Below are positions 1 through 64,000 of a stretch of DNA of 64,000 bases, piece by piece (within the stretch, counting starts at the first letter, position 1; the number at the start of each line of letters is the position of its first letter). The notes under the pieces were generated by a model. The model was not told the origin of the DNA and searched no databases. It was given only the letters and a program-made list of their open reading frames with translations. Origin of the DNA: Centroscyllium fabricii (lineage: Eukaryota); assembly GCA_051313645.2 (NCBI GenBank), contig JBNRSN020000028.1:46128001-46192000 (forward strand), given 5' to 3'. A program made the position numbers and the translations under genes.

Positions 1-124
1 CAAACCACACACATTTTCAGATGTCTGTCTGTATTAATGATTTTTTTTTAATACGCTGATGCTTTCCTTCATATGTTGAAGAGACAATTCTATACATGAC
101 ATCTCACAATAGTCATTAGAAACA

Positions 125-375
125 TACAGATTGCGCAGTTAAGTGGCAAGTGAAGTTTGACATCGATGAATGTGAGGTGATGCACTTTGTTCGGAAAATA
201 GAAGTATCACGAGGGTAGTGCGATTGATGTTGTGTATGTGGATTTTCAAAAGGTGTCAGACAAAAACCACGTGACATAACTGGTTAAAGGATTTTAGCCC
301 TTGGGATTAATGGAACAGGCAACATGGATACCAAATTGGCTAAGGGTCCGAAAGCAGAGAGTAGTGGGGAAGGGT
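125..375 (+). mobile_element. Old CR1 LINE RT fragment (resumes at ~6161)
   Basis: Decayed 'DVVYVDFQK' RT coding and 'aagcagagagtagtgg'; CR1 sequence resumes at 6161 (gactggagt...gtggtgttccc). Confidence 0.7.
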
Positions 376-771
376 TAGAATGATAGAGTAATAGTGTTAT
401 ACAGCAAAGAAAGAGGCCCGTCGGCCCGTCGTGCCCACGCCGGACATCAATCACTGTCCATTCAAATCCCATGTTCCAGTACTTGGTCAGTAGCCGTGTA
501 TGCTATGGCGGTTCAAGTGCTCATCTAAATGCTTCTTGAATATTGTACGGTGTCCTGCCTCTATCTCGATTTCTGACATTGACTTCCAGATTACAATAGC
601 CCTGTGTTTGAAAACGTTTTCCCTCAAAACCTCTCTACACCTTCTGCCCATTACTTTGAGACTATGACCCCTGGTTATTGACAGCTCTAGTAACGGGAAC
701 ATAACTTTTCTATCCACCCTATCTCAGCCCCACATAATTTTGTGCCCCTCAATCAGGTGACCCAATCAGGT

Positions 772-1023
772 GTCCAAAGATGTGCGGGTTAGGTTGACTG
801 GCCATGATAAATTGACCCTTAGTGTTAGGGGGATTGAATGTGTTGGGGTACGGGGATAGGGTGGGATATGTGTCAGTGCAGGCTCGATAGGGATGTGGGG
901 ACAAGGCAGGAACAGGGTGCTGGGTTTGGATGATCAGCCTTGATCTCGTTGAATGGCGGAGCAGGCACGAAGGGCCGAATGGCCCACTCCTGCTCCTATC
1001 TTCTATGTTTCTATGTTTCTATG
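772..1023 (+). mobile_element. 5'-truncated HE1-like SINE with CR1-type tail
   Basis: Matches the 3' part of the copies at 11720-12128 and 57226-57628; ends in gaatggcggagcagg...(tttctatg)n. Confidence 0.85.
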
Positions 1024-1151
1024 ACCCTCAGCCTTCTCTGCGCAAAGGAATACAACCCCAGCCTGACGAGTCTCTCTTCATAGCTCAAGCGCTCCTGCCA
1101 ATGTGACATGCTGGTGAATCACCTCTGCACGCTCTCCAATGCAATCACATC

Positions 1152-4100
1152 ACGTCTGCGTTGGGCTTCGGCCGCCATTTTGTGTGGGGTTGGGGCTGGC
1201 CGCCATTTTGTGTGGGGTTGGGGCCGGCCGCCATTTTGTGGCTCGGCCGCCATTTTATGAACCATTGAACAAAAAAGGAAGGGGAAGGGGAGGGCAGGGT
1301 CGTGTCCAACAGGGGTCGTTTCCCTCAGCAACAGGTACTCCGCCCTGGATAATAACGAGGGGCGAGACCTAACAGGGGGAGACCGAGGGGACGGGAACCC
1401 AGATACAAGGCCGGACGAGGTGGTGCAGAAGGGAGGGGGGGTAAGGCAGACAGCCATAGTTATGGGGGACTCAATGGTGAGGGGGATGGAGAGAAGGTTT
1501 TGCGGGAGTAGAAGGGACTCGAGGATGGTACGTTGCTTCCCGGGTGGCAGGGTCCGCGACGTCTCGGACCATGCCTACAGCACCCTAAAAGGGGAGAGTA
1601 ATCAAGTGCAGGTCGTGGTACACATAGGTACGAACGACATAGACAATGGACGAAGACATTAAACAAGAGTTTAGGGAACTAGGGAGGAAACTGAGGGACA
1701 GAACAAAAATGCCACAATTTCTGGGATCCTACCGGTGCCAAGGGATAGGGAGTGGGAAAACGAACAGAGAATACAACTAAACGCGTGGCTACAGGGTTGG
1801 TGCAGAAGGGTAGGCATACATTTTGTAGACAATTGGGGCTCTTTCTGGGGAAGGTGGGACCTGTATAAGAGAGATGGCTTGCACCTGAACCAAAGGGGCA
1901 CCAACATTCTGGGTGGAAAACTCGCTTCAGCTATTCAGGGGGATTTAAACTAATTAGCCAGGGGGATGGGGAAACGGGCAGAGATGCAGAAGGGAGCCTA
2001 GAGAACAAGGAGCAACAGGGGGGAGAATCAAGGGCGCAGGGTAGTGCCAGTGGACTGAAGTGCGCCTACTTCAATGCAAGAAGCATAAGAAACAAGGTAG
2101 GAGAGCGAGGGGCATGGACTGCGACATGGGACTACGATGTGGTGGCCATTACAGAGACATGGTTGGAACAGGGACAGGATTGGATGTTGGGGGTTCAGGG
2201 CTACAGAAGCTTCTGCAAAAGTAGGGAAGAAGGAAAACGCGGGGTGGGGGGAGTGGCACTGCTGGTCAACGACAGGGTGACAGCTGCAGTAAAGCTTTTG
2301 GAGGGGGACACACAAACAGAGGTAGTATGGGCGGAGGTTAGGAATAGGAAAGGGGCGGTCACGTTATTGGGAGTCTTTTATAGACCACCAAATAGTAACA
2401 GGGAGGTGGAGGAGGAAATTGCGAGCCAAATAATGGATAGATGTGGGGGACATAGAGTGGTTATCATGGGGGACTTCAACTTCCCGAATATAGACTGGAG
2501 TCCATATAAGTCAAATAGGGTAGATGGGGAAATTTTTATACAATGCGTGCAGGAATGTTTCCTGACTCAATACGTGGAGGGGCCATCAAGGGGTAAGGCA
2601 ACTTTGGACCTGGTTCTGGGAAAAGAACCGGGCCAAGTGGTTGAACTGGAGGTAGGAGAGCATTTTGGGGACAGTGCCCACGACTCTGTGACGTTCACTA
2701 TAGTGATGGAGAAGGATAGGAACAACAGGCAGGGCAAGGTATACAGTTGGGGGAGGGGACATTACGACAGGGTTAGGCAGGACTTAGGAAACCTCGATTG
2801 GGAACGGGAACTTGCTGGGAGGGGAACGGATGTAAAATGGAGAGTGTTCAGGGATAAAATTCAGAGAGCCCTGGATAAGCATGTCCCGAGCAGGAAGGGA
2901 AACAAGGGAAAGATGAGAGAACCGTGATGCACAAAAGAGGTAGAGCGGTTAGTGAGAAAGAAGAAGGAGGCATACATTAGAAGGATAAAACAGGGTACAG
3001 CACGAGCGGACGAGAAGTACAGGGAAACAAGGAAGGAACTAAAAAATGGGCTAAGGGAGGCGAAGGGAGGGCATGAGAAAGCTTTAGCGGGAAGAATAAA
3101 AGAGAACCCAAAGGCTTTCCATGCATACGTCAGAAACAAGAGAATGACTAGGGTAAGAGTAGGGCCGATCAAGGACGGTAATGGAAAGATGTGCATGGAG
3201 GCAGAGGATATTGGGGTAGCATTAAAGGAGTATTTTGCGTCCGTGTTCACAAGGGAGAGGGGACAAGGAGTAGGGGAGAAGAGTAGGATACAAGTAGAAG
3301 GGATGGGTTAGTGAAGATTCAGAGGAAAGAGGTACTACATATATTGGAGAGAATGAAGGTAGATAAATCACCTGGGCCGAATGGGATATATCCAAGGATT
3401 CTGTGGGAAGCAAGGACCGAAATAGCAGAACCCCTGGCCTCAATCTTTAGATCTTCACTATCCTCGGGGATAGCGCCAGAGGACTGGAGAGATGCGAATG
3501 TGGTACCCATATTCAAAAAGGGGAGCAAGGGTGAGCCAGGGATCTATAGACCAGTCAGCCTTACCTCGGGGGTCGGGAAGGTGATGGAAAGGGTCCTGAG
3601 GGACAGGATGTACAACCATCTAGAAAGGGGCAAAGTAATCAGGAACAGTCAGCACGGATTCGTAAAGGGCAAATCGTGCCTGACCAACCTGATTTAATTC
3701 TTTGAGGAGGTGACCAAGTGTGTGGATGAGGGAAAGACGGTTGATGTCATTTATATGGACTTCAGCAAGGCGTTCGACAAGGTCCCACACGATCGACTCA
3801 TGAAGAAAGTAAGGAGCTGCGAGGAAAACAAAGAATTAGCTGAATGGATAGAGAACTGGCTAGCTCAGAGAAAGCAGAGTGTAGTGGTGGATGGCCAATA
3901 CACAGATTGGAGACCAGTCAACAGTGGGGTGCCACAGGGATCGGTGCTGGGGCCACTACTATTCGTAATCTTCATCAATGACTTGGAGGAGGGGACGGGG
4001 GGGGGGTCAGCAAATTTGCAGATGATACAAAGATTGGGGGAGTAGTGACCGAGGAGGAGGGAAGTAATGGGCTCCAGAGGGATATAGATAGGATGCAGAG

Positions 4101-4910
4101 GTGGGCCAAAGAATGGCAAATGGAGTTCAACACTGGGAAATGCGAGGCGATGCACTTCGGAAGGACAAATAGGAAGAGGGAGTATAGGGTCAACGGCAGG
4201 GGCCTGAGGGAAGCAGATGAGCAAAGGGATCTTGGAGTATATGTGCACAGGTCATTGAAGGCTGCCACGCAGGTAGACAAGGCAGTAAAAAAGGCCTATA
4301 GTTCATTGGCGTTCATCAACAGGGGATTGGCGTTTAGGAACCGGGAGGTTATGCTGCAGCTGTACAGGTCATTGGTGAGACCGCACCTGGAGTACTGTGT
4401 ACAGTTCTGGGCACCATACTATAGGAAATAGGTGGAGCCTTTAGAAAGAGTGCAGAGGAGATTCACCAGAATGCTGCCTGGACTGGGGGGTAAGTCGTAT
4501 GAGGAGAGGTTGAGGGTACTGGGACTCTTCTCCCAAGAGCGGAGAAGGACGAGGGGGGACTTAATAGAGGTATTTAAGATGATGAAGGAGATCGATAGAG
4601 TGGACGTGCAGAGGCTGTTTCCTCTGGTAGGAAAGACAGTAACAAGAGGGCACACGTACATGATTCAGGGAGGAAGATTCAGAAGGGATGGTAGGGGAAA
4701 GTTCTTTACACAGAGAGTGGTCAGGGCGTGGAATAGGCTGCCATCCAAAATAGTGGAAGCGGACAGCCTGGGAGCTTTTAAGAGGATGATAGATAGATAG
4801 ATACATGGAGCGGAATGAAGAGATGGGGGGATGCAAATAATCAGAGACGGACTAAGCACATCACTACATTGAGGGCCTAGGGCCTGTACAGTGCTGTACA
4901 AGCTATGTTT
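1152..4910 (+). mobile_element. Relatively young, nearly complete CR1 LINE: ORF1 esterase domain plus ORF2 APE endonuclease/RT, with a few stops and frameshifts
   Basis: ORF1 SGNH motifs GDSMVRG, VHIGTND, RDGLHLN (1420-1953); endonuclease AITETWL, YRPP, MGDFNFP, LDLVL; [31 protein letters not shown]; 3' hairpin and ctatgttt tail. Confidence 0.95.
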
Positions 4911-5049
4911 TATCCTTCCAAACGTCTGGCGACCATAGATGCACAGAGTATTCCTCTGTGGCCTAACAAGAATGTTGTACAACTCCACCCTAACCACCCT
5001 CCTCCTATAGTCTATGCCTCGGCCAATGAAGGCCATGTGCCTTTTTAAA

Positions 5050-5828
5050 GGGACTGACGATAGAGATGGTGACGCGCATAGACGCAGTCGCTTTGCGTCT
5101 CCCAAGAAGATGATGTCCGCTGGTTCCCGTACTGGTTCTGAAGTGGACGGCGGGGACAGAGTGGTAGAGCACCGGGATCTGTGCGATCGGAGCACCGGGG
5201 TTGACGCACCAGAGACGTCCTATACAAAGCATCGGGGCTGGAGCGTGGCCGGGCGCCGCTAACATCGAGGCCGTCGTGGCCAGAGCCTGCGTGGCCTGGG
5301 CATCGAGCCGGAGCATCGGGGCCATCGTGGCCCGCCGTCGGGAGCATCGGAGCCTGCGTGGCCTGAACGTCGGGACCGTCGTGGCCGGAGCATCAGCGCC
5401 AGGAGCTTCGGGGCCGAGATCATCGGGACCTGCGTGGCCGGAGCTTCGGGGCCGGTAGCATCGGGCCGTCGTGGCTGGAGCTTCGGGGCCGTCATGGCCG
5501 GAGCTTCGGGGCCGGGAGCATCGTGGCCAGAGCATCAGGGAAGGGAGCTTCGGGACCGTGAGCATCGGGGCCTGCGTGGCCTGAGCGTTGAGGCCAGAAG
5601 CATGGGGCCATTGTGGCCGGAGCGTCGGGGCCGTCATGGCCGGACGCCGGGAGCATCTGGGCCTGCGTGGCCTGGTCATCGTGGCCGGAGCGTGGCGGCC
5701 ATTATGGACCAGACTGGGACTTACAGGAGAGGACATTTTAATATCTGTATTGTTCATTGGGAGATTGCATGTTTGCATTTCGTTATATTGTGGATGTTCA
5801 CTTTACAATGACAATAAATTGAATTGAA
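5050..5828 (+). mobile_element. CpG-rich non-autonomous retroposon with internal ~23-bp tandem repeats and a (TTGAA)n tail
   Basis: Interrupts the CR1 with apparent TAAA duplication; internal gagcatcggggccgtcgtggcc repeats (~5226-5700); ends caatgacaataaattgaattgaa. Confidence 0.65.
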
Positions 5829-6160
5829 TAAACATCTTATCTACCTGTCCTGCTGTTTTCGGGGATCTATGTGCACGCACAGCAAGGTCGCTCTCATCTT
5901 CTGTCCTTCCTAGGGTCCTACCATTCATTGTGTATCCCCTTGCCATGGTAGTCCTCCGAAAATGCACCCACTCACATTTTTCAGGGTTAACTTCCATTTT
6001 CCGCTGTTCTGCCCCTGTAATCAACCCATCTATATCGTCCTGCAACCTGAGGAATCCCTGCTCGTTATTTAACACTTGAACAATGTCCATGTCATCTGCG
6101 AACATACTGATCATACCGCCTACATTAATGTCTAAATCATTAACGTACACTACAAACAGC

Positions 6161-7712
6161 AAAGTAAAAGAGTTATTTGTTAGACTGGAGTGATCTATGC
6201 CGTGGTGTTCCCCATGGTTCGCTATTAGGACCCAGTGCTCTCTTTGACATATTGCAATGACCTAGAGTTGGGTATACAGGCATCAAAACTCGGCAATGTG
6301 GCACACAATGGGGAGGATAACAGCAGAATCCAGGAGGGCGTAGACTGACTGATCAACAAGAGATCATAAGAAATAGGAGCAGGTGTTGGCCATTTGCCCC
6401 TCGATCCTGCCCTACCATTCAACACGATCGTGGCTGAACTTAGGTTATAAACTCATTCATGCAACACCTTCTAACTGACCCTCATTCATGTATCTAAAGA
6501 TATCTCCTTACTCAGTTTACTGGCATATTTTGCATTAACAGAATTAAATGTAATTGTGTCGGAAAGCAAGACCCAAATGCCAAGAACATTAGGCTGGAGC
6601 TTTTCCCTTATAAACTGTTCCTCAGCCTGGAGGATGTGAGAGCTTCAGATGCGGCCCTGACATGATCCCACACTTCACTGATGGAGTTTCCTTCCGAATC
6701 CAATCCAGTTGCAGCAGAGCCCGAACTCTGATTCAATTAGGCAGACACTGGCAGATTCTATTTAACACATAAGTGAAAAATGAGAAGAGGCAGTTTGTAT
6801 AAAAGGTTTCAATTTCAACTGAGAGATCTAGGCTAGTATGTACACTAATCGTTATACTCAGCCTGACAATTTGAGAAGTATGTTACTAAAGCATTAGGAA
6901 TCCTTCTCTTTATTAATGAACAGTAGAGGACAAAAGCAAGGAAGTTATGTCAAAATTTTAAAAGCATTGATTGCGGTTCAGGTAGATTATTGTGTCCAAT
7001 TCTGGGCACCTGACTTTAGGAAAATATCAAGGCCTTGGAGCGTGTGCAGAAGCGATTGACTAGAATGCTACCAGGTGAAAACGTACTTCATTTCTGTGGA
7101 GAGAGCGGAGGAGAAGCATCCGGGAAACGACCAAATATCTCGAGTCTCTTCGCCGGGAGCAAGAGGAAGCCAGGCACAAAGAGTGGAAGGAGCGCACATC
7201 AACTCAAGCAAACCCCACCCACCCGCCCCTTCAGCCACCGCCTGTCCCAGCTGTGACAGAGACTATGGGTCATGCACTGGAATCATCAGTCACCTGAGAA
7301 CTCATTTTCAATGAGGGACGGCCTAAGAAGAAGAGACTGGTTAGAGCAGAGAATGTTAACAAGAGATTTCATTGAGATGTTTAACAGCCTAAACAGATTT
7401 AATAGAGTAATTAAGGAACCATTGTTTCCAGTGGCAGTGGGGTCGGTCACTAGAGGACACAGATTTAATGAGATTGGCAAAATAACCTGAGACAGCATGT
7501 TGTTGTGATCTGGAACGTATTGCCTGGAAGGGCGGTGGAAGCAGATTGATTAATAACTTTCAAAGGGGATTTGGAAATGATACTTGAAGTAACATCAAAT
7601 TCTGTGGAAAGAGAAGGGGAGTGGATTAATCGGACAGCTCGACCAAATACAAGGCACAGGTGCGGTTTGCTGAATGGCCTCATTCTGTGCTTTATCATTC
7701 CATGATTCTATA
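6161..7712 (+). mobile_element. Decayed CR1 RT and 3' end, interrupted by a SINE tail (~6361-6440), unassigned DNA and an RTE fragment
   Basis: ERVQKRLTRMLPG (7035), EPLFPVAVGSVTRGHRF (7272 ORF), CR1 3' hairpin/tail at ~7660-7710. Confidence 0.7.
7076..7334 (+). mobile_element. RTE-clade LINE 3' fragment
   Basis: C-terminal C2H2-like motif CPSCDRDYGSCTGIISHLRTH and 3' end gagggacggcctaagaagaaga. Confidence 0.7.
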
Positions 7713-7969
7713 ATCACCCATACCTCAGAAAATTAGAAACTGAAGGTGGCAGAAGAGCAAAGGGCTCTAGTGCTACAGGTGAACAAATAATTAAAAGCAC
7801 TATCAATGGACAGCAAAACAATTAAAATGTTAACAATAAACTGGGGTTTATTTTAAGGCGATAGAATTCAAAATAGTGAAGTTGGCAAATGGGGGGAAGT
7901 GTTGTTTCACAAGGATAGGTCCTGGGAATATTTTTGTTCACCATTTACCTAAAACAAATAGGACACAGG

Positions 7970-9030
7970 AATCAGAAGTGCAATTTCAAACTTTGTGGAT
8001 GCCACCTAAATGGCGGTTTATACATAACACAGAGGAGGATTGCGACAAAATCCAGGAAGTAGTTGAAACAAAAAAAAGATAGGAGCAGGAGTCGGCCATT
8101 TGGCCCCTCCAGCCTGTTCCGCCATTTAATGGGATCATGTCTGAACATCCAAATTCAGTACCCTGTCCCTGCTTTCTCCCCATATCCCTTGATGCCTTTA
8201 GCCTTAAGTCATTAATAAACTGGAAAAAATGGGCCTGTAATTGGCAAATGAACCCCAATATAGATAAGTGTGAGGTAGTGCATTTTAATAGGAAGTATCC
8301 GCCAGTCACGTACACCATGGAAACTAAGTTCTAAACTGGGTTGAGGGGAAGCGGGATGTGATAGTACAGTTATATCAAGCACTATATTTTGCAATACAGG
8401 TTGATAAGGCCATAGAATCAATAAAAGCACTGGGTTCATTTCTAGAGGGATAGAAATGTAAAGAATAGAAGTTAAGTTAGATTTGTTTGGAACCTTGGTT
8501 AGAGCACACTTGCTGTACTGCGAACATGGTTTCTATGTTATAAAAAGGACATAGATGGACTGGCGAAGGTGCAAACAGTATTTACTAGAATCATACCAGC
8601 CCTGAGAATCCACACCAATCAGGAAAGATTGAACAGGCTCCGACGTTTTTCATTCGGAAAACGATCATTGAGATAATGAAAGAGTTTGATAGGGTAGATT
8701 AGTGAAAGGCATTCCCACTTGCAGGAAAAACTCGAACGTGCGGTCATAAATTTACAATAATCATTAATAAACATAACAGGGACTTCACGGGAAACTTGTT
8801 TACCAAATGAGTGGTCAGAATGTGGAACTCGCTACCACAAGGAGCAGTTGATGCTAATATCATAGACACATTTAAACGGGAGCGAGATAGCACATGAGGG
8901 GGAAAGGAATAGAACGACACTTTGACTGGATTAAATGAAGGATGGTGGGGGGAGGCTCCTGTGGGGCATGGACACCAACATGGATATTTTGGGGCGAATG
9001 GTCTGTCTCTGTGCTGGGAATAGATTGTAA
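7970..9030 (+). mobile_element. Old CR1 3' part containing an inverted SINE tail (~8068-8210)
   Basis: KWACNWQM..DKCEVVHF; agaatgtggaactcgctacc; 3' gcgaatggtctgtctctgtgctg. Confidence 0.7.
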
Positions 9031-9144
9031 ATTGCATTAAACTTGTATTGGACACGGGCCAGGTCACACTGAGAGAACGGGAATCGTTATGTTCCCCATT
9101 CTATATAAAGGACATAGGATAGCTGGAAAAAGAGCAAAAATACC

Positions 9145-9508
9145 CACAACAACAACTTGCATTTATATAGCGCCTTTAAAATAGTAAAATTGCCAAAGCG
9201 ATTCACAGGGGCGTTATTGAAAAAAAAACTTGACCCTGAGCCTCATAAGGAGATATTAGGAAACACGACCAAAGGCTTCGTCCAAAAGGTAAGCTTTAAG
9301 CCGCACCTTAAAGGAGGAGGGAGATTTAGAGAAGCAGAGCGGTTTAGGGGGGATTCCTGAGCTCAGCACCCAGGCAGCTGAAAGGACAGCCGCCGATGGT
9401 GGAGCGGTTAAAATCGGTGATGTGCAAGAGACCAGAATTAGAGGAGCTCAGAGATCTCTGAAATGTTGTGGGGCTGGTGGGATTGCAGAGGTAGGGAGGG
9501 TGAGCCCA
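9145..9508 (-). mobile_element. L2/CR1-group LINE 3' end
   Basis: Minus ORF SSSNSGLLHITDFNRSTIGGCPFSCLG; tail aaggcgctatataaatgcaagttgttgttg. Confidence 0.7.
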
Positions 9509-9845
9509 TTGTGAATCAGTCAGTTTGCCCACTCAGAGTTCTTGGACAAGACACAGATAGGCAGCAGCCAGTCTGTTTGAGCAATAGATCAGATGTATTA
9601 AGCATACAGTCTAATCAGCACTTAATATTAGGCGATAGTAACGATTAGCTCGCAGCCCTTGGTTTCTGGAACCCTTCGGACACAAGCAGCGTCATTGTAG
9701 GGATATTCCTTATCTTCTCAGAAAACTCTGTGAAACTATTTTTTGAATCTCGAGGATTTATCCCATCGCTTATCAACAGTTCGGTTGCCAGTGTTCATCT
9801 ATGTTTATTTACAAAATCAACGTTTCTAATGGTCAAAGTACCATT

Positions 9846-12800
9846 TGTGATTAAACCTGTTTGTATTGATCCTGTGCTGTTTAGATTCACTTTCTATTCC
9901 CGACTAACCTGCGAGGTTCCAGGAATTGGTTCTGGGCTACGCCCACTCTGTCCTGTATATAAGGACTAACCCGTGTACCCGCCTCCATTCTTTGAGAGAC
10001 ATTCTACCGGTTGTAATACTACTGTAATTCCAAGTTATTAAAAGCCTTTCCTTTTACACCTACGAATCGAGTCATATATTAATTGAAGTCACTTCAATTG
10101 AAATAATTGATGTATTAGGATAGACTATCGTCTACTCAAACCCGACCGCCTGGATTTGGCCCCGATAGCCGCTGACGCTTCTAAGCATTTCGGCCACTAG
10201 CTCAGGTGCTTCGAGCTGTACGCAGTGGCCTCTGCCGCCACCGCAGCGCAGAAGCTGCTGACCACTCGGGTGAGCCACCAGGTATACTCGCTCATCCAGA
10301 ACGCCACAGACTATGCCGTGGCCATCGCCATACTGAAGGCACAATATCAGAGGCCGGTGAACGAGGTCTATCCAGATACCGACTGCCTACTCGCAGACAA
10401 TGGCCTGAGGAATCCGACGACGACTACCTCCAGGTACCGAGAAACCTGTCCATGGACTGCAATTTCAAAAGTGTAGAGTTGACTGTGTACGTGGACGAGA
10501 TGATCAGAGACTCTTTTATTGCCGGGCTAAGATCAAATTGCATTCGGCAGAGGCTACTGGAGCAGGAGGTATTGGACGCACACAAAATGGTGGCTACGAT
10601 GCAATCGCTGGACGTGGCCCAGAAGAACTCAGACTCTTTCATACTCCTGGAGCCATGCAGCCCTCACGGCCTCATGCGCGACGAACGAGCCGCCATGTTG
10701 TAATCGGCCATCTTTGCCACCCCGGCCCCAGGCCTGCTCCACAACGCCAGAGTCCCCTTACATGAATCAACCTCGGAGCCCCACCACTGCTGCGATGTCT
10801 CGGGCGCTAAATGCTACTTCTGCGGACAGCTCAAGCATCCCCGGCAGCGATGTCCCATGAAGAGCACCATTTGTTTCAAGTGCCAGAAGAAAGGGCACTA
10901 TGGGAAGGTCTGCAGAGAGAACCCTTCCCCGGACTCGGTTGCAGCCTCGTGCGACCACTGCGAGCAGCCATCTTGGTGCCGCCTTCTTGCCCGGACCAGG
11001 GCCCTACTGTGGCTTCGACCGCCCGAATCACCGTGGACCAGTTGACACCTCACCCACTGACGAAATCAATGATGGACATAAGAGGAAATGGCAAGGTAAC
11101 AAAATGTCCAATCAACTGTGGGTGTTCAGAGAGCTTTATACACCCAAGCCTGGTACGGTGCTATTCGCTGACGTTAACACCCACCCGGAGCAAAATCACG
11201 ATGGTGGCCAAGTCCCACACTTTGGACATTACAGGCTACTGTGTGGTTACGCTGATGGTTAAGGGGACGGACTATGAGTACTTTAAACTCCTCGTAATGC
11301 CAGAGTTCTGTGTGGACGTAATACTTGGCCTGGATTTCCAGTGCCATCACCAGAGCGTTACACTAACGTATGGCGGGTCCCAGCCGCCGCTAACGGTCTG
11401 CGGCCTCTCAACCCTAAAAATCAGCCCGCCCTCCCATTTAGCGAACGGTACCCCAAACTGTCGGCCGATTGCGTCAAAAAGCAGGTGGTACAGCCAAGAG
11501 GATAGAGAGTTTATTAAGGCTGCGGTATATAGGCACCTGGGGGAGGGCATTGTAAAAAAAGCAGCAGCCCTTGGCGGGCATAGGTAGTCGATGTCAGGAA
11601 TGGTGAAAAGAAACGGCTAGTGGTTGAATACAGCCAGATAGTCAACCTCTATACCCAGCTAGACACCTACCCATTACCCCATATATCAGAGATGGTCAAC
11701 CTCCAAACCGACCAACGGTCATAGAAACATAGAAACATAGAAGATAGGAGCAGGGGTAGGCCATTCGGCCCTTCGAGCTTGCTCCGCCATTCAGTGAGAT
11801 TATGGCTGATCATACAAACCCAGTACCCTGTCCCTGCCTTGTCCCCATATCCCTCGATCCGTATTGAGCCTACACCAACACATATACCACCCTACCCCCG
11901 TAACCCCACATATTCAATCTCTAACACTAAGGGTCAATTTATCCTGGCCTATCAACCTAACCCGCACATTTTTGGACTATGGGAGGAAACGGGAGCACCC
12001 GGAGGAAACCCACGCAGACACGGGGAGACTGTGCAAACTCCACACAGATAGTACCCGAGGCCGGATTTGAACACGGGTCTATAGTGATGTAAGGCTACAG
12101 TGCTAACCACTATGCCACCGTGCCGCCCTCAGTGGCCTTCATGTTTAATAACAAACAACGATGGAAAATAAAAAAATATAAAATACTCAGATGAATGATC
12201 GAGCTGTCCACCTTTAACTACGATATTGTGTACCGCCCGGGGTCCCTCAAAGAAACCCCAGACGCGCTATCACGGGGAACGTGCGCCACTGCCCACGTTA
12301 GCAGGCTCCGGGGGATCCACGACGATCTCTGCCACCCCGGGGTCACACAAATATACCACTTTATCAAATCATGCAACCTGCCCCACTCCATCGAGTATGT
12401 GAGGGAAGTAACTAAAAGCTGCCACATCTGTGCGGAGTGCAAGCCCCGTTTTTACAGGCCCGTCTGCACCTACCTTATTAAACCCACTCGGCCTTTTGAG
12501 CGCCTGAGCCTGGACTTCACGGGTCCCTCCTCTCCACTGACCGAAACATGTACTTCCCAACATAATTGATGTGTACTCGCATTCCCCTTTCATCATACCC
12601 TGCCCGGACATGACCAGTGCTACCATCATCAGGAGCCTAAACATCGTCTTCTGTATGTTCGGCATGCTAACCTACATCCACAACGATAGAGGGGTGAATG
12701 TGATGAAATCTGTTTGTATTGATCCTGTGCTGTTTAGTTTCACTTTCTATTCATTTCTAACCTGGGAGGTTCCGGGAATTGGTTCTGGGCTACGCCCACT

Positions 12801-12949
12801 CTGTCCTGTATATAAGGAATAACCTGAGTACCCGACTCCATTCTTTGTGAGACGTTCTACCGGTTGTAATACTACTGTAATTGCAAGTTATTAAAAGCCT
12901 TTCCTTTTAAACCTACGAAGCGAGTCATGTAGCAATTGAAGGCACTTCA
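9846..12949 (+). mobile_element. Internally deleted Ty3/Gypsy (Mag-like) LTR retrotransposon; LTRs 9846-10096 and 12699-12949
   Basis: Two 251-bp TG...CA LTRs; 5-bp TSD CCATT (9841-9845, 12950-12954); gag with two CCHC knuckles (CYFCGQLKHPRQRC, CFKCQKKGHYGKVC); decayed protease; RT start; RNase H end; integrase HHCC (HDDLCHPG..CHIC); PPT agaggggtgaa. Confidence 0.93.
11720..12128 (-). mobile_element. Full-length tRNA-derived HE1-like SINE inserted in the Gypsy RNase H region
   Basis: Minus strand has A box (tggcatagtgg), B box (gttcaaatcc) and (tttctatg)n tail; removing it restores TDQRSVAFMF. Confidence 0.9.
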
Positions 12950-13544
12950 CCATTGTCACTCAGCAGAAGGCTAGTAACCTGGCAACTCCTTTTGCAGTAC
13001 ATTTCCATTAACACTATTCTGCTGTCGTGTTATCTTGTTTATAGCTTTTCACTCTATTGGAATTTTCCATATCGCTCTTTCATTTCATCTCTCCAGCAGT
13101 TCAAGGCCTTTATACTGAGGTTCCATATCATTTCATCGCTGTTTCACTCGTCTTAATATATGCAGACAATCTCACTTTAATCTACCAGATAATTTCCTTA
13201 ACATAAAGGACCTCGCTCATTTTTTGGTATGTATACTAATTACTTTTAAATATTGTTGCAGTTGTTTATGTTAAGCGAATTCTGAGTTCTCACAGCCTTA
13301 TAGTATGTTTCTCTTAGCAATTTAATTATTTAACATTCACTTGCAGTCTGTATCTGTTTGCTACCAAAACGGAATCAAAACTGATTTTGAAGTGTCTGCA
13401 GCTACAGCTTTCTAGTTACCCAGGAGTAATTATGGATAATATTATCTGGTCAAAGGCTGCACTTAGTGATGTATATATATAAATATATGATTCGCATCTA
13501 CTAAACATTTTTAAATTCAGCATTGCCTACACCATGTAGCGATA

Positions 13545-13975
13545 TGAAAACAAGGATGATAATTGCCTCAACGGGAGTCTCTGTCGGTCAGCAAGCAAGG
13601 TGCTTTGCCGGCATTTAGTGCGAGTTAGATTACGGGCAGAACAGATTTTGATGAGCTCAAGTTATGGAGGATGGGACATAGGAAGCCGGCAGGGGTGGGT
13701 TGGTGTTATCAAGTCTAGAGCTACCAAAGGCATATATGATAGTTTGAGCAGCAGATCAGCTGAGGCAGGGGCGAAGTTCGGCGATGTTACGGAGTTGGAT
13801 GTAAGCCGGCCTGGTGATGGAGTGAATATTCGGTCAGAAGATCATCGTCTGGTCAAATACTACACCAGGTTTGCAAACAATAATCTGGTGATAAGGAGAT
13901 GGATGGAGTCGATGGTTTGGCAACGGAGGTTGTGAAGTGGGCCAATAGCTTTGGTCTTACAAATATTTAGTTCGA
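13545..13975 (-). mobile_element. Decayed L2-like LINE fragment
   Basis: Reverse complement resembles L2 RT C-terminal coding (aacctggtgtagtatttgacc, ggtagctctagacttgat); heavily decayed. Confidence 0.45.
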
Positions 13976-14445
13976 TGGCACCAGAACTAAAATATTGCAG
14001 CTATCAGGAAAGATTAAACAGGTTGGGCCTTTCTGTTATAGAACAGAGAGGACTTTAATGAGGCCTGATAAATATCTTGAGTACTATGACTGTTGGACAG
14101 GGTAGATATGGAGAGAACGTTCACAATTGTGGGGAATGCAACACTTGTGGTCATAAATACAAGATAGTTACTAATAAATTCAATGGGGAAATAAGGAGCC
14201 ATTTGTTTCCTGAGATAAATTTTAGAATGTGGAACACACGACCACATGAAGAGATTGAGGCAAATGGATTAGATTCTTTCAGAATGGAACTGGACGAGTA
14301 AATGAGAGAAAAGGAATAGAAAGATATGTTGACCAGCTGATTTGAGGTAGATGCAATGGGAGGAGACTGGTGTGGATCATAAAAACCAGCACAGAGTGAT
14401 TGGCCGAATGGCCTGTTTGTGGGCTTTATATTCCATGTAATATAA
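13976..14445 (+). mobile_element. CR1 3' end fragment
   Basis: GHKYKIVTNKFNGEIR..RMWN; tail ggccgaatggcctgttt. Confidence 0.75.
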
Positions 14446-14626
14446 TCCCCTGAACTGTAGCTCAGCTCTGTCTGCCTACATATTGACGAGGCTATTATTC
14501 TGGAAGCTGCAAATGAATTGCTCCCTCAATAGCTGAAGGGACTCTTTACAAAATGACTCAGACAGACTGCAGCAAACTAGTGAGCCTGTCCCGAAAGACA
14601 ATGCGGGAAATGTCAATCAGAAACAG

Positions 14627-15154
14627 ATGCAAGAAGTCACACAGCACCAGGTTATAGTCCAACAGTTTTATTTGAAATCACAAACTATCGGAGCGCTGTT
14701 CCTTCATCAGGTGTAAGAGAAGCACAGCATATATACGAGGGAGAGTGCAGTGTAATATTTCCAACATCACACCTCAGCAGAAAGACATACAAAGCGAACA
14801 AATGAGTTTTAACATGTTTTAACATATCAACCAGGCACCAGCCTGAGATCAATGAGGTATAGTCACAAAGGGTCAAATGTTGCAGTCTGGTGTCTGTGTG
14901 AAAACCAACAGAATGATTTAAAAGAAAGATTTTCCTTACTGGAAATCGCAGGAGGATTTGTGTAGTGATGATAAGCCAAAGACGGCGCGTGTCTGGATGA
15001 CTCTACCTCAGCTGGGGTCACATGTAGCGCGACATGAAGCCAATGAAAGCGCTCCGAAAGCTTTTGATTTCAAATAAAACTGTTGGACTATAACCTGGTG
15101 TTGTCTGACTTCTTGCATTTATATACCCCAGTCCAACACCGGCACCTCCACATC
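14627..15154. mobile_element. Penelope-like element remnant with inverted pseudo-LTR arms (14627-14697 and 15048-15118)
   Basis: 71-bp arms are near reverse complements; minus strand carries a hammerhead-like core cac-ctgatga-...-gata; inverted pLTRs are typical of Penelope insertions. Confidence 0.8.
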
Positions 15155-15317
15155 AAATCAAACACAGTTCCGAGTCCTAAACACAGTGCTCTCCCCGCCG
15201 CTGTTGTATCTTCAGAGCTCCAGCGATTGCTGGTGTAATTCAGTGGATGGCAGTGTGGGGCTGAATATTACATTCCAGAACTGGAAGCACTGGGAGCCAC
15301 CTCTGGGCAGCGCTCAG

Positions 15318-16225
15318 TTATTTCTGATTATTAATGAATTGAATACATGATGTAACCGGATATTTCACCACTCTCTTCACCTGCTCTCTGAACTTGGACT
15401 GGGTCACCCCATAAATAAATGTGTTTGTGCAGCAACTGAAACTGCGCAGCAGGAATCCGACTTGTCCAAAGACATATAAAGAACCAGTGTAATCAGTGGG
15501 ATTTGTTCCTGCAATGCTATAATATAAGAAATATATAACAAAGACCAGCCACAGCAGTATGAAACTGCCAGATATGGTGAAGAGTAAAATCACAGACTTC
15601 CTTCTGTTCTCCATCTCTGGGTCACTGCGATTCTCTCCCTTACTCTCACCCCTCAGTCTCTCACGGACACGACTGGCCACCAAAATGTGTCTGATTGTCA
15701 GAGCGTTGAGCAACAGAATTAAAGCGAATGGGAGCAATGGGGTTAAAACCGTGTCAAACCAGTCAAATACCACCCACCCGGGCTCAGTATAATAGCTCGG
15801 GATTGTGACACAGTACATTGTAACATTGTCGATTATCTCCCAGGTTTCATTTTTAAAGTAGAAGGGAACGTCTTTTAAACACAGCAGAATGCAACTTGTT
15901 GCCAAAACTGCAGCAGTAGTTTTCCCGGTGCAATATTTAGATTTTAGCTTCTGGCAACAAATGGCCACAAATCGATCAAAGGTGAAAGTGACGGTGAACC
16001 AGACAGAACAGTCGATGGCTGCACTGTTCAGGACAGAGATAACACTACACACAGGGGTGATGTCCAGGAAATTCACTGGGAAATAATGATAATTTATCTG
16101 GACCAGTATGACCTCAGTGACAATGACCAGGAGATCTGCAGCTGCCATGCACACCAGGTAGCGAGTGGTGCAGGTGGAGAGCCCGCACTTTCCCCGGGAC
16201 AGGATCACAATCGCCAGCAAATTCA
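15318..16225 (-). CDS. GPR139/GPR142-like class A GPCR, gene 1, exon 2 (TM1 end to stop)
   Basis: Intact 7TM frame with TFDRFVAICC, PVCS/YC disulfide pair, LTPLLPF, SDPEMENRRKS, NTFIY; polypyrimidine acceptor ttttttccttctctgttttatag at 16226-16248; phase fits exon 1 (67+908=975 nt). Confidence 0.93.
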
Positions 16226-16282
16226 CTATAAAACAGAGAAGGAAAAAAGACTGTAAATTACTGATCAAACATTCTCCGCATC

Positions 16283-16510
16283 TGATCAAGTTCCAGGGAA
16301 ATGTCAAACACCCGTGTCCGGTCCATCCCACGGGAGCAGTCAAACCTCCGGGACCAGTAAAAGCCCTGGGACTGGTCAACCCCCGAGTCTGGTCAAACGC
16401 CCAGGGCCGGTCAACACCCGATTCCTCTCCAACCCCCTGGATTGGTCAAACCCCCGGGTCCGGTTAATTCCCCGGAACCGGCCAAAGCCCCGGGTCCGTG
16501 ATCGAACATA
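16283..16510. repeat. Degenerate ~17-18-bp GC-rich minisatellite (ggtcaaacccccgggtcc-like)
   Basis: About a dozen imperfect gtcaaac/ccgg units just inside the GPCR intron. Confidence 0.7.
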
Positions 16511-16800
16511 CCCCGGGAGGTGATGCCCTGTTCGTCCTCCAGATTTGTGTATCTGTCCTACCTGGTCCTGCTTCGGTGTCCCCCACCCCCGTCCGACTGG
16601 AAGCCCGACTATCGACCAGGCTAAATGTCGGTGTCGGGGGCCAACCAACGACAAATAAACTGCACTGTGGAGTTGAGACACACCAAAATCCGCTAAAACC
16701 CGGACATCCACGTACCCTGTCTGATATTCCGCTTTCACCCTGCAACGCCGGCCATCGTACAGAACCCTCCTCTGTTAATATCTAGGCATTATTATTTGAA

Positions 16801-17500
16801 CAAAAGCAGAATACGGAGACTGCTGAAAAACTGATAAAAAGAGATTGCAGAAAACACTCAGCAGGTCAGACAGCGACTGTGAAGAGTCAAACAGGGTTTA
16901 CGTTTCAGGTCGTTGATCTTTCATCTGAACTGGAAGATATCAGAGATTAACAGTATTGAAGCAATGCTGGAGGCAGAGAAATGTGCGGCAGCATAAGGAA
17001 AGAAAAGGAGGATTGTCTGTGACCAGGTGTCACGTGTGCCGGGGAGACTGGATGCCAGTGGAAGATATGTTTGTTGGTGGCCTTAGCTGGACTTGACAGA
17101 AATGGCAGAGGATGGTCCGCTTAATGTCATGGCGGGTACAGCAGAAGTTGATGAAAAGAGGAACCCCACCAGGGCTCCAGCAGGGAGGGCAAGGGGTGAT
17201 GGCATCAATGCAGGATTGACACGGCCAAGGGGCCAGTCAGTCACAATGGCGGTAAATAGACGGCTGATGAAAAATGAAGACATTTCGGAAACACTGGTGT
17301 GGAAGGTGGCATCGTCAGAACATAAGGAAGGGAGATGGAGAAACATTGAGAATAGAATAGAGGCCTTCCAAGAAGCCCGGAGTGAGGAAGTGCATTAAAG
17401 ATTCCTGAGGGAGTGGCTGGGCTTATAGTAGATATTGGTGGACGGCCGAGCCCTTGAAAATGAAATCGAGAAATCCAGGAAGGTAAGCGAAGACGACTGT
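16801..17500 (-). mobile_element. Penelope-like element fragment (pLTR plus RT C-terminal coding)
   Basis: Minus ORF FLHLPSLCSDDATFHTSVSEMSSFF resembles PLE 'LRRICSD' region; decayed hammerhead at 16896-16930. Confidence 0.7.
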
Positions 17501-17685
17501 AGTTCAACATTTACATGTTATTCATTTATTTAAAATAGAAGATATAACAATTCCGAGGGTCTACAGACCAGTGAGGATAACGTCGGCGGTAGGAATGATA
17601 ATGGAATCCTTACTCAAATATGTAACAGAATCACATCTAGCAACACAAATATAAGAACAAGTAGTCAGCAGGTTTCCCGAAAGGA

Positions 17686-18410
17686 TTCATAGAATAGTTA
17701 CAGCACCGAAAGAGGCCGTTCGGCCCGTCGAGCCAGTGCTGGCTATCTGCCCCTGCACTTCAGCCAGTCCCAAAACCCCTCCCTTTCGCCGGAGCCCTGC
17801 AATATCGTTTCCTTCAGTTACTTATCCCATTACGTTTTGAAAGCGACAATTGTATCTGGCTGCTCCACCCTTTCAGAGATTGAATTCCGGATCATAACCA
17901 TTCGCTGCCTTTCAATGTTTTTGCTCATGACGCCTTTGGATCATCAGCACATCACCAAAAACCTCTGGTTCTCCACCGTTCCGCCAATGGGAACAGTCCC
18001 TCTATATCAACTCTGTCTACACTGTCTAGAGCACTCATGATTCTGATCATCTCTTTCAATTCTCCGCTCAACCTTCTCTGCTCTGAGGGGAGAACCCCAG
18101 TTTCTGGTATATCTAAGTAATTGAAGTCCTTGGAACCATTCTTGTACATATTGTCTGCAACCTCTCGAAAGCCTTCATGCCCTTCCTAAAGTGCGGTCCC
18201 TAGAATGGCACAGAATACTCCAGTTAATGCCGAATCAATGTTTTATAAATGTTTATCATAACTTGCTTGCTTTTGTACACAATATCCCTATTTATAAAGC
18301 CCAGATTCCCGAAAGCTTGTTTTTCGCTTTCTCAACCTGACCTGCCACCTTCAACGATGTTTATACATTTAAACTCAGCTCCCTCTGTTCCTGCACCAGC
18401 ATTCGAATGT
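17686..18410 (-). mobile_element. CR1 3' part
   Basis: Minus ORF EQRRLSGEL..DRVDIEGLFPL; tail catagaatagttacagcaccgaaagaggccgttcggccc. Confidence 0.75.
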
Positions 18411-21100
18411 CATGCTTGATTAATCTTAGAGAATTGTTTGAATAAGTATCAGAACGAGTAAATAAGGGTAATGTTGTAGATGAAATCTACTTTGATATTT
18501 TAAAACCATTCCAGAAGTTACCATATAGCAGACTGATTCACAGAGCAAGTGGAGTTAGGAGACAAGCAGAAGAATGGATAGCAAGATGGCTGTAAGAGCA
18601 GAAAATAGGGAGCAGTGGATAAAGCTATTTACTCAGATAGGTGGATGGTGAGAAGTGATGTTCCACAAGGATCGGCGTTGGGACCACTGCTGTTCACAAT
18701 TTACATAAACGGCATTGATTCGGGAAGCAAGCCCAAATTCACAACATGCAGTCGAATCTAATTGAGAATACAACTAATACAGAGGTAGAATGCAAATCAA
18801 TAACTGAAGACAGGAATACATTTGCAGAATGGGCGATTAAATGGAAAATTATTTTCAATATTGCTAAGTGCGAGCTACAGCATTTTGGTCGGAAGAATAA
18901 GTTTTGCAAATATTCCTTGAAAAATCTGAATCGGACTGGGGTAGAGTGGTCCCGATTATCAGAGTGGGGTAGAGTGGTCCCGATTATCAGAGTGGTGTAG
19001 AGTGGTCTCGATTATCAGAGTGGGTTAGAGTGGTCCCGATTATCGGACTGGGGTAGAGTGGTCCCGATTATCGGACTGGGGTAGAGTGATCCCGATTATC
19101 GGACTGGGGTAGAGTGGTCCCGATTATCGGACTGGGGTAGAGTGGTCCCGATTATCGGACTGGGGTAGAGTGGTCACGATTATCGGACTGGGGTAGAGTG
19201 GTCCCGATTATCGGACTGGGGTAGAGCGGTCCCGATTATCGGACTGGGGTAGAGTGTTCCCGATTATCGGACTGTGGTAGTGTGGTCCCGATTATCGGAC
19301 TGGGGTAGAGTGGTCCCGATTATCGGACTGGGGTTGAGTGGTCCCGATTATCGGACTGGGGTAGAGGGGTCCCGATTATCGGACTGGGGTAGAGTGGTCC
19401 CGATTATCGGACTGGGGTAGAGTGGTCCCGATTATCGGACTGGGGTAGAGTGGTCCCGATTATCAGACTGTGGTAGAGTGGTCCCGATTATCGGTCTGGG
19501 GTAGAGTGGTCCCGATTATCAGACTGGGGTAGAGTGGTCCCGATTATCGGACTGGGGGAGAGTGGTCCCGATTATCGAACTGGGGTAGAGTGGTCCCGAT
19601 TATCAGACTGGGGTAGAGTGGTCCCGATATCAGACTGGGGTAGAGTGGTCCCGATTTTCAGACTGGGGTAGAGTGGTCCCGATTATTGGACTGGGGTAGA
19701 GTGGTATCGATTATCGGACTGGGGTAGAGTGGTCCCGATTATCGGACTGGGGTAGAGTGGTTCCGATTATCGGACTGGGGTAGAGTGGTCCCGATTATCG
19801 GACTGGGTTGGAGTGGTCCCGATTATCGGACTGGGGTAGAGTGGTCCCGATTATCGGACTGGGGTAGAGTAGTCCCGATTATCAGACTGGGGTAGAGTGG
19901 TCCCGATTATCAGACTGGGGCAGAGCGGTCCCGATTATCGGACTGGGGTAGAGTGGTCCCGATTATCGGACTGGGGTAGAGTGGTCCCGATTATCGGACT
20001 GGGGTAGATTGGTCCCGATTATCGGACTGGGGTAGAGTGGTCCCGATTATCGGACTGGGGTAAAGTGGTCCCGATTATCGGACTGGGGTAAAGTGGTCCC
20101 GATTATCGGACTGGGGTAGAGTGGTCCCGATTATCGGACTGGAGTAGAGTGGTTCCGATTATCGGAATGGGGTAGAGTGGTCCCGATTATCGGAGTGGGA
20201 TAGAGTGGTTCCGGTTATCAGACTGGGGTAGAGTGGTCCAGATTATCAGACTGGGGTAGTGTGGTCCCGATTATCAGACTGGGGTAGAGTGGTCCCGATT
20301 ACCAGACTGGGGTAGAGTGGTCCCGATTATCAGACTGGGGTAGAGTGGTCCCGATTATCAGACTGGGGTAGAGTGGTCCCGATTATCAGACTGGGGTAGA
20401 GTGGTCCCGATTATCAGACTGCAGTAGAGTGGTCCCAATTATCAGACTGGGGTAGAGTGGTCCCGATTATCAGACTGGGGTAGAGTGGTCCCGATTAACC
20501 AGTAATTTAATGCAGCAACGCATGTTAACAAGGCCATAAATATACAAATAAAACTCTGGGGCTCATCTGGAGAAGGATAGAGTCTGAAAGCAAAGAGGTT
20601 AACTTAAACGTATATAGAAACTTGGTTATAGCACACTGAGCGCACTGTGTGCAGTTCTGATCCCCACATTACATAAATAATATGAAGGCTCAGGAGAAAG
20701 TGCAATTTCTTTTACAAGGATGACACCACAACTGAGATATTATCAACGTGAGGAAATATTTAACAGGCTGGGGCTCCTTTCTTTACAAATGAGAAGGCTG
20801 GGTGGTGGCCTAATATTGACCTTTACATTTTGAAGTTGTAACTTATGGTGGATGATTATACTTGTGATATGAGTGCAAAATTTGGAGATTATCGATAAAA
20901 GATAGTGACTGATCAATCCAATACGGAATTGAGGATGAATTATTTTACTCAGAGATTGGTTTGAATATGGAACTCGCTTCAACTTGGAGTCCTTGAGCCA
21001 AATAGCAGAGATTCATTTAAGGGTAAGCTGGAGAAGTACACGCGGTAGAAAGCAGTGGAAGGATTTTCTGATAGTTTAGATGAAGAGGAGTGGGAAGAAT
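18411..21100 (+). mobile_element. Old CR1 RT-to-3' end, interrupted by a 28-bp VNTR
   Basis: gttccacaaggatcggcgttgggaccactgctgttc (VPQGSALGPLLF); EWAIKWKIIFNIAKCE; resumes after 20497. Confidence 0.8.
18932..20497. repeat. 28-bp minisatellite, ~56 copies, consensus GGACTGGGGTAGAGTGGTCCCGATTATC
   Basis: Direct 28-bp periodicity (gtcccgat at 19033 and 19061), very homogeneous. Confidence 0.98.
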
Positions 21101-21228
21101 ATTAACACTAATCGGGTTTCTGTATAACACTGACCACGAGATTAGAACGTAACATTATCAGTCACAAAGCAAAACCAGAGACCAACTCACACACAGATTA
21201 CACAACGTCAATGGTTATACTCACTTAC

Positions 21229-21295
21229 CAGGAACACCAATGACAGCAATGATCACGCAGATTATTTTCTCCACACTGAGGTATGAGTCAACCAT
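21229..21295 (-). CDS. GPCR gene 1, exon 1 (MVDSYLSVEKIICVIIAVIGVP, phase-1 junction)
   Basis: ATG at 21293-21295; hydrophobic TM1 half; donor CTG|gtaagt at 21229/21228; splicing gives GVP-V-NLL and restores the TM1 GxxxN motif. Not in the ORF track. Confidence 0.88.
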
Positions 21296-21381
21296 TTTCT
21301 GTGTGAAGCGATGTGTCCTGTCCAACTGCAGGGAATCTCTCTGAATTAAACTCTGAGGTGATCCATTCCCAGCACCTTTAA

Positions 21382-21387
21382 TTTATA
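21382..21387 (-). promoter_or_regulatory. Candidate TATA box of GPCR gene 1
   Basis: TATAAA on the minus strand ~87 bp upstream of the ATG, in non-repeat DNA. Confidence 0.5.
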
Positions 21388-21841
21388 CGTTGCTGAATCT
21401 CCACGGGGACATTGAGATTGCAAAATCACTGAAAATACTTTTTCAAAACAATCTTTTGAACAAACAGATTACGACAGCCGAGATATTTCCCTGTTGCGAT
21501 GGAATATATTTAGAGCTGACATTGTAATTGAAAACCCCAAAGACCGGAAAATTCTGATCACATGAATTAACTAATGGAAATTGCCAGCTGTATCCTGCCG
21601 GCAATGGGCTTGTTCCTTCAAACTGAACCAAGCCCATCTCTACACCTCATCTTGTTTCAGTGATGTCCTTCACTCTGCTGAGGCCATTCAGTAATTATAT
21701 TCAAAATGTTACATTGCCCTTTCAGCGATGCTCAGCTGCACTCGGGGATGGGGGCTGCCCTATTTAACTGTGGTCATTCAGTAAGTAAATTAAAAATGTT
21801 ACATTGCCGTTTCAGGGATGCCCCGAACCATTCTGGTGTGA

Positions 21842-22978
21842 ACATAAGAAGATAAGAAATAGTAGTAGGAGTAGGCCATTTTGCCCTTCGAGCCTGCTCC
21901 GCCATTCATTGTGATCCTGGCTGATCAGTTTCCTCAGCTCCATTCACCGGCCCAACCGCCATATCACTTGATGCTCTTATTAGTGAGAACCCTCTGGACA
22001 TCTGTTTTGAATATACCCAATGACTGATCCTCCACAGTCCTCTGGGGTAGAGAATTCCAACAATTCACCACCTCTGAGTGAAGAAATTTCTTCTCATTTC
22101 AGTACTGAATGGTCCGCCCTTAATCTTGAGACTGTGGCCGTTTGTTCTAGATATCGCAGCCAAGGGAAACATTATCCGATCACCCATTGTATACAGCACT
22201 GTAACAATTTCGTATGCTTCAAAGAAATGCCTTCTCATTCTCCTCAATTCAAGGGATAACAGGCCTAGTTTACTCAATCTCTTCTCATCCGACAGTCCCA
22301 CCATCCCATGCACCAATCTTGTGCACCTTATTTGCACTCCAACTATGGCAAGTATAACCTTCGTTTGGTTAAGCAGAGCAAATTTGTACATAGTACTCCA
22401 GGTGTGGTCTCACCAAAGCCCAATGTAATTGTAGTAAAACTTATTTACTCCCGCACTCAAGGGCCCTTGAAAAGAAGCCCAGCATACCTATGGCTTCCTA
22501 CTGGCTTGCTGCACCTGCACATTCACTTTCCGTGACCCATGTACAAGGACACCCAGGCCCCTTTGAGCATCTAGATTTCCCAATCTCTCAACATTTAGGA
22601 ATCATTCTGCCTTTCTGTTGTCTCTACCAACGCGGATAACTTCACATTTATCCACATTATATAACATCAGCCAAGTTCCCGCACACTCACTTCGTCTGTC
22701 GAGCTCCCCTTGAAGACATTTCGCATCCTCTTCACAACCGACACATCAACCTTGCTTTGGATCACCAGCAGCTTTGGAAATGTTACCGTTAGACCCCCTC
22801 ATGCAAAGCATTTATATAGATTGCGCAAAGCTGGGGCCGACGCTGATCCTTGTGTACCCAAATAATCAGAGCCTGCCATCCTGAAAACGCTGCGTTTATC
22901 CCTGCACTTTGTTATCTGTCTGTTAATGAATTCACAATCCATGCTTTTATATTACCCCAATTCCACGTGCTTAATTTT
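21842..22978 (-). mobile_element. CR1 3' half
   Basis: Minus ORF LGLLSLELRRMR..MFPLA..TNGHSLKIKGGPF..NFFTQR; tail aacataagaagataagaaatag. Confidence 0.85.
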
Positions 22979-25188
22979 GTTCTCTCAGACTGGCAATCAG
23001 TGACTGTTCTTGTTCGACAAGTGTCGGTGCTGGGGCACCAACTCTTTATAATCTATATTATAGATTTGGAGGAAGGGACCAAGTGCACTCATCAAAGATT
23101 GTGGATTAAACAAAGATGGGAGGGAGAGCGATAAGTGAGGAGGAGATTAAAACCTGTAAAAGGTCATAGATCGGCTAAGTGAGTGGCAGAGATTTGGGAG
23201 ATGGAATATAATACTGGAAAGTGTGAAGTTATGCACCATGGCAGGACAAATAATAGAGAGAGTTATTATCTAAATGGAAAGAAACTGGAAAGTACTTCAG
23301 TAAAAAGGGATCTGGTGGTCCTGGTTTCACAGGGTGCCTGTCCCTTTAAGGTTTCAAAACAGCTTGGTTGTGTGCAGCACACCTGTTTTGAGGACTTGTT
23401 CCCCTGGTTATTCCATTATCATATCAATTATCTGTTTCACATGCCTGTGTGTCCCTGTTCTCATTGCCTGCAGCTTATTGGCTAACACTATATGATCTGT
23501 TTGCCGGTTTGGCTCATAAGCTGGAGGTCTTAACCAGGCAGGTGCGGGATCATTGAACTAGATAGATTCATTACATTGAATTGACTTTCTTCAAACTACT
23601 GGAAGAGTTGGTTGCTGTTCTGAGCTGCTGGAGAGGCAATGGGTTTGGGAGTTCAATCGCTCAGCCTGGACATTGCACTCTGCTACCTGAAGCTCAGGCT
23701 TGGACATTCATCTGTCGAGTAAGGGCGTTCCCCTGCTAGTGGATCAGGTATTCTCACTCCCGTGAACCCCGTTGGGTTAAGTCCCCGCAGAAGAGCGGAT
23801 GATGAAATGAGATCCAGTATCTACTCCTTGGACATTTGGTCATTATCACCCGAACTCAGGTTTGGACGTTGCAGTAGGGTATGTGAGAAGTCTCAAGGAT
23901 TGAGGATGGATTCTCCTTCTGAAGACTCTGAAGAGATGGGTTGCAGCTTTAGGGCGGACTCTGGGAGAGTTCCATTACTTATCCAGGACATTGCTCGCAC
24001 CCACCTGTATTCAGGTTATGGACAAGGATTTCTCTACTCTATGATGCGCTTTGTTGCGTAGCATTCCACACAACTTTGGGAAGTTTGGTACCAGTTCCGA
24101 AAGGAACTTGTTTTCTATTTCTATCTCGTTATTTTGCAACTGTAAATAGCTCGTGCCAGTTTTCTATCGAAGACTTGTTTAGATATGTATATATTTGTGT
24201 ATGTGTGAATGCATTTATTAGGTTTTCGGTAATTTGTATATATTAAAAGAGTTTAGCTCTAGAAAGCCGTTTCAGTGTATTTGCATTTGGGCCCCACCAC
24301 ATTCCGTTACACCTGGTGCATGAAACACAAAAAAATAGTATGCAGGTGCAGCCAGTGGTCAGGAAGGCCAACGGAATGTTGGCTTTTATTGCTAAGGGGA
24401 TGTAATATATAAGCAGGGATGTCTTGCTGCAGTTGTACAGGGTATTGCTGTGACCACACCTGGAGTACAGCTTGCAGTTCTGGTATCCGTATTTAACAAA
24501 GAACATACTTGCTCTCGAGGCAGTGCAAAGAATGTTCTCTAGATTAATTCCGGGGATGAGGTGACCGACATATGACGAGAGGTAGAGTAGATTGGGCCTC
24601 TATACATTGGAGTTCAGAAGAATGAGAGGCGATCTTATTGAAACATATAAGTTTCTGAGAGGGCTTGATGCGGTGAGGATGTTCCCGATGGTGGGTGAAA
24701 CTAGTACTGGGGGCATAATCTTAAAATAAGGGGCTGCCATTTCAAAACTGAGATGAGGAAAAACGTCTTCACTCTGTGGGTGGTGGGGCTGTGGAATTTG
24801 CTGCCCCAGAGCGCTGTCGAAGCTACTACATTGAATAGATTTAAAACAGAGATAGACATTTTCCTGGAAGTAAAGGGAATTAGGGGTTATGGTGAGCGGG
24901 CAGGTAAGTAGATGTGAGGCTAGGTTCAGATCGGCCATGTGATCTCCTGGACCAGTTTTCAATCGCTAGGTGGGTGGGAGAGGAATTTCCCAGATCTTTT
25001 CTCCCAAATCGGCCACTGGTTTTTTTTATCTGGTTTATCGCCTGTACCGGGTTCGGGTGGGATGGAGAGTAAAAGTAAAATTGAGGTTAGGATCAGATCA
25101 GCCATGATCTTGTTGAATGGCGGAGCAGGATCGAGGGGCCAATTGTCATACTCTTGCTCCTATTTCGTATGTACTTATCTCCTTATGC
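22979..25188 (+). mobile_element. CR1 3' half interrupted by a solo LTR
   Basis: WEMEYNTGKCEVMH; resumes at 24312 (gtgcatgaaacacaaaaa); 3' tail at ~25090-25180. Confidence 0.85.
23325..24311 (+). mobile_element. Solo LTR (~987 bp) related to the LTRs at 50385-52738
   Basis: TSD CCTGG (23320-23324, 24312-24316); ends gcatttgggccccaccacattccgttaca; shares gggcggactctgggagagttccattactt with the reverse complement of the 50-52 kb LTRs. Confidence 0.85.
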
Positions 25189-28100
25189 ATTAGATTAAGG
25201 AAGAGGCTTATAAAGCTGCCGAAAACGTAGTAAGGCTGAGGATTGGGAGAATTTCAGGATTCAGCAGATGATGACCAAGAAATTGGTAAATAAAGGGAAA
25301 ATAAATTTAGATTAAAACTGGCGAGAGACAAACATACAGATTGTAAACTTCTCTATAAATATGTAGAGAGGAAGAGATTAGCGGAAGTAAACGTGGGTTC
25401 CGTGCAGTCATTGACAGGAGAAATTATAATGGTGAATAAGGAAGTGGTAGAGTCACTCAATGCAAAATGTGTATCTGTCTTCACGGTAGAAGACAAAAAA
25501 CTCTTTCCGGAAATAATTGGGAGCCAATGGTCTCTTTAGAATGAGAAAATCAAAGAAATTAGGATTTGTAAAGCTATTGTACTGCAGAAATTAACGGGAC
25601 TAAAGCCGACATCCCCTCGACCTGATGGCTCACATCCTAAAGTTTTGGAAAGTGTTGCCGTCTTATATATTGGGTGCATTGATTTTGCCATTCCAGAATT
25701 CCCTAGATTTTAGAATGGTCCCTCTGGGTTTCAATTAGCAAATGTAACCCGACTATTCAAGAAACGAGGGAGAGCAAAAATAGGGAACTTTACACCTGTT
25801 AGCGACATATCAGTACAAGGGAAAATGCTGGAATCTATTAAAATAGACGTGGTGACAGGGCACTGAGAAAATTCTTGTCTGGTTGGGCATTCAACACGGA
25901 CTTACTAAAGGGAAATCGTGTTTGACAAATATGTTAGATTCTTGGATGTTGTAACTAGCACGGCACATAATGTGGAACCAGCGGATGTGGTGTATTAGGA
26001 TTTTCATAAAGCATTGGATAAAGTGCCGCACAAGGGGTTATTACACTGCTATACAGCTCGTGGGATTTGTGGCAATGTATTAGCATGGATCGAGGACTAG
26101 CTGACAGACAGAAAATAGAGTTGTAATGGGTGTAGGTTGGGCCCAAATGCAATACACCGAAACAGCATATGTAGAAGTAAACTACTTTATTTCTGAGCAG
26201 TAGAAGACACTGGTAACAGTGGGTCGATATATAGGCAGAAATTCACGGAGGCAACAAGTCCAAAACAGAGGTCACGGAGGCAACAAGTCCAAAACAGAGG
26301 TCAGGCAGAAGAGAATCCAAATTCCAAAGTCCACGAAACCGACAAATCCAAACGGGGTCAGGCAGAAGAGAGTCCACGATCCAGAAAGCAGGTCAGTATC
26401 TGGAACAGGTAGCATAAGAGAGCTAAGAAAAAACACAGGTTACCTCAGTCAGAAAGCACAAAACGATCTGGCAACCACTGGGTAGAAAACATGGGTTTAA
26501 ATACAGCTCCTGATTGACACTGGTGACTCTGGGCTGTTCAATCAGGTGCGAGCAGTAGAGCTAACGAGGTGGTTGCCAAGCAGAGCTAATAAGGTAGTTG
26601 CCAATTAAAGAGGAAGAGCCAACCTATGACAGAACCCCCCCTCAAGGAACGGCTCCTGACGTCCTAAACCCCAAATGCCGGAGTCGGATGGGCAGAGGGG
26701 GTGCGGAGGAGGGACTAATATTCCTCAGAACCCACATCCACGTCAATTTCATCAGTCGAATGACGGGAATTTTCCTCATCAGAGGATTGCACCTCCTCGT
26801 CCAGGGTTTCAGGAGAATGCACGGAACTGGTGCCTTGAACAGACTCCCCAGGGGGCGCAGTCCTGCTACTCGGTTGGTCGGGGTGCCTTCTGTGGAAGTT
26901 GGCCATAAGCTGAGGATCAACAATGTGACGAGCAGGAACTCAGGACCTCTCCTCTGGACCATACACCTCCCAGTCCACCAGGTACTGAATTCCTCTCCCT
27001 CAGCGAAGCAGGCGGCGAACCGTGTAGACCAACACGCCGTCGAGCATACGAGGAGGCGGAGGGGGCGTGGCAACAGGCACCAATGCACTCTCTCGTGCTG
27101 GTTTGACCCGCGACATATGAAAAGTGGGCTGAACCCACATGGATCGAGGAAGCTTGAGTCTCACTGCCGCTGGTTGATGACCTTCTGGATCTCGAAGGGA
27201 CCGATAAACCTGGGAGCTAGCTTCTTAGACTCCACCTGGAGGGGCAGGTCCTTAGTGGAGAGCCACACCTTCTGACCAGCCTGATAGGTAGGAGCCTCTG
27301 AGCGACGACGGTTGGCAGCGGCAGAGTAGCGGTCCGCTGAGCGCAGCAACGAAGTCCGTGCCTGGGCCCAAGTCCGGCGACATCGATTAATAAATGACTG
27401 GACGGAGGGACAGGAAACCTCCCTCTCCAGGTCCGAAAACAATTGGGGCTGGAACCCATAGGCGCACTGGAACGGAGAGAGTCCGCTGGCGGAACTGGTC
27501 AGGGTGTTGTGGGCGTACTCTACCCACAGGAGGTACTGGGACTAGGAAGAGGGATTCTGGGAGACCATGCATCTTACAGGCTTCTCCATCTCCTGATTCA
27601 TGCGTTCAGACTGCCCGTTGGACTACGGATGAAACCCTGAAGACAGACTGACTGTGGCCCCGATCAGCCTGCAGAACTCCCTCCAGAATACTGACGTAAA
27701 CTGTGGACCACGATCAGAGACTACGTCGACAGGAAGACCATGAAGATGGAAAACATGTTGCAGCATAATTTCAGCCGTCTTCTTCGCTGAGGGCAGTTTA
27801 GGCAGAGGTATGAAATGAGCCATCTTGCTGAATCGTTCCACCACTGTCAGGACAGTGGTTAGTCCCTTGGATGGAGGCAGACAAAGTCCAAGCATATGTG
27901 GGACCAAGGACGATGTGGCACCGGCAGAGGTTGCAGGAGACCAGCGGGAGCCCAATGAGATGGCTTGTGTTGGTTGCAGACCGAGCAGGCGTTGACAAAC
28001 TCCCGGGTGTCTTCTTCCAGAGTATCCCACCAGAGCCTCCACAGTATAACCTCATTGGTCGTTTGAGCCCCCGGATGGCAGGAAAGCTTGGAAGCGTGGG

Positions 28101-29970
28101 CCCACTGGAGAACATCATGTCTAAGGTCCCTGCGAACGAACAGACGGTCGGGAGGACAACCGTTGGGTCCAGCCTGATTCTCCATGACTGATCTCACTCT
28201 CTCCTCGATCTCCCACGTAATGGCAGCAATCAGACATGGAGCTGGAAGGATGAGGTCAGATCCAGGAGCGGAACTCTCCTCCTTCTGGAACTGGCGGGAC
28301 AGAGCATCAGGCTTGATATTGCGAGAACCAGGCCGGTAGGAGAGGGAAAAGTTGAAATGGGTAAAGAAGGGGGACCACCTGGCCTGCTGTGAATTCAGCC
28401 TCTTGGCCGTACGAATGTATTCGAGGTTCTTATGGTCTGTCCAGACTAGGAACGGCAGCTTGGTCCCCTCTAGCCAATGGCGCCACTCCTCCAATGCCAT
28501 CTTGACCGCCAGTAACTCCTGGTTCCCGATGTCTTAATTCCTCTCTGCCGAGGACAGGCATTTAGAAAAATAGGCACAGGGATGTAGCTTTTGGTCGGAA
28601 GCGGAACGTTGGGATAGAATAACCCCTACTCCCACATCTGATGCGTCCACTTCCACCACGAACTGCTGATCCTGATCAGGCACCTGGAGAATGGGAGCAG
28701 AGTTGAACCAGGACCTGAGACCTCGAAAAGCCTCCTGCGCTGCGGAAGACCACAGAAACGGCACCTTAGAGGAGGTAAGGGCCGACAACGGGGCCGCTAC
28801 CGTGCTGTAGCCGTGAATGAACATTCGCGAACACCAGGAACAGCTGTAGCTGTTTACGTGTCTCTGGAATAGGCCAAGATGCGACAGCTGACACCTTCTC
28901 TGGATCGATCTGCAGGCTCCCCTGCGCAATGATGTACCCCAAGAAAGATATGGTAGTGGCGTGAAACTCACAAATCTCCGCCTTCACAAATAACGAGTTC
29001 TCGAGGAGCCGTTGCAGGACAATCTGGACATGGTGAACATGCTCCTCACGAGACTTAGAAAAAATCAAAATGTCGTCCATGTAAACGAACACGAACCGGT
29101 TCAGCATGTCCCTTAACACGTCATTCATCAAGGCTTGGAATACCGCCGGGGCATTGGTTAACCCGAACGGCATTACGAGGTATTCATAATGACCAGAGGG
29201 AGTGTTGAAAGCTGTCTTCCATTCATCACCCTCTCGGATCCGGACCAGGTGATAGGCATTACGAAGGTCAGCTTGGTAAAGATGATCACCCCCTGTAGCA
29301 ACTCAAAGGCAGAAGAGATGAGTGGAAGAGGATACCGGTTCTTTATCGGGATGTCATTTAGGCCCCTGTAGTCGATGCCTGGTCGCAGCGAACCATCCTT
29401 CTTACCAACAAAAAAGAATCCAGCCCCAGCAGGTGATGAAGAGGGACGGATGATCCCCTCCACCATAGAGTCGCTGATGTACGCTTCCATGGCCTCCCTC
29501 TCAGGTGCAGACAAGGAATACAGGCATCCCTTGGGTGGGGAAGAACCTGGCTGCAGATCAATGGCGCAGTCGTAGGGGCGATGCGAAGGCAGCGACGTGG
29601 CTCTAGCCTTGCTGAATACATCCTAAAATTGTGGTATTCAGTGGGGACCACCGAAAGATCTGGAGCGGGAAGAGGTGTTAATGGCTGTCGGGACACGGTG
29701 GCCTGTTTCAGGCAGACCTGGTGACAGGAGGAACTCCACCCCAGAATGGTTCCCGGCACAAGAGTGTAGAAATAAAAGAGTCATTTTCGGGTTGGCAGGC
29801 TGTAACTAGTAGGCTACCGCAAGGATCAGTGCTTGGCCTGCGCTATTTACATGTTATATCAATGAATTAGATGAGGGCGCGGAGTTTAATTTGTTCTAGG
29901 GTTTTGACTATTCAAACCTAGGTGGGAAAGTAAGCAGGGAGGAGGATGTGAACAGGCTGCAAAGGGAATT
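25189..29970 (+). mobile_element. Old CR1 ORF2 fragment (25189-26121, 29761-29970) hosting the chromovirus
   Basis: gcaaatgtaaccccgactattcaagaaa (ANVTRLFKK); acagacagaaaatagagt|...|agagtgtagaaataaaagagtcattttc continuity. Confidence 0.8.
26122..29760 (-). mobile_element. Chromodomain-bearing Ty3/Gypsy (sushi/Tf1-like) remnant: 3' LTR 26122-26631, PPT, pol; gag and 5' LTR lost
   Basis: RT ([21 protein letters not shown]), RNase H ([19 protein letters not shown]), integrase ([23 protein letters not shown]), GPF module (PRFIGPF), chromodomain (QYLVDWEVYGPEERS); PPT at 26632-26645; AGAGT on both sides. Confidence 0.95.
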
Positions 29971-30125
29971 GGCAATCAAATTTACAGAAGGGGACGATTC
30001 GGCCCATCGATATCTGTAACGGCTATCAAATTTGCATTCACATAGCTCCTTGCACGATCTCAGGACATCCCAAAGCGAACAATGAGAATATTTTTTAATT
30101 CATAGTTGAATGCAAAATGTTTACC

Positions 30126-30490
30126 ATTGCCACGTTCTTTCCCCGTAGCGCCCTATCAATGCAATCATAACTACACTGCCCCACTTTTTCTCTATAACCC
30201 TGTGCCTGTTCCAAACTAATTTCACTGCCCAATCTCTCGCCATAGCCCTGTATCAATCGAAAGCAAATATCATCTTCATGCTCTCTCCCAATGCAATCCA
30301 AAACCAATCAACGTTTCCGCTCTCTCCCTTTGTTCAATATGAAACGTTTCGCAATGCCCTGCTCCCTCCCGATAATCCTGTATCAATCAAAAACTCATCC
30401 CCCTGCCCCAATCCTCTCTCCAAATGCCTGGATCAATCTTGAAGTATCACCATTGCCCGCTCTCTTCTGATAGTGCTGTGTCAGTCCCAA
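30126..30490. repeat. Degenerate ~49-bp tandem repeat (~7 units)
   Basis: Recurring cactgccc..ctctctcc..tagccctgtatcaatc at ~30126, 30174, 30223, 30352, 30450. Confidence 0.6.
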
Positions 30491-31074
30491 AGGAATCGCA
30501 CTCAGAATGACCATGAACTCAGATGCCACACAATGGGCTCCTTAGTACCAGAAAAAGTGCACAAGATTAATTTAGCAGAATAGAATTAAGAGCTTTATTC
30601 CAGATTTAATGAGCAGCTACCTGATGATACAAAACATAAAACAACGACATGTTTTCCATTGTCGTAGGAAGGGATATGGGAAAACCAATAGCTGACCTGG
30701 AGTTCAAGCTCCCCTGAGGATTCCTGACTGAAGCAGAGAAATTCAAGTTATATATCTGCAGAGCTCTTGTCAAATAACTGAACAATTAATGGTCAGCTAT
30801 CAGCAGATAACAATATGGGAATCATTGCTCCACTAACGGCAAATAACAACAAATTAGGATGTTTATGTCTCTAATAGAGAAATGTCACCTGTCAGTGAAG
30901 CTCAAGGTAAACTCGAGTAGCTGCTCCTCTTCGTTATATTAGGCACTTTACAGCCATCGAGACTCAACAATGAGTTCACCAATTTCAGACTAGAAACACT
31001 GCCCCAAATTATCAGGCTGTGAATGACTCTAACATCACAATTTGTAACATTTAATCTCACCAGTCAGTAAGATG

Positions 31075-31280
31075 AGATGTCTGTGTATCAGGTAGAGGAA
31101 GGTCACCTGTCAGCAAATTGGGGTATATTTGTCTCTGTTACAGGAAGGCCACCTGTCAGGAATTTGTTATATGTGTGCCTCTGCTAGAGGAATGTCGTCT
31201 GTCAGTAAATTAGGATGTGTGTGCCTTTGGTGGAGGAAGTTCAGCTGTCCATAAATTGGGATGCTTGTTTCTCTGGCAGC
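31075..31280 (+). repeat. Outlying 46-bp satellite monomers, separated from the main array by a CR1
   Basis: 4-5 units of ggaaggtcacctgtcagcaaattggg type. Confidence 0.85.
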
Positions 31281-33460
31281 ATCTCACCGTTCAACAAAGG
31301 AGGAAAAAGGGATTAATTAAGAAGGGGGATATAGAGTATGAGAGTAAGCTTGAAGGGAACATAAAACTGACTGTAAGAGCATTTATAGATATGTTAAGAG
31401 AAAAAGATCGGTGATGTGCGGGTTAGGTTGATTGGCCATGATAAATTGACCCTTAGCGTTAGGGGGATTGAATGTGTGGGGTTACGGGGATAGGGTGGGA
31501 CATGTGTCGGTGCAGGCTCGATAGGGATATGGGGAGAAGGCAGTGGCGGGGTACTGGCTTTGGATGATCAGCCATGATCTCATTGAATGGCGGAGCAGGC
31601 TCGAAGGGCCGAATGGCCTACTCCTGCTCCTATCTTCTATGTTTCTATGTTTATGTAAGTCAAGCGTAGGTCACTTGCAGTCAGATTCAGGGGAATTTTC
31701 AATGGGGAACAAAGACATGGCAGATAAAGTAAATACACACTTTGCTTCTGTATTCATAAAGGAGGACACAAACATACTTCCAGAGATGTCAGGGAACATG
31801 TGGTCTAATGAAAAGCAGGATATAATGGAAATCATTATTTGTAGTGGAATGGTGTTAGATAAATTGACGGGATTGAAGGCCGAGAAATCCTCAGGGCCTG
31901 ATAATCTACATCCTGGGTACTTAAGGAAGTGGCCCTTAAAATAGTGGATGATTGCTGGTCATCTTCCAAAATTCGATAGGCTCTGGAGCAGTACACATGG
32001 ATTAGAGAGATGCTATAATTACCCCACTGTTCAAAAAAGGTGGTAGAGACAAAACGTGGAATTTCAGCCCGTAAGCCTGACATCGGTAGTGGAAAAAATG
32101 CTAGATTCCATTTTAAAAGGTGTAATAGCTGAGCACTTGGAAAATGGTGACCGGATCGGATAAAGTCAACATGGATTTACAAAAGCTAAATCGTACTTGA
32201 CTAATCTACATGAAATTTTGAGGTTGCAGCTGGTAAAATAGACAAGTGAAAACCAGTAGATGTGGTGTATTTTGACTTTAAAAATGCTTTTGAGAAGGTC
32301 CCGCATAATGGATTAGCGTGTGAAGCTAAGGCACAAGGAATGGGGGCAAGGTATTGACTTGGATAGAAAACATGTTTGGCAGAGAGAAAGCGAAGAGCTG
32401 GAATAAAGGACTCGTTTCCCGAGTGGCAGGCAGTGACTAGTGGGGCACCACAGTTGTCAGTCCTTCGCCCAGACCTATTCACAAGATATATTAATGATCT
32501 GGACGAGGGAACTAGATATAATATCTCAAATTGTGCAGACGACACAAAGCTGGGTGGGCGTGTGTGCTGTGAGGAGGATGCAGAGATACCCCGATTTGAT
32601 TTGGACAGGTTGGGTGATTGCGGCGTAGCATGGCAGATGCAATATAACGTGGATAAATGCGAGGTTATTTACTTTGTGTCAAAAACAAGTAGGCAGATTA
32701 TTATTTCAAAGACAATTGAGCGGAAGTAGGGGAAGTGCAACGAGACCTAGACAATGTTGTCCACCAGCCGCTGATGGTAAGCATGCAGGTGCAGCATGTG
32801 GTTAAGAAGGCAAATGGTATGTTGGCAGTCGCCGCGAGAGGGTTTGAGTACAGGAACAACGATGTCTTGCTGCAGTTCTACAGGGCCTTCGTGAGACTAC
32901 ATATTGAATATTGTCGACAGTTTTGGTCGCCTTATCTAAGGAAGGATGTTATTGCCATGGAAGGAGTGCAGCGAAGATTCTCCAGGCTGATACGTGGGAT
33001 GGCAGGAATGACATAGGAGGAGAGATTGTGTCGATTGGGCTTGTACTCACAGGAGTTTAGAACAATGAGTGGGGATCTTATTGAAACTTATAAAATTCTA
33101 ACATGACTGGACAGACCAGATGCAGGAAGGATGTTCCCGATGGTGGAGGGGTCCAGCAAAAGGGGTCACAGTCTAGTGATGAGAGGTGAGCCTTTTAGGA
33201 CAGAGCTGAGGAGGAAGTTCTTCTCCCAGAGTGTGGTGAACCTGCGGAATTCTCTCGCACAGAAGGCAGTGGAGGCCAATTCATTTCATATATTCAAGAA
33301 GGAGTTGGATATATTTGTTAAGTCTAAAGGTATCAAGAGATATGGAGTGAAAGCATGGATAGGGTACTGAATTTGGCTGATCAGCCATGATCGCCTTGAA
33401 TGGCGTAGCAGGCTCGATAGGCCGAATGGCCTCCTCCTGCTGCTATCTTATGTTTCTTGT
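31281..33460 (+). mobile_element. CR1 ORF2 RT-to-3' end, containing a SINE 3' part (~31411-31654)
   Basis: GLKAEKSSGPDNLHP; RYINDLDEG..CADDTKLGG; FWSPYLRKD; KRGHSL; 3' tail. Confidence 0.9.
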
Positions 33461-36400
33461 TGCCCTGTTAAGAAAGTCAATTGTCAGTATATTGGGATGT
33501 TTGTGTCTCTAGTACAGGAATATCACCTGGCAGGATATTTGGATTTAGTGTCTCTGGTATAGGATGTTCATCTGTCAGTATATTGGGATGTTTGTGTCTC
33601 TAGTACAGGAAGGTTACATGACAGTAAATTGGGTTGTTCGTGCCTCGGGTACAGGACGGTGACCAGTCAGTAAATTGGGATGCGTGTATCTCTTGTGCAG
33701 GAACTTCCCCTGTCAGTAAATTGACATGTATTGGGTACCGGAGAGTCACATATCAGTAATTTGCAAGTTTTTGATTCTCTGGAACAGGAAGATCATCTTT
33801 CAGTAAATTGGGCTGCTTGTGTCTCTGGTACAAGAACTTCACATGTGAGTAATTTGCAAGGGTCGGATTCTCTGCAACAGGAGGCTCAAATGTCAGTAAA
33901 TTGGGATGCTTGTGCGAGAGGAAGGTCACTTATCAGTCTATTGGGAATCTTGTGTATCTGGTACAGGAAGTTCTCCTGTCAGAAAATGGGAATGACTGTG
34001 TCTCTAGTGCAGGAAGATCCCCTGTCAGAATGCTGGAATGTTTGTTTCTCGGGTAAAGGAAGGTGATCTGTCAGTAAATCGGGATGTTTCTGTATTGGGT
34101 ACAAAAATTTCACGTGTCAGTAAATCAGGATGTTTGTGTCTCGGGTACAGGAAATTTTCCCTGTCAGTAAATTGGGATGTTTGTAACCCTGGTACAGGAA
34201 GGCCACCTGTCACTAAATTGGGTGTTTGAGTCTCTCGTACAGGAACGTCACCTGCCATTAAAATGGAATGATTGAAACTCTGGTACAGGAAGGTCATCTT
34301 TCAGTAAATTGGGATGTTTTTGTCTCTGGTGCAGGAACCTCACATGTGAGTAATTTGCGAGGGTTTCATTCTCTGGTACGGGAATGTCAGCTTTCAAGGA
34401 ATTGGTATATTTGAGTCTGTGGTACAGGAAGGAAACATGTCTGTAAATTGGGTTGTTTGAGTGTCTGGTAGAGAAAGGTCAACTGTCAGTATATTGGAAT
34501 GTTTGTGTTGCTGGTACAGGAAGGAAACCTGTCAGTAAATTGGGATTTTCTGTCTCTGGTACAGGAAGGTCACATGTTAGTTAATTGGGATATTTGTGTC
34601 TCTGGTACAAGAAGTTCACCTATCAGAAAATTGGGATGATTGAGTCTCTCGTGCAGAAAGGTTTTCCGTCATTAAAATGGGTTTGTGTCTCTGGTACACG
34701 AAGGTCACCTGATATTAATTTCCCAGGGTTTGGTTAACAGGAACAGGAAGGTCACCTGTCAGTAAATTGGGATGTTTGTGTCTCGGGTACAGGACGGTCA
34801 CCTGTCAGCAACTTGGGATGTCATTCTCCCTGGAAAAGGAAGGTCACCTGTCAGTAAATTGGGGTGCAGTATCTCTGGTACAGGCCGAAAACCTCTCAGC
34901 ATATTTGCATGATTGTCTCTCTGATACAGGAAGGACACATTTCAGTAAATTAGTTTTTTTGTTTCTGGTAAAGGAATTTCAACTGTAAGTAAATTGGGAT
35001 GTTTGTGTCTCTGGTACAGAAACGTCACCTGTCAGTAAATTGGATTTTGTGTCTCTGGTACAGGAAAGTCACCTGTTAGTAAATTGGAATGCTTTTGTCA
35101 CTGGTACAGCAAGGACACCTGTCAGTAAATTGGGATGTATTTATCGAAAACAGTAAAGTCACCTGTCCATAAATTGGGATGATTGTGTCTATGGTACAGG
35201 AAGTTCACCTGCCAATATCTTTAGATGTCTGTGTCTCTGGTACAGGAACATCGCATGTTAGTGAACTGGGACGTTTGTGTCCATGGGACAAGAAGGTTAG
35301 CTTTCTTTAAATTGGGATTATTGTGACTCAGGTACAGGAATGTCACCTACCAATAAATTGGGGACTTTGTGTCTCTGAAACCGGAGAATCACCTGTCATT
35401 AAAGTGAGATTTTTGTCTCTGGTACAGGAAGGTCACCTATCAGTTAACGGGGATGTTTGTGTCTTTGGTACAGGAAGGTCAAATGTCAGGAAATTGGGAT
35501 GTTTGTATTTCTGGTACAGGAAGGTCAACTGTCAGTAAATAGGGATGTTTTTGTCTCTGGTACAGGAACTTCAGCTGTCGGAAAATTGGGATGTTTGTCT
35601 CTCTGGTACAGGAAAGTCAACTGCCTGTATATTGGGATGTGTGGGTCTCTGATACAGGAGCGAGACCTCTCAGAAAATGTGGATGTTTTTGTCACTAATA
35701 CAGTAAGGTCAGCTGTCAGTTTATAGGGATCTTTTTGTCTCTGGTACAGGATTTTCAGCTGTAGGTAAATTGGGATGTTTGTCTCTCTGGTACAGGAAGG
35801 TCAACTGCCTGTATATTGGGATGTGTGGGTCTCTGATACAGGAGCGAGACCTCTCAGAAAATTTGGATGTTTTTGTCACTGGTACAGGAAGGTCAGCTGT
35901 CAGTTTATAGGGATGTGTGTGTATCTGTTGCAGGAAGATCACCTGTCTGTATATTGGGATGTTATTGGCACTGGTACAGGAAGGTCACATGTTAAGTAAT
36001 TTGTATGTTTCTGTCTCTGTTGCAGGAAGTTCACCTGTCCGTAAATTGGTATGTTTGTGGCTCGGGTAGAGGAAGTTCACATGTCGGTAAATTTGGATGT
36101 TTGTGTCTCGGGTACAAGAAAGTCACCTGTCAGTATACTGGGATGATTGTGTCTCTGGTACAGGACGGTCACCTGCCAGTATCTTTAGATGTCTGTGTCT
36201 CTGGTACAGGAATATCACCATCTGTAAATTGAGCTGTTTGTGTCTCTGGTACAGGAGCCAGACCTCTCAGTAAATTTGGATGTTTTTGTCACTGGTACAG
36301 GAAGGTCACCTGTCAGTAAATTGGGATGTTTTGTTTCTGGTACAGCAAGGTCGCCTTTCAGTAAATTGGGATATGATTCTCTGGTATAGTGAGGTCAGCT

Positions 36401-39400
36401 GTCAGTACATTGGGAAGTTTGATTCTTGGTCCAGAAGCGCACCTTTCAGTCTGTTGGGCTGTGTGTGTGTCTGGTACAGAAATGTCACCTCTCAGTAAAT
36501 GTGGATGTTGGTGTCTCTGTTACAGGAAGGTCACCTGTCAGTAAATTTGGATGTTGGTGTCTCTGTTACAGGAAGGTCACATGTCAGTAAGTTGGGACCT
36601 TCATGCCTCTTGTACAGGAAGTTCACCTGTCAGTATACTGGGAGGATTGTGTCTCAGGAACAGGAAGGCTACCTGTCAGTAAATTGGGATGTTTCTGTAT
36701 CAAGTACAGGCGGCTCAATTGTCAGAAAAATTGGGTTGTTAGTGTCGCTGGTGCAGGAATTTCACCTGTCAGTATACTGGGATGTTTGTGTCTCTGGCAC
36801 AATAAGTTCATCTGTCAATGAATTGGGATGCCTGTTTGTCCAATATCGGCGTATCACTTTTCATTAAATTGGGATGTAATGTCTCCGGTACAGGAAGGTC
36901 ACCTGTCGGTTTATTGGGATGCTATTGTCTCTGGTGCAAGAAGGGCACGTGTCAGTATATCGGGATGTTGGTGTCTGTGATGCAGGAAAGGCACCTGTCA
37001 GTATATTTGATTTTATGTCTCTCTGCTACAGTAAGGTCACCTGTCAGTAAATTGGGATGTTTGTAGCTCTGGTACAGGATGTTGACCTGTCAGTACACTG
37101 GGATGTTTTTTTCTCTGGTACAGGAATGTCTCCTGTCAATAAATTGTGATGTTTGTGCCTCTGGCACAAGAAGTTCCCCTGTCAGTCTGCTGGGATGATT
37201 GTGTCTCTGGTACACGATGGTCGCCTGTCAGCAAAATTCGGATGCTTGTTTTTCTGGTACACAAGTGTCGCCTTTCAGGAAATTGGGATGTTTGAGTCTC
37301 TGGTACAATCAGTTCATCTGACAACAGATTGGTAAGTTTGTGTCTCTGATACCGGAGGTTCACCTATCAATACATTGGGATGATTGTGTCTCTGTTACAG
37401 GAAAGTCACCTATCGGGAAATTGGGATGTTGGTCTCTCTGGTACAGGATGTTCAAATGTGAGTAGTCTGCGAGGGTTTGATTCTCTGGAACCATAAATTT
37501 ACCTGTCAGTAAATTGGGATAGCTTTTTCTCTGGTACAGGAATGACAACTGTCATTAATTTAGGATGTTTGTGTCTATGGCACAAGACGTTCACCTGTCA
37601 GGAAATTGGGATCTTTGTGTTTCTGGTACAATAAATTCCTCTGACACTATATTGGGATTTTTCTGTGGCCGATACCGGAGGTCTACCTGTCACTAAATTG
37701 GGATCTATGCTTCCCGGGTACATGAAGTTCAACTGATGGTAAACTGGGATTATCTTGTCTATGGTGCAGGAAGGTTAATTCTCAGTATATAGAGATTTTA
37801 GTGTCTCTGTTACAGCAAGTTCACCTGTAAGTAATATTGTATATTTGACTCTCTGGTACAGGAAGTTCAACTGTCTTTGTGTTTCTTGTACTGAGCGGAC
37901 ACCTGTAAGTAAATTGTGATTTCTGGGTCTCTTGTACAAGAATTTCACCTGTCAGTATATTTGCAAATTTGTGTCTCTGATACAGGAATATCACCTGACA
38001 GCAAATTGGGAAGTTTGCGTCTATGGCACCGGAATGATTTTGTCACTGGTACAGGAAGGGCAACTGTCAGTCAATTGGAATGCTTTTGTCACTGGTACAG
38101 GAAGGACACCTGTCAGTAAATTGGGATGTTTGTCTCGGAAACAGGAAGGTCACCTGTCAGTAAATTGAAATGTTTTGTCACTGGTACAGGAAGGACACCT
38201 GTCAGTAAATCGGGATATTTGTCTCGGAATCAGGAAGGTCACCTGTCAGTAAATTGGGATGTTCGCGTCACTTGTACAGGAAGGACACCTGTCAGTAAAC
38301 TGGGATGTTTGTCTCGGAAACAGGAAGGGCACCTGACAGTAATTTGGGTGATTTTATCTCTGCTACAGGAAGGTCACATGTCAGTAAATTGGGATGTTTG
38401 TGTCTCTGGTACAGGAAGTTCACCTGTCAGTATCTTTAGATGTCTGTTTCGCTGGTACAGGAATATCACTTGTTAGTTAACTGGGATGTCTATTACTCTG
38501 GTACAGGAAGGTCACCATCTGTAAATTGGGCTGTTTGTGTCTCTGGTACAGGACAGTCACCCATCAGTAAATTAGGATGTTTGTCTCTCTGGCACAAGAC
38601 GGGCAGCTTTCTTCAAATTGGGATTATTGTGACTCTGGTACAGAAATGTCACCTGCCAATAAATTGGGATTTCTGTGTCTCTGATACCGGAGAATCTCCT
38701 GTCATTAAATTGAGATTTTTGCCTCTGGTACAGGAAGGTCACCTATCAGTTAACGGGGATGTTTGTGTCTTTGGTACAGGAAGGTCAACTGTCAGTATAT
38801 TAGGATGTTTGTGTCTCTGGTACAAGAATGAGTCCTGTCAGAAAATAGGGATTTTTTTGTCTCTGGTTCAGGAAGTTCAGCTGTCGGTAAATTGGGATGT
38901 TTGTCTCTCTGGTACAGGAAGGTCACATGTCAGTATATTGGGATGTGTCTGTCTCGGTACAGGAATGTTACCTGTCAGTAATTTTGGACGTTTGTGTATA
39001 ATGTACAGGAGAGCCAGCTGTCAGAAAATTGGGATGTTAGTGTCTCTGGTACAGGAGGTTCACCTGTCAGTATACCTGGATGTTTTGTCTCTGGTACAGG
39101 AAGATCGCCTTTCAGTAAATTGGGATATGATTCTCTGGTATAATTAGGTCAGCTGTCAGAAAATTGGGATGTCTGAGTCTTGGTACAGAAGCACACCTGT
39201 TAGTATATTGGGATGTGTGTGTGTCTGGTACTGAAATGTCACCTCTCAGTAAATGTGGATGTTTGTGCCTCTTTTACAGGAGGTTCATCTGTCAGTATAC
39301 TGGGAGGATTGTGTCTCGGGAACAGGAAGGCTACCTGTCAGTAAATTGGGCTGTTTCTGCATCAAGTACAGGCGTCTCACCTGTCAGACAAATTGGGTTG

Positions 39401-42400
39401 TTAGTGTCTCTGGTGCAGGAATTTCACCTGTCAGTATACTGGGATATTTGTGTCACTGGTACAGGAAGGTTAACTGTCATTAAAATGGGTTATTGTGTCT
39501 CCGGCACAATAAGTTCACCTTTCATTAAATTGGGATGATTATGTCTCTGATACAGGAAGGTCACCTGTCGATATATTGGGAAGCTATTCTCTCTGGTGCA
39601 AGAAGGGCACGTGCCAGTATTTTGGGATGTTGGTGTCTGTTGTGCAGGAAAGGCACCTGTCAGTATATTTGATTTCATGTCTCTCTGCTTCAGTAAGGTC
39701 ACCTGTCAGTACGTTGGGATTGTGTGTCTTTGGTACAGGAAGGACACCTGTCAGTAAAATTGAATGCTTGAGACTCTGGTACAGGACGGTCGCCTGTCAG
39801 TAAATTGGGATCCTTGTGTCACTAGTACAGGATGTTCACCTGTCAGTATACTGGGATGTTTTTTTCTCTGGTACAGGAAAGTCTCCTGTCAATAAATTGG
39901 GATGTTTTATTCTCCGGTACAGAAAGTTCACCTGTCAGTAAATTGGGATGTTTGTGGCTCTCGTACAAGAAGTTCACCTGTCAGTATACTGGGATGATTG
40001 TGTCTCTGGTACAGGATGGTCGCCTGTCAGTAAAATTGGGATGCTTGTTTTTCTGGTACACAATGGTCATCTTTCAGGAAATTGGGATGTTTGAGTCTCT
40101 GGTACAATCAATTCATCTGACAATACATTGGAAGGTTTGTGTCTCTGATACCGGAGGTTCACCTGTCAATAAATTTGGATAATTGTGTTTCTGTTACAGG
40201 AAGGTCACCTATCGGGAAATTGGGAGATTGGTCTCTCTGGTACAGGATGTTCAAATGTGAGTAGTCTGCGAGGGTTTGATTCTCTGGAACCGGATGTTTA
40301 CCTGTCAGTAAATTGGGATGGTGTTGTCTCTGGTACAGGAATGACAAGTGTCATTAATTTAGGATGTTTGTGTCTCTGGCACAAGACGGTCACCTGTTAG
40401 TAAATTGGGATATTTGTGTTTCTTGTACAGTAAATTCCTCTATCAATAAATTGGGAGGTTTCTGTCGCCGATACCAGAGGTCCACCTGTCACTAAATTGG
40501 GATGTTGGCGTCCCGGGTACATGAAGTTCAACTGTTGATAAATTGGGATTCTTGCGGCTCTGGTACAGGAATGTTAACTGTCAGTAAATTGGATTTTTTT
40601 CTTTCACTTGTACAGGAATATCCCATGATAGTATATTGGGAAGTGTGTTTCTCTGGTACAGGAATATCGCATGACAGAATATTGAGATGTTTCTGTCTCT
40701 GGTACAGAAGGTCACCTGCCAGTAAATTGGGATGTTTGCATCTTGGTACAGGAAGCTCGCCATTCAGTATATTGGGATGCCGGTTTCTCTGGTACAGGAG
40801 GGTCGCCTGTCAGATAATTGGTATGTTTTTGACTCTAGTACAGGAGGATCACATGTCTGTATACTGGGATGTTTGCGTCTCGGGTACAGGAAGTTGACCT
40901 GTCAGTAAATTGGGATGCTTGTGCATCATGTACAGGAGTGTCACATGTCAGCAAGTTGGGATGTTAGTTCCTCTGGTACAGGAAGGTTACGTGTCATTAA
41001 AAACAGATGATTGTGTGTCTGGTACAGGAAGTTCACCTGTCAGTAAATTGGGGTCTTTGTGTCTCTGGCACGATGCGTTCATGTGTCAATAAATTGGGAC
41101 GTATTTTTTTACGATAATGGAGGTTCACCTGTCATTAAATTGGGATGTTTATGTCTCTAACAGGAATGCCACCTGCTTGTAAATTGGGACGTTGCTGTCT
41201 CTGGTACAGGAAGATCAACTGTAAGTCTATTTGGATGTTTGTGGCTTTGATGCAGGAAAGGCACCTGTCAGTAAATTTTGATGTTTGAGTCTCTGGTACA
41301 GGAAGGGCACCTATCAGTATTTTGGCATGTTGGTGTCTCTGTTACAGGAAGGTCACCTGTCAGTAAATTTGGATGTTGGTGTCTCTGTTACAGGAAGGTC
41401 ACATGTCAGTAAGTTGGGACCTTCATGCCTCTTGTACAGGAAGTTCACCTGTCAGTATACTGGGAGGATTGTGTCTCAGGAACAGGAAGGCTACCTGTCA
41501 GTAAATTGGGATGTTTCTGTATCAAGTACACGCGGCTCAACTGTCAGAAAAATTGGGTTGTTAGTGTCGCTGGTGCAGGAATTTCACCTGTCAGTATACT
41601 GGGATGTTTGTGTCTCTGGCACAATAAGTTCATCTGTCAATGAATTGGGATGTCTGTTTGTCCAATATCGGCGTATCACTTTTCATTAAATTGGGATGTA
41701 ATGTCTCCGGTACGGGAAGGTCACCTGTCGGTTTATTGGGATGCTATTGTCTCTGGTGCAAGAATGGCACGTGTCAGTATATCGGGATGTTGGTGTCTGT
41801 GATGCAGGAAAGGCACCTGTCAGTATATTTGATTTTATGTCTCTCTGCTACAGTAAGGTCACCTGTCAGTAAATTGGGATGTTTGTAGCTCTTGTACAGG
41901 ATGTTGACCTGTCAGTACACTGGGATGTTTTTTTCTCTGGTACAGGAATGTCTCCTGTCAATAAATTGTGATGTTTGTGCCTCTGGCACAAGAAGTTCCC
42001 CTGTCAGTCTGCTGGGATGATTGTGTCTCTGGTACACGATGGTCGCCTGTCATCAAAATTCGGATGCTTGTTTTTCTGGTACACAAGTGTCGCCTTTCAG
42101 GAAATTGGGATGTTTGAGTCTCTGGTACAATCAGTTCATCTGACAACAGATTGGTAAGTTTGTGTCTCTGATACCGGAGGTTCACCTATCAATACATTGG
42201 GATGATTGTGTCTCTGTTACAGGAAAGTCACCTATCGGGAAATTGGGATGTTGGTCTCTCTGGTACAGGATGTTCAAATGTGAGTAGTCTGCGAGGGTTT
42301 GATTCTCTGGAACCATAAATTTACCTGTCAGTAAATTGGGATCCTTGTGTCACTTGTACAGGATGTTCACCTGTCAGTATACTGGGATGTTTTTTTCTCT

Positions 42401-45400
42401 GGTACAGGAAAGTCTCCTGTCAATAAATTGGGATGTTTTATTCTCCGGTCCAGAAAGTTCACCTGTCAGTAAATTGGGATGTTTGTGGCTCTCGTACAAG
42501 AAGTTCACCTGTCAGTATACTGGGATGATTGTGTCTCTGGTACAGGATGGTCGCCTGTCAGTAAAATTGGGATGCTTGTTTTTCTGGTACACAATGGTCA
42601 TCTTTCAGGAAATTGGGATGTTTGAGTCTCTGGAACAATCAATTCATCTGACAATACATTGGAAGGTTTGTGTCTCTGATACCGGAGGTTCACCTGTCAA
42701 TAAATTTGGATAATTGTGTTTCTGTTACAGGAAGGTCACCTATCGGGAAATTGGGAGATTGGTCTCTCTGGTACAGGATGTTCAAATGTGAGTAGTCTGC
42801 GAGGGTTTGATTCTCTGGAACCGGATGTTTACCTGTCAGTAAATTGGGATGGTGTTGTCTCTGGTACAGGAATGACAAGTGTCATTAATTTAGGATGTTT
42901 GTGTCTCTGGCACAAGACGGTCACCTGTTAGTAAATTGGGATATTTGTGTTTCTTGTACAGTAAATTCCTCTATCAATAAATTGGGAGGTTTCTGTCGCC
43001 GATACCAGAGGTCCACCTGTCACTAAATTGGGATGTTGGCGTCCCGGGTACATGAAGTTCAACTGTTGATAAATTGGGATTCTTGCGGCTCTGGTACAGG
43101 AATGTTAACTGTCAGTAAATTGGATTTTTTTCTTTCACTTGTACAGGAATATCCCATGATAGTATATTGGGAAGTGTGTTTCTCTGGTACAGGAATATCG
43201 CATGACAGAATATTGAGATGTTTCTGTCTCTGGTACAGAAGGTCACCTGCCAGTAAATTGGGATGTTTGCATCTTGGTACAGGAAGCTCGCCATTCAGTA
43301 TATTGGGATGCCGGTTTCTCTGGTACAGGAGGGTCGCCTGTCAGATAATTGGTATGTTTTTGACTCTAGTACAGGAGGATCACATGTCTGTATACTGGGA
43401 TGTTTGCGTCTCGGGTACAGGAAGTTGACCTGTCAGTAAATTGGGATGCTTGTGCATCATGTACAGGAGTGTCACATGTCAGCAAGTTGGGATGTTAGTT
43501 CCTCTGGTACAGGAAGGTTACGTGTCATTAAAAACAGATGATTGTGTGTCTGGTACAGGAAGTTCACCTGTCAGTAAATTGGGGTCTTTGTGTCTCTGGC
43601 ACGATGCGTTCATGTGTCAATAAATTGGGACGTATTTTTTTACGATAATGGAGGTTCACCTGTCATTAAATTGGGATGTTTATGTCTCTAACAGGAATGC
43701 CACCTGCTTGTAAATTGGGACGTTGCTGTCTCTGGTACAGGAAGATCAAATGTAAGTCTATTTGGATGTTTGTGGCTTTGATGCAGGAAAGGCACCTGTC
43801 AGTAAATTTTGATGTTTGAGTCTCTGGTACAGGAAGGGCACCTATCAGTATTTTGGCATGTTGGTGTCTCTGTTACAGGAAGGTCACCTGTCAGTAAATT
43901 TGGATGTTGGTGTCTCTGTTACAGGAAGGTCACATGTCAGTAAGTTGGGACCTTCATGCCTCTTGTACAGGAAGTTCACCTGTCAGTATACTGGGAGGAT
44001 TGTGTCTCAGGAACAGGAAGGCTACCTGTCAGTAAATTGGGATGTTTCTGTATCAAGTACAGGCGGCTCAACTGTCAGAAAAATTGGGTTGTTAGTGTCG
44101 CTGGTGCAGGAATTTCACCTGTCAGTATACTGGGATGTTTGTGTCTCTGGCACAATAAGTTCATCTGTCAATGAATTGGGATGTCTGTTTGTCCAATATC
44201 GGCGTATCACTTTTCATTAAATTGGGATGTAATGTCTCCGGTACGGGAAGGTCACCTGTCGGTTTATTGGGATGCTATTGTCTCTGGTGCAAGAAGGGCA
44301 CGTGTCAGTATATCGGGATGTTGGTGTCTGTGATGCAGGAAAGGCACCTGTCAGTATATTTGATTTTATGTCTCTCTGCTACAGTAAGGTCACCTGTCAG
44401 TAAATTGGGATGTTTGTAGCTCTTGTACAGGATGTTGACCTGTCAGTACACTGGGATGTTTTTTTCTCTGGTACAGGAATGTCTCCTGTCAATAAATTGT
44501 GATGTTTGTGCCTCTGGCACAAGAAGTTCCCCTGTCAGTCTGCTGGGATGATTGTGTCTCTGGTACACGATGGTCGCCTGTCAGCAAAATTCGGATGCTT
44601 GTTTTTCTGGTACACAAGTGTCGCCTTTCAGGAAATTGGGATGTTTGAGTCTCTGGTACAATCAGTTCATCTGACAACAGATTGGTAAGTTTGTGTCTCT
44701 GATACCGGAGGTTCACCTATCAATACATTGGGATGATTGTGTCTCTGTTACAGGAAAGTCACCTATCGGGAAATTAGGATGTTGGTCTCTCTGGTACAGG
44801 ATGTTCAAATGTGAGTAGTCTGCGAGGGTTTGATTCTCTGGAACCATGAATTTACCTGTCAGTAAATTGGGATAGCTTTTTCTCTGGCACAGGAATGACA
44901 ACTGTCATTAATTTAGGATGTTTGTGTCTATGGCACAAGACGTTCGCCTGTCAGGAAATTGGGATCTTTGTGTTTCTGGTACAATAAATTCCTCTGACAA
45001 TATATTGGGATTTTTCTGTGGCCGATACCGGAGGTCTACCTGTCACTAAATTGGGATCTATGCTTCCCGGGTACATGAAGTTCAACTGTTGGTAAACTGG
45101 GATTATCGTGTCTATGGTGCAGGAAGGTTAACTCTCAGTATATAGAGATTTTAGTGTCTCTGTTATAGGAAGTTCACCTGTAAGTAATATTGTATATTTG
45201 ACTCTCTGGTACAGGAAGTTCAACTGTCTTTGTGTTTCTTGTACTGAGCGGACACCTGTAAGTAAATTGTGATTTCTGGGTCTCTTGTACAAGAATTTCA
45301 CCTGTCAGTATATTTGCAAATTTGTGTCTCTGATACAGGAATATCACCTGACAGTAAATTGGGAAGTTTGCGTCTATGGCACCGGAATGATTTTGTCACT

Positions 45401-48161
45401 GGTACAGGAAGGGCAACTGTCAGTCAATTGGAATGCTTTTGTCACTGGTACAGGAAGGACACCTGTCAGTAAATTGGGATGTTTGTCTCGGAAACAGGAA
45501 GGTCACCTGTCAGTAAATTGAAATGTTTTGTCACTGGTACAGGAAGGACACCTGTCAGTAAATCGGGATGTTTGTCTCGGAATCAGGAAGGTCACCTGTC
45601 AGTAAATTGGGATGTTCGCGTCACTTGTACAGGAAGGACACCTGTCAGTAAACTGGGATGTTTGTCTCGGAAACAGGAAGGGCACCTGACAGTAATTTGG
45701 GTGATTTTATCTCTGCTACAGGAAGGTCACATGTCAGTAAATTGGGATGTTTGTGTCTCTGGTACAGGAAGTTCACCTGTCAGTATCTTTAGATGTCTGT
45801 TTCGCTGGTACAGGAATATCACTTGTTAGTTAACTGGGATGTCTGTTACTCTGGTACAGGAAGGTCACCATCTGTAAATTGGGCTGTTTGTGTCTCTGGT
45901 ACAGGACAGTCACCCATCAGTAAATTAGGATGTTTGTCTCTCTGGCACAAGACGGGCAGCTTTCTTCAAATTGGGATTATTGTGACTCTGGTACAGAAAT
46001 GTCACCTGCCAATAAATTGGGATTTCTGTGTTTCTGATACCGGAGAATCACCTGTCATTAAATTGAGATTTTTGCCTCTGGTGCAGGAAGGTCACCTATC
46101 AGTTATCGGGGATGTTTGTGTCTTTGGTACAGGAAGGTCAACTGTCAGTATATTAGGATGTTTGTGTCTCTGGTACAAGAATGAGTCCTGTCAGAATATA
46201 GGGATTTTTTTGTCTCTGGTTCAGGAAGTTCAGCTGTCGGTAAATTGGGATGTTTGTCTCTCTGGTACAGGAAGGTCACATGTCAGTATATTGGGATGTG
46301 TCTGTCTCGGTACAGGAATGTTACCTGTCAGTAATTTTGGACGTTTGTGTATAATGTACAGGAGAGCCAGCTGTCAGAAAATTGGGATGTTAGTGTCTCT
46401 GTTACAGGAGGTTCACCTGTCAGTATACCTGGATGTTTTGTCTCTGGTACAGGAAGATCGCCTTTCAGTAAATTGGGATATGATTCTCTGGTATAATTAG
46501 GTCAGCTGTCAGAAAATTGGGATGTCTGAGTCTTGGTACAGAAGCGCACCTGTTAGTATATTGGGATGTGTGTGTGTCTGGTACTGAAATGTCACCTCTC
46601 AGTAAATGTGGATGTTTGTGCCTCTTTTATAGGAGGTTCATCTGTCAGTATACTGGGAGGATTGTGTCTCGGGAACAGGAAGGCTACCTGTCAGTAAATT
46701 GGGCTGTTTCTGGATCAAGTACAGGCGTCTCACCTGTCAGACAAATTGGGTTGTTAGTGTCTCTGGTGCAGGAATTTCACCTGTCAGTATACTGGGATAT
46801 TTGTGTCACTGGTACAGGAAGGTTAACTGTCATTAAAATGGGTTATTGTGTCTCCGGCACAATAAGTTCACCTTTCATTAAATTGGGATGATTATGTCTC
46901 TGATACAGGAAGGTCACCTGTCGATATATTGGGATGCTATTCTCTCTGGTGCAAGAAGGGCACGTGCCAGTATTTTGGGATGTTGGTGTCTGTTGTGCAG
47001 GAAAGGCACCTGTCAGTATATTTGATTTCATGTCTCTCTGCTTCAGTAAGGTCACCTGTCAGTACGTTGGGATTGTGTGTCTTTGGTACAGGAAGGACAC
47101 CTGTCAGTAAAATTGAATGCTTGAGACTCTGGTACAGGACGGTCGCCTGTCAATAAATTGGGATCCTGTGTCACTTGTACAGGATGTTCGCCTGTCAGTA
47201 TACTGGGATGTTTTTTTCTCTGGTACAGGAACGTCTCCTGTCAATAAATTGGGATGTTTTATTCTCCGGTACAGAAAGGTCACCTGTCAGTAAATTGGGA
47301 TGTTTGTGTCTCTCGTACAAGAAGTTCACCTGTCAGTATACTGGGATGATTGTGTCTCTGGTACAGGATGGTCGCCTGTCAGTAAAATTGGAATGCTTGT
47401 TTTTCTGGTACAGGAGGGTCGCCTGTCAGATAATTGGTATGTTTTTGACTCTAGTACAGGAAGATCACATGTCTGTAATCTGGGATGTTTGCGTCTCGAG
47501 TACAGGAAGTTGACCTGTCAGTAAATTGGGATGCTTGTGCATCATGTACAGGAGTGTCACATGTCAGCAAGTTGGGATGTTAGTTCCTCTGGTACAGGAA
47601 GGTTACGTGTCATTAAAAACAGATGATTGTGTGTCTGGTACAGGAAGTTCACCTGTCAGTAAATTGGGGTCTTTGTGTCTCTGGCACGATGCGTTCATGT
47701 GTCAATAAATTGGGACGTATTTTTTTACGATAATGGAGGTTCACCTGTCATTAAATTGGGATGTTTATGTCTCTAACATGAATGCCACCTGCTTGTAAAT
47801 TGGGAGTTTGCTGTCTCTGGTACAGGAAGATCAACTGTAAGTCTATTTGGATGTTTGTGGCTTTGATGCAGGAAAGGCACCTGTCAGTAAATTTTGATGT
47901 TTGAGTCTCTGGTACAGGAAGGGCACCTATCAGTATATTGGCATGTTGGTGTTTCTAGTACAGGAAGGTCACCTGTCAGTGAATTGGCATGTTGGTGTTT
48001 CTAGTACAGGAAGGTCACCTGTCAGTAAATTGAGTTGTTTGTGTCCCTGGTAGAGGAATATCACCTGTCAGTAAATTTGGATGTTTGCGCCTCTTATAAT
48101 GGAAGCTCACATGTCAGTAAATTTGGATGTTTGTCGCTGGTACAGGAAGTCCCCCTGTCAG

Positions 48162-48655
48162 GAGGGGAGGTGGTGGCGTAGTGGCTATGGCACGAGACTA
48201 GTAAGCCAGCGGCTCAGTCAAATGCTCTGAGGATATGGGTTCAAATCACAGCACGGCAGCTGGTGGAATTTAAATTCAATTCAATTTAATTCTGGAATTA
48301 AATGTTAGTCTTATTAATGGCGACCATGATACCGTTATCGATTGTTGCAAAAATCCATCTGGTTCACTAATGTCCTTTAGGCAAGGCAATTTGCCGTCCT
48401 TACCTGGTCTGGACTACATCTGACTCCAGACCCACAGCAATGTGGTTGACTCTTAATGCCCTCTGAAATGGCCTAGCAAGCTACTCAGTTGTAAACAACT
48501 GCTACGGAACATTGTGTTTGTACCTACACCATATTGTCTGCAGCGGTTCAAGAAGGCGGTTCACCGCCATCTTCTCAAGGGCAATTAGGGATGGGCACTA
48601 AATGCAGGCCTAGCCAGCCAGCGACGCCCACATCCCATCAATGAATTTAAAAAAA
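48162..48655 (+). mobile_element. tRNA-derived SINE of a second family, inserted in the satellite
   Basis: A box tggcgtagtgg, B box ggttcaaatc, LINE-like tail gcagcggttcaagaaggcgg..gggcaattagggatggg, A-rich end; splits a monomer cctgtcag|tatactggg. Confidence 0.8.
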
Positions 48656-50384
48656 TTATACTGGGATGATTCTGTCTCTGTCACAGGAAGGTCACCTTTC
48701 AGTAAAATTGGGATGCTTGTCTTTCAGGTACTGCAGTGTCACCTTTCGGTAAATTGGGATATTTGTGGCTCGGTTACAAAAATGTCATCTGTCAGTAAAC
48801 TTGGATATTTGTCTCTCTGGTACAGGAGGTTCAACTGTCCGTATATTGGGATATATGAGTCGCTGGTGCAGGAAGGAGACCTGTCATTATTTTGGAATAT
48901 TTGTGTCTCTGGTACAGGAGGTTCACCTGTCAGTATATTGGGATGTTATTGTATCAGCTGCATGAATGTCACATGTTAATTAATCGGTATATTTGAGTTT
49001 CTGCTGCAGAAAGAACACCTGTCCATAAATTGGGATGTTAGTGTCTCTGCGACATGAAGGTCACCTGTCAGTATACTGGGATGTGTGTGCCTTGAGTAGA
49101 GTAAGGTTACTTGTCAGTAAATTGGGATGTTAGTGTATCATGTGCAGGAGAGTCACCTGTCAGCAAATTGGGATGTTATTGTCTCTGGTAGAGGATTTTC
49201 ACCTGTCAGTAATTTGTGATGTTTGTGTCTCTAGTACAGGAAGATCACCTGTCAGTTAATTGGGATGTTGGTGTGTCTGGTACAGGAAGTTTAGCTGTCA
49301 CTAAAATGGGATGATTGTGTCTCTGTAACAGGAAGGTCACCTGTCAGTAAATTGGGATGTTTCTGTCTCTGGCACCATACGTTCATCTGTCAATGAATTG
49401 GAATGTGTGTATTTCCGATACCGGAGTATCACCTTTCAATAAATTAGGATGTTTCTGTCTCTGGTACAGGAAGGGCACCTGTCAGTAAATTGGCATGTTG
49501 GTGTTTCTAGTACAGGAAGTTCACCTGTCAGTAAATTGAGTTGTTTGTGTCTCTGGTACAGGAATGGCACCTGTCAGTAAATTGAGTTGTTTGTGTCTCT
49601 GGTACGGGAGGGTCAGCTGTCTGTACATTGGGATTTTTGTGTCTCTGGTACAGGTAGGAGACCTGTCAGTAAATTACCATGTGTATGTCTCAGGTGCAGT
49701 AATTTCACCGTTGAGTAAATTAGGATGTTTCTGCTTCTGTTACGGGAAGGTCAAATTTCAGTAATTTGGGATTTTTTTTCTCTGGTACAGAAAGATCCCC
49801 TGCCAGTAAATTTGGATGTTTGTGGCACTGGTACGGGAGGGTCACCTGTCAGTTAATTGGGTTGTTTGTGTCTCTGGTACAGGAGGAGACCTGTCAGTAA
49901 ATTGAGATATTTGAGTCTATGGTACAACAAGTTCACCTGGCAGTAAATTGGGATATGTGTCTCTCTGGTAACGGAAGTTCGCCAGTCAGTAAATTGGGAT
50001 GTTTGTGTCTCTGGTACAGGAAGATCACCTGCCAGTAAATTGGGATGTTTGTGGCACTGGTACGGGAGGGTCACCTGTCAGAAATTTGGGATGTTTTTAT
50101 CTGTGGTACAAGAAGGTTAACTGTCAGTAAATTGGGATGTTGTGTCTCTGGTAAAGGAAGATCACCTGTCAGTCAATTGGGGCGTTTTTGTCTCTGGTGC
50201 AGGAAGGGCACATGTCAGTAAATTGGGATATTTGTGTCTCTGGTGCACGAAGGTCAACTGTCCGAAAGTTGGGACGTTTGTGTCTCTGGGACAGGAAGTT
50301 CAGCTGGCAGTATACTGGGATGTTTCTGTATCGGGTATGGGAAGGCCAGCTGTCGTTAAATTGGCATGTTATTGTGTCTGGTAC

Positions 50385-52738
50385 TGTAACGGTGGGGTGT
50401 GGGGCCCAAATGCGAAAACACTGAAGAGGCTGTCTAGAGCTTGAACTCCTTTATTCAATATAAATTACAGAAAACCTAATCAAATACATCCATACCATAC
50501 AAAATATATAACATATAACACAAGTCTTCACTGAAGACTGGCACGAGCTTAATACAGAAAACTGAACCCTCGGGACACTCAGGAAAGAGTATCTCAATGA
50601 CAGAAAGGGCCTCATATATAGTAGTAATGAAAAGTCCAAATATCTGAGTACAGCTGATTACAAACAATGTCCAACAGTACCCCCAGGACACTCGGCCAAG
50701 AGCATCCCTGGATATAGTCTTCCTCGGTGAAGTAGGAAACAGGAGCAGAAATGAAATGTCCAAATATCTGAGCACCGGTAATAAAAGGCAATGTCCAGAA
50801 TAAGTAATGGAACTCTCCCAGAGTCCGCCCTACAGCTGGGACTCATCTCTACCAGAGTCTTCAGAACGAGAAATCCATTATTCAACTAGCAGGGAAAGGC
50901 CCTACCAACACAGCCTTCATCGGAGCTCTAGAGATTCAGATCATAACAAGCAATGTCCATAAAGTATAAATGGAAAGTCCAAACCTGATTACAGGTGATG
51001 AAGAACAGTGTCCAGAATGTAGAATTTAGGAATCTTCCAGAGTCCGCCCTTCAATAGGGACTCACTCTACCAGAGTCTTCAGAAGGAGAAATCCATATCC
51101 AGGAATCTTCCAGAGTCCGCCCTACAGCAGGGACTCACTCTACATGAGTCTTCAGAAGGAGAAATCCAAATCCACCAGCTAACTGCCTCCCACGGAGCTA
51201 GAAACACCTCTGTGTGTCCTAGTACTGCCAAACTTGTTACAAGCTACTTGGTAGAATAAAGTAGTAATGATCCGGCGACTCCCTGGTCAAAGCACCCAGC
51301 TTATAAGCCGATCAGGCAAACAAGATTCATTAGTGCAAACCAATAAGATGCAGGTATTGAGAACCAGGAACACACAGGTATGTGAACAGTTAATTGAGAT
51401 ACAATGAACCAAAACAGAGAACAAAACATAGAATTCCAAAATGGATTCCTTAAAGGGGAATTCCCATCTGTGACAGAACCCCCCCCCCCCCTCAAAGGAT
51501 GACTGCTGACGTCCTAAGTACCCAAATGCCGAAATAGGGTGGGTGGAGGGGAGCGGAAGAGGGACAAACCGTCCTCCAGGAATAAAGGAATCCGAGGAGT
51601 GCTAGACGCTTCAGTGTCTGCTGGGCCCCCATTTTGGCCGGATCATTCTGTAACGGTGGGGTGTGGGGCCCAAATGCGAAAACACTGAAGAGGCTGTCTA
51701 GAGCTTGAACTCCTTTATTTAATATAAATTACAGAAAACCTAATCAAATACATCCATACCATACAAAATATATAACATATAACACAAGTCTTCACTGAAG
51801 ACTGGCACGAGCTTAATACAGAAAACTGAACCCTCGGGACACTCAGGAAAGAGTATCTCAATGACAGAAAGGGCCTCATATATAGTAGTAATGAAAAGTC
51901 CAAATATCTGAGTACAGCTGATTACAAACAATGTCCAACAGTACCCCCAGGACACTCGGCCAAGAGCATCCCTGGATATAGTCTTCCTCGGTGAAGTAGG
52001 AAACAGGAGCAGAAATGAAATGTCCAAATATCTGAGCACCGGTAATAAAAGGCAATGTCCAGAATAAGCAATGGAACTCTCCCAGAGTCCGCCCTACAGC
52101 TGGGACTCATCTCTACCAGAGTCTTCAGAAGGAGAAATCCATTATTCAAATAGCAGGGAAAAGCCCTACCAACACAGCCTCCATCGGAGCTCTAGAGTTT
52201 CAGATCATAACAAGCAATGTCCATAAAGTATAAATGGAAAGTCCAAACCTGATTACAGGTGATGAAGAACAGTGTCCAGAATGTAGAATTTAGGAATCTT
52301 CCAGAGTCCGCCCTTCAACAGGGACTCACTCTACCAGAGTCTTCAGAAGGAGAAATCCATATCCAGGAATCTTCCAGAGTCTGCCCTTCAACAGGGACTC
52401 ACTCTACCAGAGTCTTCAGAAGAAGAAATCCAAATCCACCAGCTTACTGCCTCCCACGGAGCTAGAAACACCTCTGTGTGTCCTAGTACTGCAAAGTTGT
52501 TACAAGCTACTGATAGTATAAAGTAGTATAATGATCCGGCGACTCACTGGTCAAAGCACCCAGCTTATAAGCTGAGCAAGCAAACACGATTCATTAGTGC
52601 TACCCAATAAGATGCCGGTATTGAGAACCAGGAACACACAGGTATGTGAACAGTTAATTGAGGTTCAATGAACCAAAACAGAGAACAAAACCCTAAAATT
52701 CAAAATGGATTCCTTAAAGGGGAATGCCATCTGTGACA
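50385..52738 (-). mobile_element. Non-autonomous LTR retrotransposon: two ~1.09-kb LTRs (50385-51475, 51649-52738) and a 173-bp internal region
   Basis: TG..CA ends; TSD GGTAC (50380-50384, 52739-52743); PPT (C-run at 51479-51491 on +); internal DNA similar to the pol end at 26632-26730. Confidence 0.93.
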
Positions 52739-55700
52739 GGTACAGGAAGTTGATCTTCCTGTAAAATTGGGATGCTTGTTTTTCAGTTACAGGAATGGCA
52801 CCTGCCAGTAAATTCGGATCTTTATGTTTCTGGCACAATCAGTTAATCTGTCAATAAATTGTGATGTTTCTGTCTCTGATACCGAAGGTTCACCTGTCAT
52901 TAAATTGGGATTTTTGTTTCTCGGTAAGAGCAAGGTCACCTGTCAGTAAATTGTGATGTTTGACTCTCTGGCACAGGAAGCTCAACTGTCCGTAAATTGG
53001 GATGTTTGTGCATCTGCGACAGGAAGATCAGCTGTCGCTATACTGGGATGTTGTTGTCGCGGGTATGGGAAGGTCACCTGTCCGTAAATTGTGATGTGTT
53101 TGTGACTGGAGCAGGAAGGTCAACTGTCTGTAAAGTTGGGATGCTTGTATTTCTGGTACAGGAATGACACCTGCCTCTAAATTGGGATCTTTGTGCTTCT
53201 CGCACAATCAGTTAATCTTTCAATAAATTTGGATATTTGTATCTCTGATATCAGAGGTTCACCTGTCATTACATTGGCATGTCTGTGTCTCGGTAAGAGG
53301 AAGGTCACCTATCAGTAAATTGGGATGTTTGTCTCTCTGGTACAGGAATCTCACCTGTCAGTAAATTGGGAAATTGGTGTCTCTGGTACCGGGAGGACAC
53401 CTGTCAGTACATTGAGAATGTTTTTGTGCCTGGTACAGGAATCTCACTTGTCAGTAAATTTGGATATTTGTGTGTCTGGTACAGGAAGGTCACATGTCAG
53501 TAAAATGGGACGTATATGTCTCTGGGACAGGAGATTCAGCTGTCGGTATACTGGGATGCTTGTGTCTCGGGTGTGTGAAGGTCACCATGTCAGTAAAGTG
53601 GTATGTTATTGTGTCTGGTACAGGGAGTTCACCTGTCTGTAAAATTGGGATCTTTTTGTTTCTGGCAACATCAATTAATCTGTCAAAAAATTGGGATGTT
53701 GGTGTCTCTGATACCGGAGGTTCACCTGTCATTAAATTGGGATGCTTGTGTCTCGGTAAGAGGAAGGTTACCTGTCAGTAAATTGTGATGATTTTGTATC
53801 TGGTACAGGATGGTCATATGACAGTATATTGGGATGTTTCAGTCTCTGGTACAGGAAGGACACCTGTAAGTAAATTGGGATTTGTGTGTCTCTGGTAAAA
53901 AGAAATGTCACCTCTCATTAAATTTGGATATTTGTCTCTCTGGTATAAGAAGTTCAACTTTCAGTATATTGGGATGTTTGTGTCTCTAGTACAGTAAGGT
54001 CACCTGTCGGTATAATGGGATGATACTGTCTCTGGTACAGGACGGTCACACAAACGCCCCAATTAACTGACTGTTGTCCTTCCTCTGCCAGAGATGCAAC
54101 CATCCCAATTTACTGACAGGTGAACTACCTGTACCAGTGACAGTAACATCCCAATTTACTGACAGGAGACCATTCAGTACCAGAGAATATCTCGTCTAAA
54201 TATACTCGCAGGTTTTCTATGTTTCTACGAAGCTCACCTGTCATTAAATTGGGATGTTTGTTTCTCTGGTACAGGATGATCACCTGTCAGTAAATTGCGA
54301 TGTTTGTGTCTGTGCTACAGGAAGGTCACCAGTGAGTATATTTAGATGATATTTTCTCTGGTATTGGATGGTCACCCCTCAGTAAATTGGAATGTTTGTG
54401 TCTCTAGTACAGGAAGGGCACCTGTCAGTAAATTGAGATGTTTGTGTGTCTGGTGCAGGAAGGTCACCTGTCAGTAAATCGGGATGTTTGTGTCTCTAGT
54501 ACAGTAAGGTCACCTGTCAGTAAATTGGGATATTGTTGTCTCTGGTACAGGAAGGGCACCTGTCCGTAAATTAAGATCTTCGTGTCTCTTGTAGAGGAAG
54601 GCCACCTCTCAGTAAATTGGGATGTTCGTGTCTCTGACAATGGAATGTCACCTGTCAGAAAAGTTGGATATTTGTGTCACTGATGCAGGAAGTTCACCTG
54701 TCAGTAAATTGTAATGTTTGAGTCTCGGGCGTGTGAAGGTCACCATGTCAGTAAAGTGGTATGTTATTGCGTCTGGTACAGGAAGTTCACCTGTCTGTAA
54801 AATTGGGCTTTTTGTGTTTCTGGCACAATCAATTAATCTGTCAATAAATTGGGATGTTTGTGTCTCTGATACCGGAGGTTTACCTGTCATTAATTTGGCA
54901 TGTTTCTGTCTCGGTAAGAGGAAAGTCACCTGTCAGTAAATTGTGATGATTTTGTCTCTGGTACAGGATGGTCATATGTCAGTATATTGGGATGTCTCAG
55001 TCCGTGTTATATGAAGGACACCTGTAAGTAAATTGCGATTTTGTGTCTCTGGTACAAAAATGTCACCTGTCATTGAAGTTGGATATTTGTCTCTCTAGTA
55101 TAAGAAGCTCAACTTTCAGTATATTGGGATATTTTTGTCTCTGGTAGAGTAAGGTTACCTGGGAGTATATCGGTGTGTTTGTGTCTCATGTACAGGAAGG
55201 ACACCTGTCAGTATATTGTGATGATACTATCTCTGGTACATGCCGGTCAACTTTCAGTAAATTGGGATTTTTGTGTCTCTGGCAGAGTAAGGTCAACTCT
55301 CAGTATATTGGGATGATACTGTCTCTAGTAAAGGAAGGTCACACAAACACCCCAATTAACTGTCAGTTGACCTTCCTCTAACAGATATGCAAATATCCCA
55401 ATTTATTGACAAGTGAACTTCCTGTACCAGTGACAGAAACATCGCAATTAACTGACTGTTGAACTTCCTCTACCAGATATGCAAACATCCCAATTTACTG
55501 ACGGGGGAACTACCTGTACCAGTGACAGTAACATCCCAATTTACTGACAGGAGACCATTCAGTACCAGAGAATATCTCGTCTAAATATACTCGCAGGTTT
55601 TCTATGTTTCTACGAAGCTCACCTGTCATTAAATTGGGATGTTTGTTTCTCTGGTACAGGATGATCACCTGTCAGTAAATTGCGATGTTTGTGTCTGTGC

Positions 55701-57225
55701 TACAGGAAGGTCACCAGTGAGTATATTTAGATGATATTTTCTCTGGTATTGGATGGTCACCCCTCAGTAAATTGGAATGTTTGTGTCTCTAGTACAGGAA
55801 GGGCACCTGTCAGTAAATTGAGATGTTTGTGTGTCTGGTGCAGGAAGGTCACCTGTCAGTAAATCGGGATGTTTGTGTCTCTAGTACAGTAAGGTCACCT
55901 GTCAGTAAATTGGGATATTGTTGTCTCTGATACAGGAAGGGCACCTGTCCGTAAATTAAGATATTCGTGTCTCTTGTAGAGGAAGGCCACCTCTCAGTAA
56001 ATTGGGATGTTTGTGTCTCTGACAATGGAATGTCACCTGTCAGAAAAGTTGGATATTTGTGTCACTGATGCAGGAAGTTCACCTGTCAGTAAATTGTAAT
56101 GTTTGAGTCTCGGGCGTGTGAAGGTCACCATGTCAGGAAAGTGGTATGTTATTGCGTCTGGTACAGGAAGTTCACCTGTCTGTAAAATTGGGCTTTTTGT
56201 GTTTCTGGCACAATCAATTAATCTGTCAATAAATTGGGATGTTTGTGTCTCTGATACCGGAGGTTTACCTGTCATTAATTTGGCATGTTTCTGTCTCGGT
56301 AAGAATAAATTGTGATGATTTTGTCTCTGGTACAGGATGGTCATATGTCAGTATATTGGGATGTCTCAGTCCGTGTTATATGAAGGACACCTGTAAGTAA
56401 ATTGCGATTTTGTGTCTCTGGTACAAAAATGTCACCTGTCATTGAAGTTGGATATTTGTCTCTCTAGTATAAGAAGCTCAACTTTCAGTATATTGGGATA
56501 TTTTTGTCTCTGGTAGAGTAAGGTTACCTGGGAGTATATCGGTGTGTTTGTGTCTCATGTACAGGAAGGACACCTGTCAGTATATTGTGATGATACTATC
56601 TCTGGTACATGCCGGTCAACTTTCAGTAAATTGGGATTTTTGTGTCTCTGGCAGAGTAAGGTCAACTCTCAGTATATTGGGATGATACTGTCTCTAGTAA
56701 AGGAAGGTCACACAAACACCCCAATTAACTGTCAGTTGACCTTCCTCTACCAGATATGCAAATATCCCAATTTATTGACAAGTGAACTTCCTGTACCAGT
56801 GACAGAAACATCGCAATTAACTGACTGTTGAACTTCCTCTACCAGATATGCAAACATCCCAATTTACTGACGGGGTAACTACCTGTACCAGTTACAGTAA
56901 CATCCCAATTTACTGACAGGAGACCATCCAGTACCACAGAATGCATCGTCTAAATATACTCACAGGTTTTCTATGTTTCTACGAAGTTCACCTGTTATTA
57001 AATTGGGATGTTTGTTTCTCTGGTATAGGATGATCACCTGTCAGTAAATTGAATTGTTTGTGTCTGTGCTACAGGAAGGACACCTGTGAGTATATTTAGA
57101 TAATAATTTCTCTGGTATTGGATGGTCACCTCTCAGTAAATTCGAATGTTTGTGTCTCTGATACAGGAAGGTCACCTGTCAGTAAATTGAGTTATTTGTG
57201 TCTCTGGTACAGGAAGGTCACCTTA

Positions 57226-57628
57226 GGGTGGCATGGTGGCATAGTGGTTAGCAAAGCTGCCTTACAGCACTAGAGACCCGGGTTCAAATCCAGCCTCGGG
57301 TACTGTCTCTGTGGAGTTTGCACATTCTCCCCGTGTCTGCATGGGTTTCCTCCGGGTGCTCCGGTTTCCTCCCACAGTCCAAAGATGTGCGGGTTAGGTT
57401 GATTGGCTATGATAAACTGACCCTTAGTGTTAGGGGGATTGAATATGTGGGGTTACGCGGATAGGGTGGGATGTGTGTCGGTGCAGGTTCGATAGGGATC
57501 GAGGGATATGGGGAAAAGGCAGGGACAGGGTACTAGGTTTGGATGATCAGCCATGATCTCATTGAATGGCGGAGCAGGCTCGAAGGGCCAAATGGCCTAC
57601 TCCTGCTCCTATCTTCTATGTTTCTATG
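57226..57628 (+). mobile_element. Full-length HE1-like SINE in the satellite
   Basis: A/B boxes, tggagtttgcacattctcccc central domain, (tttctatg)n tail; matches the reverse complement of 11720-12128. Confidence 0.9.
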
Positions 57629-58329
57629 TCAGTAAATTGTGATGTGTGTGTCTCTGGTACAGCAAGGTCAGCTGTCAGTAAATTGAGATGTTTGTGTGTC
57701 TTGTGCAGGAAGGTCACCTGTCAGTAAATCGGGATATTGTTGTCTCTGGTACAGGAAGGACACCTGTCAGTAAATTAAGATGTTTGTGTCTCTCGTACAG
57801 GAAGTCCCCCTCTCAGTAAATTGGGATGTTTGTGTCTTCAGTATAAGAATCGCAGCTTTCAGTAAATTGGGATGTTAGTGCCTCTGATACTGGAATGTCA
57901 CCTGTTAGAAAATGTGGATATTTGTGTCACTGGTACAGAAAGGTCACCTGTCAGTAAATTGGGATGTTTGTGCCTCTGTTACAGGGAAGTCTCCTGTCAG
58001 AAAATTGTGATATTTGTGTCTGCGCTACATGTAGGTCATCTGTCAGTAAATTGGACTGTTTTTGTCTCTGGTACTTGAAGTTCACCTGTCATTACATTGC
58101 GATGGTTTCTTTCTCTGGTACTGTCTGATGGCCAGTCCCATTAATCGTGGGCTTTGTTCCTCATGATTATGCCTATATGGCAGTTTGTGAATATCAGCGT
58201 TACACTAAATTATTGATGGTGATTGTTAGATATCCATAAGTTTTAGATATGCATGATCTTGGGAGTTGTGTGGCACTGCCAACACAGCAATTACTACTCC
58301 TCACTATTTTCTGTATGATTACATCTGTT

Positions 58330-59275
58330 GAACATCACAGAAAACAGCCCATTCCGCTCAATCTGCCCAGGCCGGAGTTTATGCTCCACTCTCGCCTCCA
58401 CCTGTAATTCCTCATCAAACTATCGGCATAACCCTCTATTCCCTTCCGCGGGAAGTGCTCATCTCGCCTCTCCTTCAGTGCATCTATACTATTCACTTCA
58501 ACCACTCGTTGTGGGAGAGAGTTCCTCATTCTCCCCATTCTCTGGGTATGAACTTTCTTCTGAATTCCCAATTTGATTTCATGGTTCCTTTCTTATATTG
58601 GTGACCTCTAGAGCTAGTCTTATCCACAAATAGAAACGCAGTTTCTGTATCTACTCATTCAGAACCTTTTACAATTTTAAAGACCCCTATTAGGTCACCA
58701 CTTTGCCTTCCTTTTTCAAGGGAAAAGAGACCCAGCCTGTTCACCCTTCCATGCCATACCCTTTCATTCCAGCGATCATCATTATATATCTGCTTTGAAC
58801 CCACACCAGTGCCACTATATCGTTTTTGTAATATGGCGACCAGAATTACCCAGAATCCAAGTGTGATCTGACAATTGTTATGCATCTTGAGCATATCTTC
58901 ACTAATTTACAATTACATCGCTCTAGAAATAAAACCCAGTGGTGTTTTATAGCCGTATTAACCTTATTAGCTACGTTTAGTAATATGTGTATTTGTACTC
59001 CGAGATCAAATTAATCCTCTACCCCACACAGACTCGCAGCCTTCAAGTGACAAGTGACCTCCCTACTCTTCCTACCAAAATGTAATACGTCTCATTGAGT
59101 TTTTTTGTAATTTATTTGACAACTAGATGCCCATTTTTCAAGTTTAGTAATTTATTCCTGTAATTTATTCCGGTCCTCCTGAATATTCACTATGCTAACA
59201 ATTTGGTGTCATCTGCAAATGTTGAAATTGTGTGTTTGATTCCAAAGTCTAAATTGCTAAAACATATCGTGTCCA
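58330..59275 (-). mobile_element. Old CR1 3' part
   Basis: NRLGLFSLEKGRQSGDLIGVFKIVKG; RNSLPQRVVEVNSIDA; tttgcagatgacaccaaatt. Confidence 0.8.
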
Positions 59276-59486
59276 ATTAGTGTGACCAATTTATCATGCC
59301 CGTACAAAGAGTCATTTGTTTAGTGTGGGACTGGAAAACATGTAGGCCAGACAATGTAGGATGGGCGGATCCCTTTACTGTCTCACAGTACAGCAATGCA
59401 GCAGAATTCATGTCTATTTGACCTGGTGACAACACATAAATAGACACATTTATTGAATTCACCTGTTCTGGAACCATAACATGCCG

Positions 59487-59505
59487 AGAGCGCCCTCTAG
59501 TGGTA
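59487..59505 (-). promoter_or_regulatory. Candidate CTCF-binding site
   Basis: Minus strand reads CCACTAGAGGGCGC (59490-59503), a near-consensus CTCF core, in non-repeat DNA. Confidence 0.6.
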
Positions 59506-60152
59506 AACGTTGGCAGTGCTCACTAGCAGGCAATTCCTGAAAAGAAAATGTGCCCTCTGAACACGACCTGGCAACACAGGAAGTAGTATTGGACGAAGCT
59601 GCTTCCTGGACTGCAGTTCAGACAGAGCACGGTGGCCACGCTTCTGCTATCCACACCCATCCTCTATCTCAGTGTCGGGCAAATCACAATATTTGTGATT
59701 AGCCTTACTTAATAGCATGCAAACTACATCATCCATGCGATATTTTGTCGACATCTTGTAAATAAGAAGGTTATTATCTGCCAGATATTAAGGATGCCGT
59801 TTATTTCTGTAGTTACACATTTATCTGTATTAAGTGGTCTATTGTGTTCACATGGACCTGTTTTTGCATTATCTGTAGCCCCTAGTGACCAGTATTTACC
59901 TCTATATAAAGAACACACTTTGTTTTGTTACAGTTTCACAATTTTATTCGAGTAAAGCTTCAAAACAGACACCGCCCGTCTCTGGAGGAGTTATTTGAAT
60001 AAGTGTTTAGCTGGCTGAAGAACCCAGACCGTCACCATGTCTGGCAGAGATCAGTGCATCACCTGATATCAATAAGATTGTTTCCCAAACTCTGAAGCAG
60101 TGAATGGACAATTCTTACAATGCAGAATTAAGTCCTGGGGTTTATACATTCA

Positions 60153-61054
60153 TTATTGTATTAATTTACCCAGTATATTCAGTGGATATGTGACCGCGTT
60201 CTTTAACTCCATTCTGAACTTACTCTGAGTCACTGCATAAATAAAGGTGTTGGTGCAAGAACTCAATAGCTGAAGCATATTTCCGCTTTCTTGCAGAATA
60301 AATTTGGGGTCACTGAAGCCTTTGATTTTATACTCAATTGTAAAACGCTGAAAAAAGAAATCGACAACATACGTCATCCACAACAGGATGAAACTGCCCG
60401 AGATGGTGAAGAGTAAGACGATAGACTTTCTCCGGCTCTCCATCTCTGGGTCACTCTGATTCTCTCCATTGCTGTGGGCTCGCAGTCTCCTGCGGGCTCT
60501 ACTGGCCGCTAGAATGTGTCTGACGGTCAGAACATTGAGCAGAAGAATCAACAGGAACGGGAGACATGGGGTTAGAATACGATCGAACCAGTCAAAGGCT
60601 CTCCATACGGGTGAGGTATAACGGATTTCTTTCAGTCTGCAATACCACGGGACATTATCAATGATGAACATGGGCTCGTGTATGAAGTACCAGGGGACGC
60701 TTTTCAGACATCCCAGCGCACAGACCGTTCCTATAACCACTGCCGCCGTTTTCTCGGTGCAATATTTTGTTTTCAACTTCTGGCAACAAATGGCCACAAA
60801 TCGATCGAAGGTGAAAGCGACCGTTAACCAGACCGAACTGTCTCTGGATGCATAAATCAGCGCAATACTGAGACTGCACACCGGGGTGATAGACAGGAAA
60901 CTACCTGGAAAATAAATACCCAGAATCCGGTTTAATATCACAGCGGTGAGAATGACCAGGAAATCCGTTACCGCCATGGACACCAAGTATCGAGTGATAC
61001 ATCCGGAGAGACCGCACCTTCCTCGGGATAGGATCACAATCGCCACTAAATTAA
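60153..61054 (-). CDS. GPR139/GPR142-like class A GPCR, gene 2, exon 2 (exon 1 not found, probably beyond the window)
   Basis: Intact frame with TFDRFVAICC, LTPCLPF, SDPEMESRRKS, NTFIY; acceptor tctctctcaccttcttgcag at 61055-61074, same position and phase as gene 1; AATAAA on the minus strand at 59943-59948. Confidence 0.92.
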
Positions 61055-61689
61055 CTGCAAGAAGGTGAGAGAGATGAAGAATTAGAGTAAACTCCTCTAA
61101 AAGTGTTAGGTTGACCGGAATTATGCAAATTTCGCAGCTTTGTTACTTGAAGCGATGAAAGACTTCTAATAATCCAAAGTGGAAGTGGGACAGACCGGAG
61201 AGCTCGGGTGAATAAAATTAATCATTTGTATTTTGTAATGGGGATCAATAAGGAAACAAAATCTATTCAAAGACATGTTTACGTTTCAAATGGATTAAAC
61301 CAGTGGACTGTCCAATGATAATTAAAATAACCGGAACCTGCCTGAGGAGGGTCAGAGCAGCGTTTGGAGGAAAGATGTCCGGAGCAGCGAGTGTGGAAGA
61401 CCAGGGAAGGACGGAACCAATGGTCGGGGTCATAAAACGGGACAGAAGCCCGGGATTAACGTGTTCCCGGAATAAGGCTTATTGATCAACTAGTCACTTA
61501 CTTCAAGGTTTCGAACTGTTGGCCTTTAGCTTATCTGCAATAAGTCGATTCTTTGAAGCCAATCAGTGTACAATAAATCACTAAATCATCTCAGCAATTG
61601 ATTGATATGTTGCATTGATTAATGCTGCATGTGTCAACAAATGGTTAACCTCGTCATTATTAATCCACAGTCAGTTATTCACACATTCT

Positions 61690-62066
61690 TTACATTCATC
61701 GGATGAGACGTTAAGCAGAGGCCCGGCTGCTCCGTCAGATGCATTGAAAAGATCCCATTGCACTATATCAAACAAAACCAGGGGAATTATCGCCGCTGTC
61801 CTGACCACTATTTATCCCTCAATTATATTTGATATACGGCCCAGAAACACGCCATTCCGCTCAACCAGTCCAGTCCAACATCACTAAAACAGATGATCTG
61901 GTCCTTTTCACATTGCTGTTTGTGAGAGCTTGCTGTGTGTAAACTGGCTGCCGCGTTTCCGACCTTACAACAGTTACCACACTTCACAAGCAATTCATTG
62001 GGTGTAAAACGCGTTTTGCCGGCCAGTGGTCGTGAATGTGGCTATATAAATGCATGTAGTTCTTTT
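61690..62066 (+). mobile_element. Deu-domain SINE (SacSINE1/AmnSINE1-like), 5'-truncated, with a small insert at ~61822-61872
   Basis: ggatgagacgttaa..aaaagatcccat..cacattgctgtttgtg..gcttgctgtg..tggctgccgcgtttcc; tail gctatataaatgca. Confidence 0.75.
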
Positions 62067-62199
62067 AAGCAGCCATCAATTATTTGTATAACTATGCGGA
62101 CTAATTTGAATTGCAGAAAATTGAGGCAAGTTTAAACAATTAAATTTAATTGAGTTGCTATAGCCATGCCTGTCAATTGATGCCACTTTGTTTTGAGTC

Positions 62200-62850
62200 T
62201 GAGTCATAACGGCACAGAAGGAGGCCATTCGGCCCATCGAGTCAGTGCCGGCGCTCTAGAGCAATCTAGTCAGACCCATTCTCCTGCTCTATCCCTGTAG
62301 CCCTGCAAGTTTATTTCCCTCAGGTGCCTATCTAGTGTCTTCGCTTCCACCAGCAGCGAGTTCCAGGTCCTCACCACTCGCTTCATGAAAGTGTTTCCTT
62401 TCGTCCCCCCTGTATCTCTTGCCCAACACCTTAAATCTGTGTCCCTAGTCCTTGGACCATCAACTATTGATAACAGCCTTTCCACGTCTAGACTATCCAA
62501 ACCCATCAGAATCGTGTACACCGCTATCAAGTCACCCCTCAATTTCCTTTGCTCTAATGAAAACAAATGCAGCTTTTCCAACCGCTCCTTGTAACTAAGA
62601 TCCCCCATCCCTGGTACCATTCTGGAAAATCTCCTCTGCACCCTCTCAACGGCTTTCACATCCTTCCTAAAGTGCGGTGACCAGAACTGGATGCAATCAT
62701 CCTGCTGTGGCGGAACCAGCGCTATATAAAGGTTCAGCATAATTTCTCTACTTTTGGACTCAATGCCTCTATTATTGAAGCCCAAGCTCCCATATGCTTT
62801 GCTAACCACACTCTCAATATTTTCTGCCACCTTCAGGGAACTATGCACGT
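62200..62850 (-). mobile_element. CR1 3' part
   Basis: Minus ORF FWSPHFRKDVKAVERVQRRFSRMVPG..LFSLEQRKLRGDLI. Confidence 0.9.
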
Positions 62851-64000
62851 TAATTCATTTTCTCACGGGGTGTTCAGTTCTGTGGCGGTCAGAAGACCGC
62901 TTTCACTGTCCTCAGCATCCGCCCACCTCATCTGGGGCTCTTCAGTTCAGTGAAGTTGGGGGGGTGGGGGAGGTGTTGAGCAGGGAGGCAGCTTTTCTTC
63001 AGTTCAGTAGCGGGGTTGGCTTTGAACAGAGAGGCGGCGTTTCTTTAGTTCAGTGCGGGGTTGGCTTCAAAATGACAGGCAGCTTTTCTGCATGTTGTAC
63101 AATAGTCCACATGTTGGAGTTCAATGTTTGTCTCACACCCGACGCACAGATTACACAGGTGACTGTGGATCTTCCACAGCGACTGAAGAATTGCTCTGTA
63201 AATAACTTGAATATATAGAACGCCAAGGCACCTGAGGGCTGAGCGCGCCCTCACAACCGCAAAACCAGCTTGAGCCAATCCGCAGGAGAAAGGGGAAGAG
63301 AAATCAGACACATTCATCAATTACAGCAATGTGATCTAACCATTGAAATAAAATATGAATAACGTGATAAAGATGTGTGAGCACGGGTTCGCGGTGTAAT
63401 GCTGGTATCTCGCCTGCTTGTGCACTGCACTGATATAATGAGCAATAACAGATTTTCATTTAAAGCAATCACACGGTGACCTTTCCCAGTCACACCCAGC
63501 GGGTTACTTGGAGCCGCGGCAGGTGGGAACAAAACTTGGATCCTTGGAGCTGAGGGAGGAGAAATGTTATTCAACTTGATTTCAACGCAATTATTATAGG
63601 TACATGTAATTCAGTTTAAACACACGAAGATATTTGTGTAGGTTCATTGTCTCCATCTATGCTCGATCGTCCAGAAAGAGTTTAACGGGAGCAGGGCAGT
63701 TCCCTCGCTGCTCACAGCGCGGTGGTTGGAGAAAATGGAGACACATTTGGAAGTGGTATTTCGAGGTGGGTATTCGGGTCGGCTTATTTCACTCTGCACC
63801 AGTATACAGGCCGAGTACAATCATGAAAGTAAACAAGCGACATCATCACTTGAAGGTAATTGCAATCATCCGTCGCACTGTACAACGGCCGAACAATGTG
63901 TAACTACGGTCGAACCAATAACGCTGTACAGGCGACTCCGGGAGGAACACATTGCACAAAGGGTGGACAATAACAAGTGACTGAGACGATTCAGATAACT

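Follow-up and report, generated by a model that had tools for sequence, protein, structure and literature searches.

GPR139 has been described as a receptor for L-Trp and L-Phe (PMC7318219), and together with GPR142 it has been placed as sister to a protostome peptide-receptor group comprising the MIP, FMRFamide and myosuppressin receptors (PMC8557429). Close to GPR139/142 lies an orphan group called 'GPR210'; the accessible parts of its description (PMC6504862) distinguish three subtypes, name only bony fishes, gar included, and coelacanth as carriers, and report no expansion. Nematode srw chemoreceptors have been traced to peptide receptors (PMC3963977). Published accounts credit sharks and rays with few GPCRs and olfactory receptors (PMC8455134; PMC10116579): the figures for the catshark are 34 V2R and 4–9 genes in each other olfactory family, and nearly all its olfactory neurons express Go and TRPC2, which fits V2Rs (PMC10116579). 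Here we find that two genes of Centroscyllium fabricii belong to a large clustered receptor family with birth and death, whose members are named in RefSeq after GPR139 ('probable GPR139'). A search of the full-text literature, consisting mostly of papers outside subscription, gave no description of this family. The family is not mentioned in the supplement text of PMC10529500, PMC8455134 (files 1–12 of 24), PMC13188829, PMC10770119 and PMC10115646 (2 of 3) either.

The window analysed is a stretch of 64,000 nucleotides, and its minus strand carries both open reading frames and every motif quoted in the original prediction. As predicted, these are two intact same-strand paralogs with the same intron position in TM1; both are real two-exon class A GPCR genes with open frames. 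Coding exon 1 of gene 1 (21229..21295; 22 codons plus 1 base, donor GTAAGT) encodes about 8–10 extracellular residues, close to the ten or so expected, and then enters TM1. A TATA-box-like site lies at 21382..21387 on the same strand, 92 bases before the ATG. The intron (16226..21228; 5003 bases, phase 1, GT..AG) contains an 18-bp repeat at 16327–16498 and a 28-bp tandem array at 18930–20497. Exon 2 (15318..16225) runs from the second half of TM1 to the stop codon TAA at 15320–15318 and places the gene in clade A, a positively selected subfamily. Gene 2 is a member of clade B, an old conserved subfamily. Its exon 2 (60153..61054, minus strand) covers the second half of TM1 to the stop codon TAA at 60155–60153, and its phase-1 intron of 2983 bases occupies 61055..64000 and extends 37 bases past the window end, with a LINE fragment near 62270–62860. 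Coding exon 1 (23 codons plus 1 base, minus strand) lies just outside, at window-equivalent positions 64107–64038 (contig 46192038–46192107). Downstream of gene 2 there is a 46-bp minisatellite array of about 25 kb (33482..58121), and the same unit is found downstream of other genes in gene 2's subfamily. Both introns interrupt the frame two bases before the codon of Asn1.50. The proteins have 324 and 323 amino acids, and their exon 2 parts are identical at 176/299 positions (59%).

A genome search with the shared 5′ leader and donor pattern gave 18 places: the two genes of the window, another 15 exon-1 paralogs and one unrelated site. At most 200 bases from the ATG, a TATA match is present in 16 of the 17 exon-1 loci (shuffled mean 2.5). 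It alone stood out at these loci; O/E, octamer, C/EBP, RUNX and GATA motifs were uninformative. No O/E site was found within 600 bases of the ATG at any of the 17 loci, where the chance expectation is also near 0.

In a Pfam profile search (cut-off E up to 0.01) the sole domain in both proteins was 7tm_1 (E 4e-22 and 2e-23), and both are class A (rhodopsin-like) GPCRs. Neither shows the profiles or motifs of OR, TAAR, V1R, V2R or T2R (7tm_4, V1R, TAS2R, 7tm_3, amine-receptor kinship), and the Srw and Srx profiles were not reached. The proposed distinctness from OR, TAAR, V1R and V2R is therefore upheld by 7tm_1 alone being found and by nearest relatives that are orphan lineages. Residues N1.50, D2.50, D3.49, R3.50 and Y7.53 are present in all 105 sampled family members, and the two cysteines of the TM3–ECL2 pair in 103 and 101 of them. 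A structure model of P0001, a protein of 89% identity, has seven long helices and helix 8 (pLDDT 83). In its predicted fold the protein resembles peptide receptors, with ECL2 forming a two-strand hairpin and with the TM3–ECL2 cysteine pair present; the fold search did not discriminate these receptors from one another.

Some of the features first taken as characteristic need correction. NTFIY and the missing TM6 proline are indeed seen in both genes, but they are not universal, as Pro7.50 is kept in 15/105 and Pro6.50 in 6/105 sampled members. The absence of NPxxY is ancestral, being found also in true GPR139, and so is the short N-terminus, which is equally short in the single-copy relatives of amphibians, coelacanth and amphioxus. 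The intracellular parts had been called nearly identical, which overstates the similarity: ICL1–3 and helix 8 of the two genes agree at 39/56 positions (70%). The gradient is nevertheless real, since ECL1–3 agree at only 16/43 (37%).

Of the refuting conditions named beforehand, those on copy number, orthology and loop selection were put to the test, and none of the three spoke against the original prediction. As to the number of copies, there are hundreds of them genome-wide rather than a few. One 9-codon motif has 595 exact matches in the genome and a second, independent motif 510, while the reversed controls gave 0. Capture-recapture estimates amount to 785–888 loci, i.e. about 800–900 or more. 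The family is represented in sharks, skates and rays and in a chimaera. In the tree, the five putative chimaera proteins take up three positions, only one of which is forced by starred branches. The protein of gene 2 is 89% identical to a Heptranchias protein and 77–82% identical to the best-matching proteins of skates and rays, and old subfamilies are kept at about 80% identity between sharks and rays. The tree rejects the view of the window genes as a recent tandem pair, because they are neighbours from two different old subfamilies. So many copies in a repeat-rich genome of 7.2 Gb could also have accumulated passively, by segmental duplication of a redundant gene under relaxed selection, with unmerged haplotypes inflating the count. 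In rays, tandem duplication rises with the size of the genome (bioRxiv 10.1101/2025.06.08.657570); minisatellites flank the genes; in a systematic sample of 40 loci, 11 did not pass as intact; and 129 distinct sequences collapse to 108 clusters at 98% identity. Against this, most copies are open (an open exon 2 with acceptor in 29/40, ~70%), sampled intact proteins share a median identity of 55%, and public data contain 121 clusters at 50% identity (E up to 1e-30), with skate, ray and chimaera members among them.

Selection speaks further against passive accumulation, as omega exceeds 1 only on the outer face and the inner face is purified. Positive selection (omega 3 or more) is seen in four of the six subfamilies tested and lies almost entirely on the extracellular face. 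M8a–M8 likelihood ratios were 102 in clade A, 158 in C, 150 in E and 56 in D, and 20/21, 20/21, 21/21 and 5/5 of the respective selected sites are located on the outer face; the site models for clades A and C are direct fits. In clades D and E these sites are mostly in the loops and not deep in the pocket. The signal persists when the outer sites are analysed separately on a tree of their own (69, 86), and every third of the gene shows it; ten of ten null simulations gave 1.2 or less. The cytoplasmic half is conserved (omega 0.2–0.4). Loops free of uniform purifying selection, as originally proposed, are thus confirmed for these four subfamilies but not for that of gene 2: positive selection is absent from clades B and F (LRT 2.4 and −2.3). 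It is important to note that in clades B and C the inner half has the lower synonymous rates and that segment trees disagree. Gene conversion is therefore likely, and the omega values are approximate. As regards function, passive accumulation is largely refuted, and we consider it very improbable as the explanation of the family.

The database name suggests extra copies of GPR139 or GPR142 that sense aromatic amino acids, and of the explanations considered this is the least probable. Human GPR139 is indeed the best PDB sequence match (E 5e-9) and the nearest solved relative by sequence. Family members have two exons with the intron in TM1 before Asn1.50, at the same phase-1 position as GPR139 of this genome. 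Yet in C. fabricii the true GPR139 and GPR142 each have a single locus of their own, the family is only 25–33% identical to GPR139, and AU tests reject family plus GPR139 (p 1e-33) and family plus GPR139 plus GPR142 (p 0.002). With these loci, trees and tests orthology is rejected, in line with the original prediction. GPR139/142 also differ in that they have no TM3–ECL2 cysteine pair, and the family mostly has no Pro6.50. The GPR139 ligand residues compared (E3.32, F3.33, H5x43, W6.48, R6.51 and N7x38, from PMC7318219) are retained at 1/6 positions in gene 1 and 2/6 in gene 2.

Beside GPR139/142 the trees recover three orphan lineages. Two are single-copy here, L076 with an anchovy gene and L086 with a coelacanth gene, and the third consists of the shark family and its closest bony-vertebrate relative, an orphan gene that amphibians and sturgeon apparently have in single copy (one clade, 100/99 in three trees). 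This gene forms one cluster per named species (20 amphibian clusters, one sturgeon), and the best 136 matches in the shark genome (29–36%) include no closer single ortholog of it. These three lineages may coincide with the three subtypes of the 'GPR210' group, and a short N-terminus is shared. The difference lies in the pocket, which is fixed in the bony-vertebrate gene and has hundreds of variants in the shark family. At 26 pocket positions entropy is 0.13 in amphibian orthologs (n=18; 0.53 overall) and 2.03 in shark members (n=105; 1.30 overall). At the six GPR139 ligand sites 73 different residue combinations occur among the 105 shark members. The predicted pocket of the amphibian/sturgeon gene is cationic and almost invariant, whereas the same positions are hypervariable in the shark family. 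A variable predicted pocket is thus combined with a conserved signalling face, as in chemosensory repertoires.

Our preferred reading, to which we give a probability of roughly one half (0.48), is that the window genes belong to a several-hundred-gene chondrichthyan family acting as a repertoire that senses external cues in chemosensory cells. A single ancestral orphan receptor is the likely source of this expansion within cartilaginous fishes. The ancestor would have bound one conserved ligand, probably an anionic one, given that predicted pocket positions in its amphibian descendants still hold four basic residues. Duplication in chondrichthyans may have freed the pocket to diversify, giving a wide variety of binding pockets that are predicted to act through a single common G-protein signal. 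Old subfamilies such as that of gene 2 might detect stable cues, and young ones such as that of gene 1 might track changing cues. The peptide-receptor-like predicted fold (ECL2 hairpin, TM3–ECL2 cysteines) makes peptides or charged metabolites the likeliest ligands. The sensing cells could be in the nose, taste buds, skin or gill, or could be sensory nerve endings. More tentatively, this may be the chondrichthyans' own, independently evolved main chemosensory (or chemical-surveillance) family, with 500 to 1000 genes of peptide-receptor-type orphan origin, hidden under the name 'probable GPR139'. Several observations speak against the sensory reading: clades B and F lack positive selection, catshark olfactory neurons have the Go and TRPC2 profile of V2R cells (PMC10116579), no GPCR stands among the top 50 genes of an olfactory library (PMC11979771), and O/E sites near the ATG are missing at the 17 exon-1 loci, though hardly any would be expected by chance. 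The original suggestion of a chemosensory or immune family, itself reached by inference, is as a whole partly supported.

Immune sensing is a close rival to the chemosensory reading. Mammalian MRGPR and formyl-peptide receptors are tandem-expanded class A receptors that are selected on the extracellular side and act in sensory neurons as well as in immune cells, and omega of 3–5 or more on surface loops is equally typical of host-pathogen arms races. It is possible, at odds clearly below even, that the family comprises innate-defence sensors of this kind: leukocytes, mast-like cells or barrier epithelia would use the many pockets to recognise peptides and metabolites of microbes or parasites, or pathogens would bind the loops and thereby cause them to change. 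The repertoire evidence fits innate defence equally well, as do the predicted peptide-receptor-like fold and the loop position of selected sites in clades D and E. MAS1 and its relatives are reported as missing in cartilaginous fishes (PMC8455134). RNA-like runs of relatives from two studies, four in all, each contain 79–161 family contigs, one with a spliced exon 1–exon 2 junction; such transcription in relatives is among the points for the sensory reading. So many members in every run, which could mean broad or blood-cell expression, count for innate defence and against the sensory reading. For the exact window gene no RNA-like run is listed; among the matches listed for gene 2 no exon 1–exon 2 junction occurs and the intronic LINE dominates. 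Against innate defence, the searchable supplements of two immune single-cell studies do not mention the family (a weak argument, as they hold little text). C/EBP and RUNX sites are not enriched near the start of the 17 exon-1 loci, and ETS matches occur at 9/17 loci compared with 5.1 in shuffled sequence (again a weak argument). Neither MRGPR nor formyl-peptide receptors, which form far smaller families, turn up among the 16 PDB sequence matches or the fold matches listed.

Fast lineage-specific turnover and strong positive selection would also be expected of reproductive recognition, with receptors on sperm, eggs or cells of the reproductive tract, or pheromone receptors, under sexual selection. 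Some catshark V2Rs are expressed in testis (PMC11979771). The conservation of old subfamilies at ~80% between sharks and rays stands against reproductive recognition, which we regard as improbable.

The chemosensory reading invites comparison with known repertoires. Clustered birth and death, pseudogenes, a conserved inner face, a variable pocket and in some cases short N-termini are shared with OR, TAAR, V1R/ORA, V2R/OlfC and T2R; the family belongs to none of these by sequence and its origin is independent. The srw-type clusters are look-alikes (those in the Atlas carry Srw domains). The window proteins miss the Srw and Srx profiles, and this is at most a parallel expansion from related stock. 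The family is about ten times larger than any shark chemoreceptor family reported in the parts of the sources seen, where the largest V2R cluster has 65 genes (PMC10116579; bioRxiv 10.1101/2025.06.08.657570). With selection on its ligand face, it overturns the picture of a poor shark repertoire whatever the tissue. If sensory, it would add one more to the independent origins of vertebrate chemoreceptor families and give a possible answer to why large olfactory organs go with tiny repertoires of a few dozen known receptors. If immune, it would be a large and so far unrecognised system of innate sensing in the most ancient lineage of jawed vertebrates. If our reading is true, the stock of the shark expansion is a single-copy orphan still present in frogs, salamanders and sturgeon, and the Xenopus and axolotl gene, with its fixed cationic predicted pocket, may offer a route to the ancestral ligand in laboratory animals.

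Six-frame translation of the window recovered both receptor frames on the minus strand, with all the motifs quoted in the original prediction. The second exons are open frames at 16225-15318 (gene 1) and 61054-60153 (gene 2). Exon 1 of gene 1 lies at 21295-21229 on the same strand; a blind scan yielded three candidates, and this alone reads as a TM1 start. Exon 1 of gene 2, also on the minus strand and just past the window end (window-equivalent 64107-64038), was located with a profile built from 60 homologous first exons. The predicted common intron position in TM1 is borne out, both introns being phase 1 and two bases ahead of the Asn1.50 codon. The two genes encode proteins of 324 and 323 aa, in both of which Pfam finds only 7tm_1. 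Over exon 2 they are 59% identical. Specifically, inner loops and helix 8 are 70% identical and outer loops 37%, so that the proposed gradient from conserved inner to divergent outer parts holds but the inner parts are not "nearly identical". In the AlphaFold model of an 89% identical Heptranchias protein, TM1 starts from residue 8 and ECL2 forms a two-strand hairpin; its fold matches, mostly peptide receptors and GPR139, do not discriminate among them.

The leader and donor pattern common to both genes has 18 matches in the genome, 17 of which are such first exons (damaged donor in two, stop codon in one). A TATA match near the start is present at 16 of these 17 loci, most of which are close paralogs. 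Upstream of gene 1 paralogs, ~270-300 bases before the ATG, an E-box-like site adjoins two TAAT cores (exon-1 loci L193-L196, L198-L200, L203-L206), which common ancestry of these close relatives may explain. Tandem arrays accompany both genes: about 41 copies of a 48-bp unit starting ~110 bases before the ATG of gene 2 (L061:220-2192, just beyond the window), and 56 copies of a 28-bp unit in the gene 1 intron (18930-20497). The window also holds a GC-rich degenerate repeat (5263-5800) and, judged from translations, mobile-element remains at 1261-4797, 10100-12600, 26600-29800 and 62270-62860, including a long LINE of CR1/L2 type interrupted by several frameshifts, two degraded stretches that resemble LTR retrotransposons, and shorter pieces of LINEs.

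In the surrounding 164 kb the family is represented by the two intact genes and two broken ones. The broken ones flank the window on contig C800 (L069, G000:C800:46107020-46108035, and L063, 46219758-46219856), one split in ICL3 and the other cut off in TM2. In the whole 7.2-Gb genome each window protein gave ~1470-1490 first-look candidates, which do not amount to a gene count as unrelated chemokine-receptor-like GPCRs are among them; the 131 scored per query were 60-100% and 56-100% identical. At least five such chemokine-receptor-like genes, not related to the family, are clustered at G000:C1377:5.7-6.3 Mb (L102-L105; L102 and L103 read as CXCR1/2-like). Many copies had been predicted, and a 9-codon motif at the TM3 end indeed has 595 exact matches; a 12-codon motif has 383 and a TM7-helix 8 motif 510, with no match for any of the three when reversed. 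Over the range in which matches to both the 9-codon and the TM7-helix 8 motif were listed, the two sets (100 and 97 loci) have 65 in common; this gives a union of ~720 and a capture-recapture estimate, biased low, of 785-888. Forty loci, taken in fixed steps through the first 100 of the 595 matches, were assessed for exon 2: 29 have an acceptor and an open exon, and accepting a one-residue variant of the motif raises this to 30. Clustering of 129 distinct sampled sequences at 98% nucleotide identity leaves 108, so that haplotypes left unmerged, or copies of very recent origin, may account for up to about a sixth of them. From these counts we infer at least 360-430 open genes, and probably 500-650. 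Matches cluster on C800 (13-47 Mb, including the window), C1377 (238-281 Mb), C2, C811, C823, C1044 and many small contigs.

A 46-bp minisatellite with higher-order duplications fills ~25 kb of the window (33482-58121). Genome-wide it was found on four contigs only (27 of 28 candidates scored), and since it often lies 0.2-7 kb downstream of genes of the gene 2 subfamily (L002-L010), it appears to travel with them. An 87% paralog of gene 1 (L035, G000:C800:47.22-47.27 Mb) adjoins a copy of the satellite start with 96% identity, which suggests segmental duplication of this block ~1.1 Mb away. In another member (L135, G000:C757:962200-964200) ECL2 is interrupted by a coding minisatellite, a long array in which an 11-residue unit repeats in frame; locus L130 has three copies of this unit.

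Protein searches with the two window proteins gave 2695 and 2640 matches; of the 120 listed for each, 119 and 120 are assigned to named elasmobranchs, most of them called "probable G-protein coupled receptor 139". An exhaustive search returned 121 clusters at 50% identity (E up to 1e-30). Of 20 divergent representatives, 15 are named chondrichthyan, including one from Callorhinchus milii, and five have no species name. The accession prefix of four of these five is presumably that of Callorhinchus.

The public name raises the possibility that the family consists of extra GPR139 copies. The GPR139 intron has the position of the family intron, and NPxxY, whose absence had been taken as distinctive of the family, is missing from GPR139 too. 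The GPR139 motif has a single match in the genome, an intact GPR139 exon, and a search with that exon finds GPR142 at 58% and next the family at 25-33%. Of six ligand residues of GPR139 (PMC7318219), gene 1 retains one and gene 2 two. AU tests reject a clade of the family with GPR139 (p 1e-33) and with GPR139 plus GPR142 (p 0.002). Extra GPR139 copies thus fit poorly and are hardly credible; the family is distinct from GPR139/142.

Outside GPR139/142, trees built with LG+G4 and with a mixture model resolve three lineages. In the first a single shark gene groups with one from an anchovy, in the second another single shark gene groups with genes of coelacanth and teleosts, and the third unites the family with a gene found in amphibians and sturgeon (support 100/99). 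Monophyly of the family itself is less supported (84/94, 83/84, 99/97); the later trees omit two long invertebrate-like rows present in the first. In outline, we infer, the lineages match the three "GPR210" subtypes described in PMC6504862. GPR139/142 have been reported as sister to protostome peptide receptors (PMC8557429). A word-index search, which does not imply absence from other groups, found the sister gene in 20 amphibian clusters, each with one, different species name, and one sturgeon protein; a search of the shark genome found no closer ortholog of it. The short N-terminus, proposed as a distinctive mark, is common to all outgroups of these trees. The amphibian gene retains Pro6.50, so that most family members have lost this proline as a derived trait. 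The shark genes of the first two lineages, L076 (with the anchovy gene; G000:C1:325.15 Mb) and L086 (with the coelacanth gene; G000:C712:37.82 Mb), are single-copy orphan receptors belonging to this wider group, each with bony-fish orthologs.

Site models (GY94) were written for this analysis; in clades A, B and C their M0 likelihoods agree with those of IQ-TREE. They were applied to six subfamilies after removal of duplicates, of broken loci and of two for which no start had been called. Branch proportions from the M0 fit were kept constant, alignment columns with gaps were removed together with the adjacent ones, and posteriors are naive empirical Bayes. The M8a versus M8 statistic is 102 in clade A, that of gene 1 (29 sequences; omega 3.0 at 12% of sites), 158 in C (15), 56 in D (7) and 150 in E (12), with selected sites on the outer face (20/21, 20/21, 5/5 and 21/21, respectively). 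It is 2.4 (grid fit) in clade B, that of gene 2 (30), and -2.3 in F (13). Positive selection on the outer face is thus found in four clades but not in B and F. Lower synonymous rates on the inner half in clades B and C, and trees built separately for each third of the gene that have only 13-15/26 and 4/12 splits in common, count against the signal and suggest gene conversion. When outer sites are analysed by themselves on a tree of their own the signal persists (69 and 86; inner sites -0.1 and 5.0), as it does in each of the six thirds (25-75). None of ten null simulations, of which five were mosaic, exceeded 1.2. In clade A selected sites occupy 8 of 26 predicted pocket positions versus 3 of 65 other outer helix positions (p 0.002); in clade C the preference is not significant (p 0.19). 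The 26 positions are what we take to be the published pocket set, with numbers assigned here from motifs. Among the amphibian orthologs (18 of 20, two partial ones being left out) they hardly vary (entropy 0.13 versus 0.53 overall), and they include Arg2.61, Lys6.51, Lys6.55 and Arg7.35, which supports the numbering; across 105 shark members their variability exceeds the average (2.03 versus 1.30). Passive accumulation of copies fits poorly and is very improbable. We put the probability that the family is a recognition repertoire at about 90%.

In four presumed RNA runs (two other organisms, two studies), 79-161 contigs each match gene 2 at >=80%. In one run (X4) a loose contig end translates LLAAVGVP then VN, a junction of exons 1 and 2 just where it was predicted, in a single contig from a relative. 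Use of the repertoire by chemosensory cells has close to an even chance; innate defence is a tentative second candidate, and a reproductive use is improbable. Cartilaginous fishes have been described as poor in GPCRs (PMC8455134), with 34 V2Rs and 4-9 genes in every other olfactory family in the catshark (PMC10116579) and 65 genes in the largest V2R cluster (Squalomix preprint). A full-text literature search of incomplete coverage found no published description of the family; its gene models are already public under a misleading name.

Our results indicate a real GPCR repertoire that arose independently and evolves by birth and death. It would go back to one ancestral receptor, whose pocket was fixed and probably bound an anion, and which was duplicated in cartilaginous fishes. 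The copies would have retained the cytoplasmic face, whose conservation (omega 0.2-0.4) suggests that the G protein was probably kept, as pocket and loops diversified. Old subfamilies would now be under purification, and young ones still under diversifying selection.
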